Shown piece after piece: positions 1 through 64,000 of a DNA stretch of 64,000 nt. Source of the DNA: a virus. Made by a program: the position numbers and the translations under genes. Every line of letters begins with the position of its first letter. The first letter of the stretch is position 1. The stretch covers positions 15,267 through 79,266 of the IMG/VR virus record IMGVR_UViG_3300035703_000054; one strand, written 5' to 3'. The notes under the pieces were generated by a model. That model was not told the origin of the DNA and searched no databases. It worked only from the letters and a program-made list of their open reading frames with translations.

Positions 1-233
1 TCTGGTTGCACTTTCTCGATGACTTCCGGAACACGCGGAATCCCAAATCGATCCGGACAGTGCAACGTGGACGCCGGATAAATCTTATAGAGTTTATCGT
101 GAGGGTCCCCGGCGTAGTTAATACCTAGAACAGTCACTTCGTGTTCTTTACACAGCACATCTAATACACTATGAGTTACACGTGCAAACCCAGTGTTACT
201 GCAAATGTCTCCGTACCAGAGAACTTTCGCCAT
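1..233 (-). CDS. GT-B (GT4-like) glycosyltransferase, N-terminal part; runs off the window edge
   Basis: Manual translation from ATG at 233: MAKVLWYGDICSNTGFARVTHSVLDVLCKEHEVTVLGINYAGDPH...DRFGIPRVPEVIEKVQP, resembling the N-terminal Rossmann domain of GT4 enzymes; absent from the ORF track. Confidence 0.65.
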   Translation of the reverse strand, partial: MAKVLWYGDICSNTGFARVTHSVLDVLCKEHEVTVLGINYAGDPHDKLYKIYPASTLHCPDRFGIPRVPEVIEKVQP

Positions 234-287
234 TCTTGAGGTATCCTCTTGATACGGGTAATATAGCAACACTGTCAATTTACTGAC

Positions 288-1808
288 ATGCCGAGCCGGG
301 AAACTTTCGCTTACCGCCGCGGCGCTCAGATGCGTGCTGTGCGCGCACAAGAGAGCACAGTAAACTCTCTTGATTCTATTTACTCTAAAGCGGCTGACGA
401 TTTTCAGACGTTTTGTACGATTCTGGACAAACCCCCAGCAAAACACATGCTGGAGTGGCATCACCACCTGATAACGGGAGAATCCAACAAGTACTTATTA
501 GATATTGCTGGACCTAATCTCGATATTCTGAGCCCTCGTGGCAGCGCTAAGTCTACTGTACTTAACTTATTTACTGCTTGGATCATCGGTAGGCATACAA
601 CCGCTCAAAGACCGCTACAGATTATCTATGTTTCTTACAACATCGCTACGGCTATTCCTAAAAGCCGAATTATTCGGCAGCTGATCGACTCTCCTGAGTT
701 CCGTAAGATTTTTCCGCGGGTGCAGCTGAAGTCCGGCATGCAATCGGACATCGGTTGGTCGATTGATTTCGATTATGCGGGTATTCCGCGAATCGGTGAC
801 GAGGAATTCACCTTGAGGGCGGCTGGTCTTCGGGGTTCTATTACTTCTAAGCGTGCACACCTAGTTATTGTTGATGACCCTATTAAATCCAGTGCTGATA
901 TTAAGAACCCGGCTATCCGGGACGAGATGAACAACAACTGGTCGTCCGTTATTGCACCGATTATCTTCGAAGGCGGTCGTTCTATCTGTCTGGGGACCCG
1001 CTTCCACCCTCTGGACATCCATAAAACCATGTTTATCCCTGCTAAAGGGTGGAAACAGGTGACTCAGGAAGCTATTACATACGATAACAAGGGGGAACCC
1101 GTCAGTTACTGGCCTGAACAGTGGTCCGCTGATTATCTATTGGGTCAGAAAGAGCTGGACCCCGTGGCTTTTGCGTATCAGTACCAGCAACAGCCCGTGA
1201 TGACCTCTGATTTGGTCGTTTCGCCTGATTTGCTCGTTAAAGGAGAGGTTGTTACTGAATTCGACAGCCTTGCAGTCGGTATTGACCTCTCCGCGAGCAA
1301 AAATGAGACCAGCGATTACACAGCCTTCGTTTTAGGGGGTCGTTTAAAGGATAAATATTACATAATCGACGCGCATCAGTGTCGCTCTATAGGAAACCTT
1401 GAAAAAATAGATCTTTTGTGCGATATGTTGCTTGAATGGGGCATTCTGACGCAACACGACGGGCAGTACATGCCTACGTACTCTACGGTTACCCTCGTAG
1501 TTGAATCAGTGGCATATCAAGCCTCCCTTGCGGCGGATTTACGAAGAGTTTTGATAAACGACAGGGATTTAGGTAATTTACATATTCACGAGGTCAAGGG
1601 ATTTCGAGGGGACAAGATCGCGCGCTTCCGCGGAACTTTAGGTTTGCTAGAAAACAAGAAAATTACGTTCAATAAGTACCGGAAGTTCGATGCTTTGTTC
1701 GATCAGCTGATCAACGTCGGTGCCACAGCGCATGATGATCTTTTAGACGCTTACACTTGGTTGATTACTTTCCTGCAGCGTCGAGGGGAGTTTTCAATTG
1801 AGTACTGA
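288..1808 (+). CDS. terL: Terminase large subunit
   Basis: Walker A SPRGSAKST, Walker B IVDDP, GTRFH coupling motif, RNase H-like nuclease GIDLS..SDYTA and C-terminal HDDLLDA. Confidence 0.92.
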   Translation: MPSRETFAYRRGAQMRAVRAQESTVNSLDSIYSKAADDFQTFCTILDKPPAKHMLEWHHHLITGESNKYLLDIAGPNLDILSPRGSAKSTVLNLFTAWIIGRHTTAQRPLQIIYVSYNIATAIPKSRIIRQLIDSPEFRKIFPRVQLKSGMQSDIGWSIDFDYAGIPRIGDEEFTLRAAGLRGSITSKRAHLVIVDDPIKSSADIKNPAIRDEMNNNWSSVIAPIIFEGGRSICLGTRFHPLDIHKTMFIPAKGWKQVTQEAITYDNKGEPVSYWPEQWSADYLLGQKELDPVAFAYQYQQQPVMTSDLVVSPDLLVKGEVVTEFDSLAVGIDLSASKNETSDYTAFVLGGRLKDKYYIIDAHQCRSIGNLEKIDLLCDMLLEWGILTQHDGQYMPTYSTVTLVVESVAYQASLAADLRRVLINDRDLGNLHIHEVKGFRGDKIARFRGTLGLLENKKITFNKYRKFDALFDQLINVGATAHDDLLDAYTWLITFLQRRGEFSIEY

Positions 1809-2745
1809 TTCTGCCCCCGTGGAAAATACTACAGTGCAAAAAGTTCTCGGCCCAGCCGAGCCTGATATGACGGGCAAAAAAGTATGGGTTGCTATAACGG
1901 CTCACAGTCCTTTAAGTCGTATAGACCCTTTAATTAACGTTGTTAGAGCTTATAACGCTTTTGTTTGCGATGTTTGCATACACGTTTATATAGATTACGC
2001 CTCCCAAGCTTGCGTTGAGGACTTATTAAAAATCCTAGAAACAGTCTCAACTAAGACTGTTGAGATAAAAGTCGCTTCTCCTGAATATGAAAATTGGTAC
2101 CTTACTTGGGCTCACAAGACTGACTTAGCTCTCGCTGTTCTTAACCGTGCTGCGGACTTTTATATCTACCAAGAAAATGATATGGTTCTCCTTTGGGACA
2201 ATTTTGTTTACTGGGCTCGATGGAAGCCGCGTCTCGCTCAATTAGGTCTGGAGCCTGGTTTTGTTCGGTATGAAGTATTTGAGAATCAAAAAATAGCTTT
2301 TGATAATTACTATCCGTATTCTCTATCAAAAGAAACACCTAGTATCTGGGGATCTGTCGGGTTCACGGTACCCAAACTTTTAGTTGTTGATCGTGAAGTT
2401 CACTTTTTTGTTCAACTAGCTAATCCCTATTACGGGGCAATGATCCTCGATCAAAGTGATGCTGAAAGTTACATCCGTTCGGACAGTTTTGATCCGGAGA
2501 AAAGCTACGCCAAGGTTGGGATCCGAAATTGGCCCATCGCGGACCGTAGTTCGTTGGGGTTGACGTTTGAAAGTGTTCCTTCAGGGTATGAGCACAGACG
2601 TTGCGTTCCTGTGCGAAAAGAAAACGGAATGTACAAATTACACTCCAATGGCTTAATCAGACACGATGATCTCAAATATTCTCCAAAGTTAAAAGAACTT
2701 CACGGAAGTTTGTTAGACTGTGATTATCTGTTGAGTCTGGTTTAA
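1798..2745 (+). CDS. Putative GT-A fold glycosyltransferase-like protein
   Basis: N-terminal hydrophobic strand VWVAITAH, DxD-like FYIYQEND motif; family assignment weak. Confidence 0.4.
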   Translation: MSTDSAPVENTTVQKVLGPAEPDMTGKKVWVAITAHSPLSRIDPLINVVRAYNAFVCDVCIHVYIDYASQACVEDLLKILETVSTKTVEIKVASPEYENWYLTWAHKTDLALAVLNRAADFYIYQENDMVLLWDNFVYWARWKPRLAQLGLEPGFVRYEVFENQKIAFDNYYPYSLSKETPSIWGSVGFTVPKLLVVDREVHFFVQLANPYYGAMILDQSDAESYIRSDSFDPEKSYAKVGIRNWPIADRSSLGLTFESVPSGYEHRRCVPVRKENGMYKLHSNGLIRHDDLKYSPKLKELHGSLLDCDYLLSLV

Positions 2746-2746
2746 A

Positions 2747-2896
2747 GTGGCTGGCGGAGGCGCTGCCTTTGTGACCGTCGGATACCAGCTCCAAGGAAGA
2801 ATCTTGTATCAAACGCTCAGCAGAGGCGACGCTTACAGGCTCCGAAAGTTTATCGAGACTCACCGTGGAACGATTTTTTGGTTCAATCCTGCCTGA
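2747..2896 (+). CDS. Small hypothetical protein (49 aa)
   Basis: GTG start directly after upstream stop; manual translation MAGGGAAFVTVGYQLQGRILYQ...FWFNPA; below the ORF-track cutoff. Confidence 0.4.
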   Translation: MAGGGAAFVTVGYQLQGRILYQTLSRGDAYRLRKFIETHRGTIFWFNPA

Positions 2897-3125
2897 AAAC
2901 GATGCTGTGCATCACCCTAAGCACTATACGCAAGGAGCTATCGAGTGCATTGATGCTTTGAAGGCTGCTTTAGGGGCGGAGGGGTTCAAAGCATATTGCC
3001 GCGGAGCCTGCCTCAAATACCTGTGGCGCACAGAGCATAAAAACGGGCTTGAAGATCTTGAAAAGTGTGCGTGGTATTTGAGCAAGTTAATCGAAGAGAC
3101 GCGAGAATCGACTACACTACACTGA
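2865..3125 (+). CDS. DUF3310 family protein
   Basis: VHHPKHYTQGAIECID...YCRGACLKYLWR..HKNGLEDLEKCAWYL signature. Confidence 0.85.
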   Translation: MERFFGSILPENDAVHHPKHYTQGAIECIDALKAALGAEGFKAYCRGACLKYLWRTEHKNGLEDLEKCAWYLSKLIEETRESTTLH

Positions 3126-3139
3126 GAACTTTTTTTATT

Positions 3140-3427
3140 ATGGATGTTCGAGCTTTTGGGGGATATTACGGCTTCAGTGCTTCCCTTCCTTACGCAAGCG
3201 GTTTTTTAGTTAACGCATCAGGAACTAACGTTAACTTTCCCGCATGCCGGGGAATTTATGTCGAAACTGCTAACAAGAGTCAGGATAAAACATTGGTTGT
3301 AACACTGGCTGACTCCCCAAGTAGTCCTCTTACTTTTCAGCATATACGAACTGACGTTCACCTGCCTCTCTCAATTACCTCTATTAGCGGAATTAGCACC
3401 ATCGATCACGTTTACGTGCTCTACTAA
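3140..3427 (+). CDS. Hypothetical protein, possibly virion-associated
   Basis: ATG at 3140 within track ORF 3065..3427; beta-strand-rich. Confidence 0.6.
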   Translation: MDVRAFGGYYGFSASLPYASGFLVNASGTNVNFPACRGIYVETANKSQDKTLVVTLADSPSSPLTFQHIRTDVHLPLSITSISGISTIDHVYVLY

Positions 3428-3654
3428 TGGCTGAAATTGCTACCAAAAAAGATCCCGAAAAGTGGGCTCGCGCAAAAGCCCGAGCACGCAAGAAATTAGG
3501 CGGGCACAGCGCTCGTGCGATGCAGCTTGCGACTAAGTACTATAAAGAAGCGGGCGGACGTTACGAAGGTGCTAAATCTTCGTCTAATCGACTTTCTCGC
3601 TGGGGTAAAGAAGATTGGCAAACTCGTGAAGAGTATGAAGAGGAGTCTAAGTAA
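3427..3654 (+). CDS. Small basic phage protein (N-terminal half of a common aquatic-phage family)
   Basis: KKDPEKWARAKARARKKLGGHSARAMQLATKYYKEAGGRY...WGKEDW; overlaps upstream stop. Confidence 0.7.
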   Translation: MAEIATKKDPEKWARAKARARKKLGGHSARAMQLATKYYKEAGGRYEGAKSSSNRLSRWGKEDWQTREEYEEESK

Positions 3655-3908
3655 TGGCCTCAAGCTATAGCAGCTCGGACTTAGCTAAGCTTTTTTCTGG
3701 CGGTAAAGATAGTTTCCGAGAAGATGTTCTCGATGAGACTACTTCTGAAAAGCTACTTGATCAGCTTTATGCGGATTCTTCAGATGGTATCGGACGTCTA
3801 GATTTATGGAGCCGCGTTTTGGATGCGACCAAGGATGATTTATTAAATCTTGCTTCAGCTTCGCGGAGGACTATATCGCCAACGCAAACATCTGACTCTT
3901 ATCTGTGA
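3654..3908 (+). CDS. Hypothetical acidic protein
   Basis: TAATG coupling with the upstream gene. Confidence 0.6.
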   Translation: MASSYSSSDLAKLFSGGKDSFREDVLDETTSEKLLDQLYADSSDGIGRLDLWSRVLDATKDDLLNLASASRRTISPTQTSDSYL

Positions 3909-4123
3909 TGGCGGATTTAGCTCGAGAAAAAGGACGAACTGAGCGGTATCTGCCTAAAGCTGCTTGGGCTTCCTTGTCCCGTTCGGAACGCCGGGCTACC
4001 GACGAGGCCAAAAAACGAGCCACGCGTGGCGATAAACCTGTAAATACGCAGGTACCTAATACCGCTAAAGCTCGCGAAGCTCGGCGCCGCGCATCTGAGT
4101 ATATTAGAAGGAAGACATCCTGA
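3905..4123 (+). CDS. Small basic phage protein (ERYLPK motif)
   Basis: ERYLPKAAWASLSRSERRATDEAKKRA; 4-nt overlap with upstream gene. Confidence 0.65.
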   Translation: MMADLAREKGRTERYLPKAAWASLSRSERRATDEAKKRATRGDKPVNTQVPNTAKAREARRRASEYIRRKTS

Positions 4124-4127
4124 GGAC

Positions 4128-4445
4128 ATGCGCACTCCTTTTGGTCAAGCTGCGAACTTTTTTGGTCGTGCGTACGCTGATCAAGAAGAGGCTGCTTTAG
4201 CTCAAGATACTGACGATAGTCGTTTTGATATATCCCCAGATTCTGATTTGAGGTTCGAGAATCCAAATATCGGTGCTGTCCCTCCTTCTTTAACTGGTCG
4301 TCCTTCGTCCGAAAGTTCCGCCAATAACTACGTTCGCGGTATGAAGGAATCTTTGCTGGAGACCGCTCGCGAGAAGCGTCGCCCTACCAACGGAAACCCT
4401 GCTTTCCGCGCCTCTGGCGGAGTTAACACCGCAGTTCAGCGCTAA
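4128..4445 (+). CDS. Hypothetical protein
   Basis: ORF in operon orientation, GAGGA upstream of ATG. Confidence 0.55.
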   Translation: MRTPFGQAANFFGRAYADQEEAALAQDTDDSRFDISPDSDLRFENPNIGAVPPSLTGRPSSESSANNYVRGMKESLLETAREKRRPTNGNPAFRASGGVNTAVQR

Positions 4446-4469
4446 TATGCTGACAGCTTTCAGGCTGTC

Positions 4470-5306
4470 ATGCTGTTTGATTGTTTTTTGTATTTTGATG
4501 AAAAAGAGCTTCTTGAGCTGCGCATAGAACTTTTAAAAGATATTGTAGATGGTTTTATAATTACAGATGGTGACCGAACGTTTAAAGGCGATCCTAAGCC
4601 TTTTACGTGCGTTGACACCATCAGAGAACTTGGATTACCGGAGGAAAAGATTCAGGTCCTCCACGTGGAGCTTCCGACACCAGAGGATATTCCTAATCCC
4701 TGGGCTCGGGAGTATGCGCAACGCGATGCGCTTGGGGTGGGTATGCGGATGACACCCCCTGACTCGGTGTTTTTCTTTAGCGACGTAGACGAAATCCCAA
4801 AACCGGAAGCTCTTCTTGAAGCTGTCGAACTGGCTAAGAAGAATCCTTCCCGTTGCGTGCGGCTCTCGATGCCGATGTTTTACGGTCGCGCAGATTTACG
4901 CGTAGTCAATCCGGAGGGCAGTCCTTACGAAGCTCCGAATAATTGGACTTGCGGAACAGTTGTTTTACACGAGCATCTAGATCAAACCCCTTCCCAGATC
5001 CGTCGTAACCCTAATGACACCGTGGTGGGGAACTGCGATGCTGGCTGGCACTTTAGTTGGATGGGTGATGCTGCTCGCATGAAGCGAAAAATTGCTTCAT
5101 TCTCTCATTGTTATGACGTTATACCTAATGCAGTAGCTCCTGCTGACAGTCAGGAAATGCTTGACTTTATCGATTCGTATCGTGCAAGAGCTGGTGCCAC
5201 GGATCCCTTGGGTCGTACTGATCATATTTTGGAGCCTTATCCGCACGAACTTTTACCGGAAAAATTGTTTAAACTTGAGAGAGTTAAGCAGTATTTGTTG
5301 CCGTGA
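4470..5306 (+). CDS. GT17-family glycosyltransferase (MGAT3-like GlcNAc transferase)
   Basis: FDCFLYFDEKELLELRIELL, TFKGDPKP, QRDALG, FFFSDVDEIP, GWHFSWMG signatures. Confidence 0.85.
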   Translation: MLFDCFLYFDEKELLELRIELLKDIVDGFIITDGDRTFKGDPKPFTCVDTIRELGLPEEKIQVLHVELPTPEDIPNPWAREYAQRDALGVGMRMTPPDSVFFFSDVDEIPKPEALLEAVELAKKNPSRCVRLSMPMFYGRADLRVVNPEGSPYEAPNNWTCGTVVLHEHLDQTPSQIRRNPNDTVVGNCDAGWHFSWMGDAARMKRKIASFSHCYDVIPNAVAPADSQEMLDFIDSYRARAGATDPLGRTDHILEPYPHELLPEKLFKLERVKQYLLP

Positions 5307-5956
5307 CTTCCGAGGTGCCGTCCGCTCAAACTGCGACTGCTGAGACGACAGAAACCCGTGTTCCCGGCATGCGTCAGCGTTTTGCCGGGTTGGGTTTGAA
5401 GAAAGCAATTCGACAGGCAGGAACGACTCTTTCGAAGCGAGAGGCTCAGGTAATTGCGAGGCAGAGCAATAAGTCCGTAGCCGAAGTTATGAGCGGCGCC
5501 GTTGATCAAGGCGTGGCCTTAGGCTCCAATCTTGTTAATAAATTCAATCGCGGAAAGCTGGGTCCCAGTTTTTCAAACTCGCAGTACTTGTTAGGGGGGA
5601 TGTTTAGGCCACCGGCAACAACCGGTGTAGCTAAAGCTCTTCAGAACCTGCAACCTCTGCAAGGGGTCAGCATGCCTACAGGCAGTGTGTACGCAGGAAG
5701 CACAGCTATTACACGAGAAGGTCAGACCACTTTCAACCCGGTGGTCCTTCCGAAAGCTGTTTTAAAAGGAGCGATGATGAATATCTCCGGGGATTTGGGG
5801 TACAGTGCGCCTACCCAAAGCGGCACTTCTGGGGAAGCTGCGGCCACGGCTGCGTCTACTACTCCATCCGCACCGGCTCAGGCCAAACGAACCACCGCTA
5901 AGCAAAAGGCTAAAAAAATGATTCAAAAACGACAAGCAAAGCGGTCGCAAAAATGA
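5303..5956 (+). CDS. Hypothetical protein with basic C-terminal tail
   Basis: GTGA overlap with GT17 gene; K/R-rich end. Confidence 0.6.
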   Translation: MTSEVPSAQTATAETTETRVPGMRQRFAGLGLKKAIRQAGTTLSKREAQVIARQSNKSVAEVMSGAVDQGVALGSNLVNKFNRGKLGPSFSNSQYLLGGMFRPPATTGVAKALQNLQPLQGVSMPTGSVYAGSTAITREGQTTFNPVVLPKAVLKGAMMNISGDLGYSAPTQSGTSGEAAATAASTTPSAPAQAKRTTAKQKAKKMIQKRQAKRSQK

Positions 5957-6012
5957 AGACGGCGCTACTCGGGTTCTACCTTATTTAAAGTTTCATAGGA
6001 TTTATAAACGAC

Positions 6013-8247
6013 ATGGCGGCTGATACTCTGGGCGTTCGTCAGCGGTTCACTGAGATCCTGGAAGCCTCTAGGACTCAAGATCGCTCGCGCCAAGCCGCCA
6101 CCATGGTTGTGCTTGGTCATATTCAGCAGATGACACTGCTGATGATTAAAAAAGGCTTGTTTTTCTACTGTGAACAAGATACATACAGAGCTAGAACGCA
6201 GTTCCTTCAGGATCTTATTGATTTAAATAAACTTGATATCCGTTTTCCGGCGATTATTCGTAATTTCCTTATCGACGGCTGTGGGCTTTTCTATTTTCGA
6301 CCAGACCCCAAACTTAAATATCAAATTTACTTTTTCACCAAAGATCAGTACCGGGTATATCACGATATTAACGGTAATATAGAAGAAGTTGTAATTATCT
6401 ACAGCTACAAGGTTCGCAACACGACACTAGGTCTACCTTCCGATAGTTATGGGATGAACGAACGGTATGTTCGTATTTCCATTACTAATGATCGTATTGA
6501 TGAATTCGAAGCTAATACAGAACTTAGTTTCGAGTTAGAGCCAGGGGCTGTCCTTACTCCTAAAAACAGCCGCCCCAATACTCTGGGGTTTATTCCAGCT
6601 GTTGAAGTTTTAAACAAACCAAACAGCAGCGGCACAGAGGGCGAAGGTGAGTTTGAGCCCTTCATGGAGCAAATTGTGCTTCATGATCAGATGATGCGCA
6701 ACATTGCCAAGAACATCGAGTTCTTTGGTAATCCGACGCTCATCAGTTCGCGTCCACGTAGTGATCTGGTCGAAGCTGCGGATGAAGGACGTACATTCCG
6801 ACCGACTATCAGTAGCCAAAGTGGTTTCGCTGGTCGGGACACACCGTCGACTCGGGTGTCGGAGCCTTTCGGTTCTGGCTCCACCCTGGGCGGCCTAAAA
6901 GTTCCTCGGGTTATTGCGAACATCGAACCCAATGACCGTGTGGGCTATATGACGCCTGACCCGGTTAACGGGGATATGAATCGTTACGCATTGTTGCTTC
7001 GTGAAGAAATTCGTACGGCACTAGGCGGTGTTGATGAGATTTCGATCTCAGCCGGTGCTACTGCAACAGAAATTAAAGGTTTGATGGGTCGCGCTCAAGC
7101 GACTGCTTTGCGGAAAAATAAAAGCTTTTTGACGTACGGTTTTTGTCGTTTGTTGGAAATGATCATCTTCCACCAGGAAGAGATCTTCCGTGAAAGCTTT
7201 ATTGCGGTAACGGGGATGAAAGCCCCTAAACCTCCTAAAGAACAAACAGCGGAAACTGTTGAGAAATATCAAATTTCTCAAAACAAGTTTGAAGCAAAAG
7301 TCGAAACAGAAATAAGGAAATCCTTAGAGAACAACGATGTTCCTTCCGGGGTTTACGGTCTGCCTCCTGACGGAAATCGTGATGTTACTTATAGATTCCA
7401 GGGCGATGTCTACGAAGATACGGCGTATGACATTAACCAGAAGTCAATCGTCGTACGAAACCTCCAAGAACTCGGGGTGGATAGCGTCGAAGCACTTAAA
7501 TATCTATTCCCCGATAAGACAGATGCTGAACGTGGTGAGATGTTGAAGGGATTCCCCTTCCGCATGATTCAACAAACGCAAGGCGCATTCCAGCAATTTT
7601 TAGTATTATTAAGTCAGATGTTGCAGACGCCACATCCCCTTGCGCCGAACCAACCCTTAGCGGCTGACCCTCGGCTAAACCTGACCGGCCTGTTATACAG
7701 GACGTTCGATCACCTTGCGCAAGAACTGACTTACTCGGGCAGCTATGAGCCAGCAGATCCCAGCTTCGATCCCGAGCCCGGTCTCCCCGGCGGTAGCGGC
7801 CCCTCAGGCAGCACCCTCGGCGGATATGGGCTCAACAGCCTACCCGCAGTGGGTAGCCAATACCCAGGGGGTGCCTTCGGTGGCTATGCCCCAAATGCAG
7901 TCGCCGGCAACACCGGTTACGGCCCCTTCTACCAGCAACCAGTACAACCAGTCTCCGTCAGCCTCCTCCCCGTCCAACCCGTGGGAAGCAGCGATGGGCA
8001 GCCTGGAACGGGTGGTTTCTCGGATCTCCCCGTCCCCCAGCCAGGCACAACAGTATCCTCAGTACCAAATGGTGCCGCAGGATACTCAACAGTACAGTCA
8101 GAATTTACAGGCCCAACCCTGGCTGTACCAAGCGCCTACGGATCAGCAGATCTCGTACAACAGCGCGTATACAATCCCGACTTCCTATCCGACTTCTACG
8201 GAAGCGCAACCCGCTCAACTAAGCGAGGAAACAAGCGCCGTAGTTAA
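6013..8247 (+). CDS. Probable portal protein with low-complexity C-terminal extension
   Basis: 744 aa, between terminase and scaffold/capsid genes; helical core with ISAGATATEIK segment; call based on position and size. Confidence 0.65.
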   Translation: MAADTLGVRQRFTEILEASRTQDRSRQAATMVVLGHIQQMTLLMIKKGLFFYCEQDTYRARTQFLQDLIDLNKLDIRFPAIIRNFLIDGCGLFYFRPDPKLKYQIYFFTKDQYRVYHDINGNIEEVVIIYSYKVRNTTLGLPSDSYGMNERYVRISITNDRIDEFEANTELSFELEPGAVLTPKNSRPNTLGFIPAVEVLNKPNSSGTEGEGEFEPFMEQIVLHDQMMRNIAKNIEFFGNPTLISSRPRSDLVEAADEGRTFRPTISSQSGFAGRDTPSTRVSEPFGSGSTLGGLKVPRVIANIEPNDRVGYMTPDPVNGDMNRYALLLREEIRTALGGVDEISISAGATATEIKGLMGRAQATALRKNKSFLTYGFCRLLEMIIFHQEEIFRESFIAVTGMKAPKPPKEQTAETVEKYQISQNKFEAKVETEIRKSLENNDVPSGVYGLPPDGNRDVTYRFQGDVYEDTAYDINQKSIVVRNLQELGVDSVEALKYLFPDKTDAERGEMLKGFPFRMIQQTQGAFQQFLVLLSQMLQTPHPLAPNQPLAADPRLNLTGLLYRTFDHLAQELTYSGSYEPADPSFDPEPGLPGGSGPSGSTLGGYGLNSLPAVGSQYPGGAFGGYAPNAVAGNTGYGPFYQQPVQPVSVSLLPVQPVGSSDGQPGTGGFSDLPVPQPGTTVSSVPNGAAGYSTVQSEFTGPTLAVPSAYGSADLVQQRVYNPDFLSDFYGSATRSTKRGNKRRS

Positions 8248-8662
8248 CCACTTCGGTATTGAAGCCCCTGCGATTCTGAATGAGTACGCCGTTACTCTGG
8301 AAGATACGCTAATTCAGCAGAACGAAAACATGGAAGCCCTCGCTCTGCGAGCCGGCGCCATGGAGCACATTCTGACTGATCCCGATCAGCTGGCTGACTA
8401 CACCAATCGTTTCTTCACGGAGGTCTACCCCGTGGACGACGAAATGGAGTATGGCTACGGGCAGCAGTACGAGCCTCAGTACGATCAGTTCCCTGCCGTT
8501 CCCGCTTCTACTACCGGCGGTGCCCGCGGCGCTGATCCTGAGTCCCAGTGGAATGGTTTCACTCAGACCATGGATCAAAACCCCGAGAACGCTTGGCGCT
8601 ATCTGTCTCAAATGAGTCCAGAAGCTCTGCGTAGCAAGCTGTTGTTCCTGGACAACGCTTGA
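7745..8662 (+). CDS. Probable capsid scaffolding protein
   Basis: Q/P/S/Y-rich N-terminus, acidic helical C-terminus, followed by a terminator; overlaps the portal ORF by 503 nt. Confidence 0.55.
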   Translation: MSQQIPASIPSPVSPAVAAPQAAPSADMGSTAYPQWVANTQGVPSVAMPQMQSPATPVTAPSTSNQYNQSPSASSPSNPWEAAMGSLERVVSRISPSPSQAQQYPQYQMVPQDTQQYSQNLQAQPWLYQAPTDQQISYNSAYTIPTSYPTSTEAQPAQLSEETSAVVNHFGIEAPAILNEYAVTLEDTLIQQNENMEALALRAGAMEHILTDPDQLADYTNRFFTEVYPVDDEMEYGYGQQYEPQYDQFPAVPASTTGGARGADPESQWNGFTQTMDQNPENAWRYLSQMSPEALRSKLLFLDNA

Positions 8663-8691
8663 GCTAGTATCCTTTCGGAGGATTCAAGGGG

Positions 8692-8719
8692 AACCCCGTC
8701 TGTTAGGCGGGGTTTTTTT
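8692..8719 (+). terminator. Intrinsic terminator
   Basis: AACCCCGTCT-GTT-AGGCGGGGTT stem followed by a T run. Confidence 0.8.
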
Positions 8720-8756
8720 CTTGTTAGAGTCTTTTCTCGAAAAACGATTTTGACTT

Positions 8757-9275
8757 ATGCGAAAGGATGAGGATGGTTTTATTTGTTTGGAGTGCGGTGT
8801 TAGTTTTTGTGATTTAAGACGTTCTACGAGATTAAGAAAATTTTGTTCGAAATCTTGCTCTTCTAGAAATCGTTGGAAACATTATCGTTCGGATATGCTG
8901 CAGTCTCTCAGTTCTAAAAAATCTCCGATATTTAAAGATGCTCAAATTTACTGTGAATTTTGCGGTGCTGAACAGATAAAGCGCTCTTCTAAACACAGAT
9001 GGTGTGATTTTTGTGTGCGGCCGGAATCTGTCAAATTTGATCGAGGTCTATTAATAAAGTATGGTATTTCATGGAGAGAATATGATTCTATGTTAAACAA
9101 ACAAAAGGGTAAGTGTCTCATTTGTCTACAAATCCCAGTTCGTTACAACGTAGATCATTGCCATAAGACCAATAAAGTCAGAGGGCTCCTCTGCTCTCGT
9201 TGCAACGGAGTGTTAGAATTTATCGAGGATTCTGAACGTCTTCAACGGGCGTTAAGGTACATTGGCTCCTTTTAA
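8757..9275 (+). CDS. Endonuclease VII-like (His-Me finger) homing endonuclease
   Basis: QKGKCLIC...VDHCHKTNKVRGLLCSRCN motif; N-terminal Cys clusters. Confidence 0.85.
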   Translation: MRKDEDGFICLECGVSFCDLRRSTRLRKFCSKSCSSRNRWKHYRSDMLQSLSSKKSPIFKDAQIYCEFCGAEQIKRSSKHRWCDFCVRPESVKFDRGLLIKYGISWREYDSMLNKQKGKCLICLQIPVRYNVDHCHKTNKVRGLLCSRCNGVLEFIEDSERLQRALRYIGSF

Positions 9276-9468
9276 GTCTGAAAGCCAGCGTAGGCTTTTC
9301 CATGCTATGTCTGAGCGCGGTGAAATTTCAAAAAATAAAGTAAAAGAATATGAGGAAAAAACTAAAGGCGATCTTCCTGAGCGTGTAAAGAAAAAAGAGT
9401 CCATGGTGAAGGCTAAGCGTAAAGCTAAAAAATTCGCTAAAAAACGCGAGGAAATTGATCGTGGCTAA
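9262..9468 (+). CDS. Small basic phage protein
   Basis: MAPFKSESQRR..., K-rich. Confidence 0.6.
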   Translation: MAPFKSESQRRLFHAMSERGEISKNKVKEYEEKTKGDLPERVKKKESMVKAKRKAKKFAKKREEIDRG

Positions 9469-9637
9469 CTTAAACCGCCGTTCAAAAGCTGCTCCAACCC
9501 CTGCAGAGTCGATTTCCGCGTTACAAATTGAATTAACCGCTCTTCGTGAGCTCTATATTCGGGATATGCAGAATATCAGCGCGGATATGCAGGATTTGAG
9601 CGCAAAAGTCGAGCCTCCTGTCGTTTCTGAAGGCTGA
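9455..9637 (+). CDS. Small coiled-coil hypothetical protein
   Basis: Heptad-like ISALQIELTALRELY. Confidence 0.5.
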   Translation: MIVANLNRRSKAAPTPAESISALQIELTALRELYIRDMQNISADMQDLSAKVEPPVVSEG

Positions 9638-9678
9638 ATTTAAAAGTTTTATACTGTATGTAACCGTAAGAGTCCGAT

Positions 9679-10425
9679 ATGTATACGCCTATAAGTAATT
9701 GGCGGTACGATAGCGGCTTTCACAAAGTTCAGAGCGGTCCGAACCACGAGGGTTATATCGTGGTCAGCTCTGGAATTGTAGATACGGGAGCGGACATAGG
9801 TGTTGTTACTCCCGGAGCTCCGAATAGCGGCCTCTGGTACAACACAGATGATTGGCGGGCGGTACCAAGCGCTGTTTCCGGTTATTGGACCAATTATTCG
9901 GATGTTGACTACGCTCCTAGCGGCGCTTTAAGCAGTTACGTCGGGTATCGCCCGCTAGGTGTTTCGACGATCGCTAATGCAAAAGTTTCTACGTCTTATG
10001 GACCTCAATTTGGGTTGAGGACCACTGGGCAATCTACGTATTTCAACGGTGTTGCACCGGCATCTCAAGCGTACACGCCATACAACACTCCAGATGAAAA
10101 CACGGCAGCTCAGGGGTATACCGGAGGCGGTGTAACTCATGGTCGGTATGAGGGAGGCATTTTAACGAATCCGACTAACGACACCTCAGGATCCCGTGCC
10201 GCGTGGATCTATAACCCCCCTGTTTACTGCAAAACCTACACTGAAACGGTGCGCAGTACGGCTCCTGGTTTGATGTCCACGGCTCTTCGGTACATATACC
10301 GCGGTAAAGCCGGAACGTATGTCTCCAACTTCGCGGCCATTTATCACCAGCTGCCCGAAGGTGTTAGGTCGATGGTGCGCACGTATTCGCCTACTGTTAA
10401 TTCCAGCAACCAAAAATCGATTTGA
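9679..10425 (+). CDS. Hypothetical virion-associated protein (S/G/T/Y-rich)
   Basis: ORF directly upstream of the capsid gene. Confidence 0.6.
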   Translation: MYTPISNWRYDSGFHKVQSGPNHEGYIVVSSGIVDTGADIGVVTPGAPNSGLWYNTDDWRAVPSAVSGYWTNYSDVDYAPSGALSSYVGYRPLGVSTIANAKVSTSYGPQFGLRTTGQSTYFNGVAPASQAYTPYNTPDENTAAQGYTGGGVTHGRYEGGILTNPTNDTSGSRAAWIYNPPVYCKTYTETVRSTAPGLMSTALRYIYRGKAGTYVSNFAAIYHQLPEGVRSMVRTYSPTVNSSNQKSI

Positions 10426-10506
10426 CCGCTAAAAATGCGACAAGCTGGTTTTGTTCAGCTTGTTTTCTAGTTAAATTAAGTATGTAGTTCTTCGGAGGTT
10501 GACGCT

Positions 10507-10613
10507 TTGTTCGTCGACAATGATTTTCCGAAGCTGCTCGGTGCAGAGCTCTACCGTCCGCATCCTGCGTACGTTGTAGAGATGGCTGCAGAGCCGGTTG
10601 TAGTGCACGACTT
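10507..10613 (+). CDS. Major capsid protein, exon 1
   Basis: GGAGG at 10494-10498, TTG start, MFVDNDFPKLLGAELYRPHPAYVVEMAAEPVVVHD-F; frame stops shortly after, joins exon 2 in frame. Confidence 0.8.
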
Positions 10614-11608
10614 GGACTCATGAGTCTAGAGTCCCTTTAGGTGAGAGCCTTTAGGTTAAACTCCGTGAATTGCTGGAAAGCCGGACCCGAAAGGGAGGCC
10701 AATCAGCAGCCAAGCCAATCAGAAATGGTTGGAAGGTTCAACGACTAACACTGCTCGAATGCTCTCTCGAAGCGACCGATCTTTTCTCAAGGGAGTTTGT
10801 GTGGGCGACGGATGCCTCAGGCATCAAGTCACATACCCAAACCTAGTGCTGTCGCACTCCAGGAAACAGTTTGAGTATCTCCGCTGGAAAGTGGGACGCT
10901 TAAATCGAATTTTTGGGATAAAACAGCCGATTAAGGAAAGAGACTTCACTAACCAAACAGGTACATTTCCTGGTTGTCAGTGGTGGTCTAATCAACAAGA
11001 GCTGCTTCTTCCTTTATATAAGGAGCTTTATCCGCACGGTGTGAAGGTGTTAACACCTTCGTTCTTGCGTGATATCGGTTTAGAGGGTTTAGCTGTCCTT
11101 TATATGGATGACGGAAACCTTCAACTCCGTAAGCGAGGTAGATCCACGCAAACCGGAGAACCTTATATCAGGGAGCGCATTGTAGAGTTGGCTTTATACG
11201 TTCCTTATGACACAGCTTTATTTGTGTCTGACTGGATCGAGAGCTTAACCGGAGCGTCATTGACTCCTCGTGAGCCGATGAAAGCGAAGAGTCCCAATAA
11301 ATGGAATCTTCGCGGTAACGGCACTCAAGCTCGTTTATTCGTAGAGGCTTTAAAACCATACGGATGCAAAGCCATGAGCTACAAATTCGACCTTCGCTAC
11401 GACGCTCGAACTAATCGAGGCAAGTCAAAGTGGAGCGAGGCTGACCGCAACAAATTTGTTGTAGAAGCCGATAAGGTGACACGAGTGCGGAGCACCCAAA
11501 CAGAGGTATTGCCTGCTGTGGGTGATGATATAGTCTACTCATCAACGTCCTTAAGTTGATGTTACGTGAGGATAAAGAGCCTCACGGTGCTTACTAAAGC
11601 ATTACAGG
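10614..11608 (+). mobile_element. Group I self-splicing intron (995 nt) carrying a homing endonuclease
   Basis: P1: exon GACUU pairs with GAGUC (10629-33) giving the U-G splice site; P AAUUGCUGGAAA 10668; Q AAUCAGCAGC 10701; P3 CUCCGU 10661/GCGGAG 11487; P7 GACUA 10743/UAGUC 11531; P8 CACCCA/UGGGUG; terminal G at 11608 (alternative 11611). Confidence 0.9.
10729..11559 (+). CDS. Intron-encoded double-motif LAGLIDADG homing endonuclease
   Basis: Motifs FLKGVCVGDGCL and GLAVLYMDDGNL; likely ATG at 10759; 3' end reads through intron P3'/P8/P7'/P9. Confidence 0.85.
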   Translation: MEGSTTNTARMLSRSDRSFLKGVCVGDGCLRHQVTYPNLVLSHSRKQFEYLRWKVGRLNRIFGIKQPIKERDFTNQTGTFPGCQWWSNQQELLLPLYKELYPHGVKVLTPSFLRDIGLEGLAVLYMDDGNLQLRKRGRSTQTGEPYIRERIVELALYVPYDTALFVSDWIESLTGASLTPREPMKAKSPNKWNLRGNGTQARLFVEALKPYGCKAMSYKFDLRYDARTNRGKSKWSEADRNKFVVEADKVTRVRSTQTEVLPAVGDDIVYSSTSLS

Positions 11609-12617
11609 CAGCAAACAACCAGGCCAGACCGTTCAGCTTGACCGTTATCGTTTCTGGGGCAACCCCGGCTCTAAGGAGTCTCGGGAGCGCACTGCTGAGC
11701 AGACCATCGGTACTGCCAACAGCCGGAATATCGTTAAGGACAAAGTGCTCGTGACCCTCCGCGAGTACACTGGTCCTGCTGACCCGAGTGATCCCACTCA
11801 GCCGAGCACCTTTAAAATTGCTCGCGAGACCCTGATCACCGCTCAGCGTCTGCTGCTGGACACCGGTAACCTCACCGCTTTCCACCAGTCCATCGGTAGC
11901 CTCACCCTGCTGGATGACTACCGCCGATGGCGCGACCGGGTGTTCATCAACGAACTCCTGAAAGCTGTCTCCAAGGGTCAAGCCTCTGATAGCCAAGGTG
12001 GTTATTACTACCCCGGCGATCTGGCTGTCGGTAGCCTCACCTATGCCAACGCCGAGCAAGCTAAGTTCGACGTTAAGGATGACCTGCTGCGCGTGGTGAA
12101 GAGCCTGCGTAAGCGGAACACTCCTACCTACCAGGATGGTTTCTATCGCTGCGTTTGCGATCCTACCTTCCTGATGCACCTGCGCCAGAACAGCGACTTC
12201 CGCGAAGTTGCTCGTTACCCCGGCAACGGTCAGATCAACCCCCTCATGTCCTCGATGCAGCCTAACGCTGCCATCTACATGGGTCAGGGCTTCGGTCAAG
12301 CCACCTTCGTGGCGGGCGAGCCGATTATGCCCACGGGTTTTGTGTTCGAAGGCGTTCGCTTCTTCGAATCCACTAACATGCCCTCTCAGAGCCAGACTGC
12401 CACCATCGGCGGCACGTCTAAGGCTTATGAAAGCGCAATCGGTATGTTCTTCGGTCCCCAGAGTGTTGGCGTCGGCATCGGCGGTAACAATGCTCAGGTT
12501 CTTCTGAATAACAACGACGATTTCAGCCGTTTCATCATGATGATTTGGAGCCTGTACGCAGGTTTCGAACTTCTGAACGCTGACTTCGCGACCATCGCCT
12601 ACTCCTTTAACGCTTGA
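11609..12617 (+). CDS. Major capsid protein, exon 2
   Basis: Frame open from 11610 (SKQPGQTVQLDRYRFWG...) into track ORF 11745..12617; strong C-ending codon bias; VRFFES and IWSLYAGFELLN capsid-like C-terminus; spliced product about 371 aa. Confidence 0.8.
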
Positions 12618-12631
12618 GGAGGTAACTAACG

Positions 12632-13507
12632 ATGGCCATCAACCCTAACCAGATCTCGGTTGCCAAGATTTATCCTGGTAACTACACCAACGTTCTTCGT
12701 TACTGGCACGAAGCGAAGTCCGTTGATTTCCTCAACGAAAACGGCACCAGCGAGACTCTCGCCAACCAACCCGTTGGCGGTCCTGTTGGCGTTATTTTCC
12801 GTCCCGGCTGGATTGCTCAGCAAGCTGTCGGTTACGTAGACCTGTCTTACCAGGCTCTGGGTTCCGTCAACCAGCTTGAGTATTACACCAAGCCTTACGG
12901 TTCCGGTCTGAACGGTGACAACGTCGCCTTCACCACCGGCAACGTGATCATCCCCTCTCCGGATTATCACAAGGACGTGCGTGCCGACATTGCTGACGGC
13001 ATCACTGTTCCTTCTGGTGCTTACGTGTACCGCGTGGGTCTCCGTATCGACGGCGGCGACGTGGTGTCCAGCGGTGTGGGCGGCGGTTCCGCTACCCCCA
13101 CCCTTGGTCTCGGTCCCGCACTGGGCGTCGGCCTCACCGCCACCCCTTCGGCCAGCGGTTTCTTCGCTACTGTTGTTGGTTCCAACAGCCGTATCGAGAA
13201 CGGTTCGTTCAACTCCAGCAACGCCTGGAATGACGCGAACATGCACGCCGTTACCTCCGCCACTACCTACAAGCTCTCCACCGTGGGCAACCTCGGCGGC
13301 GCAGCTGCTTCTGGTTTGGCTCAGGCTTCCGGTGTGTACGACCCCCGCGCCAAGACCGGCAAGCTGCTCGGCAAAGACAAAGCTCTGGCAATCTGCGAAG
13401 TTTGCTGGCTTGTTCCCGATGAGCCGCCCAAGCGTTCCGACGTGGCACTCCAACCCGCCGGTGTTGTCGAATCTTCGATCTACACCAGCACCTCTCCTTC
13501 GGCCTGA
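12632..13507 (+). CDS. Abundant virion protein (decoration/minor capsid candidate)
   Basis: GAGGAGG RBS, same codon bias as the capsid gene, followed by a terminator. Confidence 0.65.
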   Translation: MAINPNQISVAKIYPGNYTNVLRYWHEAKSVDFLNENGTSETLANQPVGGPVGVIFRPGWIAQQAVGYVDLSYQALGSVNQLEYYTKPYGSGLNGDNVAFTTGNVIIPSPDYHKDVRADIADGITVPSGAYVYRVGLRIDGGDVVSSGVGGGSATPTLGLGPALGVGLTATPSASGFFATVVGSNSRIENGSFNSSNAWNDANMHAVTSATTYKLSTVGNLGGAAASGLAQASGVYDPRAKTGKLLGKDKALAICEVCWLVPDEPPKRSDVALQPAGVVESSIYTSTSPSA

Positions 13508-13533
13508 TAAACTTAATCGGATGTCGACGGACA

Positions 13534-13560
13534 CCCCCTCTTCGGAGGGGGATTTTTTTT
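13534..13560 (+). terminator. Intrinsic terminator with cUUCGg loop
   Basis: CCCCCTC-TTCG-GAGGGGG followed by A and T8. Confidence 0.9.
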
Positions 13561-14059
13561 ACCTAATTCCGATCGATTTGCGCAGTAGTTCTTTTTTGAT
13601 CTCCTCCAAGCGATCTTCCGGATTAATGCTGTATGTTTTGCCGGTCTCCACAAGGTCTACCAAAGATCTAGCCCAGTTTTCTGGGTTGACGTAGTCCAAC
13701 ATTCCTGCTGTACGGCTCAATGTTTCCGGACTGAATCCTCCTCCTGCAATACCTAGGCTGCGATGAACATCCCGTCGGGACTGGGCTTCCGGAGTTGCCT
13801 GAGGTTTAACTGCGTATCGAGTTACAGCCGGCGCCACTGTGAGAATGTCGGCAGGTGGAAGCGCACTCGCAGCGAAACCAGCTCCGCCCACTGCAATACC
13901 TCGTGCCGCGGCGCGCCTGGGCGACATTCCCGCTTTAATGTTCGAGCTTGTTTCACCAATGACGTTCAGCACGTCTCCGGCAAAAGGAACTGCGTGTAAG
14001 AACCGTTTTGCGTGTGTCGGGATTTGAGGGAAACCCGGTAAACGAAAGTTGAAAGGCAC
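13559..14059 (-). CDS. Hypothetical protein
   Basis: 166-aa ORF, convergent with capsid operon. Confidence 0.55.
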   Translation of the reverse strand: MPFNFRLPGFPQIPTHAKRFLHAVPFAGDVLNVIGETSSNIKAGMSPRRAAARGIAVGGAGFAASALPPADILTVAPAVTRYAVKPQATPEAQSRRDVHRSLGIAGGGFSPETLSRTAGMLDYVNPENWARSLVDLVETGKTYSINPEDRLEEIKKELLRKSIGIR

Positions 14060-14124
14060 CTACCTTAAGACCGTACACCTATTGCCAGTTTAAGGTAAGA
14101 TACCGTTCAGATACTGTTCACATA

Positions 14125-14559
14125 ATGACTGTGACTCAGGTTAAAGAGTTTACGTACACTCCTAATGGTGTCAAGATCGAAGTCGTTAGCACGCATGACG
14201 ATGGCGAGTACATGATGGTGCGTTCTATTACTACCGGTAAAGTTTTCTTTGCGCATCGGAATCAAGTTATCGAAGAAGTGCGTGAAGCTGAACCCGAAGC
14301 TGCTCCTTCTAAACAACGGCGCGGACGTCAGTTAGTTAAACCTGAAGTGCCTGCATTTAATCGAGTCAACATCAACACAGCGCCTCCTCAGTTACTGACT
14401 CAGGTACTGAAAGGCGTGGGCATCAAAACAGCTACAGATATAAAAGAGTTGCAGCAGAGTATGCCTGGCGAACGTTTTACTAAGCTCGATCAGTTGAAGT
14501 CCATTAAAGGTATTAACTGGGATGAGGTTCTTGAGGATGGGAATGTGTATGTGGAATAA
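14125..14559 (+). CDS. Helix-hairpin-helix (ComEA-like) DNA-binding protein
   Basis: RVNINTA...LKGVGIKTA...FTKLDQLKSIKGI. Confidence 0.7.
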   Translation: MTVTQVKEFTYTPNGVKIEVVSTHDDGEYMMVRSITTGKVFFAHRNQVIEEVREAEPEAAPSKQRRGRQLVKPEVPAFNRVNINTAPPQLLTQVLKGVGIKTATDIKELQQSMPGERFTKLDQLKSIKGINWDEVLEDGNVYVE

Positions 14560-15076
14560 AGTTTAAATACGCAAATTCGCCGAAATACTTAAGAGCCGCT
14601 TCGTTATATGCGATAGCGGCTTTTTCTTTTGTATCGAATCTCCCTAAGTTTATTATTTTACCGTCAACGTGTATGTGTGTTTTCCATTTTTGTCTATTTT
14701 TATCCCAGCAAACTCCTTTATAACCGGACGTATTATTTTTCTGTATTTTTTTATTTCTTTGATTTTGGTTGACCGTCGCTAATCTCAAATTTACGGCTTT
14801 ATTGTCTGTCGAATTTCTATTCGCGTGGTCTACATCAAGATGCTCGGGATCTTTGCCGGAATTTAAAAAGAAAATAACTCTAGAGTTTAAATAAAGAATA
14901 TTTCTGAATCTAACACTGTAGTTTTCGCGATTTCGATCTGAGACTTTCCATTTACACCCTGCTTCATCCCCCATTTTTGCTCTACCATTTACAGTTCTTA
15001 TCCAACGTAATCCGGTTTTCGAAGACGGATCTACCTGAAGGTATTCACCTATATCTTCCGGTATTCCGTGTCTCAT
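14513..15076 (-). CDS. HNH homing endonuclease with AP2 domain
   Basis: VDHANRNSTDNKAVNLRLATVNQNQRN + NTSGYKGVCWDK..KW...LGRFDTKEKAAIAYNEAA. Confidence 0.9.
   Translation of the reverse strand: MRHGIPEDIGEYLQVDPSSKTGLRWIRTVNGRAKMGDEAGCKWKVSDRNRENYSVRFRNILYLNSRVIFFLNSGKDPEHLDVDHANRNSTDNKAVNLRLATVNQNQRNKKIQKNNTSGYKGVCWDKNRQKWKTHIHVDGKIINLGRFDTKEKAAIAYNEAALKYFGEFAYLNFIPHTHSHPQEPHPS
14594..14630 (+). terminator. Intrinsic terminator embedded antisense in the HNH-AP2 gene
   Basis: AGCCGCT...AGCGGCT stem with inner TCGT/GCGA pairing, then TTTTCTTTT. Confidence 0.6.
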
Positions 15077-15110
15077 TTACAATAAAAGCATAGCGGAGGC
15101 TTAGTGTAGC

Positions 15111-15731
15111 ATGGCTCAGTTAACGCAACAGGAGTTAGAACAACTTCAGAGTTACCTTGCTCAGCAGGGCGTTGTCTTTCAGCCTGACACTACCGATGCT
15201 ACTAAGAGAGAGGTAATCTACGCCGCGGTTAATCAGCTAACTAGAAATAGTGCCCAAGTATTTGGTTATAGATTAGATGATTTCAACTTTAGTCGGGTAG
15301 CTTATTTCTTAGGTTACAATTTAGCTACTGTGCCGGCTGGAGATTATGCCCGTTTAATGGAAGCTTGTAACAGCATTCCTAGTGAGTTTTACTACGACAA
15401 GATAATCGAGCAATTAGAACGCTGTGCAGAAGCTGAGCGTTTAACAGAGCTGGCTACCGGCCGAGCAACGAGTCGTCAGGAAACTATTTTAGGTGACGTC
15501 AGCCGTTCTATTAATATTCAAGATAAAAGAGAAACTGCAAAAATATGGAGAGAGAATTTCTTATACGAGTGCGATAGGTTAGCTCATATGCTCTATATCC
15601 CGAATTATAGGGATCCTGTGACAGCGAGGTATCGTTTCGAACGCAGTGGTGGGGAATTTGTACAAGCTATTCCCGGACCTCCGGATGTGTCCCGTTCGGA
15701 CCGTCTGTACTTTTACGCAAACTGGCGATAA
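15111..15731 (+). CDS. Putative head completion/adaptor virion protein
   Basis: Position after capsid genes; helical 206 aa; function inferred from position only. Confidence 0.4.
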   Translation: MAQLTQQELEQLQSYLAQQGVVFQPDTTDATKREVIYAAVNQLTRNSAQVFGYRLDDFNFSRVAYFLGYNLATVPAGDYARLMEACNSIPSEFYYDKIIEQLERCAEAERLTELATGRATSRQETILGDVSRSINIQDKRETAKIWRENFLYECDRLAHMLYIPNYRDPVTARYRFERSGGEFVQAIPGPPDVSRSDRLYFYANWR

Positions 15732-15763
15732 ACGCTATATTTATTAAAGGCACAGGTAGCTGT

Positions 15764-17485
15764 ATGGCTGATTACGCAGAGGGTTTGCGGGTTCTCACTA
15801 ATTTAGTTAGCAACCCGCAAATGCTGAGGCAGATCCAAAAGTTACCTGGGGAGATCTCCGGGCAAATTCAGGATGTTCTGCGTGGTTTCCAGGCAGCTGG
15901 CGGTAGCGGCGCTTTAGGTCCTGCTATTCAGAAACGCTTACTGTTCCCAAATGCTCCCGCCCCTCGGCCCATTCCGACTAAAGCTGAGAAGGCTCTGCAA
16001 CTCCCGTTGCCTCTTCGAACTCGTGAAGGCGTGCCGGTTTCTTCGCGCACTCCGCGGCCCACGGTCCGAAATCGCGAAACAATTCGTGCGGGTGCCCGCG
16101 AACGTGTCGCAGACATGCCTCGTGTGCGTTTACCCGGCGAAGCGCCAGGTCAATTGCACATTGAGTCAGCTCCTGAGCCTCAGTTTAATTACAGAGGTGT
16201 CCACATCGCTCCGGAACCGGAGTTTGGTCCCGGTGCACGTCCGCTATCTCTGCGAGAGGCTGACGCCGATACTATGAGTCTGCTTCGCACTCTTGAACCG
16301 GGGACAGCCGCGACTCTTGCTCGATTAGCAGACGATATTTCGACTGAGTATAACGTTTCTGCCGGAGAAGCTCTTAAAAACATTACTGGTCCCAGGGGCA
16401 CAGATTATCTGGCTTATTTAAATACGGTTCAGAAAGGCCCGAGCGGTTCGATGGTCCCTCCTGGGGGCGGCCGAGCACTTCCTCCTGGCGGCGGCGCAGT
16501 TCCTCCGGGCGGCGGCCCAGCCATGGGCGGCGGGGATCGCGGCGGCGCCTTAGTTCCGTCTCCTGCCGGTGGAGCCGGCCGTCCTTCTCCCGGCGTGGTC
16601 GATGACGTTATTGATCTCGAATATCGCCTCATTCGCGATTTACCTACCGGACAACGCGGCGGTGCTCTTGGTCGCATAACTGCTGACTTAGGTAAAGCGG
16701 TGCGCGAATCAGGTCTCACTCCCACGCAAATTAAAGCTTTGCTGGCTGGCGCCGGCGGTCTCGGCGTAGGCACGCTCATGGGCGTTATGGGGCGCGGTGA
16801 TGAAACCGAGTCTGTCGTGCCTCTGACCGACGAACAGGCTTATCCCCGTCAAGGGACGGGTACTCCTTCTTCTCGTACGCCTGGAAGGATGCCCCCTTCA
16901 ACCACCGGGCAGGCCGGCAGCGGTCAGGTTGTTATTACCCAGGACGGCGGCGATAGCGAATATCGGCAAGCACGCGCAAACGCATTACAAGCTGTTCGTC
17001 GCGGAGGTGGCGCAGCTCCTGGTGCTCCGCGCGCACCCATCGCTGCTCCTAGTCCTGATCCCAACGCACCGATCGCTAAGTATTATCAGCAACGTCAAGA
17101 CTACGTATCGCAGCCTGAGGTTCTCAACCAAATTATTCGGGATGTCTCTGCCCTTCCCGGCGTGGCCCCACAAACTCCTGTTTGGGCTGCGAAGAACCCC
17201 ACTCTGGCTTATGAGATGCTTCAGCGAGCTAAAGCACGACCTGATTTATCTCAACAGATGCCTCAGCCGACCACTGCGTCTATCGGCTCCCAAATGGGCG
17301 ATGATCCTATCAAAAACGCAGCCGGGAATGCTGCGTACGCAGCTGAAGCCATAGATAAATCGGCCGGTGCTTCAGATATCGAGGACGCTACTCGTCCTCT
17401 TATCCGCCCTAAGGTTAATTATGTACCCCTTGGTGGGCGATTTATTCCCTCGGGCGGTTCTATACCCGCTGTTCCCTTCGCTTGA
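15764..17485 (+). CDS. Large P/G/A-rich hypothetical protein (internal virion protein candidate)
   Basis: 573-aa ORF with PPGGG repeats. Confidence 0.55.
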   Translation: MADYAEGLRVLTNLVSNPQMLRQIQKLPGEISGQIQDVLRGFQAAGGSGALGPAIQKRLLFPNAPAPRPIPTKAEKALQLPLPLRTREGVPVSSRTPRPTVRNRETIRAGARERVADMPRVRLPGEAPGQLHIESAPEPQFNYRGVHIAPEPEFGPGARPLSLREADADTMSLLRTLEPGTAATLARLADDISTEYNVSAGEALKNITGPRGTDYLAYLNTVQKGPSGSMVPPGGGRALPPGGGAVPPGGGPAMGGGDRGGALVPSPAGGAGRPSPGVVDDVIDLEYRLIRDLPTGQRGGALGRITADLGKAVRESGLTPTQIKALLAGAGGLGVGTLMGVMGRGDETESVVPLTDEQAYPRQGTGTPSSRTPGRMPPSTTGQAGSGQVVITQDGGDSEYRQARANALQAVRRGGGAAPGAPRAPIAAPSPDPNAPIAKYYQQRQDYVSQPEVLNQIIRDVSALPGVAPQTPVWAAKNPTLAYEMLQRAKARPDLSQQMPQPTTASIGSQMGDDPIKNAAGNAAYAAEAIDKSAGASDIEDATRPLIRPKVNYVPLGGRFIPSGGSIPAVPFA

Positions 17486-17501
17486 TTTAGGAGAAAACAA
17501 G

Positions 17502-17939
17502 ATGTCTGCTACCGACTTCTACCTTAACCCTCCAACCGTGAAGGGTTACGATTTCAAAGCTCCTACGGGGATTAATTACGAGGGTTTTCGCCCTGATTTA
17601 GGTAATGTTCTCGACATTAACCTTCAGAATTTGGGCGGACCTTCCGCTCCAAGTCCCACGCAGCCTGGAGCCCAGCCCGGTTGGGGTGAACAGCTAAAGG
17701 ATTTCCTTGGCGGTGTAGGTAAGTTTGGCGCCGGATTAGGTGCAGGCATAGCCGCTGCGCGTGGCGATATGCCGATGGCAGGTCAACTCATATCAACTTA
17801 CTTCCAGGAAAAAACTGGAGATAAAGACGAGAGCGAAGAATCTTCATTAGCTAAAGCACTTCGAACTTTAAATGACTTCGGAATGATCTCATTTAAGTTG
17901 AAGACAGACAACAAAGATACCGACAAACTCATGGTATGA
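17502..17939 (+). CDS. Hypothetical protein with glycine-zipper-like segment
   Basis: AGGAG RBS before ATG 17502; FLGGVGKFGAGLGAGIAAARG. Confidence 0.55.
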   Translation: MSATDFYLNPPTVKGYDFKAPTGINYEGFRPDLGNVLDINLQNLGGPSAPSPTQPGAQPGWGEQLKDFLGGVGKFGAGLGAGIAAARGDMPMAGQLISTYFQEKTGDKDESEESSLAKALRTLNDFGMISFKLKTDNKDTDKLMV

Positions 17940-17981
17940 GTTTAAGCTCCGCACAATTATTCCGCACACCGAGCGCACCTA

Positions 17982-18536
17982 ATGGCCTCTACTTCTACAA
18001 ACAAGCAGCCCTGTCTTATCGACCGCCCTTTTTTAAGGGGCGCTCGGATCACCAGCGCGACAGGGACTTGCAACCCCACTAACCCAAATCTGACTGATTT
18101 GATTCAGTTAGTTCGGGTAGGTGATCTTCCTTCGGAAGATGCTGCCCTGGTGGAAGATATCACCATTGTCAGCAACGAAGGCTACCCCGACAACAGCGGT
18201 CGACGGTCTGTTGATCTGGGTCTTTATGTTTACGCACCTAACCAAGCCGCTCCTTCTACGTCAGCTGCGTTAATGGTTGGTCGTGTTGAGGTTGGTCTTA
18301 GCGGCTCGACTCGCGGTATTCCTCAGAGCGTCCAACTATTTGCCTGCAACGCTCCCACCCCGCAAGTGGGCGATACTAACCTTCTCGCTCCCATTCAGAT
18401 CGGCAAATCCGAAGGTATTTACCTCGAAAAGGGATACATCCTCGCCGTGGGATATATCGGTACCGGAAGCACAGCGGTATCTGGCGGTTTGAGTCCATCT
18501 GGTATCACTGTATTTGCTCAGGGAGGATTCTATTGA
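17982..18536 (+). CDS. Hypothetical virion protein
   Basis: Beta-rich 184 aa ending in AQGGFY. Confidence 0.6.
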   Translation: MASTSTNKQPCLIDRPFLRGARITSATGTCNPTNPNLTDLIQLVRVGDLPSEDAALVEDITIVSNEGYPDNSGRRSVDLGLYVYAPNQAAPSTSAALMVGRVEVGLSGSTRGIPQSVQLFACNAPTPQVGDTNLLAPIQIGKSEGIYLEKGYILAVGYIGTGSTAVSGGLSPSGITVFAQGGFY

Positions 18537-18539
18537 ACT

Positions 18540-20072
18540 GTGTCACGCAGACGCGGGTCAGACGACTTTAATTTCAAGCCTTTCAAGGCTACAAATCCTG
18601 CTGAGTTACCGAAAACAGTAAAGGGCTCCGACAACATCAAGGAGCTAAATTCTCCTTTACCGTTTAAACGTCGATTTAGGCCAGCTTTAAATACCAAAGA
18701 TTTTAGTCTTACAAGCGAGTACGACTACGCATCCCTTTGGGTTCGTTGGCGCCGCGGATATGAGCTGAGTATGTACTCTCAGCAAGCTTATGGAGGTTTA
18801 ACTTATTCGTTTAAGTATTTTGTATCCGGTACTCCTGGACTGGGTGTGTTTCTACCCGGTATGTGTTTCATGTATCCGACCACGCGGACGGATATGCGTA
18901 TGCACATGGTTGGCATTCGCCCTCGGGATTCGTTTAATTTCTTGAACTTTGGTTACTCGATTGTTTCTGTAACAGATTACGACGCAAACACGTATGCCGT
19001 GAAACTAAGCTCCACTTTTGGGGCTCCTATTTCTTTCTTTACTGGCGAAGTTTTATCTAATAGATTCAACGCAGACGGTACAGATAAACAGTACGGATTT
19101 AACAACTACACGGTCACAGCCGTGGGCATCGATAATGTGCCTGTAACTCCGTCATATGCTCCTATATTCAATACTTTGTTTTTATCTCATACAGATAACA
19201 CAAGCTGGGCCGTTGTCGATGAAAATACATTAGCCATCCCCGCCACCGGGCCTCCGGCGGTTGGAGAATATCTGACAACGGAGATGCGGTCTCAGTGTAC
19301 CTGTTCCGACTTTTTAGCTCGCGAAAATTTTAATCTGTACGACGCGTCAATTCGCCGTAAGTATCCGCGTACACGCCCGCAGAACTTTGATCCTGGTTAT
19401 TTTGACGCGGGTGTTGACGGATCGCCTCGTGTTGTGCCTTCGTCTGATAACCCTGGTTTCGTTAGAACATTTGGTTTTATTTATATTAATCAGATATACA
19501 ATATCCCTAGTTTTTCTGAAGCGACATACTCGGATCCTAACTTTTTCTACTACCAACCAAAGTGGTGTAAGCATATTTACGCCGCAATGTGGGATCTCCA
19601 GCGCGCATACGATCAAGGCGTAGTCACCGGACCGTGGTTACCGCAACCAACAGACGAACCTCTGAACGAGTATTACAGAGAGTATTTCGAAAAAGAATTA
19701 GAGCGACAGACCACATTCCTGAAGCGTGAGAAAGATTTGGTCTGGTGGCAGCGATACAGCCCGGCTAAGGACGATATGCCGACGCACATGATGTACCCGG
19801 ATATGTACAACATGATGACAAAGACGCTCAATGCCGGAGATTTATCAGGGCCGAATACTCTGCAGGGCGCAAGTTTCGAGATGTTTACGATCGACGAGTT
19901 CAACCCTTTCGATCCCGCATCTTTTGTTGTCGGGACGTATGATGGCGGCACATATGCAAACGGTGTTCTGGTTAATCAACCTACAAACGTGTTTGATGGC
20001 GGTCAGTATTTGAATGGGGTTATAGTTCCTCCGGCTGGTTTCCCCTCTTTAATTAATGGTGGTGTTTATTAA
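18540..20072 (+). CDS. Hypothetical protein with a split SWIM-like zinc finger
   Basis: QCTCSDF ... WCKHIYAA. Confidence 0.55.
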   Translation: MSRRRGSDDFNFKPFKATNPAELPKTVKGSDNIKELNSPLPFKRRFRPALNTKDFSLTSEYDYASLWVRWRRGYELSMYSQQAYGGLTYSFKYFVSGTPGLGVFLPGMCFMYPTTRTDMRMHMVGIRPRDSFNFLNFGYSIVSVTDYDANTYAVKLSSTFGAPISFFTGEVLSNRFNADGTDKQYGFNNYTVTAVGIDNVPVTPSYAPIFNTLFLSHTDNTSWAVVDENTLAIPATGPPAVGEYLTTEMRSQCTCSDFLARENFNLYDASIRRKYPRTRPQNFDPGYFDAGVDGSPRVVPSSDNPGFVRTFGFIYINQIYNIPSFSEATYSDPNFFYYQPKWCKHIYAAMWDLQRAYDQGVVTGPWLPQPTDEPLNEYYREYFEKELERQTTFLKREKDLVWWQRYSPAKDDMPTHMMYPDMYNMMTKTLNAGDLSGPNTLQGASFEMFTIDEFNPFDPASFVVGTYDGGTYANGVLVNQPTNVFDGGQYLNGVIVPPAGFPSLINGGVY

Positions 20073-20738
20073 GTGACTTCAACACCCGTTATCCTTCTCC
20101 TAAAACGATCAGGTCAGTCTTCTGATCGTCCTCAAACTAGCGTTGTTCAGAACGGCGAACTTGCTATCGCCGTGGGCGCTGCAGATCCGGGTCTATATTT
20201 CGAAGACTCTGCCGGAAGCATCCGAAAAATCGGTCCTTCGCACTACGGAACAACTGCGCCTAATTCCACGCCTGTTGGTTTAGCCGGAAACTCCGTTGGT
20301 GAGCTGTGGGCAGATAGTTCGACAGGAAGTTATTACTTAAAAGTCTGGACTGGCGGCGCCTGGCAAAAGGTAGGTGCCGGCTTTGCGGATTCAGCTACTA
20401 CCGCAACCACGGCAACTACAGCTACCTTTGCTACTCAGGCTTCTACAGCTACCCTTTCTTCTGGAACGATTCTGGCTTCGGGTGCTGTATTTTCCCGAAC
20501 AGCAACTTTAGCTTCGGGAACAATTTTAGCTTCAGGTGCTTTATTTGCTAATACAGCAACTTTAGCTTCGGGAGCAATTTTAGCTTCTGGAGCCATTCAG
20601 AGTTCCACGGTGGTCTTAAGCGGACTCCCTAATCCCGTTCTAAATCCGTCCGGAACTCTGATTTATCAGGTTCAGCCGTCTGGTGTTTTTGCAGCCGGTC
20701 TGTATGTTCGAGCTACCGATACTTGGCTCCTTGTTTAA
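20073..20738 (+). CDS. Tail-fibre-like virion protein with ASG repeats
   Basis: LLKRSG...P..GELAI N-terminus, GELWADS..LKVWTGGAW motif, three TATLASG(T/A)ILASGA-type repeats. Confidence 0.6.
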   Translation: MTSTPVILLLKRSGQSSDRPQTSVVQNGELAIAVGAADPGLYFEDSAGSIRKIGPSHYGTTAPNSTPVGLAGNSVGELWADSSTGSYYLKVWTGGAWQKVGAGFADSATTATTATTATFATQASTATLSSGTILASGAVFSRTATLASGTILASGALFANTATLASGAILASGAIQSSTVVLSGLPNPVLNPSGTLIYQVQPSGVFAAGLYVRATDTWLLV

Positions 20739-21274
20739 GGACGCAAAGTGCTCTTGAGGAACCACGAAGCCTTGAACATCATCCCCACGAGTTCCGCCAA
20801 ATAGTTTTCAATATCCGGAGCATCGACTTCCTTTGCAATCTTTTGCAGATCTTTGGAAGTCATTCCACACGTTTCTAGATTTTTCAGATAAACAGTAAGC
20901 CCTTCGCGGGTTTCGTAAGCTTTTACATGTTTAAAGCCTTTGTAAGCGCTCAGCAAACCGCGCTCACACATAGGCATCAGAAAATCCATTGTGCGCACAA
21001 ATTCGGCAATCTGGTCGAATTGCTCAATATGCGCTCCGTACTGTTCTTTTAGGAACTCATGAATCGGTAGAAACAGAGGACCTTCGACGTTCAGATGGAG
21101 TAAATGGCTTTGAACATAAAGTTGATGTAAATAAGAAGATAAAGACACCAGTCCAGAAATTAAATCCTCGACTGATGCCTTGTTCTCCTCGTCCCCCGTC
21201 TCCAGCTCTTCAAACATCTGCTCAGGAGCCTCTTGCGGCGCAGGCGTGGTGCTGAAAGAACCGGAGAACGTCAT
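20735..21274 (-). CDS. dps: Dps/ferritin-like protein
   Basis: SHLLHLNVEGPLFLPIHEFLKEQY...FDQIAEF matches the Dps ferroxidase pattern (H..HWN.G..F..LH....EE.Y...D..AE). Confidence 0.8.
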   Translation of the reverse strand: MTFSGSFSTTPAPQEAPEQMFEELETGDEENKASVEDLISGLVSLSSYLHQLYVQSHLLHLNVEGPLFLPIHEFLKEQYGAHIEQFDQIAEFVRTMDFLMPMCERGLLSAYKGFKHVKAYETREGLTVYLKNLETCGMTSKDLQKIAKEVDAPDIENYLAELVGMMFKASWFLKSTLRP

Positions 21275-21284
21275 TTTTTCGCTA

Positions 21285-21551
21285 TCAGAAAGAGCAAGCA
21301 GCCGCAGTTGCGGGCTCTGCAGTTTCCACTTTAGCGGCGGATGAAGTCTTCAGGTACTCCTCGAGTGCGTTTTTATTCACGCGGTACAGAGATTTGGCGC
21401 CATTAGGCTGCAAATTCACGAAGATTTGCTTGGGCCATCCGCCGGGTTGGTTGGACTCAGTCAGAGCAATACGTTTGCGCACAAAACCAGAGCTGCAGTT
21501 CAGGAATTCAGCGGTCTCTGCGATTGTCAGAAGATTCTTGTCGTCAGGCAT
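21285..21551 (-). CDS. Excisionase/MerR-like HTH DNA-binding protein
   Basis: LLTIAETAEFLNCSSGFVRKRI. Confidence 0.65.
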   Translation of the reverse strand: MPDDKNLLTIAETAEFLNCSSGFVRKRIALTESNQPGGWPKQIFVNLQPNGAKSLYRVNKNALEEYLKTSSAAKVETAEPATAAACSF

Positions 21552-21700
21552 GACGATATAGAAGATGAATTACAGAGGACACTATAGAGCTTTTTCTGCT
21601 CTGCGTAGTCCTGTGTGGAGGAGTTCATGTACTCTTAAGGTTTCTGTTGAGCTGTGTGAAGCGTTGTAGTATTTACAATATTGTTAGATTCTGTGTCCAT

Positions 21701-21949
21701 ATGGCTATTCGTATCGCTGGGGAAATTTTTAAAAACTACAACGTCCCCAAACGAGACGTTCAGAGCGGTAAAGAATTCTCCGTGGCAGCCAAGGAAGGGG
21801 ACACTGTGCGTTTAGTGCGCTTTGGTGATCCCAATATGGAGAACCGTAGTAACGAACCAGATCGACGCCGAGCTTTTCGTTCGCGTCATAGCTGTGACGA
21901 GAAGAAGAGCAAATTGACTCCGGGTTACTGGAGTTGTAAATCATGGTGA
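21701..21949 (+). CDS. Conserved aquatic-phage hypothetical protein
   Basis: VRLVRFGDPNM...RRAFRSRHSC...PGYWSCKSW. Confidence 0.7.
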   Translation: MAIRIAGEIFKNYNVPKRDVQSGKEFSVAAKEGDTVRLVRFGDPNMENRSNEPDRRRAFRSRHSCDEKKSKLTPGYWSCKSW

Positions 21950-22059
21950 GTACAATGTGTTTTCATTTTATTTATAGCGCATAACGAAAGCTTCTATTTT
22001 TCGAAATAATGTGATACGGAGATACTGGGAGTTAGACTCTGAGTATCGGCAGCCGGCAC

Positions 22060-22314
22060 ATGGCCTCCAAGCGTGATTCGGAGCACACAGGGAACTTAGC
22101 CTGCGGTTTGACGCTAGAGGACGAGTTCGTACTTACACGCATTCGTACTAAAGCACACACACTACATAGTAAGGATCGCGATAATTATCTCTGGGATAAA
22201 GTGTTTAAGTTGATCTGCCGAGAGAGGGCGTATAAAACAGTAATGGCTGAAGTGGGCATCGCTGTGGATACAAACATGAAGTTATTTGATGACGAAGAAC
22301 TGAAAGAAAGTTGA
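22060..22314 (+). CDS. nblA: NblA-like phycobilisome degradation protein (copy 1)
   Basis: LTLEDEF...YL...ICRERAYKTVM aligns without gaps to the NblA pattern LSLEQQF...FL...VVREATYQELL as recalled. Confidence 0.55.
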   Translation: MASKRDSEHTGNLACGLTLEDEFVLTRIRTKAHTLHSKDRDNYLWDKVFKLICRERAYKTVMAEVGIAVDTNMKLFDDEELKES

Positions 22315-22383
22315 GCAAAGATTAAACTAAAATCAGCGGATCATATCCCTGCGATTTTCATCTTCTAGGCAAAAATTCAAAAC

Positions 22384-23703
22384 ATGCCGTACACCACAGA
22401 GCAACTTAAGCAAATCGCTAGGCAAAAAGCCCGTGATTTTGGTGTTAATCCGGCTATTTTTGAGCGCCTTATAACTACAGAGTCTGGGTGGAACCCCGCC
22501 GCTGTTAGTCCTGCCGGAGCGCAAGGACTGGGTCAGTTGATGCCTGCGACTGCTCGGGGCCTTGGTGTGTCTGATCCGTCAGACCCGGTTCAAAACATAA
22601 CAGCAAGTGCTAGGTACCTCAGTCAGCAATTAAAACGTTTCGGGTCATATCCCAAAGCTCTGGCTGCGTATAACGCAGGCCCCGGCAACGTGGAAAGATA
22701 CGGGGGTATTCCGCCTTTTAAAGAGACGAGAAATTACGTAACCAAAATTTTAGGCGGGACCGCTGTTCCTACGGGGGGCATGATGGCTCCCCGCGGCCCA
22801 GCGCAAACTCCAGCCCCTGTTCCAGCTCCTGCTAATGCCGCGCAACGCATTCAACTTCCCCGATTCGACCTTCGCGGCGCTTTGAAAGGTCTGCTGCTGC
22901 GTTCAGCTGTCGAAGGTTTGGGGACACCAAACAGCGCAGCCGAAGCTATACAGCTCCAAAACCGTGCCGCTGAATTGGCGGATGCCGGCTACGAGGATGA
23001 AGCGGATGTTCTGGAGTCGCAGTCGATCAGCAAGCTAGCCGAATCGACGCAGCAAGTAGGTTTAGATCCATCAACATTAGCTAAAAACATCTTGGAGCTC
23101 AGGCAGCAGCAGACGGCATATAACGCAGAGGCTTCTCAGATTGAACGAACACTCAACGACGTGGCCGTGAGTCAGACGGCGCAAGCTGCTGGTGTTAATA
23201 CCCAGACAGGGGCTAAACCGGGTCAAGGTTTCGCTAAAACTGGCGGAGGTATTTCGTATCCGAATGCTGTTGTCACCTCTGCCGTCGATGCCACGGGCGA
23301 ACCTGGCTTGGATTTTGCGCTTGCGGGAGGGGCTAACGCGATGTTTGCGACGCCTTTTAATGCTCAGGTTTTAAAAGTCGTTCGCGAACCTAACGCCGCT
23401 AATCGAGGTCCAGGCGGCCGTGGGTACGGTAACTATGTTGAGCTTCGAGGTGTTACTCCTGAGGGTAAACCTTTCGACACCTTGATTGCTCACTTCAACG
23501 AAATCAATCCGAATCTAAAGCCCGGTATGCGTTTAGCGGCGGGCACGCCTCTTGGTTTACAAGGGACTACAGGTCGCGCTACGGGTCCTCACATTTCTAT
23601 GGACTTCTTTGATCCCGGAGCTTCTACAGCTAGCCCAGAAATCCTGCGGATAAGAGATATTGTTGCTGGTAGAATTAAGCGAGGCCAAGCACCTTTCGGA
23701 TAA
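22384..23703 (+). CDS. Virion-associated lytic transglycosylase (SLT) fused to an M23-like domain
   Basis: [39 protein letters not shown]; C-terminal [25 protein letters not shown]. Confidence 0.85.
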
Positions 23704-24236
23704 TGGGTTTATTCGGTCCTAGTCCTGCTGAGCGTGCTCAAGCTTCGGTAAATACCGCACGCGATATTCAGAAGCGGACTATCGTTGCTTTACGGCGTCA
23801 AAATCAGAGATTAAAAAAACGAGCGAATAAACAACAACAAGCTATAAGCAACCTGGCTCCGATGGGGCCTAAGGAGGCCACTACGCAACTTTCGCAAGAT
23901 TTTTACAAGACGATCGGTGATATCGGCAGCCAGTACAGTCGACAATTAGCTCAATATGATCCGAATCTGCTCGCTTCACAATCAGCGAAACGGTTTGCAG
24001 GTATGTTGTCCTCGAGTTTGAGCGATTACACCAATCGGCTTAACCAAGCAAGTCAAGCTGGAAGTGCTCGGTTATATGCAGCGTTATCTGCACCCATCAC
24101 ACAGTTCCAAAAAATAGCGGAAGATCCTGCTTTTAATAATCTGCTTAATCAGACGTTTATGTCCTACGCGAGTAATCCGCCTACAGTTACGAGCGACGTG
24201 GAATCCATGAAGCAATTATATACATACAATGTCTGA
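23703..24236 (+). CDS. Hypothetical helical protein
   Basis: TAATG coupling with SLT gene. Confidence 0.6.
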   Translation: MGLFGPSPAERAQASVNTARDIQKRTIVALRRQNQRLKKRANKQQQAISNLAPMGPKEATTQLSQDFYKTIGDIGSQYSRQLAQYDPNLLASQSAKRFAGMLSSSLSDYTNRLNQASQAGSARLYAALSAPITQFQKIAEDPAFNNLLNQTFMSYASNPPTVTSDVESMKQLYTYNV

Positions 24237-24534
24237 CGACATAAGAGAATCAAAACACGAACGAAAGGTCAGGTTTCACAGCGAAGCTCCTTTTGCGAAA
24301 CACGATTACCGCTATCGAAGCCGCGATGTTATTCGTATGGCCGGTAAGGTCTGGTCGGAAGGCCCGAGCGAACGGCGTCAACGCTTAGAGAGAGAAAGGC
24401 TCTCAGGTAAATCTAAATCCACCCCCGTGGGTCTCGGATTTGCTGAGCGAGATGCTTACGGCCCGAATGACAATTTCGGGACCGCACGTTTTCTCAGTAA
24501 TATACGCGCCCCAGAGGACTATAGAATTCAATAA
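24229..24534 (+). CDS. Hypothetical basic protein
   Basis: Overlaps upstream stop. Confidence 0.5.
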   Translation: MSDDIRESKHERKVRFHSEAPFAKHDYRYRSRDVIRMAGKVWSEGPSERRQRLERERLSGKSKSTPVGLGFAERDAYGPNDNFGTARFLSNIRAPEDYRIQ

Positions 24535-25072
24535 AGTCCCTGACTCTTTCTTCTGGTTTAGTTGATTCAGGCATATATAAGATAAATCCGTAACATCTTG
24601 TGTTAGTTATTTTTGGAAGATCTGGCGTATCCAAGTGAAGCGCAGGTTTCTCCTTTAAAACACACATGGGAAGGTCTAAGCCGATCTTCTGCGTGGTTAT
24701 TAATGCAACTTCTGTCGAGGTTAGAAAAATAATGGCTTCCTCGAAGTTGTTTCTTAGATACTGCCGATAGCACTCCTCCAACCACACGCGTTGAGCTGAC
24801 TTGACGAAGCGCTTTTTTCTGCGGAAAACGCTGGAATCGGGCGGTTGTTCGTCGTAAGTCAGGCTGTCCCTGGGCGGATATAAATATACGTTTTTAGCTT
24901 CCCACTTTTGCCGAAGACCGTTATCTTCCGCAGTGAAATAACGATCTGCGTTTATTAAAGTGTTCGCGGATTTGCTGGAAGCCGGGTCTAACTCGACGCG
25001 GCCTCCGAAAAACGCAGATGTGATTCCGATTACGTCTGGCGGAGAGACGAAATCAGTCGCGACTTGCGGCAT
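24494..25072 (-). CDS. Phage N6-adenine methyltransferase-like protein lacking NPPY
   Basis: VELDPAS...YFTAEDNGLRQKW...VYLYPP. Confidence 0.6.
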   Translation of the reverse strand: MPQVATDFVSPPDVIGITSAFFGGRVELDPASSKSANTLINADRYFTAEDNGLRQKWEAKNVYLYPPRDSLTYDEQPPDSSVFRRKKRFVKSAQRVWLEECYRQYLRNNFEEAIIFLTSTEVALITTQKIGLDLPMCVLKEKPALHLDTPDLPKITNTRCYGFILYMPESTKPEERVRDFIEFYSPLGRVYY

Positions 25073-25475
25073 CAGCGATCCCGTCGAGTCGAGAATTTGC
25101 TTCGTCTAAATCGATCACGTGGGCACTTATCCCGTATCGAGAGGCTAAGAGGACCAAAGCTTTATCCTCTTTACTCCCTACTTTCTGAACAAGACCGATA
25201 GCTTCCGATAAAAACTTTGCTGTATCCGCGTCACACATTTCTTCTGCTAACGCCATATCCGTTTTTAAGTCCGCTACTGTCATGTACACGCTTTGATCTG
25301 GCTTAGCGGGATTGAAGCACAGAGCTCCTGCGCCGGATGCCTTCCGAAATTCTTGGTACAGGGTCACGATGTCCCCTGTTATCATTTTGGCCGTATTAAG
25401 ACCGATACGGTTCTTTACTTCTGACTTACCGAACAGATCTTTAGCAAGTTTGTCGCGTTCTTTGGAGTTAGCCAT
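25053..25475 (-). CDS. Hypothetical protein
   Basis: Likely start MANSKERD at 25475. Confidence 0.55.
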   Translation of the reverse strand: MANSKERDKLAKDLFGKSEVKNRIGLNTAKMITGDIVTLYQEFRKASGAGALCFNPAKPDQSVYMTVADLKTDMALAEEMCDADTAKFLSEAIGLVQKVGSKEDKALVLLASRYGISAHVIDLDEANSRLDGIADAASRD

Positions 25476-25803
25476 TTTGATAGTTGGTGAAGTTCTTCCA
25501 CGCTGATTCCAAGACTTTAGTCGCATCAAAGAGGAATGCGGAGGTATTGGTTTCCGCCGGGTCAAGCTTGCAGTAATGACGGCCTTCAACCAAACCAGCA
25601 GTACCGCCGCTCGCAATACCAGTATGAATAAGTTTATCGATAACCACAGGAGCGACGTTGAGCCTCGAAGCAATAGCTTTTTTACTAACAAACGCCGTGG
25701 TGACCTTGTTTGCTTTTGCATTTGAAATAATTTGAAGACTGGTGTCGATGTTGGTGAGGACTTCAATCAGTTTTTTAAGATCTTTTGTGATGTCTAGAGT
25801 CAT
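25468..25803 (-). CDS. Hypothetical protein, possible HTH
   Basis: Likely start MTLDITKD at 25803; VSKKAIASRLNVAPVVIDKLI. Confidence 0.5.
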   Translation of the reverse strand: MTLDITKDLKKLIEVLTNIDTSLQIISNAKANKVTTAFVSKKAIASRLNVAPVVIDKLIHTGIASGGTAGLVEGRHYCKLDPAETNTSAFLFDATKVLESAWKNFTNYQNG

Positions 25804-25943
25804 GGGAAATGGTAGGGAGGCCGCCCCATCACCGGGTACCCGGCAATGCGGTTCGTTTACAAGTCGTAGGAAACGACAAAAACTACGACTACCTCCCAAG
25901 ATACTGCGTAAGGGCCGTTCTTACCAGACGCAGCGAGTTGAGT

Positions 25944-26369
25944 CTAAGGTAGTCTCATCCATTCTGCATTAGATAAATCTTCTACAAATTTTAATTTGTT
26001 GTTAAATCCGCTTCTGACCCTTTGTCTTATGTCGGACGCCTCGAAGCGTGATCTGTGGTGATAAGGATTTACGCATCCGATAGTTCCGCAGGTTCGTTTC
26101 AGAGTGTTGTTACCGATATCAGCTTTGAAGAAAGCGTAGTAAACATTTGCGATTTTTAGTCTCTTACCTTCTAATCTCAAATGCGTAAACGATGATTTCC
26201 AACACTCGTAGAGGTCTTGATTCTGAAGAGTCAGTTGAGTGAGAACAGCTCTCAATTCAGGTTTTATGTCATCTAGACACGGAAATACCGGATCTAGATC
26301 AATTTCTTTAAGACAGTCTTGGCAAACTGTATCAGTCTTTTTGTGAGACTCATTTTTTATGCAGGTCAC
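25944..26369 (-). CDS. Protein with truncated His-Me finger zinc loop
   Basis: RTCGTIGCVNPYH. Confidence 0.55.
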   Translation of the reverse strand: MTCIKNESHKKTDTVCQDCLKEIDLDPVFPCLDDIKPELRAVLTQLTLQNQDLYECWKSSFTHLRLEGKRLKIANVYYAFFKADIGNNTLKRTCGTIGCVNPYHHRSRFEASDIRQRVRSGFNNKLKFVEDLSNAEWMRLP

Positions 26370-26794
26370 AGCAGGCTTTCAAGCTGGGTAACGAAATCGT
26401 CAGGCTCTTCGATCAACAGTTCAATGAGTTTTTCCACAGTTTTACGAATATCTTTTTCTGACGTTTCGGTTGCTTTGCTTTCGTTCAGCATCAACCAGTA
26501 CTTATGGGCATTAAGAAGATAAAGGTGTGTCTGTTTCGCCCGCAGAGCTTGCGTTTTCCAGCGATCAAACTCAAAACTGCTGTTATGCCGACTGCTTCCA
26601 GTCTTTAGCTCCAGCTCGCGAATCTCGATTTGAAGCTCGATATCTCGGATTGTGTACTCCGTGGATGAAATTTTAGCTTTGCACTCTTCGATAGATTCAG
26701 GTTGCTTGTTATCGGAGTAGATCCACGCAGGGAGATTCTCGATAACGTATTTAGCGTCCCAGAGGCTGGGCTTAGTAGGCGTAGCAGTGGTCAT
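26366..26794 (-). CDS. Hypothetical coiled-coil protein
   Basis: ATGA coupling. Confidence 0.55.
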   Translation of the reverse strand: MTTATPTKPSLWDAKYVIENLPAWIYSDNKQPESIEECKAKISSTEYTIRDIELQIEIRELELKTGSSRHNSSFEFDRWKTQALRAKQTHLYLLNAHKYWLMLNESKATETSEKDIRKTVEKLIELLIEEPDDFVTQLESLL

Positions 26795-27123
26795 AATTCT
26801 AAAATTTGCTTAATCAGAGTGTTGAAACGGCCGTTGACGCAATACAGCACGTGGTGTTCAAATGAAATTTTGATGACCAAATCGTACTTAATGAGTCGAT
26901 TTAAATCTCGTAAGATTTTGAGTTTAGAAGCTCCGAGATTTCCGATTAGGTCTGCTGTAGACAACGGTTGGTCTGATGCTAGCAGACCGATTAAATCTCC
27001 GTAATGCCTTATGCAAGCACAGATTTTTTTATATTCGTGATCGTTCGAAGCGACAAGTCCCTGTTGTATTTCGATTTCAGCATCTCCTGAATGGTTTTGT
27101 TTCGTATCTTGCGGGCCACCCAT
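26791..27123 (-). CDS. Winged-helix DNA-binding protein (start uncertain)
   Basis: PLSTADLIGNLGASKLKILRDLNRLIKYDLV. Confidence 0.5.
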   Translation of the reverse strand: MGGPQDTKQNHSGDAEIEIQQGLVASNDHEYKKICACIRHYGDLIGLLASDQPLSTADLIGNLGASKLKILRDLNRLIKYDLVIKISFEHHVLYCVNGRFNTLIKQILEL

Positions 27124-27710
27124 GTTTTGACGTCCTCTCGCATTTCAGGTGTGACTTTAGTAGCTGGGCTTGCGGTCAGCATCATGTGATACGGATTAAC
27201 ACATTCTGGATCTCCGCAGGTTGTCAGAATTTTATCGGCGTCAGAAAGAGCGACGTTGTGGAATTTGGCATACACGAATCGCCTTGGTCTCATGATTGTC
27301 TTATCTGTAGAATCGACAAGACGGGCAAAGGTACAAGGCAGATAAATGTGCTGATCGGGCGTCAAGGCCAACCGATTCTGCTTGAACCAGACGGCGACCT
27401 TATCCGATGGGCTACGGGCGGCCCGCAGCTCCTCTAGGCAGATCGGACAGGCATAGACCCCGAGGACGGGGTGGGACCGTTCTAGGTCGCTTGTCGCCAC
27501 GTGGATGGTTTCATGGCGGCCGCATTTGCAGTCCAGACTCGAGACATCGCCGCGCTCGACGACTTGGAATGAGTCCAAGGTGTAGAGCTTTGAGATTGGG
27601 CCTTCGGAGGGCTCAACCGGCGTTTGGACCAGTAAGCCCAGCACTGAGACCAGTATGGGGTTGAACATAGACGTACACCAAGTTGCACGGTGTTCACCCA
27701 AGGATAGCAC
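27009..27710 (-). CDS. Zinc-binding protein with His-Me finger loop
   Basis: CKCGRH, CPIC, TTCGDPECVNPYH. Confidence 0.55.
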   Translation of the reverse strand: MLSLGEHRATWCTSMFNPILVSVLGLLVQTPVEPSEGPISKLYTLDSFQVVERGDVSSLDCKCGRHETIHVATSDLERSHPVLGVYACPICLEELRAARSPSDKVAVWFKQNRLALTPDQHIYLPCTFARLVDSTDKTIMRPRRFVYAKFHNVALSDADKILTTCGDPECVNPYHMMLTASPATKVTPEMREDVKTWVARKIRNKTIQEMLKSKYNRDLSLRTITNIKKSVLA

Positions 27711-28028
27711 GGTTAACCTTGACCCTTCTAATTACTTTTTCTCTTAAGAGGGCTACTTAACGCAACTTGCCTGTCGCACTTGAGTCTCGGCTTAGCGGCT
27801 TAGTTACGTTATTTAATTAGGGTGTCGGTCGCGTACGCATACTATTACCTAATTTAATTTTAAATATATTTATAAATCTCCGCAGACACGCAATTCACGT
27901 TATATCGACCCTCCTAAAAACTTTTTTTCCGGTCAGTCGAGCACGAATCCAGCGTGGGTTCCGATGTTTTTGGTAATTCTTAAGGTTGTCTGTTAATATT
28001 TGTGCATAACACACCTTAGGTGTTCCCT

Positions 28029-28193
28029 GTGACGACTCTGACTGACCTGCCTTCTCCTGCGAATGAGAGCCCTGATGCCGAATTTTGGGCTGAGTGCCGT
28101 CGACGTGCTTTAGAATGGAACATACCCGCCTGGCAGCTCGCTGAGGAGGGTTTTCAGCACCCTGCCCTTGACGCGCGCACACGTAGGGGGTAG
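28029..28193 (+). CDS. Small hypothetical protein (54 aa)
   Basis: Manual translation MTTLTDLPSP...EFWAECRRRALEWNIPAWQLAEEG... Confidence 0.4.
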   Translation: MTTLTDLPSPANESPDAEFWAECRRRALEWNIPAWQLAEEGFQHPALDARTRRG

Positions 28194-28225
28194 GATTCAC
28201 ATTCACATCAACTTAAATTTTTAAA

Positions 28226-28588
28226 ATGTCAGAGACCCTGACCGAAGCTCAGCGCGAGTATCGATTCCAACAGCTTTATGAGATGTATATGGAGGGCAAG
28301 TCGTACCGTGAACTGGCCGCCCTCTTTAAAATCAGCGCTGAACGTGTTCGCCAGATTTTACATTCGGGCGTTAATGACACTCAGTTAAAAGAACTGCGTC
28401 GCCGAATCGATAACCGGTGTATGAACACCTGGAGGGCAAAAGAAGTTTGTAACTTGCTGGACGCAGGTCACAGCTGCCGCAAGGTTTCTGAGATTTTGAA
28501 TATCTCGATCTCGGCTGTTAAACGTGTTTCGGCTCGGCATAGGAAAAACGCACCAGTTCGCCTTACACCGGGAGTAAAATCAATTTAA
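28226..28588 (+). CDS. Tandem HTH DNA-binding protein (sigma region 4-like)
   Basis: EGKSYRELAALFKISAERVRQIL and AGHSCRKVSEILNISISAVKRV. Confidence 0.7.
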   Translation: MSETLTEAQREYRFQQLYEMYMEGKSYRELAALFKISAERVRQILHSGVNDTQLKELRRRIDNRCMNTWRAKEVCNLLDAGHSCRKVSEILNISISAVKRVSARHRKNAPVRLTPGVKSI

Positions 28589-28652
28589 TATTCGATCTTA
28601 GTCCTTGCAGGATGTAGAATCGAGATTAGGAGGCTAGATGTAAACTTTCTCG

Positions 28653-29576
28653 ATGACCCTAGCTCCTTGCCCCACTCACGGAAGTACATATCGCGCTCTG
28701 CATGAGCATAACTTCCGCGGCATCGTGGAGGTCATCGACGATCTTTTCCTTACTATCTCTGGAGTCGTGGGAACAACTAGCTACTCCAGGTGCGCCGTAG
28801 GATACCCTTGGAATTTCGAGGGTATTGTACGTGCGCTAGAAGATCTTAACACTACTATAAGCGGTATTCAAGGCGGAGGTACGAATATCGCCGCTGGTTC
28901 TGGTATTTACACAACTACTAGCGGTGACGTCACTCTTATTAACAGCGCTATTGTTGGCGGTTCTGGTGTTTATATCACTTATAGCGGAAGTTACGCACAA
29001 GTTAATACCAGTGTTACGGCAGCTTCTGGCATCATTTATACCGCTGGTTCGGGTCTTTATCTTTCTGATGGCGGCACTCGCCTGAACTTAGGTGCTTACG
29101 GAGAGGGATCTACTTCTGTCACTTACAACGGCAATCAAGTAGCCATCAGCGGCGCTGCTGGCGGAGCTTCTGCTGTCACGGTCTCCGGCTCTCCTGAGGC
29201 GGGGTACAAGGCCGGTCAGCTCTGGTTTGACACTAATCAGGGTCGTTTGTTCGTCTATGCCAGCGGCAACGGTGTCGCGTCGCCCGCGTGGTATCAGACC
29301 AATTCTGATTCTGTTGTTCTCAAAGGGGATCTTCCGCCTTCTGGCACTGGACTTAATGCGCCTGTTCGGGACGGAAGCCTCTGGTTCAGCACTCTAGTAG
29401 GTAATTTGTTTGTATATGATGCAACTACGAGCGGATGGTATGAAACAGGACCTTCCAGAACTTTTGCATACGGTCCCACTGAGCCTGCCGCTACAAGCGC
29501 TCCAGGAGCAGGTTGGTATGACACGGCTAATCAACATATTCGAGTTTGGACTGGCACAGGCTGGGTTCAGGCTTAG
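28653..29576 (+). CDS. Tail-fibre-like virion protein
   Basis: Repeated G.LWF.T...L.VY motifs; 13 Ser-Gly dipeptides. Confidence 0.65.
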   Translation: MTLAPCPTHGSTYRALHEHNFRGIVEVIDDLFLTISGVVGTTSYSRCAVGYPWNFEGIVRALEDLNTTISGIQGGGTNIAAGSGIYTTTSGDVTLINSAIVGGSGVYITYSGSYAQVNTSVTAASGIIYTAGSGLYLSDGGTRLNLGAYGEGSTSVTYNGNQVAISGAAGGASAVTVSGSPEAGYKAGQLWFDTNQGRLFVYASGNGVASPAWYQTNSDSVVLKGDLPPSGTGLNAPVRDGSLWFSTLVGNLFVYDATTSGWYETGPSRTFAYGPTEPAATSAPGAGWYDTANQHIRVWTGTGWVQA

Positions 29577-29601
29577 TATCTGAGCGCTCCGTCTTTCGGT
29601 C

Positions 29602-29730
29602 ATGGCCAAACCCAAATCCAACGTTCAGAAAATCGAGCGCAAGCCTAAAACCACTTCCTTAGGACACAGCGTTTTATCGCGTCCTCGTCGACGCGGAAAA
29701 AAGCGTTATAGGGGCCAAGGTCGCGGCTAA
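29602..29730 (+). CDS. Small basic protein (42 aa)
   Basis: MAKPKSNVQKIERKPK...KKRYRGQGRG; below ORF-track cutoff. Confidence 0.6.
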   Translation: MAKPKSNVQKIERKPKTTSLGHSVLSRPRRRGKKRYRGQGRG

Positions 29731-29754
29731 TATTTAGTTAAACCACGTACTTAA

Positions 29755-30138
29755 ATGGCTATCGTTTCTTTTATTGCTTCTAGTTCTATATCTGCCGGAG
29801 ACGCAGTTTATTTGACTGCGTCTGGGTTTGTACAGAAAGCTATCGCCACGAATCAGCAGCAAGCCTCCGTTGCCGGCGTGGCTGTTGACACAGTCTCGTC
29901 CGGTTCTCTCGTTCGCGTTAATCCGGATTCTGTTTACACAGCTTTTACTTCACTTACCCCAGGAGAGTTAAGGTATTTATCTATCGCAACTTCTGGCGCC
30001 CTTGTTGATTATGCGACCTGGCAGACTCAGCTCAACGCTTTGTCTGCCTCCGGCGCATTTTTAACCACAGTTGGACGTTCTTTAACTTCCACAAACATGG
30101 ATGTTGAGATATCCAAACCCTTGTACATCACAAAATAG
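29755..30138 (+). CDS. Virion accessory protein (fibre/cement-like)
   Basis: AGDAVYL...AGVAVDTVSSGSLVRV; similar to 30928..31437. Confidence 0.55.
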   Translation: MAIVSFIASSSISAGDAVYLTASGFVQKAIATNQQQASVAGVAVDTVSSGSLVRVNPDSVYTAFTSLTPGELRYLSIATSGALVDYATWQTQLNALSASGAFLTTVGRSLTSTNMDVEISKPLYITK

Positions 30139-30277
30139 GCATTTCATAATCTTGCGTTACGTTTACGTAATGCTTCCATATTACTTCTGAACTATTTCCT
30201 GCCCATTTTGCCGCTTGTGCGACGGGGATTCCTTCCTCTAGCCAGCGGCTTATTGCTGTGTGCCGCAGAGTAGGCAC
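30128..30277 (-). pseudogene. C-terminal fragment of a tyrosine recombinase/integrase
   Basis: Manual translation PTLRHTAISRWLEEGIPVAQAAKWAGNSSEVIWKHY...; in-frame stop upstream and no N-terminal domains. Confidence 0.7.
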
Positions 30278-30412
30278 TGTTGTATCCTGAAGTAGCTGAA
30301 CGCCATATACTACACCTTTTTTCTTTGGTCCGTCTGGTTTGCCGGCCGGGCGCCGGGGTTCGTAAGCCAGAAAATTGCTTTATACTTAGAGCACTGCAGT
30401 TGACTGCTGAAA

Positions 30413-30931
30413 GTGTTTGTTTTAGACGGAAAACCTCTTGCCCTAGATGTTCCGTTTGAAGCGAACGGAACTCTTTATCCTGCTAACTGGCTTCGTTTAG
30501 CTACTCCAGACGAACGAGCTGCTATAGGAATTACAGAAGAACCTGATCCTCCTTATTATGATCAGCGTTTCTATTGGGGGTATACCGCGAGCGGGACTTT
30601 AATTCCCAAAGATCATGGTGTTTTGGTGTCTGGCTGGGTTGATCAAACTCGTCAAACAGCTAATACTATTCTCTTCCCGACTGACTGGATGGTTGTTAGG
30701 GAAGTTGATAACGGCGTTCCGATGTCGAGCGGAGTTAAAGCTTGGCGTCAGGAAACGCGAGAAGCTTGCGAGGTAAAGGTCTACATAATCCGAGACACTG
30801 ATACCACTGATGAATTAGCTAGCTACATAACCGGACCCCTTTACCCGGTGTGGCCGCCGCTAGATCCCCCTACTCCGGTCGATCCTTCTGGCGTTAGTCC
30901 GTCTGGTGTTACTCCCTCTGGAGTTGTGTGA
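30413..30931 (+). CDS. Tail fibre assembly-like protein
   Basis: YPANWLRLAT..ER.AIGITEEPDP..YDQRFYWG; PTDWMVVRE; PSGV x3 tail. Confidence 0.6.
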   Translation: MFVLDGKPLALDVPFEANGTLYPANWLRLATPDERAAIGITEEPDPPYYDQRFYWGYTASGTLIPKDHGVLVSGWVDQTRQTANTILFPTDWMVVREVDNGVPMSSGVKAWRQETREACEVKVYIIRDTDTTDELASYITGPLYPVWPPLDPPTPVDPSGVSPSGVTPSGVV

Positions 30932-31437
30932 TCATGACGAATCGCGCCATTTTCAATCGGCAATACACCGATTACACCCCTGGCGGTCAACAAGTTTGGC
31001 TTGTCAACGGGGCTGGAGTTACAACCACTCCTGTAACTACACAAACTTACACAGCCGGAGAAACCTTAATTCAAGGTCAGGCTGTTTATGTAAGCGGAGC
31101 TTACGCCTTGTCCGCCGTGGCAAGCAGCGGGATTGATGCTACTCGATACAACCCCATCGGTATTACAGCCGCCGGAGCTGCTACGTCGGCTTCTGTTTCA
31201 GTGATTGTTGATGATGTTGCAGTTATCGGACCTGCCAATGTCGCTGACGGCAGTCCCTTAGTGCCGGGTCGGTATTATTACTTATCTAAGTACACAGGGC
31301 AGATTACTGCTTATTCCACCGCGTCCGGAACTGTGACTGCTTCAGGCGGATATGCCGCTCTTGTTTCGATGGGTCAAGCTCTGAGTCCGACTGAGCTTCA
31401 ACTCGAAATCGAACCCCCCGTCGTTCTTTACGACTGA
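30928..31437 (+). CDS. Virion accessory protein (paralogue of 29755..30138)
   Basis: AGETLIQGQAVYVSG...IGITAAG. Confidence 0.55.
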   Translation: MIMTNRAIFNRQYTDYTPGGQQVWLVNGAGVTTTPVTTQTYTAGETLIQGQAVYVSGAYALSAVASSGIDATRYNPIGITAAGAATSASVSVIVDDVAVIGPANVADGSPLVPGRYYYLSKYTGQITAYSTASGTVTASGGYAALVSMGQALSPTELQLEIEPPVVLYD

Positions 31438-31465
31438 CGTATAATTACCTTATAGGTGTGATCCG

Positions 31466-32257
31466 ATGGCAACTCGTAAACCTCTAGTTGTAATTAGCGG
31501 TCTCACGTCCGAGTTGCCGCCTGGTGATCTAGTACCAGGTATTGATACTACTGCTCAAGCTTCGGGCAACGCAGCTTTAGTTGTTGCTTCGAACGCTTTA
31601 GCTAGCGGAAATCTTGGTATTGCTGATGCTGCCGTTGCGCTAGCATCCGGTAATGCAGCCCTGATCGTGGGCGCCAACGCGCTTTCTTCAGGTAACGCGG
31701 CTCTTGCATCCGGTAACGCAGCGTTAGTTAACTCTGCAACAGCGCTTGCATCTGGCAATGCTGCTCTGGTTGTTTCAACCAGCGCTCTAGCTTCCGGAAA
31801 TGCTGCTCTTGTTAATGCCGCCGCTGCCCAGGCTTCAGGTAATGCCGCTTTAGGTTCTCTAGCGAATAAATACGATAAAACCGGCGGTCCGATTAGCGGT
31901 CCTGTTGTTGTCCAATCTCAATCGATTGGATCTCCTACAACTATTCAGGCTTCTGGCGTCATTATTTTAAACTTCGGTGCCGGTAATAACTTTGAGGTCA
32001 CGCTCACTAGCGGCACTCAAACGTTAGCTTCCCCCGCCAACGCCAGCGGCGGTCAAACAGGCACAATTATCGTTCGTCAGGATAATACCGGATCCCGCTT
32101 GCTGACTTATAGCGGCGCCTGGTCTTTCCAGAGTAATACTGCTCCAACGTTAACGACTACCGCAAGCGGCGTGGATTTGCTCGCCTATTACGTTGTTAAC
32201 CCCAGCCGTATTAACACGGTAGCTACTTTAAACTACGGCTCCGGTACTGTCGCCTGA
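31466..32257 (+). CDS. Fibre protein with ALASGNA repeats
   Basis: Repeat region followed by a beta-rich C-terminal domain (TLASPANASGGQTGTIIVRQD.TGSR). Confidence 0.7.
   Translation: MATRKPLVVISGLTSELPPGDLVPGIDTTAQASGNAALVVASNALASGNLGIADAAVALASGNAALIVGANALSSGNAALASGNAALVNSATALASGNAALVVSTSALASGNAALVNAAAAQASGNAALGSLANKYDKTGGPISGPVVVQSQSIGSPTTIQASGVIILNFGAGNNFEVTLTSGTQTLASPANASGGQTGTIIVRQDNTGSRLLTYSGAWSFQSNTAPTLTTTASGVDLLAYYVVNPSRINTVATLNYGSGTVA
31553..31867 (+). repeat. Eight A(L/Q)(A/S)SGN units, mostly 14-aa period
   Basis: Directly visible in the translation; synonymous codons vary between units. Confidence 0.9.
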
Positions 32258-32267
32258 GGATAAAAAA

Positions 32268-34691
32268 ATGAGCGGTTTAGTAGGTAATCCTTTTCTGCTT
32301 ACTTCTGCTGGCGCTGCGGGGTATCAGATCAGCCGGTCGCTGCGGTTCAACAGTAGTGACAGTGCCTACTGTGACCGCAGTTTCACTTCGGCAGGAAACA
32401 GAAAGACTTGGACGTTTGCAGCGTGGGTCAAACTCTCTGCGTTAACAGGAACTAATTCAAGTGGCGGCGGAACTCTCTTTCATTGCCGCAATGGTACAGG
32501 CGATGATGGAATTACCGATTTTCTTATCAATACAGACGGCACAGTCGTTTTTACCGGCGGCGCTAGCACATGGCTCACCACGACACAGGTGTTGCGTGAC
32601 TTCTCAGCTTGGTATCACTTAGTCATGTCGGTCGATACGACCGCCGCCACTGCATCTAATAGGCTACGCCTCTACATAAATGGATCACAAGTAACGACAT
32701 TCAACGTCAATGTTAGTCCGACCCAGAACTCTGATCTTGCTATCAACCAAGCTGCAACACACCGGATTGGCGGACGCCCCTCTTTCAGTGTGTTTTTCAA
32801 CGGCTACCTAGCCGACATCCACTTCATCGACGGACAAGCCCTAACACCATCCAGCTTCACAGAAGTCAGTGCCACTACTGGGCAACTCGTTCCTATTGCT
32901 TACACCGGCAGTTTCGGTACAAATGGCTTCTGGCTGAAGTTCAGCGATAACTCAGCCGCCACTGCCACCACCCTTGGCAAGGATTACAGCGGCAACAGCA
33001 ATAACTGGACGCCGAATAACCTCAGCGTCAGCGCTGGTGCAGGCAACGATTCCCTCGTAGACACCCCGACTTCTTACGGCACCGATACAGGCGTGGGCGG
33101 GGAGGTGAGGGGAAATTATGCGACATTTAATCCCGTTGCTGCAGGGCTTGGCACTTTGTCAAACGGCAATCTCGATGTTGCCGCCGCCGGTGGTCACGGT
33201 ACAAGGAACGCAACAATCGGCGTATCAAGCGGGAAATGGTACTCAGAGTTTAATCTACCAACAGCGGCAGTTTGTGGGTTAGGAATTACATCCCGTAACA
33301 CTGCTTATGCTACTTGGCCCGATAACACTGCTGGGAATTACTGGTTTTATTTTGATGGAGGGACTAAGTATTTTTATCCGGGCGGCGGCACTCAGGCTAC
33401 GAGTATTGGTGCCCCTGCAACTGGTATTTGGAAAGTTGCCTTAGACCTTGATTCCGGCAAATGCTGGCTCGGCACCGGCAGTATTTGGTACGACTCAGCG
33501 TGGAATCAAACCGGAAACCCTGCCACAGGTGCTAATCCTACTTTCTCATCATTACCTGCAGCAACCTATTTTATGTTTGCTGAGACTCAAATAGGTACAT
33601 CTTGGCAAGCTAATTTCGGTCAGCGCCCGTGGGGACAAACTTGTCCAAGCGGATTCAAGGCCCTGTGCGATACCAACCTGCCCGCCCCAGTAGTCGCCAA
33701 GCCTAATAGCGTCTTTGATGTTGCTCTGTGGACTGGGAATGGATCTGCACGCAGTATTACGGGTCTGAACTTCAACCCTGATTTTGTTTGGATCAAAGGC
33801 CGTTCTGGCGCTACCGATCACGCTCTATATGACGCAGTGCGTGGTGCAACTATTGATCTTGTAAGCAATAGCACTGCCGCTGAAACAACTCAAACCCAAG
33901 GCTTGACGGCTTTCAACAGTGACGGGTTCAGCCTTGGCACACTGGCGAAAGTCAATACCAACACAGCCACCTATGCAGGCTGGGCGTGGGACGCCGGCAG
34001 TTCAACGGTCACCAACACACAAGGCTCCATCACTAGTCAGGTGAGGGCTAATGCCAGTGCGGGGTTCTCGATTGTTACTTATACGGGGACAGGTGCCAAT
34101 GCAACGGTGGGGCATGGGTTGGGCGTAACGCCTAGTTTCATTATTGTGAAAAGCCGAAGCAATACTACTGATTGGCAGGGTTACCACGGCGCATTGGGCA
34201 AGGACTACACCATTCAGTTAATGTCAACAGGGGCCGCTATCAACGTAAGCAACTATTGGAATGGCGGTGTAAGTTCTACTACTTTTGGCATCAATGGTGC
34301 ATACGATGGCATTAACGCAAATGGGTATACCTACGTCGCTTATTGTTTTTCGCCAGTAGCCGGGTACTCTTCTTTCGGCAGCTACACCGGCAATGGCAGC
34401 GCGGATGGGCCGTTTGTGTATACGGGGCATCGTGTGAGATGGTTGCTAGTTAAGAATGCGACTAATGGGGGAAGTTGGGTTCTCCATGATACAACTCGAT
34501 CCACATACAACGTTTCTGGGCAAGAACTGCTGCCGGACTCTTCTGGCGCGGAATACACTTTTACTCGCTTTGATTTCTTGTCAAATGGGTTTAAGGGGCG
34601 CAGCACCAACAACGCCAGTAACACCAACGGCGATATCTATATTTACGCCGCCTTCGCAGAAAACCCCTTCCAATACGCCCGCGCCCGATGA
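32268..34691 (+). CDS. Large receptor-binding/tail fibre protein (LamG/concanavalin-like + SPRY-like domains)
   Basis: SLRFNS, WTFAAWVK, WYHLV, RLYING, FNGYLADIHFIDG; GKWYSEF; FSIVTYTG. Confidence 0.75.
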   Translation: MSGLVGNPFLLTSAGAAGYQISRSLRFNSSDSAYCDRSFTSAGNRKTWTFAAWVKLSALTGTNSSGGGTLFHCRNGTGDDGITDFLINTDGTVVFTGGASTWLTTTQVLRDFSAWYHLVMSVDTTAATASNRLRLYINGSQVTTFNVNVSPTQNSDLAINQAATHRIGGRPSFSVFFNGYLADIHFIDGQALTPSSFTEVSATTGQLVPIAYTGSFGTNGFWLKFSDNSAATATTLGKDYSGNSNNWTPNNLSVSAGAGNDSLVDTPTSYGTDTGVGGEVRGNYATFNPVAAGLGTLSNGNLDVAAAGGHGTRNATIGVSSGKWYSEFNLPTAAVCGLGITSRNTAYATWPDNTAGNYWFYFDGGTKYFYPGGGTQATSIGAPATGIWKVALDLDSGKCWLGTGSIWYDSAWNQTGNPATGANPTFSSLPAATYFMFAETQIGTSWQANFGQRPWGQTCPSGFKALCDTNLPAPVVAKPNSVFDVALWTGNGSARSITGLNFNPDFVWIKGRSGATDHALYDAVRGATIDLVSNSTAAETTQTQGLTAFNSDGFSLGTLAKVNTNTATYAGWAWDAGSSTVTNTQGSITSQVRANASAGFSIVTYTGTGANATVGHGLGVTPSFIIVKSRSNTTDWQGYHGALGKDYTIQLMSTGAAINVSNYWNGGVSSTTFGINGAYDGINANGYTYVAYCFSPVAGYSSFGSYTGNGSADGPFVYTGHRVRWLLVKNATNGGSWVLHDTTRSTYNVSGQELLPDSSGAEYTFTRFDFLSNGFKGRSTNNASNTNGDIYIYAAFAENPFQYARAR

Positions 34692-34761
34692 CACGCACCT
34701 CTAGCAAAGTCTACCTTTGTATAAGCCGCACAGGTTATACAGCCTTAGAGATAGGTAACTC

Positions 34762-34968
34762 ATGAAAACCAACCACAAACAATTTATTCGGGCCTTTATC
34801 GTCGAATTTCTGGGCAATGAGGATGTTCGCCATCGGCTGGATGCACTTTCCGACTCCGTAAAGCTTCGCACTGGCGAAGATCTCGACCCGTTTGAAGCAA
34901 TCCAGTTCTATGAGCAAGAAGTGAGTCGAATCGAAAAGCTCTTTAACTATCCTGAGTTGCCCTCCTAG
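34762..34968 (+). CDS. Hypothetical protein
   Basis: 68-aa ORF with GGTAA upstream. Confidence 0.5.
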   Translation: MKTNHKQFIRAFIVEFLGNEDVRHRLDALSDSVKLRTGEDLDPFEAIQFYEQEVSRIEKLFNYPELPS

Positions 34969-34983
34969 TGAACACGCCTAGTG

Positions 34984-35862
34984 CTATTTTAATTTTTTAA
35001 ACAGATTTTTCGCTTGCCTCTGCCATATAGTTTTCCAGTGTTTCCAGAATTTTTGACATAATTCCTGGGTTTCTGTGTACTTACCCGTTTTTTCAATTTG
35101 TTGCAGCGTTTCGACCGCAGCTTCCCACGTATCCTCACAGACGAACGGCAACGTGGGCTCACCTAGGAACACACCCTGCCAGTAAGACGGATGCAGATGC
35201 CAGTATCCGGTGTTTCTCACGCAGACTGGGACTGATCCCGCTTCAAGCGCTTCGTATAATCTAAATGAATCCATACTATCCTGTCCTGGAGGGCATAGAA
35301 CATATTTAGAACTCTGCAGTAACTTTGTGTACTCTTTAGTTTGCAAACCGTCCACAGCTCCGAAACCGCTACATGTGTGAACCTTATTAGGCGTTAAAAC
35401 ATCGAGTTTTTCTATTATATTTTTTCGTTCGCCGTGAAGGGTTCCTGCAAACGACCAGAGCAGATCCTTTGAAGGTTGATTTTGTAAGTTTTTAACTAAG
35501 CCTATTTTATAACCTAAGCCGAATACGTTAACTCGCGGATGACCTAGAAGCATCGGATTTATATAGTTACGCATCAGCCCCACGCATTGCGGGTCGTGGA
35601 TCCATTCGCAAGGATCCCTTAAATTCTCGTCGCTAAGCAGCACAATCGCATATTTCTTTTGATTTGTTCTTAAACGATCTAAAACGCTACGATACGGAAC
35701 TGCATGGTTACAAATTAACACCGTATTTTCATCTGTCTTTATTTGATCTGCTTCAAACTCAACTTCTATGTAATCCTGAACCTGACTAAATAGAAACCTA
35801 AGCCAGTCAACCTCCCACAATGAGCTGTCCTTAGTGAGCCATTGCACTCGGGGGCGGTTCAT
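34984..35862 (-). CDS. Exostosin-like (GT47) glycosyltransferase
   Basis: LWSFAG...EYTKLLQSSKYVLCPPG..SMDSFRLYEALEAGSVPV; likely start MNRPRVQW at 35862. Confidence 0.8.
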   Translation of the reverse strand: MNRPRVQWLTKDSSLWEVDWLRFLFSQVQDYIEVEFEADQIKTDENTVLICNHAVPYRSVLDRLRTNQKKYAIVLLSDENLRDPCEWIHDPQCVGLMRNYINPMLLGHPRVNVFGLGYKIGLVKNLQNQPSKDLLWSFAGTLHGERKNIIEKLDVLTPNKVHTCSGFGAVDGLQTKEYTKLLQSSKYVLCPPGQDSMDSFRLYEALEAGSVPVCVRNTGYWHLHPSYWQGVFLGEPTLPFVCEDTWEAAVETLQQIEKTGKYTETQELCQKFWKHWKTIWQRQAKNLFKKLK

Positions 35863-35932
35863 GACCTTTTGTGAGTAGGTAAGGACTGTAGCTGTTGTTT
35901 CGGGAAACCGCACTACAATTGAAACAGTTTGG

Positions 35933-36301
35933 GTGCGTTTGATGGGCAGCGGCAAGCATTGTGTTCTGGAGCTTTACCGCGCCTCTGCGCAAAAACTTAA
36001 TGACGAAGCTTTCATTCGCGATGCTTTGGCTGAGGCCGCCCGCGTGTCTCATGCGACTTTAATTGATATCCGAACCCATCCGTTCACCCCTCAGGGTGTC
36101 ACCGGTTTTGCTTTACTCGCCGAGTCTCATATTTCGATCCACACGTGGCCCGAGCACGGATACGCCGCCGTCGATGTGTTTACTTGCGGTGAGAGAACGG
36201 ATCCTGAGCTGGCTTGCTTGTTTTTGGCTGAAACTTTTGAAGCAGCCTCTAAGCACATTCTCACTCTTGATCGATATTTGCCCGATTTAATTCAAGTTTG
36301 A
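35933..36301 (+). CDS. speD: Pyruvoyl-dependent S-adenosylmethionine decarboxylase family proenzyme
   Basis: GKHCVLEL, PQGVTG..LLAESHISIHTWPEHGYAAVDVFTCG. Confidence 0.92.
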   Translation: MRLMGSGKHCVLELYRASAQKLNDEAFIRDALAEAARVSHATLIDIRTHPFTPQGVTGFALLAESHISIHTWPEHGYAAVDVFTCGERTDPELACLFLAETFEAASKHILTLDRYLPDLIQV

Positions 36302-36345
36302 CGCTGTATCTCTAGCTAAACTTGTTTTGAGCCGCACTCACGTCT

Positions 36346-36711
36346 GTGAGCGAACGGGATCTTCTTTTTGATCTTTCTTGTCTGCAGAAACGATTTGCTA
36401 AAAAAAGATTCCGACAACAAATTTTTGAAGATTGGAGGTGTTGTGCCTACTGTTATAGAGAAAAGCCTACCACTTTAGATCATGTAATACCCAAAGCATT
36501 AGGAGGTTCTACGATAAGAAAAAATTTAGTAGCAGCCTGTGCGGACTGCAACCTTCAAAAGTCTAGTGAAAATTGGTGCGTTTGGTACAGATCACAAAAC
36601 TTTTGGACTCAGGAAAGAGAGGATCGTATTCTCCATTGGGTTAACCAATCAGAGTCTGATCCTCTTTCTTTAGTCCCTATCTGCCGGAAAATTTTCCCCG
36701 CGACCGCCTAA
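36346..36711 (+). CDS. HNH endonuclease
   Basis: CAYC...TLDHVIPKALGG....NLVAACADCNLQK. Confidence 0.88.
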   Translation: MSERDLLFDLSCLQKRFAKKRFRQQIFEDWRCCAYCYREKPTTLDHVIPKALGGSTIRKNLVAACADCNLQKSSENWCVWYRSQNFWTQEREDRILHWVNQSESDPLSLVPICRKIFPATA

Positions 36712-37364
36712 GTAAGCAAGCATTCTTTGCAGTCACAGGAGATAGCGTCTAAATTGTTAAGAGGTTTGCCTATTTTATCTAATTCAAACTCCAGGATCTT
36801 GTCATTGTAGATGCGAGCAGCCTCAATTTTGCAAGTGTATAACCCGAGAGAGTAACGGCTGCCCCTATGTCTGACGGACACTCTCCATTTTTCAGCCTGT
36901 TTATGCCAATATACTCCTACTGCTCCGCTGACGTTGTCTGTACGTTTTCCTCTATTTTGCGCTTGAAGTAAGCTATCTCCTAGCCTTAGATTCCACCCAT
37001 TGTTATTTAAAGGGTTCCTATCTTTGTGATCGACTAAAGCCTTTTTTGGATCAGTTTTGTAGATCATAAAATATATGATCCTCGAAACATAATACTGCGT
37101 TCCGTCGACGCGCACTCGCCAGTCAAGCCGATCTTTTTTAGTTGAATGGACGTATAACTTTCCAGCATCATCTCCTGTTGTTATCTTTCCTTTTCCGTTA
37201 ACTCGCCACAGAAGTCCAGACTTGATACCGTACTGAGACGGCTTAATCGGAACTACTTCTAATAATTCATTTAACCGCTCAAGCGGCGGCAGCGGCTTAA
37301 ACTTAGGCATCGGCCTGGTGTCGCAGGTTGATCGGCCTCGGGAGCTGACACTCGCCGAGGCCAA
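36708..37364 (-). CDS. HNH homing endonuclease with AP2-like domain
   Basis: VDHKDRNPLNNNGWNLR, NVSGAVGVYWHKQAEKW, LGLYTCKIEAARIY; likely start MPKFKPLP. Confidence 0.85.
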   Translation of the reverse strand: MASASVSSRGRSTCDTRPMPKFKPLPPLERLNELLEVVPIKPSQYGIKSGLLWRVNGKGKITTGDDAGKLYVHSTKKDRLDWRVRVDGTQYYVSRIIYFMIYKTDPKKALVDHKDRNPLNNNGWNLRLGDSLLQAQNRGKRTDNVSGAVGVYWHKQAEKWRVSVRHRGSRYSLGLYTCKIEAARIYNDKILEFELDKIGKPLNNLDAISCDCKECLLT

Positions 37365-37396
37365 CCAATATAGCGGGCTTTCACCACTGCGGATGG

Positions 37397-37573
37397 TTAT
37401 TTTTTAGCTAATTTGCTTATAAAACCAGCTAATATCTCAACAATTCTGTAGTACTTAGCTAGCGCTTCATCATCTTTGGGCGTGCTTGTCATATTCACAA
37501 TCAACAGCGCCACCGCGTGGACCGCGATTAAAATCTCCACTAGATTTTTGGCATTTTCCAGAAGATTGTCCAT
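37397..37573 (-). CDS. Small membrane protein, holin candidate (58 aa)
   Basis: Manual translation with hydrophobic ILIAVHAVALLIVNM then TPKDDEA; near endolysin. Confidence 0.5.
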   Translation of the reverse strand: MDNLLENAKNLVEILIAVHAVALLIVNMTSTPKDDEALAKYYRIVEILAGFISKLAKK

Positions 37574-37601
37574 GGTAAAAGAGTTTCTTTTTTTAGTGTA
37601 C

Positions 37602-37916
37602 TCACTCTTTTAGATGGGTACTGCGGATACCCATTTCGCCTCCTAGTAACTGCTGGGCTTTAGAGCCGTCTGGAGGTAATTCGTAATATTCGCTCTTTGG
37701 TTTCTCCGCTCTTTCCCAGTCTTTGTGCAATTGCTCTATTTGTCTGTCGACATCCGCTAATGCCGATTCAATTCGCCACAGTACCCAATCGTGTTTGCAG
37801 TATATTAGTATTATTCGTACGATCTTATTATGCCTTAAACCTTTAAAACGTTCTGTTAATGCTTTAGTTATTTCGTAGCAGATTGCTAGCCAGAAGTTGT
37901 AGTTAGTTTTTTTCAT
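37602..37916 (-). CDS. Hypothetical protein
   Basis: Coiled-coil segment. Confidence 0.5.
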   Translation of the reverse strand: MKKTNYNFWLAICYEITKALTERFKGLRHNKIVRIILIYCKHDWVLWRIESALADVDRQIEQLHKDWERAEKPKSEYYELPPDGSKAQQLLGGEMGIRSTHLKE

Positions 37917-38172
37917 TGATCCTGCTCAGTATTAATTGATCTAACTTATCGTTAATATGATTTAGACGATCTCGAATATCTAATAATCCCGCATTTAATT
38001 CGGATTTCATGGCGTATATAGCCGGGATTTCTCCGACCTTATTTTCGACATCCTCTAGTCGTTTTTTGATCGAGTTGAAACGATCGTTAATGACACTCTG
38101 CCGTTGTTGGTGCGACCATGTAAGAAAACCAAGCACCGTTGCCGCAGCCGCGACTAAAGCTTCCGGACCCAT
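37903..38172 (-). CDS. Membrane-anchored coiled-coil protein
   Basis: N-terminal hydrophobic ALVAAAATVLGFLTW then heptads. Confidence 0.55.
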   Translation of the reverse strand: MGPEALVAAAATVLGFLTWSHQQRQSVINDRFNSIKKRLEDVENKVGEIPAIYAMKSELNAGLLDIRDRLNHINDKLDQLILSRINEKN

Positions 38173-38263
38173 TTACTTGGCTTAGCTATTTAAATTTTAA
38201 AGGTCGGCACTCTCGTTACATGCTTAAATTTCTACTAAACTGTGTGTAAACGGCGGACAGATC

Positions 38264-38701
38264 GTGTCTCAGTTCACTAAGAACCTTGAGCTAAATACTG
38301 TAGTCAATAGCGGTCTGACCGACGCCTCGCGCCGTACAGGATCGACGCATTTCGATCAGCGCCGTATTCTCGACGCCAGCGGCGTGGTTGTCGTTGATTC
38401 TTCCAGCCGTACGTACGCTGCTGATGGTTCTTACGGGATATCTGATTATTATCCTTTGACCGTAAACGCTACCGGCATCCTGCAGGTTGATATTCGAGAT
38501 CAGAACAGCTGCGGTGATGTCATTATTTTGGATTCGAGCGGGGAGGAGGTGATGACTGCTTCTCCCTCCAAGTTCAGCAGCCGGAACAGTACTGTTACTC
38601 AGCAGCGAATTGCCAGCAGCGGTGCTTATTACGCCTATATTCAGTTGAAAGGCCGTTCCGGTTCTGAGTATCGGATCGGCATTGATGTTCAAGTTCAGTG
38701 A
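38264..38701 (+). CDS. Hypothetical beta-sandwich protein
   Basis: C-terminal SSGAYYAYIQ...EYRIGI resembles PPC-like domains. Confidence 0.5.
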   Translation: MSQFTKNLELNTVVNSGLTDASRRTGSTHFDQRRILDASGVVVVDSSSRTYAADGSYGISDYYPLTVNATGILQVDIRDQNSCGDVIILDSSGEEVMTASPSKFSSRNSTVTQQRIASSGAYYAYIQLKGRSGSEYRIGIDVQVQ

Positions 38702-39936
38702 ACGTTTCCGCCAAAGGTCTTGATTTAATCAAGCGTTTTGAGGGTTGTGAGCTAACTTCTTATCAAGATATTGGCGGCGTCTGGACAATTGGCTGGGGTA
38801 CGACTGGTCCTCACGTCGGCCCTAAACTAACAATCACTCAAGCCCAAGCCGACACGTGGCTTCAGGAGAGTGTCAACAAGTTTGCTGACGGCGTCCATAA
38901 CCTTCTTAGGGTTTCGGTCAATCAAAATCAATTTGATGCTCTGGTCAGCTTTTCGTACAACGTAGGTATAGGAGCTTTCAAAAGTTCTACCCTTTTACGT
39001 TTACTGAACGATGGTGCCGAAACATCTGTTGTCGCATCTGAGTTTCTCCGTTGGACTAAAGTCGACGGAAAGGTTATCGAAGGCTTAAAAAATCGCCGAG
39101 AGGCTGAGCGCGAGCTATTTTTAACCAAGGTTTTGCATCCGCTCTTGTCTGCTTCTATCCTTGCCCAGCGGGACACCTGGCTAAAGCGGGAGCCCAAGCA
39201 AGCCTCTGACCTGGCGGCCGAACAAAAGCTTTTCGTCCCTAAGGGCTCAGCACACCGCTGGCAGGCCATCACGATGGTTCCCGGCGAGAAGCACTACAAG
39301 CTGACTCTGGAGGCGCAGCCTGACCGCTCGTGGTGGATGTGGCCCAATGATTTCAAGATCATCAACGACCCCGCTCCAGTCGAAGACGAGACGGTAACTC
39401 ACCCTCAGCCCTTAGTTCTTTCGGTTCCCTATTACAGCCAGCGAGATAACCAAACAGATCCCATGCGCACTTGCTTTTCCAGCAGTTGCGCCATGCTTTT
39501 AAAATTTCTCAAACCCAACAGTATCTCTGGAGATGATCAGTACATTAAAACTGTATATAAGTACGGAGATACAACGTCTGCTGCCTCTCAGCTTTCTGCG
39601 CTGTCTTCTTACGGGTTGAAAGCTGAATTTTGTCAGGACTTTGGTTGGAGTGATATTGACTCCCAGTTGGTGCGCGGTATCCCTGTCCCTATTGGTATTC
39701 TTCATCACGGACCTGTCAGCGCTCCTACAGGCGGTGGTCACTGGATCGTGATTATCGGTCGCAACGAGGACAATACAAGGTACGTTGTGAACGACCCCTT
39801 CGGCGAGTTAGACCTCGTTAACGGCGGTTACGTTTCCACCAACGGCAAAGGGCTGCTTTACTCTAAGAAGAACCTAGGCCCCCGCTTCCTCGTGGAAGGC
39901 CCTGGGAGCGGCTGGGCTATTCGAGCTTTCAAATGA
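38698..39936 (+). CDS. Modular endolysin: GH24 lysozyme + C39-like peptidase
   Basis: IKRFEG...YQDIGGVWTIGWG, NQFDALVSFSYNVG, GLKNRREAE; VPYYSQRDN..TCFSSS..GHW..NDPFG. Confidence 0.88.
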   Translation: MNVSAKGLDLIKRFEGCELTSYQDIGGVWTIGWGTTGPHVGPKLTITQAQADTWLQESVNKFADGVHNLLRVSVNQNQFDALVSFSYNVGIGAFKSSTLLRLLNDGAETSVVASEFLRWTKVDGKVIEGLKNRREAERELFLTKVLHPLLSASILAQRDTWLKREPKQASDLAAEQKLFVPKGSAHRWQAITMVPGEKHYKLTLEAQPDRSWWMWPNDFKIINDPAPVEDETVTHPQPLVLSVPYYSQRDNQTDPMRTCFSSSCAMLLKFLKPNSISGDDQYIKTVYKYGDTTSAASQLSALSSYGLKAEFCQDFGWSDIDSQLVRGIPVPIGILHHGPVSAPTGGGHWIVIIGRNEDNTRYVVNDPFGELDLVNGGYVSTNGKGLLYSKKNLGPRFLVEGPGSGWAIRAFK

Positions 39937-40118
39937 ATTCAATTGATTGGGATAACATTGCACGCTGCGCAGATCTGCGTGCTTCCGCCAAAACCTTTAG
40001 CTGGGATGAAGAAGAGTCTCCCCTCGGAGATTTGATAACCAGAGAAATGGCTCGAATGTTAAGCTACAGAGCCACCCTTATTGCCAACCTAGTGGAGTGT
40101 TGGTGTCAACCGCTATGA
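39933..40118 (+). CDS. Hypothetical protein
   Basis: ATGA coupling. Confidence 0.45.
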   Translation: MNSIDWDNIARCADLRASAKTFSWDEEESPLGDLITREMARMLSYRATLIANLVECWCQPL

Positions 40119-40333
40119 CTTTCGAGGGATTCGATTGGCAAGGAGTTTTAGATACTTGGGATGTTAAAGCTGAGCAGCGTAAAGCTGACTTTATGGAGTT
40201 TTTATACGATATGTATGAGCCTGAGAACGGTTTGTACACAGGTTTATGGCAGCGGTTTAAAGACGATATTGCTTGCGGTATGCGCGACAAATTCTTTGAG
40301 GACAAGTTAACGATAGAAACTTCGGACTCCTGA
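40097..40333 (+). CDS. Conserved cyanophage-type hypothetical protein
   Basis: QRKADFMEFLYDMY....GLYTGLWQRF. Confidence 0.6.
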   Translation: MLVSTAMTFEGFDWQGVLDTWDVKAEQRKADFMEFLYDMYEPENGLYTGLWQRFKDDIACGMRDKFFEDKLTIETSDS

Positions 40334-40365
40334 GCCTCTTATAATTTGTATGTGCTGAGGTTGGT

Positions 40366-40587
40366 ATGTCCCGCGATTACGACAGGGAGTATGACACCTA
40401 CCACGCGACCGAAGCGCAAAAAAAACGTCGTGCGGCTCGTAATAAAGCTCGCCGGATGATGGAGAAAAATGGCCGTGTCTCAAAAGGAGACGGCAAAGAA
40501 GTTGACCATAAGAACAAAAACCCGTTAGATAATTCACCTGATAATCTTAGAATTAGGAGTAAGACTGCGAATCGGCGAGATCAGTAA
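40366..40587 (+). CDS. Minimal HNH-like protein
   Basis: GDGKEVDHKNKNPLDNSPDNLRIRSKTANR. Confidence 0.75.
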   Translation: MSRDYDREYDTYHATEAQKKRRAARNKARRMMEKNGRVSKGDGKEVDHKNKNPLDNSPDNLRIRSKTANRRDQ

Positions 40588-41084
40588 TGGCGATTGTTCC
40601 AGGAACCGGCACAGGTAAGCAGCCCGAGGCTATGCCTCAGATGCAGTTTCCCCCTGGCTTGCTTGGTTACAATCGAGAACCTGATTTAAGCCTCCGCCGC
40701 GTTACGACGCTGGATGTTCCGACCCGCGTGGCAGCTCAGCTTGAGCACGATCGAGGTGTTTACATTAGACCCCCCGTGCAGGCGGTGGAGTACGCGCCCG
40801 GCAATATCAAAACCAGCCACTACCCAACTGGTGCAGCTGGGTACAACCCGCGTGCCATCGCTGCTCCTGATAGCGCCGATGACATGAGCCAGGCACAGTA
40901 CATGATGTCGCTAGCTCAGAATAAACCCGAGGAAAGGCTGCGCATGCAGCAGGAGCTTTTGCTTCTAGCTAAGCAGAATTTCCTTAACACTCGGGCTGTG
41001 CCTACTGATTACGCTTTAAATACACATAACACGGTGAATAATCTGATGTCTTTAGCTAAGGTTAAAAAGCAAGGTAACGTCTGA
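40587..41084 (+). CDS. Hypothetical protein
   Basis: TAATG coupling. Confidence 0.55.
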   Translation: MAIVPGTGTGKQPEAMPQMQFPPGLLGYNREPDLSLRRVTTLDVPTRVAAQLEHDRGVYIRPPVQAVEYAPGNIKTSHYPTGAAGYNPRAIAAPDSADDMSQAQYMMSLAQNKPEERLRMQQELLLLAKQNFLNTRAVPTDYALNTHNTVNNLMSLAKVKKQGNV

Positions 41085-41218
41085 TGTATCATTCAAACGA
41101 TTTTCCGATTAGGATGGCCGGGCAGCGCCTGAACCTCGATGCGGTGCGCTTAGCGGGCACGACGCCCTCTGAGATCACTCGCCGTCTTCGGTATCAGGAA
41201 GCTTTCCCTAAATCCTGA
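41084..41218 (+). CDS. Small hypothetical protein (44 aa)
   Basis: TGATG coupling; MYHSNDFPIRMAGQRL... Confidence 0.4.
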   Translation: MYHSNDFPIRMAGQRLNLDAVRLAGTTPSEITRRLRYQEAFPKS

Positions 41219-41227
41219 TCTTTCCAC

Positions 41228-41950
41228 GTGGATCCTAAATTCAGGGTGGATGTACTGAATCAAACAGTGCATCCGCAAACTCTCGTTTGGTTTGCCCTTC
41301 ATCAAGATTATTCAGAGACTTACGTTTTTACAGAGGATCCTCCGAACGAATCTAGAGCTGGCGAAGTCATCACAAAGCGGTTGCTCGCAGGCGAACGCGG
41401 GCATTACGGTCCGCTAGAGCACCCGTCCATCACATTCAGCTGCGGGTTTTTTCCTCACTCCGTGATGCAACAGGCGCGCACGCACCGCGTGGCCGTATCC
41501 TTCGATGTTCAGTCGATGCGCTACACGGGTAATCGTATTTGCCAGGCTGCGGATGGTTTGGTTGATCTGGAGGATGTCTTTTATTTGCGCCCTGTAGGTA
41601 CTTATTCCGACCGCCAAGGAAAAAAATATACCTACACCGAGGAGCACCGCAGTGAAGATCTAGTTATTTGTAAAGCCGCTGCTCAGCGTTACTGCCATAT
41701 GATTCGCTATCTGGGGCATGCAGAAGAGCACGCGCGAGGCATTCTGCCCTTTGATTTCCGGCAGCACTTTGTCGTCACGTTCAGCATGCGCTCCTTCCTT
41801 CACTTCATGGATCTGCGCAGCAAGCTCGATGCTCAGGAAGAGATTCGCAATCTATGCGATCTGATGTGGCCGCACTTCACTGCGTGGGCGCCTGAAATCG
41901 CAACCTGGTACGAGAAGTCTCGCTTGCACAAAGCGCGTTTAGCTCCCTAA
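41228..41950 (+). CDS. thyX: Flavin-dependent thymidylate synthase
   Basis: GHYGPLEH, QARTHRVAVSFDVQSMRY, EHARGILP, FMDLRS. Confidence 0.92.
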   Translation: MDPKFRVDVLNQTVHPQTLVWFALHQDYSETYVFTEDPPNESRAGEVITKRLLAGERGHYGPLEHPSITFSCGFFPHSVMQQARTHRVAVSFDVQSMRYTGNRICQAADGLVDLEDVFYLRPVGTYSDRQGKKYTYTEEHRSEDLVICKAAAQRYCHMIRYLGHAEEHARGILPFDFRQHFVVTFSMRSFLHFMDLRSKLDAQEEIRNLCDLMWPHFTAWAPEIATWYEKSRLHKARLAP

Positions 41951-42003
41951 AGCGAAAGCCGGGGTTCATGGCCCCAGCTTCTTCGCCTTCGCGCGTTCTT
42001 TAA

Positions 42004-42627
42004 CTATAGCAGTTTTGTCCAGGGATCTACGGATTCTTGGGCATTTTCTTTTTTGGGGACCATCGGCGCTTGCGGCTTAGGCATTGCGGGCATCTGCATG
42101 AGGATGCTTTGCATTGTCGCCACCTGTTGCTTGAGAGTCGTGTTTTCGGCGACTAGAGCTTCGGCTTGGTTGCGTGCCCACGCTGTGGCGTTAGCTGTGA
42201 GTTGATCTAGGACGTTCTCTGGGTGCGGAAACTTGTAAAACGTACCCGCCTCTGTCGAGACCTTTTGTCCCCCTTGGTTTTCGGCCAGGGATTCCAGAAA
42301 GGTTTCGATCCGCTCTAGATCTACGCCTGTTTCAAAAGCAAGCTCTTGGGGAACCAGCATCCCCATATTTTTTGTGTAGAGAGCTGTGAATTTCTGAGCG
42401 ACTCTTAAGCTTTCCGCTCGATCTTCTTTTTGTTTCCTTGTTAACTCGCTTGCTGATGCGGCTCCAGCCAGCAACCCACCCGCAGCGGCAATCGCCGTGG
42501 ACAGGTGGGCAGGCTGAACGAGAGCAACGGTGAAGGTCAGCACACCGCCGAACAGCAAGGTTGCGCCGTTAAGCAGACTCGACGGGGATTTGATCATGAG
42601 CTTCGAAGGCCGGTTTCCAGAGAGCAC
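42004..42627 (-). CDS. Two-TM membrane protein with coiled coil
   Basis: Two hydrophobic segments at the N-terminus. Confidence 0.55.
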   Translation of the reverse strand: MLSGNRPSKLMIKSPSSLLNGATLLFGGVLTFTVALVQPAHLSTAIAAAGGLLAGAASASELTRKQKEDRAESLRVAQKFTALYTKNMGMLVPQELAFETGVDLERIETFLESLAENQGGQKVSTEAGTFYKFPHPENVLDQLTANATAWARNQAEALVAENTTLKQQVATMQSILMQMPAMPKPQAPMVPKKENAQESVDPWTKLL

Positions 42628-45337
42628 TGTCAGGGTTAGAAGCCCACTCGACCGGAGACGGTAAGCGGTTTGAACCGGCCGCCGCTCGATCGGTCGAGGG
42701 GTCGTACGGCTTCAATCGTAGTCCGGTGAATACGGCTTTGCCATTCACAAACTTAGGCCCAACACCCTCGACCTTGAGCACGTTCCTAATGGTTTCTTTC
42801 AATCGGTCAACGAAGCGAGGTTTTGCTGAGTGCTTGTATCCGTTTGATTTGCAGAAATTGACGTAGCTCGCATACAATTCTGTGTATGCGTTTTTAACGA
42901 ACATACCCTTCTCAGCCTCGTCCGTGTTGGGTCTGAAAGCACCAGCTCCAATCAACCCGTGGCTATTAGGTGCGTACATCGTGCACTCTGCTAGCCAAGC
43001 CACATACGGATTGTTGAAGATCAGCGCTTCGAGGTTGGTCGCGTTGAGCGAAGGCACGTGCTTGACGGGGTTAGCCAGCACGTCGCGCATTTCATCGAAG
43101 GGCATATCAAGAGCCCAGGAGACCACACCGCTCAGCTCGGGGACAAGGTCGCCCTCCAATCGATCTGCGTATACGTTCAGAAGGTCGCGCCGCTGGGACG
43201 CCGGTACGACCTTGTCCATAATGATCGTTAGGCGGCGACGCTCTAGACCGCTGCTGATGTCCGAGGAGCTGATATGCTCGTTAGATGCGATACAGACCAG
43301 TACTTCTGGCTTGAAGTTAATTACTTCTTTACCATATTTACGCTCAGCTCTCAGCGTATCTGATGCGGACGTAATCTTTTTTAGAACATCTAAGCGTTTG
43401 TTAAAGTTAGCCTCGTCTGTAAGTAGCAGAAGTTTCTTGCCGATTAGGTTGTAGCATTCAAACTTATTTGTTTCGATCGTTTCCAGGTTACTGGTGTGAG
43501 TACCGGAGAACCCAGCTAGTGCAATCAACAGCTGCTGCATTGTTGATTTACCTGTTCCACCAGGACCGACGAGGTGGAGGAAACGCTCCCCCGTGGTGTA
43601 CCCCGTCAGAAGCGCACGGCAAAACGCCCGAATGATGATCTTCTTGTCCTGCCCAATGCACGAGTCCAACCACGCGTGGAAGTTTGGACACTGAGCGGCT
43701 TTGTCGTACGGAAACGCGAGCTTGCTGCGTAGATAGAGCTCTTTCTGGCTGCCCTCCTGGAACCCCATCGAGTTCCCGTCTAGGACACCGTTTTTGAAGG
43801 GGATCTGCCCTTTGCTGCTGCTCCAGATGGACACCCGTCCACCGTTCACAGATTTAAGCAGTTTGCCTTTGAGGATCTGGAAAACCGAGCTAACGGTCGA
43901 TGCGCTGTAGCGAGGCATCACACCCGCAGCTACAAATGTATCTAGTGTTTTTATAATCCTTCGTTTGATGTGCTGTTCGTCTTGTACGTACCAGATACCT
44001 TCGTCTACGTCGTATGTAAAGAACTCATCCAAAGAAGAGTCAAACAGAAATTCATTACCGTAATTATTGACGATGATATCTGCGACATCGTTCTCAGAAA
44101 ACTGACGGTTTCCCTGCTGCAGCTGGACCAGCTGAGCCGGAGTCGACGGCGTGGAGGCCATGGGATCGGGGGGTGTAGATGTTGATGTTGGTGTTGCTGC
44201 CGGTTTCGTATCCATCTCTCGAACTAAATCGTCGAAAGTGAGTACGGAGTTGGCTGGCTTTGGTTTTTTCGACGCGATTTCTGTACGTACATTGTCCGTA
44301 CATTTTGCTTCGAAAATTTCTCTGTGAGTGCTCTTAAGTCTCTTCCAGGCAGCTAAAGACCCATCGTCTGACGCCATGACCACAGCGGGCTGCAGCGTTT
44401 CAGGATCTGTGATGCTGTTCAGGATCCGGTTGAATTTGCCATCCAGTACAGGGTCGTATTCGTAGACATTCTCGAACACCCGGTGTGCGGTTGTCAAGGG
44501 CTGTTCGCGTGTCGCGATGCCTTGAGCGTTCAGCCAGTTGCTCCAGCCGATGATTTCCTTGAGGGCAATCGCCAGCGCAAAGGAGCGGTCTTCAACTTCT
44601 TCGCCATCCAGCATTGACCGGACTGTGCTGCTGACCAGGCGTTCGAGGTCAACCCCCTCTGGCGATTGCTGCGTGTTTAAGTGCTGCTCCGCATCCCGTA
44701 CCGCCTCTTCCGGAGGAGGCAGCGTGGCATATACAGCGTATGCCTCATCAATCTTAGATGCCGGTATGAATTTATCTGTGACGACCAGTAAGCTAGAAGT
44801 TCCTTTTCCGCCGTAAAATAAATTGACGGCTTGGGTAGCACGCCTGTCTGATCCTGGTATTTGTTGCGCAATGTGCCTGGTAAACCATTGGTAGAACCCG
44901 GCGTCGATTATTGGTTTCTCTAAACCAAACACCAAACGAAACCTAGGCCAAGTCTCTGTGTGAGACGGAGACAGGTAGGCGAGACTCAGATATTTATTAC
45001 AGATGTTTAGTTCTAGTGCCTGAGCTACGTCCAGTTCTTGCTTTTGTATCTTGTTGCCGTCTTTATCTTTTCCATCTGCTTGGTTGTCGATGTCGATGAT
45101 GATCAAACCGGCTTTGATTGCACCGGTATTGCCCTCGCGTCTTCGCCCATCGACAAGGTGCCAGGCACACAAGCCAGCCTGCTGCGTGGTGACAGCATCA
45201 GCTAGCGCCGCGATGTCCTTTTCTTGGGAAAGCCAGTTGTTGTTGAAAGCGGCGAAGTTGCCCCCCGCCGCGATCTTGCCCGTCGCAGGGTTGACGTACT
45301 CAGAGACTGCGTAGTTGATTGAGAAGAAAAAGTCCAT
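42569..45337 (-). CDS. Primase-helicase (D5/P4-like SF3 helicase with N-terminal primase-like domain)
   Basis: Walker A GPGGTGKST, IPFKNGVLD, LLTDEANF, CIASNE, LERRR; N-terminal IIIDIDN and YLSPSH. Confidence 0.88.
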   Translation of the reverse strand: MDFFFSINYAVSEYVNPATGKIAAGGNFAAFNNNWLSQEKDIAALADAVTTQQAGLCAWHLVDGRRREGNTGAIKAGLIIIDIDNQADGKDKDGNKIQKQELDVAQALELNICNKYLSLAYLSPSHTETWPRFRLVFGLEKPIIDAGFYQWFTRHIAQQIPGSDRRATQAVNLFYGGKGTSSLLVVTDKFIPASKIDEAYAVYATLPPPEEAVRDAEQHLNTQQSPEGVDLERLVSSTVRSMLDGEEVEDRSFALAIALKEIIGWSNWLNAQGIATREQPLTTAHRVFENVYEYDPVLDGKFNRILNSITDPETLQPAVVMASDDGSLAAWKRLKSTHREIFEAKCTDNVRTEIASKKPKPANSVLTFDDLVREMDTKPAATPTSTSTPPDPMASTPSTPAQLVQLQQGNRQFSENDVADIIVNNYGNEFLFDSSLDEFFTYDVDEGIWYVQDEQHIKRRIIKTLDTFVAAGVMPRYSASTVSSVFQILKGKLLKSVNGGRVSIWSSSKGQIPFKNGVLDGNSMGFQEGSQKELYLRSKLAFPYDKAAQCPNFHAWLDSCIGQDKKIIIRAFCRALLTGYTTGERFLHLVGPGGTGKSTMQQLLIALAGFSGTHTSNLETIETNKFECYNLIGKKLLLLTDEANFNKRLDVLKKITSASDTLRAERKYGKEVINFKPEVLVCIASNEHISSSDISSGLERRRLTIIMDKVVPASQRRDLLNVYADRLEGDLVPELSGVVSWALDMPFDEMRDVLANPVKHVPSLNATNLEALIFNNPYVAWLAECTMYAPNSHGLIGAGAFRPNTDEAEKGMFVKNAYTELYASYVNFCKSNGYKHSAKPRFVDRLKETIRNVLKVEGVGPKFVNGKAVFTGLRLKPYDPSTDRAAAGSNRLPSPVEWASNPDSALWKPAFEAHDQIPVESA

Positions 45338-45410
45338 GGTCTCCTGACGTCAGGTCATTCTGCCACGAAACCCCTTGCGGCGCAGTGGAAGGCGCCCTTA
45401 AGAAGGTGTT

Positions 45411-46187
45411 TCACTTATTGGCAGATTCATAAAATTGCCGCAAAACCTGCAGCCATTGTTCAACGTGTTTTTCGACTTGTGCTCTACTAAAAGTGAAAAC
45501 TTGAACGGGGTACTCCGGCAGTGGAGTCGATACGATTATCTGGGTTTTGTCTATTTTTACGTCTAGACAAGTTTCCGCTGCCAGTGTGTAAGCAGCCAAT
45601 TGTAGTTGCGTTTTCTTTAGTTTAAAGACTCCACTTATTAAGGATTTTTTGACGTTATCTGGAAGGTTATCTTTTGCTTTTGGGAAGTTAGCTGAGTAGG
45701 GACCTACTGAAGTTTTGAAGTCGCCGAGAATAATTTCTCCATTTACATCTCTGTAAATGATGTCACAGCAACCGGCATATCCGTGACCTGTATTTTCGTC
45801 ATAGTAATGGATCCTGCCGATACCGTCTTCTCCGACATACCGAGACCACTGAGGTTGGTTGTACGGTTTTTCACTCCATAGAACGGTTCCTTCGTCCAGA
45901 AGTTCATCCAATTTTTCCGGCATACCTTTCCAGTATGCGAGAACATCATCCGCAGGGTGTACAGCTAGCCCTCTGATGTAGTTCTCTACAGCGTTGTGGA
46001 TGAAGGAACCCCGCGCAGCAGCGTTTTCTAGCGCACCAGGATTCATTAGATTCCAGTGCGCTAGTTTTTTACGCGTTTCCTCCGTCTGCGTGGCCGATAG
46101 GACACTTGTAACGGATGGAAGGGGTTTGGGTACTCCCGCGCAGTTGTAGTGCCTCAGGCCGTTTAGCGTAACTCTGGTTTGGGACAC
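45411..46187 (-). CDS. PD-(D/E)XK exonuclease
   Basis: LPSVTSVL, RGSFIH, SEKP, YAGCCD, ILGDFKTS, QLAAY. Confidence 0.85.
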   Translation of the reverse strand: MSQTRVTLNGLRHYNCAGVPKPLPSVTSVLSATQTEETRKKLAHWNLMNPGALENAAARGSFIHNAVENYIRGLAVHPADDVLAYWKGMPEKLDELLDEGTVLWSEKPYNQPQWSRYVGEDGIGRIHYYDENTGHGYAGCCDIIYRDVNGEIILGDFKTSVGPYSANFPKAKDNLPDNVKKSLISGVFKLKKTQLQLAAYTLAAETCLDVKIDKTQIIVSTPLPEYPVQVFTFSRAQVEKHVEQWLQVLRQFYESANK

Positions 46188-46225
46188 ATTTTTGTGTCGA
46201 TTAACCTTTAGTTTACTATTTGATT

Positions 46226-46591
46226 TTAGAACGACATCTGAAACGGTCGAGAGTCTGTATCTTCATCATCGTCATCGTCTTCATTCTGGTCCTGCTCAGT
46301 GCTTTCGTCTTCATCGGAATCCAAAAAGAATTCAGATTTTTGGTAATTAAAATCCCTGTTATGGCTGCTCAGCTCTTCGGCGAGGCAAAGACCTGCGCAA
46401 TAAGAGTCGGTAATAATCTCCGCGCACTCAGAGGCAGATCTAGCGGTTCCCTCAGGTGAGACGCACTCCTGGAGGAGTTGTTCTGATACCAATAGGGCTG
46501 TAATTTTTTCGAGAAGTGTATTTGTTTTTGTGAGTTGATCCAGAACATCTCGTTGAAATTTGTCGAACTTTTGGCGGCGAGTCATTGTCAT
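46226..46591 (-). CDS. Hypothetical protein with acidic C-terminal tail
   Basis: Likely ATG at 46591 overlapping upstream stop; DSDEDES...EDDDDDED. Confidence 0.55.
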   Translation of the reverse strand: MTMTRRQKFDKFQRDVLDQLTKTNTLLEKITALLVSEQLLQECVSPEGTARSASECAEIITDSYCAGLCLAEELSSHNRDFNYQKSEFFLDSDEDESTEQDQNEDDDDDEDTDSRPFQMSF

Positions 46592-47130
46592 GTTAAAGAG
46601 GGCAGAGGGTCGACACGGTCCCAGTCCAGACCAAAGGTTATCTGAGTTCCGTCGTGCCACTGCTCAGGGCGTTGGAAAACAAACCAGCAGCTGGTGACGG
46701 AATCCCGCGTGGAACCGATGGCTCGGAATTTAGGACGTGGATTGAGAACAATCATATTGCTGATCTTGTTTGCTAACAGAAAGCTTTTACGTTTGGCTAC
46801 TGGTTCTATGAACGACAGCCTATCTAGAACGGCTATACCTTGTGTTGCAATCTGAATACCGTATTCAAGTATATACTCTGTGTAGTCTCCTAAACCTGTT
46901 GTTGCTGCTATGACCCAATCAAACTTTTTTTCTTTCTGGCCGACCCACCAGACAGGATCCATCAGGTTTGTTTCGTCCTTGTTCTCGACGACGTTAAAGT
47001 TGTGACGTCTGAGCTGGTCGCTCAATATCGACAGCGGATCGAATGGGACTAGAACTGAGCCTGTGATGAAACTGTGCTTTATCAGCGCGTGGGTGACGCC
47101 ATTTGGGAGCTGGTAGAAGGAGTCTGCCAT
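46588..47130 (-). CDS. DNA methyltransferase-like protein lacking the NPP(Y/F) motif
   Basis: FDWVIAATTG, AVLDRLSFIEP..KR, IVLNPRPKF, DSVTSCWFVF. Confidence 0.55.
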   Translation of the reverse strand: MADSFYQLPNGVTHALIKHSFITGSVLVPFDPLSILSDQLRRHNFNVVENKDETNLMDPVWWVGQKEKKFDWVIAATTGLGDYTEYILEYGIQIATQGIAVLDRLSFIEPVAKRKSFLLANKISNMIVLNPRPKFRAIGSTRDSVTSCWFVFQRPEQWHDGTQITFGLDWDRVDPLPSLT

Positions 47131-47222
47131 TGGTCTGGGTTTCGAGCTGTCAGAGTTTAACCAAAATTTCCGGTCTATCCGGTAAATGCTGCCTATTATG
47201 ACGTCAGTGCATTCTGTAGATT

Positions 47223-47471
47223 ATGTTAAATCTGGAATGGCTTAATACAGAGCAGGAGTTTTTACACAAACGAGTTTGCGAAGATTTCGCCAAGCTTGAT
47301 CGAGAGCAAATGAAAGTGGTTTTTGAATCTGTGCATAAACAGTATTTAGTTAGGAACAGTTTATTCTCTCGTCTAGTTTCTTGGTGCGCAAGGAATGGGG
47401 TTATTCTTCCTGCTTTTGATGAGTTGCTCTCTCCAAAAGAGGTTGCGCACCCGACCCTCTTAGAAGAATAA
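47223..47471 (+). CDS. nblA: NblA-like phycobilisome degradation protein (copy 2)
   Basis: LNTEQEF...LDREQMK...KQYLVRNSLFSRLV aligns without gaps to the NblA pattern. Confidence 0.65.
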   Translation: MLNLEWLNTEQEFLHKRVCEDFAKLDREQMKVVFESVHKQYLVRNSLFSRLVSWCARNGVILPAFDELLSPKEVAHPTLLEE

Positions 47472-47497
47472 AAAAAAGCGGCCGTGAGACCGCTCTT
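47470..47497 (-). terminator. Intrinsic terminator, possibly bidirectional
   Basis: Minus strand GCGGTC-TCAC-GGCCGC followed by a T run. Confidence 0.7.
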
Positions 47498-47521
47498 TAC
47501 CTTGGCTCAGATAACTCTAGC

Positions 47522-48337
47522 TTAAAAATCGATCCCCAGAGCTTTGGCTTGCTCTGCGGTTAGCTCGATTGGTTTTTTTGCTTTGGCGCTAGGCGGCTCA
47601 TTTTCGACTTTTTCTTCTGCTTCCGCAGATTTCAAAGCCTTCGCTGGCGCCGCGCTAGCAAATGAGCGCTCTGGAGGGGTTCCTCTCTCAGCGGCGAATC
47701 GAGCTTTGATCTCGGTGTGATCCGCCCCCAGGGGTAGTTCCACCAAATCGGAGCCCGGGATATGGGACTTCAATGCGGATGCGCATAGATTCCCTCCCTT
47801 ATCGACAAGCCAGCTGTTGATATCCTCAATCAACTTTGTTTCTTCATCATTTGATGGCGGTCGATCCGAGAATTCGAGAGCGTTGAAGTTGATTTTCGCG
47901 CCGTCAGCACCGGTCATGGGATCGCGCTCATTGAAGCTGCGAGTCACGAATTTCGTCGTGGTAATGACTGATGCGCAGTTAATTCGATTGTTGTAGAGAG
48001 TTTGGAAATAACTAATGAAGTTCTTTTGCGAAGATTTACCCGAAATCATTGAGGTCGTGACGCAACGGGGCGGAAGCAACCTGTGATTTGGGCTCACTCC
48101 GATGTATGCGATGCGCAAGAATTCTTCTTGATTGCGCATACCGAGGTTGCCAAAGTACGGAGTGAATCCGACTAAAACAAACTCGATTGGAATACCGTTG
48201 TCGTTTCGATCGACAATGGCAGAATCCGGGTCGACGTCGGACTTCCAGCGTCGGGCCTGGAGATCAATACGAAGTGTGTGCGGCGGTACGTTACACAGAA
48301 TTTCGTCTTGGGAAAATTGACCAGCGATGAAGACCAT
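47522..48337 (-). CDS. Putative ssDNA-binding/annealing protein
   Basis: In replication cluster next to SSB-like gene; C-terminal A/E/K-rich tail ending in GIDF. Confidence 0.4.
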   Translation of the reverse strand: MVFIAGQFSQDEILCNVPPHTLRIDLQARRWKSDVDPDSAIVDRNDNGIPIEFVLVGFTPYFGNLGMRNQEEFLRIAYIGVSPNHRLLPPRCVTTSMISGKSSQKNFISYFQTLYNNRINCASVITTTKFVTRSFNERDPMTGADGAKINFNALEFSDRPPSNDEETKLIEDINSWLVDKGGNLCASALKSHIPGSDLVELPLGADHTEIKARFAAERGTPPERSFASAAPAKALKSAEAEEKVENEPPSAKAKKPIELTAEQAKALGIDF

Positions 48338-48350
48338 GGTTAGTAGTTAA

Positions 48351-48995
48351 TCAGAGGGAGAAATCGATAGAACCAATAGCAGCAGCAGCCACTTTACCCT
48401 TTTCGGGATCAACAGCTTTTTTTGGCGTTTGCTTAGAGGATTTGGGGAGATAGAGGATCTTATCTACTGTGTAGTTAAGATAATTCCTATCATCCTTTTC
48501 ACTCGTCGAAACCTTGCCTACCGCGATAGTGGGTGTGCCTGGTGCAAGCTCGGCGAGTTGTTTAGACAGCTCACCCCAAGCTGTCATTTTAAACCAAGCG
48601 GTTTCGTTTTCTTCTGTTTGCCACGCAAGTGAACGATTGGTTACGGTTGTGTCTGAGAGCTCGACTTCGTCGGCTTTCGGACCGAGACCCCCCGTGGCCA
48701 TGAAGACGTTAATAGCGAGAAGATCCTCGAAATTATCTTCTGTGACAATCAGCATGGGTTGCATCTTAAGCACACCATCGATTGTCGGTTTAGTAGGACC
48801 CATCGCTAACACGGTTTGTCCTACTTCCAATTTTTTAAGTAATTTCCCGACGTAGTGATTCGATTGTTGCAGGAGTTGGAATTTGGTTTCAACTCTTTTG
48901 TCGTTCGAGGGAAGCGCTTCAGCTAAGACGTTCACAATGCCGTCGTTGTCATCCGCCGTTGCGGTGACTTTCAGGCCCATTAGAAACAAGTTCAT
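48351..48995 (-). CDS. SSB-like OB-fold protein (two lobes)
   Basis: TAWFKMTAWGELSKQLAELAPGTPTIAVGKV; ends in SIDFSL. Confidence 0.6.
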   Translation of the reverse strand: MNLFLMGLKVTATADDNDGIVNVLAEALPSNDKRVETKFQLLQQSNHYVGKLLKKLEVGQTVLAMGPTKPTIDGVLKMQPMLIVTEDNFEDLLAINVFMATGGLGPKADEVELSDTTVTNRSLAWQTEENETAWFKMTAWGELSKQLAELAPGTPTIAVGKVSTSEKDDRNYLNYTVDKILYLPKSSKQTPKKAVDPEKGKVAAAAIGSIDFSL

Positions 48996-49527
48996 TGCTT
49001 AGTTGTCTGTAAATAGTCGATCGGTGGACGTTGAGAGCCGCGGCTATCTGGGGGATCCCGACACCTTGGCTCCGGTAGGCTACTACCAATTTCCTGTCGC
49101 CGCATGAGATTTTCTCGTTTTTGCCTTGGACGTAGGTGAAATGATATGGATTTATACATTTCTTACACAGACATTTAGGTTTTGCTGTGACGCCGTCTTT
49201 GGGGATATCTAAGTATTTCAAGATTATTGTTCTTATGTAGTGCCTGGACCCCAAGACGTATGTACACGGAACGTTGTTCGTAAACGTTCCTTCCCACTCG
49301 CGGCATTCACCGTGGGTGAAATTGTTCTCAGCGAGATCTTTAAATAGTTTTGACAGTAAATCTTCTTCGCAGTTGCTGTAATTAAGGTTGTATTTTTCCG
49401 CCCCTAACGAACGCGAGATATCTCCTGCTTGCGCCTGTGCGTGCCCACTGTCTTGTGCCGTTATTTGTAGATTTAGTTTTTTGGTCTCTTTTATCAGAGA
49501 CAGCACGTATTTATCTTTAATAAGCAT
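48949..49527 (-). CDS. His-Me finger loop protein with C-terminal HTH
   Basis: ECREWEG, KCLCKKCINPYH, GIPQIAAALNVHRSTIYRQL. Confidence 0.6.
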   Translation of the reverse strand: MLIKDKYVLSLIKETKKLNLQITAQDSGHAQAQAGDISRSLGAEKYNLNYSNCEEDLLSKLFKDLAENNFTHGECREWEGTFTNNVPCTYVLGSRHYIRTIILKYLDIPKDGVTAKPKCLCKKCINPYHFTYVQGKNEKISCGDRKLVVAYRSQGVGIPQIAAALNVHRSTIYRQLSNELVSNGPESHRNGG

Positions 49528-49550
49528 GCTGGGCTTTTTTAGGCAGCTTA

Positions 49551-50750
<1,200 letters not shown>

Positions 50751-50762
50751 CGAATTTTCCCG

Positions 50763-51587
50763 TTATTTTTTACCGCGACCGCCGCTCTTTGCCGCTGACT
50801 TTGTCGAAGCCCGTGATACAACTTGGCGAGCTGCTCCAGTTATTGCTTTAGCGGTGGTTTTTGCCCGTGTGGGGGATTGTTGTTTAGCAGGTTGCGTTCG
50901 ATTCAATAAATTCTTCGCACCGCTTGAAATTTTTGCACCCGCTGCTTTCGCTTGCGAGGCCGCTTTAGAAATTTGTGTATTTGTGAATCCTCTATTTTGC
51001 ATATTTCTGATGTCTTGAGCCCCTAAACCTGCACCACCTGCCCTACTCAGATCGTAGATTTTTCCTCCAACCTTAACTTTAGTTCCAGTTGGTTTCTTAG
51101 TTGTTCCTACAGCTTCTGCTGTTGCCGTTTGTTGGCCCGTTGGTGTGCTTCCCTCTGTGTTTTGAGCAGTCGGTTGAGGCATGTATTGCTTGATCAGGCT
51201 CTCGAAATCAGGCATCATCGACTGCCAATCCGGAGCCTCGAATTGAGGCATCTCGAATTCGGGCATTTTGAATTCTGGAGTTTCCGTTTGGGTTCCTGCG
51301 GTCTTTAGCGAAGACATCAGTTCGTCGATGCCCAGAGCCGAGCGTAATTTAGCGATATCCATTGCAGGAGCTGCCGCTGCGGCAGGGGATGCCACTGCGG
51401 GTTGCCCCGTGGCAATTGCCGGAACGGCGCTCGCTCCCTCCACTCGTTCTTCTTCTGTCCCGGCACCTAATCGACCGCCTCTGGAGCTTTTAAGAGCTAT
51501 TTTTAGTGCTTCGGTGACCGTCGCCAGGGTATCCGAAGGATTAGCACCCGAGCCTTCGATAGCTTGGCCCGCAAATCGACGGCGCAT
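50763..51587 (-). CDS. Paralogue of 49551..50750 with basic tail
   Basis: Shared KLR.ALGI..(I/L)M and V.VGGK...L..AGG.G...QDI......G.T..Q..KAASQ blocks. Confidence 0.7.
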   Translation of the reverse strand: MRRRFAGQAIEGSGANPSDTLATVTEALKIALKSSRGGRLGAGTEEERVEGASAVPAIATGQPAVASPAAAAAPAMDIAKLRSALGIDELMSSLKTAGTQTETPEFKMPEFEMPQFEAPDWQSMMPDFESLIKQYMPQPTAQNTEGSTPTGQQTATAEAVGTTKKPTGTKVKVGGKIYDLSRAGGAGLGAQDIRNMQNRGFTNTQISKAASQAKAAGAKISSGAKNLLNRTQPAKQQSPTRAKTTAKAITGAARQVVSRASTKSAAKSGGRGKK

Positions 51588-51629
51588 TTTAGGCTTACTT
51601 CGTATGTTTAAATATTAACTCGGATCGAG

Positions 51630-52118
51630 TCAATCTGTTCTAGTAAAACACCTTCTTAGATTGTGCCCTTTTTTTACAACCATATCTAATGTCTTAACGT
51701 AATCGGAAGCACTTTCGTATGTCGTAAAGGCTTTCGCGTTTTCCATAGTGTCTGTGTATTCTACTACTTTTTTATTTTGCATGACATTAGCCACATAACC
51801 ACCTTTCGGTGCGCAGATCAACCAAGTCTCACGAAACCGTAGGTGCGTCAGCTTGGCCACTTCAGCCTCAGTGTATAAGACACATTTTGGCTGAAGTTTA
51901 CTCTTGATATTAGGTTTCTTTGTCTTTTTTAGATTTACTTGAATTTTGTGCTGGCGCTTGAGAGCCCTGGCTTTGTTACTCGCGACTAAAGGCGATTCAA
52001 AAGCTTCGTCGATTAGAAAAATGTCCTCCTCCCCTGTAATGAAAGCGAAGTACTGGTCTCCGGATCTGATGGTGAAAATCTCTTTCTCCGGACCACGTGG
52101 GATTTTTACTAAGTCCAT
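51630..52118 (-). CDS. Hypothetical protein
   Basis: ORF downstream of DNA polymerase. Confidence 0.55.
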   Translation of the reverse strand: MDLVKIPRGPEKEIFTIRSGDQYFAFITGEEDIFLIDEAFESPLVASNKARALKRQHKIQVNLKKTKKPNIKSKLQPKCVLYTEAEVAKLTHLRFRETWLICAPKGGYVANVMQNKKVVEYTDTMENAKAFTTYESASDYVKTLDMVVKKGHNLRRCFTRTD

Positions 52119-52142
52119 TTGAGGTAGTGTTCTGCGGAAACT

Positions 52143-54041
52143 TTACTTCGCTGACCAGTCATCGCCTATGCCGGGTTCTGCCACCAATCTGGTTTTATGG
52201 AATACAGAGGCGCCAGCGTTAACCATGATTTCTGCAAGCTTATCTTTCCAGTAATCTTCTAGCCCTTCTTTTACTTCTAACACGCATTCGTCGTGCACGA
52301 CTGCGATTAGACGAACGTCATCATTCAGGTATTCGTTTAGTTCGCCTAGAGCTACTTTTAGGATATCTGCACCTGTGCCTTGGATTAGCGTATTGGCCGC
52401 GATGGTCATGCGAGCATCGTCATACGACAGCAGCCTGCGCCGACCTAAAGCGGTCCTGGTGTAACACCAACCATCTTGAACAAGAGCACCGCGCTGGCGA
52501 TGCCATTCCCTTAGACGCGGGTACGCACTGTGGAACTTACTGTGCAGTATCTTGCTCTCAGAAAGGCTTAGTTGCACACCAAAGGATGCGGCTGCGTACG
52601 TCTTGAACTTTCTGAACCCAATTCCGTAGATAAACCCAAAGTTAGCTCCCTTTGCCATCTGCCTCTGTTGTTTTGTTACTTCAGATATATCACAGTCATT
52701 TACTAAACTCGCCGTCAGTGTGTGCAGATCTATATCGGTGTTGTACGCCTCCTGCATTTGTGGGATGTCAGCCAACTCCGCAAGCAAACGGAGTTCCATT
52801 TGCGAGTAATCCGCAATGATCAACTTGTATCCAGGAGAGGCTACAAACGATTCTCGGAACGATTTTGATCGCGGGACTTGCTGCAGGTTCACCGCGAATG
52901 TCGTTTTTACTTTAGTTTTTGCGGTTTTGGCCGCCCCGGCGCACGTAAACCTCCCGCTGTTGGCACCTACTTGATTGTAGAAACTGTGGATTCTGTGGGT
53001 TACTGGATTGATATTCTGAATCAGCTTTTGAACGTGCTCCAGACTTGTTTCGATTTTCACTCGCTCTCGATACAGCTGAAGCACAGGGTCTTTGCTGTCG
53101 AACTCCGCAAGTGAAATCTGGTTGAGTGTGCTTTTACCTGTGTCTTCGTTTTGAGGGAGCGCAATACCGCACAAGTCGAAGGCAGCCGCGACCTGGGCTG
53201 TTGAACCTGGATTGAACTCCTTGTTTGCTTTCTTACCCACTGCTACTGAGTCGTCAGCCAATCGTGGGAGCTTGTTTTCAGCAGGCAGCTTCGCATCTAA
53301 TGCTTCCACGAATTCGGTTGTTTTTTCGTTCAACTGTGTTTCAAGATCTAACTTTAGTTTTTGCAGACGCTCTATGTTTACATTAAATCCCGTGTAACTC
53401 ATTTTGGCCACGGGGCGGATACACCTCGATTCGATGCTGTAAATACCGATTAAAGATTCTTCGTTTAGTTCTTTAAGTTGTTCTGCTGCAATTTTCGGCA
53501 GCACATCGACGTCTGTGGCTGCGTACTCGACTTGATCTAGGGTCAGATCTTCCGCTCCCCAGTCTGTCTTACGTTGTTCTTTATCTAGTTCAATCTCCAG
53601 TCGACGCTCCGCTACTGCTTTGAGCGAACAAGACACATCGGCGAAATATGGTTTGTTGGATTTGGGTGAGTACTTTTTCTCCTGGAAGCCAGCCCTCAGA
53701 ACCCTCTCAGCCACGTAGGTGTCGAAAATTTTATTTTTGTAATCGATACCGAGCGAATAGAAAAACTGAAGATCAAATCCCAGGTTGTGTCCTAGGAGTA
53801 GTTCACGACTCTCTATTAAAGTCTTTAACTCAGCCAAAACAGATGTTTTAAAAATATCAAATACATGGATTGTCCGATCCTCGACAATCGGCGACGCGTC
53901 ACAGAGCTGAACCAGCCGGCATTTTGCCACCGTGGCCTGGAGACCCGTTGTTTCCGTGTCAGCGCAGAGCTTGCTGAAGTTGTTCAACTCTTGTATCGCC
54001 TTTAGTGCTTCTGCGTTTTCGGTGATGTAATTGATTTTCAT
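52143..54041 (-). CDS. polA: Family A DNA polymerase with 3'-5' exonuclease domain
   Basis: ExoI ADTETTG, ExoII GHNLGFD, ExoIII YAATDV; motif A ADYSQMELRLLA, B RQMAKGANFGFIYG, C VHDECV. Confidence 0.95.
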   Translation of the reverse strand: MKINYITENAEALKAIQELNNFSKLCADTETTGLQATVAKCRLVQLCDASPIVEDRTIHVFDIFKTSVLAELKTLIESRELLLGHNLGFDLQFFYSLGIDYKNKIFDTYVAERVLRAGFQEKKYSPKSNKPYFADVSCSLKAVAERRLEIELDKEQRKTDWGAEDLTLDQVEYAATDVDVLPKIAAEQLKELNEESLIGIYSIESRCIRPVAKMSYTGFNVNIERLQKLKLDLETQLNEKTTEFVEALDAKLPAENKLPRLADDSVAVGKKANKEFNPGSTAQVAAAFDLCGIALPQNEDTGKSTLNQISLAEFDSKDPVLQLYRERVKIETSLEHVQKLIQNINPVTHRIHSFYNQVGANSGRFTCAGAAKTAKTKVKTTFAVNLQQVPRSKSFRESFVASPGYKLIIADYSQMELRLLAELADIPQMQEAYNTDIDLHTLTASLVNDCDISEVTKQQRQMAKGANFGFIYGIGFRKFKTYAAASFGVQLSLSESKILHSKFHSAYPRLREWHRQRGALVQDGWCYTRTALGRRRLLSYDDARMTIAANTLIQGTGADILKVALGELNEYLNDDVRLIAVVHDECVLEVKEGLEDYWKDKLAEIMVNAGASVFHKTRLVAEPGIGDDWSAK

Positions 54042-54045
54042 GAGA

Positions 54046-54077
54046 AGAAAAGAAAAAACCCCAGCAGGCTGGGGTTT
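54046..54077 (-). terminator. Intrinsic terminator-like hairpin
   Basis: AAACCCCAGC/GCTGGGGTTT inverted repeat with an A-rich run on the plus strand. Confidence 0.6.
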
Positions 54078-54107
54078 GATGATAGGTCTTTTTTTGTCCT
54101 TTGACCG

Positions 54108-54950
54108 TCAGACGTGACGACTCGCAAAAACCCGGTCAATGTAGTCGTCGATGTCGCCCCAGGAGTTGAGTAACTCACATCCCTTTGAGGTGGCTCGGAC
54201 CTTGTAGTACACGCGCTGCATGTGCTCTGCCTTTGCGTGCGCGTCATCCTTGAAGCTGCCGACCGAGATTCCTTTTTCCTGGTCGACCAACCCGTGGTTC
54301 CGGCACCAGATGAGCCCCTCGCGAAGCCCGATATACACCGGAGACACGTGGAAGGTGTTTTTCCGGTTGACGTCGCTCGCGTTGTCTACGGGTTCCCAAG
54401 CCCCGATGTTCGGGTTCCGCTCGAATCCTCGGAAAGCAACGCAGGTTTCCCGCACGCTCGTGTTGCGCCACAGAGTATTTACATAATCTGTAGCTGCTTC
54501 TCGCAGTGTTACCCAGTCGCTCGCGCAACTACGCAGCAACAAGGCAGCTCCTGCAGACCAATAGCAGCTGTGGGAGTTAAGCTTTTCAATCAGCTCGTCA
54601 GCGGTGGCACTCTCTTTAAAGATCTTTTTATGCGCGCCATTCCTTGTCACGGGCGTCGAGCGCTTATTGCTGAAGTTAGTTTTGCCCTCAGCGAAATTTT
54701 GAATGGAGATCTTCCAAGCCAGCGAGGCAAGTTCTGGATTCTGTTCCTTGACTGACAGTTCAAAGAGTCGATTGCTGTCGAGCTTCTTCAGATCAAAGAC
54801 CTTAGTCAGTTCAATTTCAATGGGACCCTGACCGTATTCCCCCGTGGCAGCTAGGAGAGCAGCCGCCTCGGCTTGTTTGATCGGGGTGTTCCCCAGCAAG
54901 AATTGGAAAGGCATGTTCATGTGAGTGGAACAGTGCAAGAGTAGAGACAC
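54108..54950 (-). CDS. Hypothetical protein
   Basis: 280-aa ORF. Confidence 0.6.
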   Translation of the reverse strand: MSLLLHCSTHMNMPFQFLLGNTPIKQAEAAALLAATGEYGQGPIEIELTKVFDLKKLDSNRLFELSVKEQNPELASLAWKISIQNFAEGKTNFSNKRSTPVTRNGAHKKIFKESATADELIEKLNSHSCYWSAGAALLLRSCASDWVTLREAATDYVNTLWRNTSVRETCVAFRGFERNPNIGAWEPVDNASDVNRKNTFHVSPVYIGLREGLIWCRNHGLVDQEKGISVGSFKDDAHAKAEHMQRVYYKVRATSKGCELLNSWGDIDDYIDRVFASRHV

Positions 54951-54983
54951 GCTCGCCAGTATACAAGCCCTTTAGGATTTTTT

Positions 54984-55391
54984 TCAGATTTCTGCGCCGG
55001 AGCCTTCTAGCCTCGTTATCCAGACACATATATCGTCGGTAATTCGTTCTGCCATTTGTATAACGTCTATATAGCTTATGTCGATGGACAGTAAAAAATC
55101 GTCTGTTATCGGCACACCGAACTCCTCCATGACATAGGTAGCTAAAGGCATGCAAACGTCAACACACTCGCCGTCTGCACCATTCTTATAAATACAGAAC
55201 ATTTTCTTAGAGTCTATGAAATCTATATGAGCCTCCTGATACCTTACGGATTGATGCAGTGAACTCGTTTTGTTAGCTGACATACATTCGAACAATCTAT
55301 CCCGCACCCAAGAACATAGCTCTATGTCTGTCATACCATTGGACTTATATTCGTTGTATACCGATCGGATTATGCAGGCTATTTCTTTCAT
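54984..55391 (-). CDS. Hypothetical protein (AT-richer)
   Basis: ATGA coupling. Confidence 0.5.
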   Translation of the reverse strand: MKEIACIIRSVYNEYKSNGMTDIELCSWVRDRLFECMSANKTSSLHQSVRYQEAHIDFIDSKKMFCIYKNGADGECVDVCMPLATYVMEEFGVPITDDFLLSIDISYIDVIQMAERITDDICVWITRLEGSGAEI

Positions 55392-55612
55392 ACAGACTTA
55401 ATCCTGCTCCACCGTGCTTGTCCGTGAACATGTCCGACACATACCCACATTTCATTGTTGGTAGTGTCATACCATAGGTGACCCACCCTAGGTCTAGGGG
55501 GTTGAGGCGCCGTGGAAATTAGTTCACCCTGCTCTAATTCGTACTCAGTTTTCTTAGCACCACAATACTCATCTTTTACTCTAGAGATTTCGTCAGCTGG
55601 GTTGTTTTCCAT
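55388..55612 (-). CDS. Small hypothetical protein with GHLWYDT motif
   Basis: P.P.VGHLWYDTTNNEMWVCV. Confidence 0.5.
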   Translation of the reverse strand: MENNPADEISRVKDEYCGAKKTEYELEQGELISTAPQPPRPRVGHLWYDTTNNEMWVCVGHVHGQARWSRIKSV

Positions 55613-55621
55613 GGCGTAAAC

Positions 55622-57172
55622 CTAGCGGAGACACTTCTGAATTGCATCCACAGCTTTCTCCGTGTTGTAAACGTTCACGGAGTACACATCATCGCTGAAC
55701 TCTCGACATACGTTGGGTATGTCCGTGTTTATACAGACGGTTGACCATTGAGTGCCTGTTGCTGTTTTAAATGCGTTTATCCTTCTCTTTAGGTTTTCAT
55801 TTACCTCTGAGTGACCGTCTGTGATCATCAGAATGTCCGCACGGGGATCCCGACAACCTTTATCGACCGCGTGGCTTAAGACGGCGTTGAAGCTTGTTCC
55901 TCCTCCCAGAATCCAGGTCCCTACAAAATCCAGCATTGTCGGCAGGTTGTTGCTCTTGGGACAAAGCTCCACTGTGTGCTCGACACGCGTATCGAACAAG
56001 TTAATTAAAACCTTTCTGTTTTCTTTCAACGCTTCTTCGGCTACCACAAACGCAATTGCTTTACTCCAGAGTTCCGGCTCCCCGCTCATAGAGCCCGACA
56101 CGTCTATATACATCACTACCGGACCTTTACCTAAATTCTTTTGTTGAGCTGTATAGTCTTTCGTAAGTATAGTTTTCTGGGAGAACTTGAGGGCAAATAA
56201 TGCGCGGCCCTGGGCGGTTCCCGCTAGTGCAAGCTCCGCCGGGAAGGCCCGCGTGACATCGTTGCTAAACGTAGCTCCCGTGATCGCTTCATAGGTCGCT
56301 GAAGAGCTTTTAGCTCTCTTCCTTTGAATCCATACGCGGCGGAGCGCCCCGAGTTTTTTCGTCAACGCACGAAGTTGTTTGCTGTTCTTTAATCTGTTAG
56401 CTAGCTCTTTCTTCTCTTTTAAATCATTTGTTTTCTTGCCTGAGCCGGGCTGGACCCCGTGGAGAACAGATAAAGCTTCTTCCGTGTCATCGCTTTCCTT
56501 AATCACTTGGTCGATGATCTGGCTTGTTTGCGGTTGGATTCGTTCGGCAGCCTGCTGTATGGCTTCGTTTATTGCTTGGTTTAAAGCTTTACCTGCTCGC
56601 CTTGCTTCGTTTGCTTTCTGTGTATCCCCTTCCTTCTGCGCTTTTTGAAATTGTTCCCGAAGTTCTTGCAGCTTTTGTCCAGCTGAGGTCAGAAGCTCCA
56701 CGTTGAACTGCTGCTCTTCTATTGCTTTTTGGATAACCTCAGCCAGCTTGTTAAGGATATTGACCGAGTTGTTTCCAGCGTTGAACTGGTTGCCTACGCA
56801 GCGCGTCAGTAGTTCTGCCCAGCCAGCAGCTTGCGACAAGTCAGCCATGACCGCATACCAGATCCCATTCTCTGGTTTGTACCCTTCCGGAATTGCTGCG
56901 CTGTCGCCGTCGCAAACCTTGCGAAAGTACTGTTCGTAAGCATCCTCACTGACAAGCCACTTAACGTTGTCGCCGTTGTACAGCCTGTCAAAGATTTCTT
57001 TGCCGAGGCGAGACAGCTGCTTGATGTTGTGGTGATCGATGAGGTAAGTGACAACAGGTCGACTTTCTCGGATGAAGTCGTCCCAGAGAAAATCTGCTAG
57101 CGCAGAACAGGCGAGTGTCAGCGGTTCATTGTTAACAAGACGAATGAATTCTGATTGAGTGTCGAGGTTCAT
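55622..57172 (-). CDS. VWA-domain protein (ViaA/CoxE-like)
   Basis: MIDAS YIDVSGSMSG, GGGTSF, ILMITDG; likely start MNLDTQSEF at 57172. Confidence 0.85.
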   Translation of the reverse strand: MNLDTQSEFIRLVNNEPLTLACSALADFLWDDFIRESRPVVTYLIDHHNIKQLSRLGKEIFDRLYNGDNVKWLVSEDAYEQYFRKVCDGDSAAIPEGYKPENGIWYAVMADLSQAAGWAELLTRCVGNQFNAGNNSVNILNKLAEVIQKAIEEQQFNVELLTSAGQKLQELREQFQKAQKEGDTQKANEARRAGKALNQAINEAIQQAAERIQPQTSQIIDQVIKESDDTEEALSVLHGVQPGSGKKTNDLKEKKELANRLKNSKQLRALTKKLGALRRVWIQRKRAKSSSATYEAITGATFSNDVTRAFPAELALAGTAQGRALFALKFSQKTILTKDYTAQQKNLGKGPVVMYIDVSGSMSGEPELWSKAIAFVVAEEALKENRKVLINLFDTRVEHTVELCPKSNNLPTMLDFVGTWILGGGTSFNAVLSHAVDKGCRDPRADILMITDGHSEVNENLKRRINAFKTATGTQWSTVCINTDIPNVCREFSDDVYSVNVYNTEKAVDAIQKCLR

Positions 57173-57191
57173 TTGATGTTTTGCTGAAGGT

Positions 57192-57410
57192 TTACTTCTG
57201 TTCGACGACTGTGCTGCCTTCGGAGATTTCCTCTTTGAGAGCTTCTCCGTAACCCCACGCCGCTGCCGTGGCCGCCAATCTGTGGATCGGATCTTCGCAG
57301 TCCGGATGCCTGGAGTCCTGCAGGATCGAAACCCACCAGGACTCCACAAGCTCAACCGAAAGTTTGCTCTGTAATTCTTTACTTGCTGATGTCACTGATG
57401 GCTCGCGCAA
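57192..57410 (-). CDS. Small hypothetical protein (start uncertain)
   Basis: Fills the gap between AAA and VWA genes. Confidence 0.4.
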   Translation of the reverse strand: MREPSVTSASKELQSKLSVELVESWWVSILQDSRHPDCEDPIHRLAATAAAWGYGEALKEEISEGSTVVEQK

Positions 57411-58566
57411 GGGTATCGCAGTGATTCTGCAGGGTTTGCTGCAGTTTAACTCCAGAGCTACGCGTGCCCGCAGACATCCTTAGTTTGGATCCATCCAGTA
57501 GTTCTGAAACTTTATCCCTCACTGTCGTCATGTCTTTAGCGTACTTGCGTACCTGTATCACATACTCATTGAGCTCACTCAAACCTTTGACTCTGTACCG
57601 ATGGCTGTGCGTGCTGTACTCAGCCATGATGCCCGCCGCTGCTCTTTTTGCGTCGGCGAACACCTTGTCCGCCGTGGGAATCTCTTGCTCCAGGACTTCT
57701 TTGATAATGTCCTGATCCTCTGCTGACTGGTACACGATGTGAACCAGACTACCGTGCATATGCTCAGGGAATAGTTCGTCGTCCCCCTGTACAACCGCCC
57801 AAGCTTTGAGGAACTTAAGGATCTGAACGCGGCGACGGTCGCTGATTGTGATCGCTCGTGTCCCCAGCATCTCCCACACAGAACTGAACTTATCCAGGAA
57901 CTCATCCGACACGGAGATCTGATCAGCTTCAGATTGCAACTCAGCCAACTCAGCGAGGGTCAGATGCTCCCCGACAACAGGCCGTTTTTCGAGACCCAGA
58001 CTCCATGCGTCTAGCCTGCGCTTAGACACTGGTTTCTGCAGGAGGTTAACTGTCGGGCGGAACAGAAAACGATCAGCGAAAGCTTGCAGCGATTCTTCGT
58101 CTGGCCAGCTGTTAGTCGCGGCGATGATCGATTGAATGGGAGTCTTGATGTTCTCTTTGCCGTTGTTGAATGTCCTCTCGTTTAGAAGAGTGAGCAAGGA
58201 GTTCAGGATGGCAGAGGATCCCCGGAATAATTCATCCAGGAATCCTATGTGCGCTGTCGGTAGGTAACCTTCGGTGTCACGGGTGTATTCATCGGCGAGA
58301 AGTTTAGTCACCGCAACTGGACCGAACACCTCCGACGGATCCGTTGTGGGGGTGAGTAAGTAGCCAAAATAGTTAGCGCTGGTGATGCCTCCGCATACGC
58401 TCCGCACGAGATCTGATTTGCCCGTACCAGGCACACCCAGAAGGAAAGCATTCTGCTTACTCAGGAGTGATGCAAGCAATCCGTCAATAACTGGACCGCG
58501 TTCCAGATGTGCTGCGCCCAGTGCGCCGCGGAAGTTTTGCAGTTTGGTGAAAAGTTGATCGTTCAT
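57379..58566 (-). CDS. MoxR-family AAA+ ATPase (RavA-like)
   Basis: Walker A GVPGTGKS, TPTTDPSEVFGP, Walker B FLDELF, ILNSLLTLLNER, AFADRF, ISDRR. Confidence 0.9.
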   Translation of the reverse strand: MNDQLFTKLQNFRGALGAAHLERGPVIDGLLASLLSKQNAFLLGVPGTGKSDLVRSVCGGITSANYFGYLLTPTTDPSEVFGPVAVTKLLADEYTRDTEGYLPTAHIGFLDELFRGSSAILNSLLTLLNERTFNNGKENIKTPIQSIIAATNSWPDEESLQAFADRFLFRPTVNLLQKPVSKRRLDAWSLGLEKRPVVGEHLTLAELAELQSEADQISVSDEFLDKFSSVWEMLGTRAITISDRRRVQILKFLKAWAVVQGDDELFPEHMHGSLVHIVYQSAEDQDIIKEVLEQEIPTADKVFADAKRAAAGIMAEYSTHSHRYRVKGLSELNEYVIQVRKYAKDMTTVRDKVSELLDGSKLRMSAGTRSSGVKLQQTLQNHCDTLARAISDISK

Positions 58567-58787
58567 GACTTTGTTGATTGGGGTTTGTAACCGACTGGAT
58601 GGGGAAAAGGAATGCAGTGCATGTTTACCCTGCACTCTGTCATCAGGAATTTAGCCAGAGCCGCCAGTTTTTTGACGGCGGTATCGTGTTCGACGAAAGT
58701 TACGGCCTCGAGAATGTCAGGCGTGTACCTCTCGATGTCACATAAATATCCTTTGGGTGACTCGATTACGTAAACAAGTCGATCCAT
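58563..58787 (-). CDS. Hypothetical protein
   Basis: Coupled to flanking genes. Confidence 0.5.
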   Translation of the reverse strand: MDRLVYVIESPKGYLCDIERYTPDILEAVTFVEHDTAVKKLAALAKFLMTECRVNMHCIPFPHPVGYKPQSTKS

Positions 58788-60013
58788 TAGAAGTCCACCT
58801 CGGCAGCTTTGAATTCTGTTTGCTCGGTTTCTGTTTCTTGGGGGCGAGTTGTAAGTTCCGACAGAAGTTCATCTAGATTTTCGCCAGCCTCGCCGATGAG
58901 TTCTTTGCGCTGGTTGATGAGTTTTTTGAGCTGCTTGGAACGCTGTGCATAAATGTCTAGTTCCAGGTTTGCATCTTTGACCAAAAGATTAAGGGCGCCG
59001 ACATTCTCGGCAGCGTTGATGCGCTCACATAGAGTTTTGTACTGAGAGGAGAGTGCTAGGGACTTCTTGAGCTTTTCTAATCCTTTAGACGCATCTCTGT
59101 CTCCGCAGATTCCTTCCAGTTCGTCGCGTATTGTTTGCTGAACGTTGATGAAATCTTCTGCCGCCTTCTGCCGCGTGGCTCGATCATCAGCTTGGATTCT
59201 CGTGCCTGCGTCCAGAAGCTCGGCCGCAAGGTCAGCCAGTTTTTCGAAGCCAGGGACGGAGTCGCTTATGAGCTGAAGCTTCTCTGCCGTCAGCTGCCAG
59301 GATCCCCGCTTTTTAGGCGAACCGGTTTGCTGTCTGCCAATCTTGTGCGAACCACGAACATCCAGATCGTCCAACAATTCTGCGCTGATTTGCAGAGCTT
59401 TATCGGCGGCGTTGTTTCTCGCCGCTTCTAAAACTTGCTGTGTGTTGATCTGGTTTTCGTAGGCGAGAAGGGAAGCGAGGTCTCCTTCAATTGGTTTGTC
59501 GACTTTCTCAAGAGAGATTGGCAAAGGTCCCAGGACCGACACGCGGATAGGCGCTCGGTATTCTTCCTGTGTGGGAAATAACCGCAGGTAAGCTTCGTGA
59601 GCTAGACGGAACTCATCATCTTCCTTGAATAAAGGACGCAGAATGTTATACGCAGTCTGATGCCAGGCGTCGTACTCTTCCTGCCAGAGATCCTTCAGCC
59701 TCTCGTTAGCCTCTTTCGCAGCTTTACGGATGTCCTTTATCAGAGCGTTAGCGCACTGAAAATAGTTAGAAGTGACAAAGTGAGAATCGCCGTAATGAAT
59801 GCAATAGCTGTCATACAGTTCACGCTGCATGACACGAAGTGCATCCAGTTCTGCTTTGAGGGAATTCGAAAGATTCGGGCGAAGACTGACGGTGTTGTTT
59901 TGTTCAAGGGTTTCAATTACCGACTGCGGCAACTTGAGATCGTCAAACTTAATTTGCACTGACTGCCTTACATCGGCAGAGATCGAACAAGCAAGCAGAT
60001 AATGCGAGGTCAT
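58787..60013 (-). CDS. DUF3150-like helical protein
   Basis: Pattern LDALR..RELYDSY...HFV...YDAW...FPTQEEYR and position upstream of the AAA/VWA pair. Confidence 0.45.
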   Translation of the reverse strand: MTSHYLLACSISADVRQSVQIKFDDLKLPQSVIETLEQNNTVSLRPNLSNSLKAELDALRVMQRELYDSYCIHYGDSHFVTSNYFQCANALIKDIRKAAKEANERLKDLWQEEYDAWHQTAYNILRPLFKEDDEFRLAHEAYLRLFPTQEEYRAPIRVSVLGPLPISLEKVDKPIEGDLASLLAYENQINTQQVLEAARNNAADKALQISAELLDDLDVRGSHKIGRQQTGSPKKRGSWQLTAEKLQLISDSVPGFEKLADLAAELLDAGTRIQADDRATRQKAAEDFINVQQTIRDELEGICGDRDASKGLEKLKKSLALSSQYKTLCERINAAENVGALNLLVKDANLELDIYAQRSKQLKKLINQRKELIGEAGENLDELLSELTTRPQETETEQTEFKAAEVDF

Positions 60014-60154
60014 TTGTGTTAGTTACAGGGTGTTGATGTTGCGACTAAGAAGCAACCCCCTCGCCTGGAGGGGGCTCAGCTTTTTAGCTCTGGGAAACCC
60101 TAGCTCGATCGCCAGGAAAATGCAAGCAGTTCACACAGTTGCCTGAGCTGCTCC

Positions 60155-60580
60155 CTACTTCTTAAGCCGCGTGAAGGCAAGAACGATTTTGTCGGTCGTC
60201 TGATCGCACTCGCCTGTAAGCACAAGAGCTTCGGCGGCGTGCTTGAGCTGCATTTTTGCAACCTTCAGCTCTTGCTCCAGCTTGTTCACCTTTGCGGATA
60301 GCTTTTCCAGTTTGTCGTGCGACGTGGGAACCCGGCTGATACGGACAACAATGTTGGTGTTGTGCTCGGGGAACCGGAAGCGGCTCTTATCCCCGGAAAA
60401 CACAGACAGATCGAGACCTGCGTTTTCCGCAGCGGTCACATCGCGGAGCAGATTGTCTTTCGCGGCTTCGTACGGTGCTCCGAAAGATTCGTTCAGAGCT
60501 TTCAGTGCGGTATCGCACTCGTCGTAAGCTTCGGCAGCGATGGCGCCGAGCTCTACGAGGTCGGTCGTTTTGATGGTCAT
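60155..60580 (-). CDS. Hypothetical coiled-coil protein
   Basis: 141-aa ORF preceded by a TGcTAGTAT extended -10-like site. Confidence 0.6.
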   Translation of the reverse strand: MTIKTTDLVELGAIAAEAYDECDTALKALNESFGAPYEAAKDNLLRDVTAAENAGLDLSVFSGDKSRFRFPEHNTNIVVRISRVPTSHDKLEKLSAKVNKLEQELKVAKMQLKHAAEALVLTGECDQTTDKIVLAFTRLKK

Positions 60581-60667
60581 GTTGATGTTGGTAAGGGTGT
60601 GTGCACCACGTTTTGTTCGGTCGGTGCCACCGAGAGCATACTAGCACACTCAGTGCTTTTACGATCC

Positions 60668-60730
60668 TGGAGACCTCGCCGAGAGAATCGAACTCCGCAC
60701 ATGCCCACAGGGCAGCCACCAGGCGCGAGG
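60668..60730 (-). other. Degenerate tRNA-like element
   Basis: Minus strand CCTCGC...GGAG-TTCGATT-CTCT..GCGAGG-TCTCCA: T loop, acceptor-like stem and CCA; D arm and anticodon loop non-canonical. Confidence 0.35.
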
Positions 60731-60741
60731 GAAGCGGTGAG

Positions 60742-60921
60742 TCAGCGTTTTAGATAGACGGCGACGCTATTGGGGTTTGCGATCTGATTCATCTGCATGA
60801 ATACGTACTTAGCGTCACGTGGGTTACGAGCTTCTACAGACCCGCTGAATCTCCACTCTTTCCGATGAGCCTTCGAGAAGACATCGAATGTTTGCAGCTT
60901 GGTTTCACCGGGGTTTGGCAT
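60742..60921 (-). CDS. Small hypothetical protein (59 aa)
   Basis: Manual translation MPNPGETKLQTFDVFSK...VAVYLKR. Confidence 0.5.
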   Translation of the reverse strand: MPNPGETKLQTFDVFSKAHRKEWRFSGSVEARNPRDAKYVFMQMNQIANPNSVAVYLKR

Positions 60922-61102
60922 CAGCGCTCGTTTTGGTCTTTCCGAACTATAGCTACTCTTTTGTAGCCTCCGCTACTTTACGTAGTTGCTTGGGTTTGCT
61001 TGTGACTTCTGTACGTCTTCGTACATCAGTTCGGTTAACTTGCACTTAATAAAAAGTTTTTATTTAATTGAGCTACTTAACGTAATTTGCGCCTCCTATC
61101 AT

Positions 61103-61127
61103 AAAAAAAAACCCGAGCGAACTCGGG
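61103..61127 (-). terminator. Intrinsic terminator
   Basis: Minus strand CCCGAG-TTCG-CTCGGG followed by T9. Confidence 0.85.
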
Positions 61128-61146
61128 CTTTTCCTTTACCTGATGC

Positions 61147-61896
61147 TTAACTCTCCACTACAAGTTTCGTGATGTTGTAGTGTTTAATCCAAGTGACCAG
61201 TTTAATTGTTGCCTCGGCGGACGGTAGTCCTATGCAGCCACTAGTCCCTGACTCTCCGTTTAGTTTTCCCCAGCTCGGATCCTGATGGAAGCCCAAGGCT
61301 GATCGCCCCGTGGTAAACATCGGCGTAACAGGAACCCAGTAACCTCTACCTAATTCCGGGTCGTCGAAAGGAGCTGAGGCTACCCCTGTTCGATCAATTC
61401 TGTAAGTTCCTTTGGGTAGCGGAGATTTGTTTCCTGCTGTATTTCGATTAGCTGTCTGTCTATTAGCTCGGCCCGTCAATGCCGGCATAGTCTCTAGAAC
61501 TACGTTTTGATTGTTGACGAGTTCAAGCGACCAAATAGGATCTTTGGTTTCTTTAACTAATTTATCTGTCTTCTTCAGTATCAAAAACGCTTTTGTGCTT
61601 GTATTCGTCCGCGGCGGACTCACTCCAGGCCGTATCTGGATGGACGGCGTTGCCGATCCCGGTTCTTGAGGAACACCAGGCAACGGACTTGCATCTAAAG
61701 GCATCAAACCTTCAGGCAGTTGTGATGCTGCTGGACCTGACGTCTGCTCAAGCGGGGATACTTGAGCGTACATCATTTGCCTTAGATGTTCTTCTTGTGC
61801 GTCGTGATGCGCAATAAGCTGCGCACCTTGATGCAGCCCAACAGCAGTGACTACACCAGCCACTGTTCCAATGATCGCAAACATTCTGATTTTCAT
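61147..61896 (-). CDS. Membrane-anchored YkuD-like L,D-transpeptidase domain protein
   Basis: N-terminal TM; PLPKGTYRI, ALGFHQD...GTSGCIGL (His..Ser-Gly-Cys). Confidence 0.7.
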   Translation of the reverse strand: MKIRMFAIIGTVAGVVTAVGLHQGAQLIAHHDAQEEHLRQMMYAQVSPLEQTSGPAASQLPEGLMPLDASPLPGVPQEPGSATPSIQIRPGVSPPRTNTSTKAFLILKKTDKLVKETKDPIWSLELVNNQNVVLETMPALTGRANRQTANRNTAGNKSPLPKGTYRIDRTGVASAPFDDPELGRGYWVPVTPMFTTGRSALGFHQDPSWGKLNGESGTSGCIGLPSAEATIKLVTWIKHYNITKLVVES

Positions 61897-62411
61897 TAGA
61901 GATTACCTGGACCGACTTGAGGAGCCGGCGGGGGCGGAGGATCGAACGGAGCGTCCAAGTTACCTGGCCCAGTCGGCGCCCTCGGGGGCGTGGGAGAAAC
62001 CACAGGGGGAGGAGCTGACCGCTCGGGTTCCTTAGGTTGGGGAGCTGGTTGCTGCTCTTCGGGTTGGGGTTCCGATTCGCTGGGTTTATCTGATGTTTCT
62101 GTTGACTGTGTCGAAGGCTGAGTCTCTTGAGACGCGCCCTTCTTCCTCAGCCACTCAGCTCTTGCTGTTTCCTCTGGAGAAGGTTCAAGTCTGCCCTCTC
62201 GGTCGGGAGATGCACCCGGCACCAAGGCGGATACAACCATACCCAACAAGCTAACCCCGACGGATGCCGCCATGAAAGCAGCAACGCCGACGCCAACCCA
62301 GACTACTTTACGTAACATTGTTAACGACAAAGGTAGTCTGAGCGTTGCCAACCTACTAGGCCGTTGTACTCGACTTTGTACCAACGCATGCCGTCTCCTC
62401 CCCATACCCAA
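61896..62411 (-). CDS. Proline-rich membrane-anchored protein
   Basis: Hydrophobic VVWVGVGVAAF...LV, then P/E/Q-rich tail; true start probably MLRKVV. Confidence 0.6.
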   Translation of the reverse strand: MGMGRRRHALVQSRVQRPSRLATLRLPLSLTMLRKVVWVGVGVAAFMAASVGVSLLGMVVSALVPGASPDREGRLEPSPEETARAEWLRKKGASQETQPSTQSTETSDKPSESEPQPEEQQPAPQPKEPERSAPPPVVSPTPPRAPTGPGNLDAPFDPPPPPAPQVGPGNL

Positions 62412-62596
62412 GTGAGCACGCGAACGTAAGAATCTGCGGGGATGGATGCAATTACATAGTTGTTGCGGTTAGGACCGTTGCGCAGGTTGACTGAGCTATT
62501 CGGATCGCGAGTACAAGTTGTTGCGTACGATTGTGCGTTTGCCGCAGAGCCCCACGTGGTTAGTACGAGCGCCGCTAAGGCTACCAGTGTCTTCAT
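62321..62596 (-). CDS. Secreted SH3b-domain protein
   Basis: Signal peptide (..AANAQ), VNLRNGP, WYKVEYNGLVGW.RSDYL. Confidence 0.8.
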   Translation of the reverse strand: MKTLVALAALVLTTWGSAANAQSYATTCTRDPNSSVNLRNGPNRNNYVIASIPADSYVRVLTWVWGGDGMRWYKVEYNGLVGWQRSDYLCR

Positions 62597-62620
62597 TTGT
62601 TTAGAGATTTGGTTTTGAGT

Positions 62621-62839
62621 TTAGTCGTTATCAGGAAAGATAAAGTTTTCATGTAGCTCACCCATGACGCAGTTAACGATGGAGTCGACCACTGCTTCGT
62701 CCGTTGGATTCTCTGTGTGCTTACGTGCCCGGTGGTATCCGCGATGCACACCAGCTTCGATTGTTTCTTCGAAGAGCTTATAGAAACGAGGTGTAAGCAT
62801 TGTCAGCGTCCCTCCCAGAGTTTGTCGGTGAACTGCCAA
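62621..62839 (-). CDS. Small hypothetical protein
   Basis: Early-region ORF. Confidence 0.5.
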   Translation of the reverse strand: MAVHRQTLGGTLTMLTPRFYKLFEETIEAGVHRGYHRARKHTENPTDEAVVDSIVNCVMGELHENFIFPDND

Positions 62840-63012
62840 ATGTAAGCTACGAGAAGTTCGTCGACTTCAAGGCCAGCAAACTGGGCTTCCCTTTTAAACT
62901 TGTCGTCGAATAGAAGATGGATGAGCTTTGGTGAGATTTGGACAGCTACTTCATCTCTGAAAGCTTGTCTGTACTCATCTGCAGTTAGTTCGATTTCGGG
63001 GAACATGATCAT
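62803..63012 (-). CDS. Small hypothetical protein
   Basis: Early-region ORF. Confidence 0.5.
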   Translation of the reverse strand: MIMFPEIELTADEYRQAFRDEVAVQISPKLIHLLFDDKFKREAQFAGLEVDELLVAYIWQFTDKLWEGR

Positions 63013-63161
63013 CTGTGTTTGAAAACAACGTCAGCGTACAGGCAGAGAATTCCTGAGATCGTAAAGATAAGATTCCAGGGGAAGGCCGGTGTGCACGCTG
63101 TTAGCACAAAGCATACAGCAGCCAGCACTAGGCAGAGATTAAATCGGGAGCGGTGGGACAT
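63009..63161 (-). CDS. Small two-TM membrane protein (50 aa)
   Basis: Manual translation MSHRSRFNLCLVLAAVCFVLTACTPAFPWNLIFTISGILCLYADVVFKHR; ATGA coupling with next gene. Confidence 0.5.
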   Translation of the reverse strand: MSHRSRFNLCLVLAAVCFVLTACTPAFPWNLIFTISGILCLYADVVFKHR

Positions 63162-63254
63162 GCGGTGCGGAGAATTAAAACAGTCTTCGACGGGTTTCAG
63201 TTGGATTCCTGATAAACAACTTTTATTGAGAATCTTGATTGTTTTAGGAGTGTT

Positions 63255-63479
63255 TTACTGGGTTTTACAGTTAGCTTCGAGTTCATCTGCAATCTCAAAG
63301 AGGTTGGGTAGATACACATAGTGTCCTTCGCTGTCGTCAGGAACTGATTGCTCTGCAGCAGCACGAATGGCGGCGGCGAGTGCTCTCCTGTCGGTTGTCG
63401 TAACTACACACTCGTCCTCCAGGATGGATTCGTACGCACTCCACACCGTTTGCGCGGCTGGGGACAGTTGTCGCTTCAT
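63255..63479 (-). CDS. Small phage protein, LSPAAQ family (paralogue 1)
   Basis: LSPAAQ.V...AAA.RAAA...IADELEA. Confidence 0.65.
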   Translation of the reverse strand: MKRQLSPAAQTVWSAYESILEDECVVTTTDRRALAAAIRAAAEQSVPDDSEGHYVYLPNLFEIADELEANCKTQ

Positions 63480-63691
63480 TTGTCCAGCTCTTTGACAAGT
63501 TTCTTAAGTGCTTTGTATTCTCCCCAGGTTAATTTGAAAGATTGATCACCATGGGCACTTAGATGTACGTCAAAGCCTTCGCCGTTATTCCACAGCGATA
63601 CTTCGATGAAGTCGTGATCTTTAGCTAAGTGGTCAAACTTTTTCAAAGACGCAAAGGCTGCGTCGAGTTTGTAGAAGGTGATGTCTGTCAT
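63476..63691 (-). CDS. Small hypothetical protein
   Basis: ATGA coupling. Confidence 0.55.
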   Translation of the reverse strand: MTDITFYKLDAAFASLKKFDHLAKDHDFIEVSLWNNGEGFDVHLSAHGDQSFKLTWGEYKALKKLVKELDK

Positions 63692-63703
63692 GAATGGGTT
63701 TGA

Positions 63704-63955
63704 CTACTGGGCTTCAAGTTCGTCAGCGATGGCGAGAAGATCGTCTACCTCGATGATGCGTGGGTACAAATCCTCAAACTCGGCACCTGGAGCACGGCTT
63801 TCGCCAAGCTGATCCGCAGCAGCACGCAGGGCGGCGGCGGCAACCTGCCGGTAATCAGGAACGCCACTGAGGGCAGTCTGTTGCTCAGCCATCGCTTTGT
63901 GCGTGGCGTAGAGCACTGCCTGCGCGGCGGGGCTTAGCGGGGTGAGGTTAGTCAT
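63704..63955 (-). CDS. Small phage protein, LSPAAQ family (paralogue 2)
   Basis: LSPAAQAV...AAAALRAAADQ...LLAIADELEAQ. Confidence 0.65.
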   Translation of the reverse strand: MTNLTPLSPAAQAVLYATHKAMAEQQTALSGVPDYRQVAAAALRAAADQLGESRAPGAEFEDLYPRIIEVDDLLAIADELEAQ

Positions 63956-64000
63956 CGAGCTGCTGCATTTGTTTTTCCATGTGCTCTGCCCACGCCAACA

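Follow-up and report, generated by a model that had tools for sequence, protein, structure and literature searches.

A conserved set of glycosyltransferase genes around the packaging and head genes of an uncultured S-EIV1-related phage may sugar-coat the virus particle

Results

Glycosyltransferase genes at the packaging, head and fibre modules

The stretch of DNA analyzed here (64 kb, referred to below as the window) is most of the 82-kb genome of an uncultured phage. This phage is a distant relative of Synechococcus phage S-EIV1, with a portal protein 42 to 46% identical to that of S-EIV1, and its hosts are probably picocyanobacteria. Four glycosyltransferase genes and the packaging genes that they accompany are placed in the window as follows.

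3..233, minus strand: GT4-family glycosyltransferase, N-terminal 77 codons; the gene runs on upstream of the window
288..1808, plus strand: large terminase subunit, TerL (phrog_38, 3.6e-73; Terminase_6C)
1798..2745, plus strand: GT-A-fold nucleotide-sugar transferase by predicted structure, outside any CAZy family assignment
4470..5306, plus strand: GT17-family glycosyltransferase (Pfam PF04724), just upstream of the portal gene
6013..8247, plus strand: portal protein (phrog_20475, 1e-158, and phrog_64)
34984..35862, minus strand: GT47/exostosin-like glycosyltransferase (Pfam), closing the fibre module on the opposite strand

All four had been named in an earlier note made from the letters of the DNA, and each proved to be real. 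The GT4 gene, seen there as positions 1..233, occupies genome positions 14324-15499 in full (391 aa) and is divergent from the terminase gene. Its product matches Pfam PF00534 (Glycos_transf_1; 4e-7, 30 bits against a cut-off of 26.4) and aligns over its full length with chlorovirus NY-2A B736L (PDB 3OY2; E 6e-19, residues 14-389 on 14-391). The GT17 protein scores 58.2 bits against PF04724 (cut-off 26; E 1e-15), or 55.2 bits in the genome search; the match covers profile positions 75-273 of 348 (57%), and the acceptor-binding parts may differ. Enzymes of the GT17 family are inverting and transfer beta-1,4-GlcNAc from UDP-GlcNAc to a mannose acceptor; the phage protein is assigned to the family by sequence. 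For GT47, the match to PF03016 (Exostosin_GT47) is marginal at 37.8 bits (cut-off 33.4; profile positions 161-258 of 293), with a further match to RXYLT1_C (32.1 bits, cut-off 27) and only E 0.35 to EXT1 in the PDB. Its open reading frame spans 34984-35955 on the minus strand, and 35862, the start given in the earlier note, is likely the true one.

The GT-A protein had no sequence match in Pfam, PHROG or PDB and was identified by structure prediction. Its AlphaFold2 model (pLDDT 85, pTM 0.85) has a Rossmann-like GT-A fold, and Foldseek returned a probability of 1.0 to GT25, GT6, LH3, GT8 and GT43 enzymes, with TM scores of only 0.35-0.48; E values reached 1e-6 to ColGalT1, LH3 and GT6 enzymes as well as viral GT-A proteins. 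Invariant D120 and an E126-N127-D128 cluster, candidates for a DxD motif binding metal and nucleotide sugar, follow a beta-strand. Translation may in fact begin some 16 codons downstream of 1798.

Upstream of the window, the same genome carries a GH130-like gene, a GT2 gene, an FkbM methyltransferase gene and a CmcI-like methyltransferase gene. The GH130-like gene, whose product is a beta-propeller, is divergent from the terminase gene, as is GT4; GT2 and the FkbM methyltransferase lie further upstream than these two. The phage-encoded multienzyme pathway among late genes that the earlier note proposed is supported as gene content, and has more members than the note had seen.

This gene content bears on a possible role as auxiliary metabolic genes, with soluble sugars or storage glycans as substrates; host carbon could be redirected, for instance, by phosphorolysis of the GH130 type and by GT4-type production of mannosides or compatible solutes. 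Consistent with such a role, GH130 enzymes are beta-mannoside phosphorylases (Pfam description; Atlas clusters), and the GT4 protein has a weak match (E 0.0015) to 6KIH, a cyanobacterial sucrose-phosphate-synthase-like protein. Seven different transferase and methyltransferase genes are, however, a poor fit to a simple solute pathway, which also does not account for genes lying in the head module. The GT17 and GT47 families, moreover, work on glycoconjugates. We consider a metabolic role very improbable.

The glycosylation genes are a strictly conserved core of the lineage

The GT-A and TerL genes share 11 nt at the TerL stop, the GT17 gene runs 4 nt into the gene that follows it, and the TerL-portal interval contains no convincing terminator and no terminator signal above chance. 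GT-A and GT17 are thus within the terminase-portal transcription unit, which bears out the earlier note. The GT4, GH130-like and GT47 genes are on the strand opposite the late operon, so their coexpression with the structural genes is assumed.

Seven of the genes (GT4, GH130-like, GT2, FkbM methyltransferase, GT-A, GT17 and GT47) are syntenic in three complete relatives, and the five near the portal gene were found in every relative locus with sufficient flank. Where the flank suffices, GT17 is present in 72 of 72 relatives, GT-A in 43 of 43, GT4 in 32 of 32 and the GH130-like gene in 30 of 30. In the relatives, GT17 is found at 50-99% identity, and 372 metagenome clusters were counted for it; GT47 was found in four of five large relatives, including all three that are at least 90% complete. 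The set was also compared by tblastn with 50,697 isolate phage records (E≤1e-3 for GT17, GT47, GT-A and GT2; E≤1e-8 for GT4). Hardly any of these genomes carries GT17, GT47 or GT-A, and GT47 had no match among them. Related genes have been placed in head modules by independent lineages: the GT4 gene of S-CBS4 lies between portal and head genes, TJE1 carries a GT4 homologue upstream of TerL, as part of a sugar cassette, and in Gordonia phage GMA2 the GT17-like Orf4 follows the terminase gene.

Could these enzymes instead act during infection on the host envelope, remodeling its lipopolysaccharide O-antigen, exopolysaccharide or S-layer glycan? O-antigen and glycolipid pathways typically include GT4, GT2 and FkbM- or CmcI-type methyltransferases, which favors such a target. 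Genes for exported wall-modifying proteins, for example with a YkuD domain, are also present in the phage, and envelope modification is the common interpretation of glycosyltransferase and GH130 genes in cyanomyoviruses (PMC12801897). Remodeling nonetheless appears unlikely, as would be a purpose such as blocking superinfection or changing the cell surface. A flippase, polymerase, ligase and membrane-anchored enzyme are all absent; no Wzy_C/PglL-type ligase was found in the phage, and a Kyte-Doolittle scan of the glycosyltransferases and methyltransferases detected no hydrophobic 19-mer reaching 1.6. Furthermore, the genes are a strictly conserved core around the packaging and head genes and not a variable island, and unrelated phages hold related genes in their head modules.

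Sugar hypermodification of the phage DNA, as a means of evading restriction, is extremely unlikely. Decoration of DNA with diverse glycans by phage glycosyltransferases is known (Pyle et al. 2024, as cited in PMC12619734; PMC12801897), but no ThyA-like pyrimidine hydroxymethylase was found in this phage, whose ThyX is ordinary. The glycosyltransferases also sit in the late structural arm, apart from the replication genes, and five to six transferases plus sugar methyltransferases exceed the needs of known DNA modifications.

Ser-Gly dipeptides are enriched in fibre-like proteins

The earlier note had proposed that the pathway builds glycans on Ser-Gly (SG) sites of surface fibres, by analogy with proteoglycans. 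The proteins concerned, together with the large fibre protein that follows them, are listed here.

9679..10425, plus strand: SG-enriched head-module protein, 7 SG in 248 aa (observed/expected 2.3, p 0.022)
20073..20738, plus strand: tail fibre or minor tail protein containing LASG units in tandem, 10 SG in 221 aa (phrog_356, 9e-19)
28653..29576, plus strand: SG-rich fibre-like protein, 13 SG in 307 aa (observed/expected 2.7)
30413..30931, plus strand: small structural-arm protein with a Pro/Ser/Thr-rich tail, 6 SG in 172 aa
31466..32257, plus strand: tail fibre, 16 SG in 263 aa, with nine ASGNAAL-type tandem units at residues 29-132
32268..34691, plus strand: large DUF7483-domain protein of the fibre or virion (Pfam 8e-111; phrog_24898 tail fibre)

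The five hand counts in the note were all exact; the exon-2 open reading frame of the major capsid protein (MCP) contains 0 SG and the 632-aa polymerase 1. The enrichment also goes beyond composition. Across the 30 plus-strand open reading frames of the structural arm, SG occurs 104 times where 58.7 would be expected (z 6.4; matched in 0 of 1,000 shuffles), SG ranking first among the dipeptides scored; no SG excess was seen in the replication arm. Within-protein shuffles gave p<0.0005 for four of the five SG-rich proteins and p=0.022 for 9679-10425, whereas the large fibre at 32268..34691 is not enriched (observed/expected 0.9). SG far exceeds GS in most of the SG-rich proteins (16 versus 4, 10 versus 2 and 6 versus 0).

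Much of the SG content is located in tandem fibre repeats of variable copy number and in predicted beta-hairpin turns. The protein at 20073..20738, whose N-terminus is similar to the S-CBS4 tail fibre, has its repeat region at residues 126-178. In the tail fibre at 31466..32257, the repeat copy number varies between relatives, and the C-terminal domain matches tail fibres of PSS2, S-CBP2 and Caulobacter phage S2B. Homologues of 28653..29576 differ in the number of central SG-strand units, which appear as unit indels in the alignment; towards its C-terminus, hairpin motifs recur in which the turn is SG or TG, the SG turns being invariant. Its orthologues retain 10-16 SG; the AlphaFold2 model of this protein is poor (pLDDT 45). 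The tail of 30413..30931 consists of three PSGV(S/T) units, and orthologues keep 4-6 SG. In 9679..10425, which has no family match, all but one of the seven SG sites are mostly kept across 43 homologues. SG neighbors are small or hydrophobic, with an acidic residue within four positions at about half of the sites.

Glycans on the SG serines, proteoglycan-like and serving shielding or adhesion, would agree with the strong concentration of SG in fibre-like proteins and with the three PSGV(S/T) units on one Pro/Ser/Thr-rich tail. In structural proteins, the serine of SG is more conserved than other serines (0.76 versus 0.53; 0.68 versus 0.50), and no such difference was observed in nonstructural proteins. 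S-EIV1 and S-CBS4 likewise show an SG excess and retain a GT4 orthologue, with structural-protein z scores of 5.0 (rank 1) and 3.3, compared with 6.3-6.4 for this phage and 2.1 for TJE1. The excess is, however, not specific to genomes that carry the pathway. Among genomes without an annotated glycosyltransferase, lambda (4.6, rank 2) and S-CBS3 (4.6, rank 1) show an equal pooled excess, while Syn5 (1.7), T7 (−0.1) and S-CBP2 (−0.7) score lower; S-EIV1 is equally SG-dense yet lacks GT17, GT47, GT-A, GT2 and the GH130-like gene. The link that the earlier note drew between SG enrichment and glycosyltransferases is thus not supported, and by the note's own terms equal enrichment where the enzymes are lacking counts as a refutation of SG as the acceptor site. 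Collapsing the copy-number-variable tandem repeats to one unit removes 14 of the 104 SG, the conserved SG turn positions are shared with the fibres of S-CBP2 and S2B, and exchange of serine to threonine is not favored at SG. Finally, GT14/Branch (PF02485), the xylosyltransferase that initiates proteoglycan chains, had no match at E≤0.1 in the complete genome, although control genomes were positive. SG glycosylation is accordingly very improbable, and SG richness is best read as an ordinary turn and tandem-repeat property of fibre folds, not a sequon; this was the alternative that the note itself had offered.

Discussion

Tentatively, the reading that we favor is that phage-encoded enzymes glycosylate one or more virion proteins in the cytoplasm. 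The enzymes would act late in infection with sugars from host nucleotide sugars, which they would build straight onto one or more of the phage's structural proteins as a short glycan that may be methylated, decorating the particle in the manner of chloroviruses and some mycobacteriophages. Several observations count against this interpretation, among them the opposite-strand position of GT4, the GH130-like gene and GT47 and the lack of BLAST-level similarity of the glycosyltransferases to mycobacteriophage genes. The C-terminus of the MCP is not Ser/Thr-rich, a Pro/Ser/Thr-rich tail being seen only in 30413-30931. Lipid-linked intermediates on the inner membrane face are another possible substrate of soluble GT4 and GT2 enzymes. 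In addition, the usual reading of cyanophage glycosyltransferases is that they modify the host surface or DNA (PMC12801897).

Among the closest known systems is the chlorovirus capsid machinery (PBCV-1 A064R, A075L and A546L; NY-2A B736L). There the capsid glycan is made by virus-encoded, soluble glycosyltransferases, an exostosin-like enzyme among them, together with sugar O-methyltransferases (PMC9614988). This phage shares with them the cytoplasmic enzymes without signal peptides, the exostosin-like and methyltransferase genes, and a GT4/GT-B enzyme resembling B736L. Chloroviruses differ in being eukaryotic giant viruses with proven capsid N-glycosylation, whereas a virion acceptor in the phage is putative; GT17 and GH130-like enzymes are not in the chlorovirus set as described. 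To our knowledge, B736L and A546L are themselves uncharacterized.

Virions of mycobacteriophages are glycosylated (as cited in PMC12619734 and PMC12363180). In Che8, Corndog and Myrna (Freeman et al. 2023, as described in citing papers), phage-encoded glycosyltransferases have been proposed or demonstrated to add glycans to proteins of the virion, and both cases invite the notion of a tailed phage shielded by glycans. The mycobacteriophage enzymes belong to other families (Che8 gp110, Corndog gp38), and none of GT17, GT47, GT-A, GT2 or GT4 had a BLAST-level mycobacteriophage match in the tblastn search of isolate phages. In mycobacteriophages the glycans are reportedly carried by C-terminal extensions, rich in Ser/Thr, of capsid and tail-tube subunits, unlike the MCP here, and the host of the present phage is probably a cyanobacterium. 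Synechococcus phages share less of the pathway: S-CBS4 (gp014) and S-EIV1 have true full-length GT4 orthologues (46% and 40% identity), that of S-EIV1 in the replication arm and that of S-CBS4 with a methyltransferase nearby, but neither has GT17, GT47, GT-A, GT2 or the GH130-like gene. The likeness to the metazoan proteoglycan pathway (GT14 xylosyltransferase, GT47/GT64 exostosins) is nominal. An SG dipeptide and a GT47-family domain are common to both; the animal pathway is Golgi-luminal and includes the GT14 enzyme that the phage lacks, and phage SG occurs in fibre repeats with small or hydrophobic flanks.

The locus is still notable without the SG link. A strictly conserved, soluble glycosylation set, whose GT17, GT47 and GT-A members are rare in isolate phages, surrounds the packaging and head genes of this lineage, and may sugar-coat the virus particle.

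Glycosylation genes and their identity

The candidate glycosylation genes are as follows, in genome coordinates for the upstream genes and GT4 and in window coordinates for the remainder.

Genome 3812-4429, minus strand: CmcI/TylF-like sugar methyltransferase, upstream of the window
Genome 7560-8276, minus strand: FkbM methyltransferase, upstream of the window
Genome 8321-9103, plus strand: GT2, upstream of the window
Genome 13182-14324, minus strand: GH130-like beta-propeller, upstream of the window and adjoining GT4
Genome 14324-15499, minus strand: complete GT4 gene, 391 aa
Window 1798-2745: predicted GT-A enzyme
Window 4470-5306: GT17
Window 34984-35955, minus strand: GT47, with its true start probably at 35862

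GT17 is a clear family match (58 bits; Pfam cut-off, 26), and GT47 passes more narrowly (37.8 bits against 33.4), with RXYLT1_C also matched; the calls that the earlier note had made for both enzymes, the second as exostosin-like, are borne out, and its GT47 start of 35862 agrees with the probable real one. The stretch 1-233 that it had described as GT4-like does belong to that family, as the start of a minus-strand gene running out of the window. The complete GT4 product passes Glycos_transf_1 and aligns over its full length with B736L, the crystallized enzyme of chlorovirus NY-2A (E = 6e-19). For the GH130-like protein, the Pfam match is subthreshold and protein-language-model neighbors back the assignment. 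No family match was obtained for ORF 1798-2745 in Pfam or PHROGs, a PDB sequence search was also empty, and an Atlas search returned a weak GT2 lead alone (score 0.92). An AlphaFold2 model built from 23 homologues reached a pLDDT of 85, and Foldseek searches with this model against the PDB, Swiss-Prot models, and viral models predict a GT-A fold, supporting the GT-A-like call first made from the sequence. PHROGs contained no family for GT17, GT47, GT-A, or GT4, and none of the glycosylation proteins examined has a hydrophobic stretch that could form a membrane helix.

Conservation and placement of the glycosylation genes

Presence was counted among relatives whose contig extends far enough at the locus. 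GT17 was kept in 72 of 72, GT-A in 43 of 43, GT4 in 32 of 32, and the GH130-like gene in 30 of 30, and GT47 was found in four of five large relatives. In three complete relatives, GT4, GH130-like, GT2, FkbM, GT-A, GT17, and GT47 are all syntenic at 43 to 98% identity; the CmcI-like gene is the one of the four upstream genes that is not conserved there. The terminase stop codon lies within the GT-A gene, and GT17 overlaps with the gene after it. Promoter and terminator counts in window positions 1-11000 were not above those of shuffled sequence, and no terminator signal exceeding chance lies between terminase and portal. Rather than forming a variable island, the glycosylation genes make up a fixed core, situated at the modules for packaging, head, and fibres. 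Between GT17 and the portal gene lies a 217-aa gene (5303-5956, plus strand) that just 6 of 80 relatives possess; most relatives have a gap of about 186 nt from the end of GT17 to the portal gene.

No homologue of GT47 or GT-A was present among 50,697 isolate phage genomes, where GT17 had two weak homologues only and GT2 had one. GT17, GT47, and the novel GT-A are families hardly known from cultured phages. A weak GT17-like gene follows the terminase and probable portal genes of Gordonia phage GMA2. In the same set of isolates, GT4 has orthologues in S-CBS4 and S-EIV1, a homologue in Tetrasphaera phage TJE1, and a partial match in a Microcystis phage. The S-CBS4 orthologue is flanked by portal and head genes, and a methyltransferase is close by (S-CBS4 9916-12282); the TJE1 homologue is the last gene of a nucleotidyltransferase-kinase-epimerase-methyltransferase cassette upstream of terminase (TJE1 5388-10731). 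Both genes thus belong to sugar and methyltransferase cassettes located within or beside head modules. These two unrelated isolates are candidates for tests of virion glycosylation in culture, and cultured S-EIV1 and S-CBS4, which of the enzyme set have the shared GT4 alone, provide a direct experimental entry.

Relatives, likely host, and other loci

The window covers bases 15267-79266 of its source record, which is rated 100% complete in IMG/VR (82,205 bp), and no DNA-level match to isolate phages was found. Portal, terminase, major capsid protein, and several others are 23 to 65% identical to proteins of Synechococcus phage S-EIV1, and the fibre domains match cyanophage fibres of PSS2, S-CBP2, SS120-1, S-CBS4, and S-TIM5; on these similarities, the host is therefore likely to be a picocyanobacterium. 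A related portal is encoded on at least 377 IMG/VR contigs (the best 80 of them 78 to 100% identical), and GT17 forms 372 clusters in metagenomes, counts that mark the lineage as abundant in aquatic metagenomes.

The major capsid gene (10507-12617) is apparently interrupted, with ORF 10729-11559 between a short 5' exon and a 290-aa 3' ORF sharing 65% identity with the capsid protein of S-EIV1. Downstream, a GC-rich stretch (56% GC) carries two long ORFs overlapping on opposite strands (12632-13507, plus; 12626-13534, minus). The plus-strand 291-aa ORF is the real gene of the pair and possibly encodes a decoration protein; its identity is 91% to an ORF of a relative and 27% to the protein that S-EIV1 encodes after its capsid protein. 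Two wall-degrading proteins are encoded on the plus strand: an SLT transglycosylase plus M23 peptidase (22384-23703), probably a virion-associated lysin, and a fusion of a phage lysozyme with a C39/C70-like cysteine peptidase domain (38698-39936). In the early arm, a MoxR-type AAA+ ATPase (bpMoxR) adjoins a VWA-domain protein (55622-58635, minus strand).

The Ser-Gly signal in structural proteins

The earlier note had counted Ser-Gly (SG) dipeptides in five proteins and proposed SG as an acceptor site for O-glycans. All five counts were exact, and within-protein shuffles placed SG above the level expected from composition. The five proteins are encoded as follows.

9679-10425, plus strand: SG-rich protein
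20073-20738, plus strand: six LASG repeats
28653-29576, plus strand: SG opens short beta-strand units and sits at hairpin turns
30413-30931, plus strand: three PSGV repeats
31466-32257, plus strand: fibre with nine ASGNAAL-type units

When dipeptides were scanned without bias across every plus-strand ORF of the structural arm, SG came out on top (z = 6.3); the replication arm showed no SG enrichment, its most enriched dipeptide being GG. A 399-aa ORF without a family match (49551-50750, minus strand) contains 88 Gly (22%) and no SG against 6.6 expected. Tandem-repeat copy number varies among relatives, and homologues of 28653-29576 have gained and lost units, with TG replacing SG in one hairpin. 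The remaining SG component consists of scattered sites. With tandem repeats collapsed, 90 SG were observed against 56 expected (z = 5.0), and tandem-repeat amplification as the sole source was rejected; with the five proteins removed, the excess was no longer significant (z = 1.4). The signal is therefore real, exceeds plain repeat amplification, and comes mainly from a few fibre-like proteins. Orthologues of these proteins retain SG richness; the nine relatives found for fibre 31466-32257 are all close. An AlphaFold2 model of 28653-29576 from an alignment of seven sequences was unusable (pLDDT 45), with C-terminal hairpins bearing SG turns weakly suggested.

The same dipeptide scan was applied to structural proteins of other phages.

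SG enrichment and glycosyltransferase content; for S-CBS3, Syn5, T7, and S-CBP2, absence is by record annotation only
This phage: full glycosyltransferase set; z = 6.3 (rank 1)
S-EIV1: GT4 orthologue only; z = 5.0 (rank 1)
S-CBS4: GT4 orthologue; z = 3.3 (rank 4)
TJE1: GT4 homologue; z = 2.1
Lambda: no known glycosyltransferase; z = 4.6 (rank 2)
S-CBS3: none annotated; z = 4.6 (rank 1)
Syn5: none annotated; z = 1.7
T7: none annotated; z = -0.1
S-CBP2: none annotated; z = -0.7

An association of SG excess with the GT4 orthologue, with this phage, S-EIV1, S-CBS4, and TJE1 positive and T7 and S-CBP2 negative, was dropped because lambda and S-CBS3 are equally enriched. In those two the excess is distributed over many proteins (observed/expected about 2), so per-protein density is higher in this phage, yet it is shared with S-EIV1, whose individual fibres match in SG density. 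SG excess is common in virion proteins of phages without glycosyltransferases and so is unsuitable as a glycosylation signal.

It is very unlikely that O-glycans are built on the Ser of SG motifs. In structural proteins only, Ser within SG shows stronger conservation than Ser elsewhere, which is compatible with both a sequon and a structural role. Against the sequon, S-EIV1 is as SG-dense while lacking GT17, GT47, GT-A, GT2, and the GH130-like protein, an outcome that the earlier note had named as refuting its proposal, here as far as GT17 and GT47 are concerned; moreover, no GT14 xylosyltransferase was found, exchange of Ser to Thr is not preferred at SG, and SG sits at homologous turns of the C-terminal fibre domain in S-CBP2 and Caulobacter phage S2B.

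Possible targets of the enzymes

In chloroviruses, soluble virus-encoded glycosyltransferases work in the cytoplasm to assemble the capsid glycan and methylate it; the set includes an exostosin-like xylosyltransferase and a GT4 (B736L/A546L) (PMC9614988). This system is the closest working parallel. Glycosylated phage virions have so far been proven for a few mycobacteriophages only. These virions (cited in PMC12619734 and PMC12363180) are the sole phage precedent; the enzymes of the present phage have no BLAST-level similarity to mycobacteriophage genomes, and its capsid lacks a Ser/Thr-rich tail.

Remodeling of the host surface, which we rank second, is somewhat unlikely, as the genome encodes no membrane-bound enzyme and, of the envelope-glycan pathways, neither a flippase nor a polymerase nor a ligase. 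DNA or soluble sugars as the target are less probable even than the SG sequon: a ThyA-like hydroxymethylase, which would make a glycosylatable DNA base, is absent from the genome, and the encoded ThyX is ordinary. Given the absence of envelope-glycan machinery and ThyA, the fixed core placement, and the chlorovirus parallel, we tentatively favor a role in which the enzymes would glycosylate a virion protein in the cytoplasm.

The B736L-like GT4 is the sole glycosyltransferase common to this lineage, S-EIV1, and S-CBS4, all three of which have SG-enriched virion proteins. It is a long shot, below even the general SG sequon, that GT4 is a protein O-glycosyltransferase recognizing Ser in exposed fibre SG turns, with the lineage-specific GT-A, GT17, GT47, GT2, GH130-like protein, and methyltransferases extending and capping the sugar. 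If true, tailed phages would possess a defined sequon for O-glycosylation, and the glycan coat on their receptor-binding fibres would be tunable. More broadly, if this lineage does coat its virions with these enzyme families, glycosylated particles would be widespread among environmental phages, and this would matter for recognition of hosts, stability of particles, grazing, and aggregation in water.

Follow-up and report, generated by a model that had tools for sequence, protein, structure and literature searches.

A probable mobile group I intron encoding a LAGLIDADG protein in the major capsid gene of a freshwater cyanophage related to S-EIVl

Phage introns mostly carry enzymes of the GIY-YIG, HNH, PD-(D/E)xK or EDxHD types (review PMC3984707). 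The capsid gene of mycobacteriophage LittleE contains an intron with gp14, an element restricted to some of the phages in its group (Pope et al. 2013, PMC3706429). Splicing of this intron was shown by RT-PCR and N-terminal protein sequencing, and its type was described as unclear, most likely group I (PMC3706429). A capsid intron of lactococcal phage Tuc2009 is cited in that paper (PMC3706429), and group I introns were reported in capsid genes of the delta and zeta groups of crAss-like phages (Yutin et al. 2021, PMC7886860). Cyanophage group I introns have been described in psbA of S-PM2, with the free-standing F-CphI, and in the gene for the DNA polymerase of Pf-WMP3, with I-PfoP3I (PMC6083498, PMC3428280). 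No published intron in a cyanophage capsid gene was found in the literature searched, the coverage of which was incomplete.

Here we analysed a 64,000-nt stretch of viral DNA, hereafter the window (positions 15,267 to 79,266 of IMG/VR record IMGVR_UViG_3300035703_000054). All coordinates are those of the window, and all features lie on the plus strand. The analysis led us to consider it very likely that 10614-11608 is a mobile group I intron in the only HK97-fold major capsid gene of an uncultured, S-EIVl-like freshwater cyanophage.

Exons and junction of the capsid gene

As read from the sequence, the capsid gene starts at TTG 10507, and a Shine-Dalgarno-like GGAGG (10494-10498) lies 8 nt 5' of this start codon. 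Exon 1 (10507-10613) consists of 35 codons and the TT of the Phe36 codon, ends in ...CAC GAC TT at 10613, and encodes the N-arm of the HK97 fold. The exon-1 peptide did not differ from the N-terminus of P0004, a 371-aa homologue with no interruption, and closely resembled that of the ORF in S-EIVl; the N-terminus of the homologues reads M-F-[VI]-D-N-D-F-P-K. Both the sequence and the ORF list showed that the exon-1 reading frame is terminated 8 nt into the intron by an in-frame TGA (10621-10623) inside the P1 loop; in relatives with a different splice register (type B, see below), an in-frame TAA occupies the corresponding position. Exon 2 (11609-12617) begins with base 3 of the Phe36 codon and runs to a TGA stop, encodes residues 36-371, and was 96% identical to P0004.

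The exons contribute 107 and 1006 nt, making 371 codons, and this length and the junction peptide VVVHDFSKQPGQTVQLDRY were the same as in the uninterrupted 371-aa homologues P0004-P0007, which aligned end to end with exon 1 plus exon 2. At the junction, the uninterrupted homologues read ...VVVHDFSKQPGQ... or ...FTRQPGQ...; they include 80 metagenomic contigs examined and the cultured Synechococcus phage S-EIVl, which has a single uninterrupted 383-aa ORF with ...VVVHDFTRQPGQ... at this place. VVVHDFSKQPGQ was present at the junction in 80 of the 80 intron-less IMG/VR loci examined. S-EIVl is the only cultured relative, and its GenBank record holds the uninterrupted capsid ORF without annotation. 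The uninterrupted homologue sequences thus confirmed the predicted splice junction 10613|11609 and capsid product of 371 aa, and the spliced protein is predicted to read ...VVVHDFSKQPGQTVQLDR across the junction.

Because G11599, G11608 and G11611 are all in frame with an exon 1 ending at 10613, we also considered whether the intron might end at G11611, giving a capsid of 370 aa, or at G11599, giving 374 aa. The preliminary description had proposed 371 aa with 370 aa as an alternative, to be decided by alignment with intron-less capsids. All 80 intron-less homologues examined, and S-EIVl as well, separate F from QPGQ by two residues, SK or TR, and no more or fewer, whereas an intron end at 11611 deletes the Ser and one at 11599 adds three residues, and neither form occurred in the 80 intron-less loci. 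Relatives sharing the window's splice register (type A) conserve ...CAGG directly 5' of the exon. These sequences excluded the 370-aa product, and a 3' splice site at either of the other two G residues is altogether highly improbable. At the 3' splice site given by the reading frame, 22 of 22 distinct intron copies end in G.

The host gene is an HK97-fold major capsid gene. Its identity was established from PHROGs and fold comparison, while a Pfam search of the capsid exons matched no family. Exon 2 alone matched the major head protein family phrog_1357 (9.2e-22, profile positions 62-343 of 356). An AF2 model of P0004, the 96%-identical intron-less homologue, had a pLDDT of 82, with residues 2-14 forming a helix and 31-35 a strand, and matched cyanophage, N4, T7 and HK97 capsid proteins in the PDB with probability 1.0. 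The top 50 PDB matches listed for this model were nearly all phage capsid proteins, together with a gene-transfer-agent capsid and an encapsulin, all with probability 1.0, in agreement with an HK97 fold of N-arm, E-loop, P-domain spine helix and A-domain. The gene lies 3' of a portal-like gene (phrog_20475 and phrog_64) within the structural block. Exon dN/dS was 0.02-0.13, including the part 5' of an internal GTG, showing that the capsid gene is still in use.

This internal GTG, at 11745, opens a 290-aa ORF in the ORF list, the one a standard gene caller would report. Such an ORF could fit a dead or non-splicing insertion of an endonuclease gene, in which case the capsid would be made from GTG 11745 or in two pieces, or the genome would be defective. 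In intron-bearing alleles, however, the 45 codons 5' of the GTG (11609 to 11745) had dN 0-0.06 versus dS 0.07-2.1 and are under purifying selection; exon 1 is likewise conserved at the protein level in these alleles. The exon-1 N-arm was present in all homologues and contiguous with the rest of the protein; the refuting case named in the preliminary description, homologous capsids that start at the exon-2 GTG and lack the exon-1 peptide, did not occur. The compensatory covariation found all through the ribozyme also speaks against a dead insertion, as does the CheckV rating of the genome as 100% complete. We therefore regard a dead insertion as extremely improbable, even more so than a shifted 3' splice site. 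The reading of the preliminary description, with the TTG start after GGAGG, exon boundaries at 10613 and 11609, a major capsid protein as product and a truncated 290-aa capsid as the expected gene call, was borne out in all of these points.

Protein databases contain exon-1 mini-ORFs of 37-52 residues. In this lineage the true capsid gene escapes gene callers, and recognition of the intron restores a complete HK97-fold capsid for a widespread freshwater cyanophage group.

Structure and predicted splicing of the intron RNA

The intron, 995 nt from G10614 to the terminal (omega) G 11608, was recognised by the Rfam family RF00028 and delimited exactly by the intron-less homologues. RF00028 matched at 10608-11561 with 51.8 bits (E 3e-10), a score barely over the gathering threshold of 50, as the alignment suffers from the 740-nt ORF insert. 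This was the sole Rfam match at gathering score in the window and the sole RF00028 match in the 82-kb genome. L038, a natural relative from which the endonuclease ORF is deleted, scored 78.5 bits (E 1.4e-18), indicating that the intron core is complete. The large insert also caused the Rfam alignment of the window to misplace P3' and P8, which we replaced by the register of L038. GGAGUUU (10793-10799) was dropped as a candidate P3 3' strand, being absent from the higher-scoring L038.

P1 (10609-10633) pairs the exon end GACUU with the guide GAGUC (10629-10633), placing a U10613-G10629 wobble at the 5' splice site. In its intron part, 10614-10617 (GGAC) pairs with 10624-10627 (GUCU), with A10628 as a bulge and a variable hexaloop. 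Variation of P1 in relatives L022-L025 was confined to the loop, and the guide was conserved in type A, while type B relatives had their own matched P1 guide (UUCU/GGGAA). P2 (10634-10655), defined by the fold of the ORF-less relative, is a hairpin with a GNRA (GAGA) tetraloop and showed compensatory AU/GC changes at 10639-10650 and 10640-10649. The 5' half of the core (10661-10747), placed by Rfam alignments, contains the P3 5' strand (10661-10667), P4 (10671-10676 with 10703-10708), P5/P5a (10680-10699), P6/P6a (10709-10737) and the P7 5' strand (10743-10747), and was 75-80% identical to intron cores of Bacillus, Alteromonas and Staphylococcus phages. The 3' half (11486-11561), in the L038 register, contains the P3 3' strand (11486-11492), P8 (11493-11524), J8/7 with the P7 3' strand (11525-11535) and P9 (11540-11561). 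From the sequence we read P9.1 (11565-11586) and P9.2 (11587-11602), followed by UACAGG to the terminal G 11608. With the ORF placed in a peripheral region that separates P7 from P3', and with P9.1 and P9.2, the layout is presumably of the IA type. A search for a P10, in which the first bases of exon 2 would pair with the guide region, gave no convincing candidate.

Conservation of this structure was examined in 22 distinct copies. P4, P5, P6 and P7 were invariant. In P1, P2, P3, P6a, P8, P9, P9.1 and P9.2, about 27 base pairs changed on both sides yet stayed paired, a count from a MAFFT alignment that leans slightly to the window's structure, since the structure was defined on the window; P9.1 and P9.2 each had two-sided compensatory changes at several positions. 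The earlier proposal of a group I intron, with the P1 U-G pair, core and P9-like hairpins, was supported by the RF00028 match and this covariation, and at the level of sequence comparison we consider 10614-11608 confirmed as a group I intron.

Splicing of this RNA is predicted as follows. The late transcript would contain exon 1, intron and exon 2, and ribosomes on exon 1 would terminate at the TGA that lies 8 nt inside the intron. This would keep them out of the ribozyme core and leave the RNA free to fold from P1 to P9.2. Pairing of the guide GAGUC with the exon end GACUU would set the U10613-G10629 wobble at the cleavage site. Free guanosine would then attack after U10613, and the freed end of exon 1 would attack after the terminal G11608. 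The ligated message ...CAC GAC TTC AGC AAA... would encode the 371-aa capsid, joined as ...CACGACTT|CAGCAAAC..., and self-splicing would proceed, as we assume, without a protein helper. What is presumably the most abundant virion protein would in this way depend on efficient RNA splicing late in infection.

RNA data were also searched. Metatranscriptome contigs covered the exons and left the intron without coverage. In one RNA contig that skips the intron (X19), 10613 is followed by a T and then by 11610, with 12 mismatches to the window in 314 bases (96% identity); it was rejected as splicing evidence because the IMG/VR scan revealed the same junction in intron-less DNA in 13 contigs. No spliced transcript of the window allele was seen in the RNA-run contigs, which are uninformative on this point, since samples of these kinds also contain intron-less alleles as DNA. 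The runs with intron sequence are labelled RNA-Seq and are probably DNA, and no joints were present in them.

The endonuclease ORF and the distribution of the intron

The putative homing endonuclease gene (10759-11559) encodes 266 aa from ATG 10759, or 276 aa if translation starts at TTG 10729; the Met equivalent to 10759 is the start in most database relatives. The gene lies between P7 and the P3 3' strand, and its last ~75 nt overlap P3', P8, P7' and P9. The ORF matched Pfam PF03161 (LAGLIDADG_2; 47 bits against a cut-off of 25, E 3.5e-12) and phrog_11023 (6.8e-11). Among 22 relatives, D27 of the first LAGLIDADG motif (...VGDG...) was nearly invariant, and D127, D128 and G129 of the second (...YMDDGN...) were invariant. 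The AF2 model had a pLDDT of 80, and above 84 for residues 11-220, and agrees with a pseudo-dimeric alpha-beta-beta-alpha-beta-beta-alpha fold. Disorder is predicted for a C-terminal tail of ~48 residues, extra in comparison with I-SceI and I-WcaI, whose coding sequence belongs to the ribozyme core. Foldseek matched the model to I-WcaI and I-SceI (probability 1.0, TM 0.72-0.73); the relationship comes from fold comparison, as the endonuclease sequence had no match in the PDB at E up to 1. Family, motifs and fold thus agree with the LAGLIDADG endonuclease named in the preliminary description, and the ORF is predicted to specify a monomeric, double-motif, I-SceI-like enzyme, whose activity and target site are likewise predictions. 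A scan of 10300-12800 for sigma-70-like promoters, a consensus that cyanophage late promoters may not fit, found no site and hence no sign of a separate endonuclease promoter.

The endonuclease gene had a dN/dS of 0.05-0.12, and the ORF was intact in 20 of 22 distinct copies. Such values are low for a purely selfish endonuclease gene and could mean that the intron, although genuine, does not splice unaided and depends on the LAGLIDADG protein acting as its maturase, or on a factor from the host, so that purifying selection on the ORF would reflect a splicing role instead of or beside homing. The fold matches, which include the bI3 maturase and the bifunctional I-AniI, would fit such a role, and the overlap of the ORF with the P3'-P9 region ties protein and RNA sequences together. 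On the other hand, L038 lacks the ORF and keeps its complete core and intact capsid exons, an indication that a ribozyme deprived of the protein may persist. The window's ORF retains the two catalytic acidic residues, and pure maturases often lose these. On balance, a required maturase or host factor seems rather unlikely, and we favour a ribozyme that would splice unaided and a protein that would act as an endonuclease. In a mixed infection, the monomeric two-motif enzyme encoded by the intron would cleave a related phage's intron-less allele, either at the insertion site or close to it, and repair from the intron-bearing copy would spread the intron by homing.

The distribution of the intron was examined in metagenomic data. 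The intron was present at the same site in 36 other IMG/VR contigs from many samples, in two of which the intron was 100% identical, and the exon-intron-exon arrangement was also found in JGI and ENA contigs of more distant relatives. The capsid protein is encoded in at least 592 stretches, and the best 80 of these were all uninterrupted. The intron is thus polymorphic for presence and absence at one site among related genomes. The record is a metagenome assembly, and the split gene might be suspected to be a chimera, made by joining a phage contig to some unrelated sequence that bears an intron. The recurrence of the same arrangement in the IMG/VR, JGI and ENA contigs argues against this, as does the fact that the junction was crossed by contigs of separate runs; at the boundary of exon 1 and intron, contigs from independent sequencing runs had 0-1 mismatches. 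An assembly chimera is the least credible of the alternatives we considered, and we keep to a genuine intron.

In pairwise comparison, identities of intron and exon 2 were weakly correlated (Spearman 0.25, computed on pairwise identities only). The body of the window's intron was 89% identical to copies with 83%-identical exons, and 79-81% identical to copies with 90-91%-identical exons. The intron is probably still mobile.

Relatives of the window were also seen with two introns in one capsid gene, and two further intron sites lie within about 60 nt (L011 and L121). At the site itself, four apparent splice registers were found within 5 nt of the same capsid codons, in homologous introns with related cores and endonucleases: TT|C AGC in the window (type A), TTT|GCC in L123, TTC T|CA in type B and ACT|AAG in L121. 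The P1 guides differ accordingly, each being matched to its register. A type A P1-P2 module and a body closest to type B copies make the intron of the window a chimera. As a tentative explanation, there may be an ongoing contest over the target site, in which changes between Ser, Thr and Ala codons of the capsid (AGY, TCN, ACN, GCN) may allow escape from the endonuclease or from guide pairing, and the intron may follow by swapping or re-evolving its P1-P2 guide module, sliding both splice sites. If this is true, the capsid N-arm region of this cyanophage lineage, with its further intron sites, would be a natural system for intron retargeting. The diverged natural copies, the ORF-less derivative, the splice registers and the intron-less targets provide material for studying the co-evolution of intron, LAGLIDADG protein and target.

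Comparison with known introns and endonucleases

The best structural matches to the endonuclease model, I-SceI and I-WcaI from yeast mitochondrial rRNA introns, share with the window's ORF the PF03161 family and two LAGLIDADG motifs in one chain; the model superposed on them with an rmsd of 3.0-3.3 Å, and sequence identity was only 13-15%. The intron-encoded nuclease could, by analogy, bias mixed infections between related cyanophages. Such a biasing effect of an intron endonuclease has been demonstrated with phage PhiPA3 (PMC11620839).

Among cyanophage introns, those of S-PM2 and Pf-WMP3 are also group I introns in protein-coding genes, and the Pf-WMP3 endonuclease is also intron-encoded. 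They differ from the window's intron in their host genes, psbA and DNA polymerase rather than a virion structural gene, and in their enzymes, which are of the Endo VII-motif and HNH types and not LAGLIDADG. The crAss-like phages share group I introns in capsid genes, of which there can be several per gene, with LAGLIDADG proteins annotated as intron-encoded (PMC7886860). These phages belong to other lineages with other hosts, their introns were identified mainly from endonuclease domains, and we liken them to the window by description.

The preliminary description had presented a LAGLIDADG gene in a phage capsid intron as unusual. Its statement that phage introns usually carry GIY-YIG or HNH enzymes agrees with the review (PMC3984707), but the rarity was overstated, as a capsid-gene intron with a LAGLIDADG-like ORF had been published for LittleE (PMC3706429). 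As in the window, the LittleE element is an endonuclease-bearing intron in the major capsid gene of a tailed phage, with a LAGLIDADG-related ORF, a U at the end of exon 1 and a G at the end of the intron. The LittleE endonuclease gene lies on the opposite strand and encodes a 177-aa I-CreI-like protein with an HNH-like tail, whereas that of the window lies on the sense strand, is predicted to encode a 266-aa two-motif I-SceI-like monomer and overlaps the ribozyme core at its 3' end. The hosts and phage lineages are unrelated, no sequence relationship between the two elements was found, and the group I assignment of the window's intron is based on a covariance-model match and covariation. The element described here is therefore not a new kind, since comparable introns in the capsid genes of other phages have been described before.

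The interrupted capsid gene and its junction

The window covers bases 15267-79266 of an 82,205-bp IMG/VR virus record with a completeness of 100% (CheckV). Because Synechococcus phage S-EIVl, from a high-arctic lake, was its sole relative among 50,697 phage records, and because related contigs carry the gene for CP12, a typical cyanophage auxiliary gene, the source was treated as an uncultured S-EIVl-like freshwater cyanophage. Sequence of the window occurred mostly in runs from freshwater, drinking-water and aquatic metagenomes.

As the preliminary description had read it, the capsid frame opens on the + strand with TTG 10507, behind a Shine-Dalgarno-like GGAGG (10494-10498, +), and exon 1 encodes (M)FVDNDFPKLLGAELYRPHPAYVVEMAAEPVVVHD followed by TT at 10612-10613; continued into the intron, this frame meets a TGA at 10621-10623. 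The frame 3' of the intron matched phrog_1357 'major head protein' (9e-22), in agreement with the proposed major capsid assignment. The match started at position 62 of the 356 in the profile, and therefore the N-terminal piece is absent from exon 2. In S-EIVl the capsid is a single uninterrupted 383-aa ORF (L001:4000-5151, KJ410740.1 60859-62010) with the N-terminus MFIDTDFPKILGAELYRPHPAYICEMAVEPVVVHDFTRQPGQTVQLDRY. Examined by blastn, window 10400-12700 aligned with S-EIVl in two pieces, 1105 bases of the S-EIVl record vs 2079 query bases, and the 995-nt insert (10614-11608) is absent from the cultured phage.

The same capsid gene is unannotated in the S-EIVl GenBank record (L001:3925-5151, KJ410740.1 60784-62010), where the features given at the locus are AHV82227, a CDS in antisense, and AHV82228, a truncated CDS of 156 aa. 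Public protein collections contain exon-chained capsid calls with odd internal deletions (P0008, P0009), and many 37-52-aa ORFs whose match is confined to capsid residues 1-38; these are pieces of exon 1 from contigs with the intron. The main practical value of the finding is in annotation.

Metagenomic capsid homologues of 90-96% identity were 371 aa long and read ...VVVHDFSKQPGQTVQLDRY..., and the same junction peptide was present in 80/80 intron-less IMG/VR loci examined. Joining 10613 to 11609 gives GAC TTC AGC AAA CAA (D-F-S-K-Q) and 371 codons, as first proposed. The 370-aa alternative, with the terminal G at 11611, was rejected on comparison with the intron-less capsids, since it would remove a Ser and this form was found in no homologue; use of a further in-frame G, at 11599, would lengthen the product by three residues, again a form found in no homologue. 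A capsid starting at the internal GTG 11745 was also weighed. It was ruled out because the 45 codons from the 3' splice site to this GTG showed a dN of 0-0.06 vs a dS of 0.07-2.1 among intron-bearing alleles, indicating purifying selection; the remainder of exon 2 gave a dN/dS of 0.02-0.13. The capsids of S-EIVl and the 371-aa homologues were uninterrupted, and not proteins beginning at that GTG and lacking the exon 1 peptide.

A capsid model was built on P0004, an uninterrupted homologue of 96% identity, with 37 relatives (pLDDT 82). The 50 PDB matches listed for it, all with probability 1.0, were nearly all phage capsids, the exceptions being a single gene-transfer-agent capsid and a single encapsulin; they included the cyanophages P-SCSP1u, Pan3, A4 and Pam1 as well as GP4, N4, T7 and HK97. 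The N-arm of the capsid protein is encoded by exon 1.

Ribozyme structure and the endonuclease gene

The group I identity of the intron was borne out by covariance-model search. RF00028 was the sole Rfam family at gathering score within the 64-kb window, matching 10608-11561 with 51.8 bits (gathering 50, E 3e-10), and the intron was its one match in the whole genome. With the endonuclease protein as query, the exon 1-intron-exon 2 arrangement was recovered in 36 further IMG/VR contigs. The copy in contig L038 (1238-1621, 384 nt) is a natural deletion derivative, in which intron positions 162-772, most of the ORF, are gone; its core is complete, it scored 78.5 bits with RF00028, and in splicing assays it would serve well as a minimal ribozyme.

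All helices were placed on the + strand. In P1 the exon GACUU pairs with GAGUC at 10629-10633, with the expected U-G wobble (U10613-G10629) at the splice site, and in the intron part GGAC pairs with GUCU, leaving A10628 bulged. There follow P3 (10661-10667 with 11486-11492; the register of the 3' core half was taken from L038), P4 to P6a (10671-10737), P7 (10743-10747 with 11531-11535), P8 (11493-11524), P9 (11540-11561), P9.1 (11565-11586), P9.2 (11587-11602) and the terminal G at 11608. On an alignment of 22 distinct intron copies, P4, P5, P5a, P6 and P7 were invariant, and some 27 pairs, in P2, P3, P6a, P8, P9, P9.1, P9.2 and the intron portion of P1, showed two-sided change with pairing kept; P9.1 occurred as CGUGAGG/CCUCACG, CGCAAGG/CCUUGCG, CAUGAGG/CCUCAUG and CGUGAAG/CUUCACG. 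Such covariation would be expected from selection on a working RNA structure, and not from a decaying insertion.

The intron ORF was assigned to Pfam LAGLIDADG_2 (E 3.5e-12) and phrog_11023 'homing endonuclease with LAGLIDADG motif', consistent with the enzyme class first suggested. It occupies a peripheral region, flanked by P7 and the P3 3' strand. The Met matching ATG 10759 is the start in most database relatives (266 aa), and the alternative start TTG 10729 falls within P6a. The acidic residues of both motifs were kept in all or nearly all of 22 relatives, the ORF was intact in 20/22 distinct copies, and dN/dS against the window was 0.05-0.12. The AF2 model was confident for residues 11-220, with I-WcaI and I-SceI as best fold matches (TM 0.72-0.73, rmsd about 3 Å); numerous further LAGLIDADG enzymes and the bI3 maturase came next. 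The C-terminal ~48 residues (11443-11559; residues 229-276 from TTG 10729) were predicted to be disordered (pLDDT below 50). Because the same stretch forms P3', P8, P7' and P9, the last ~75 nt of the gene doubling as P3', P8, J8/7, P7' and half of P9, the sequence of this tail is probably dictated by the RNA.

Probable mobility and putative splice registers among relatives

The endonucleases form a small family, with 36 clusters at 90% identity that all belong to PF03161, and the distant members looked up (48-65% identity) occupy the corresponding position in the capsid genes of more remote relatives. As an allele the intron is in the minority, the 36 other intron-bearing contigs standing against at least 592 capsid-encoding stretches, the best 80 of which were all uninterrupted. 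Intron and exon similarity agreed poorly (Spearman 0.25): the window intron body, from P3 to the 3' end, was 89% identical to copies with exons 83% identical, and 79-81% identical to copies with exons 90-91% identical.

We infer that the intron is spliced and that its endonuclease cleaves. RNA-run contigs covered the exons and one skipped the intron; it was set aside as proof of splicing, since it derives from a relative and the same junction is present as intron-less DNA. The runs with intron sequence are probably DNA; independently of the source assembly, they confirm the exon-intron boundary as real.

Splice registers were deduced from reading frame, the rules of U at -1 and G at omega, and P1 pairing. 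By their P1-P2 region the copies divide into types A and B. Type A (the window, L003, L004, L022-L025, L034 and L038) would splice at TT↓C AGC, and type B, comprising most other copies, would keep the frame only as TTC T↓CA (or CG, CT), 2 nt downstream, with a different guide (UUCU/GGGAA). The distant L123 and L121 would fit TTT↓GCC and ACT↓AAG. Four registers within 5 nt, each with its own P1 guide, appear to be used by homologous introns (window 10609-10655 compared with L005, L030, L121 and L123). The Ser codon at the site in intron-less alleles was AGY at 52 loci and TCN at 28, and the intron copies are a rich natural resource on the co-evolution of intron and target.

The window intron itself looks chimeric by sequence similarity, with a type A P1-P2 module (10614-10659) and a body (10660-11608) closest to type B. 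The module is common to L022-L025, with only 79-81% identity in their bodies; over the body, identity to L005-L011, which are of type B, was 88-89%.

A second group I intron, without an ORF, is present in the capsid gene of some relatives. One of ~330 nt (L011:2538-2867, also in L012, L014 and L015; RF00028 58.8 bits) lies just upstream of the endonuclease-bearing intron, with a 17-nt mini-exon (UGUUGUCCACGACUUCU) between; the other (L121:3346-3555, also in L122; RF00028 74.4 bits) lies ~36 nt downstream, after ...QLDR↓Y. There are therefore at least three intron sites within ~60 nt of the capsid N-terminal region.

The capsid module is flanked by two likely free-standing homing-endonuclease-type genes, at 8757-9275 (+) and 14513-15076 (-). 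One encodes an Endonuclease VII domain (Pfam 1.9e-17), which is the reported catalytic motif of cyanophage F-CphI, and the product of the other combines HNH_3 with AP2. An ORF of 305 aa with a high Q, P and S content (7745-8662, +) overlaps, in another frame, the last ~500 nt of a portal-like gene (6013-8247); a family match was sought for this ORF and none was found, and the candidate gene perhaps encodes a scaffold protein.

Comparison with known phage introns

The finding is real and was correctly read, and the kind of element is already known. The background claim of the preliminary description, that phage introns mostly carry other enzyme classes, is fair to the extent of PMC3984707, which names GIY-YIG, HNH, PD-(D/E)xK or EDxHD enzymes. 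In mycobacteriophage LittleE, too, the capsid gene has an intron whose ORF is related to LAGLIDADG enzymes, and splicing of this intron was demonstrated (PMC3706429); lactococcal phage Tuc2009, as cited in PMC3706429, also has a capsid intron, and crAss-like phages have group I introns in capsid genes (PMC7886860). The published cyanophage introns found lie in psbA and the DNA polymerase gene and carry non-LAGLIDADG enzymes (PMC6083498, PMC3428280), whereas the host here is a capsid gene and the enzyme LAGLIDADG. The window intron may be the first reported for a capsid gene of a cyanophage and for the S-EIVl lineage.
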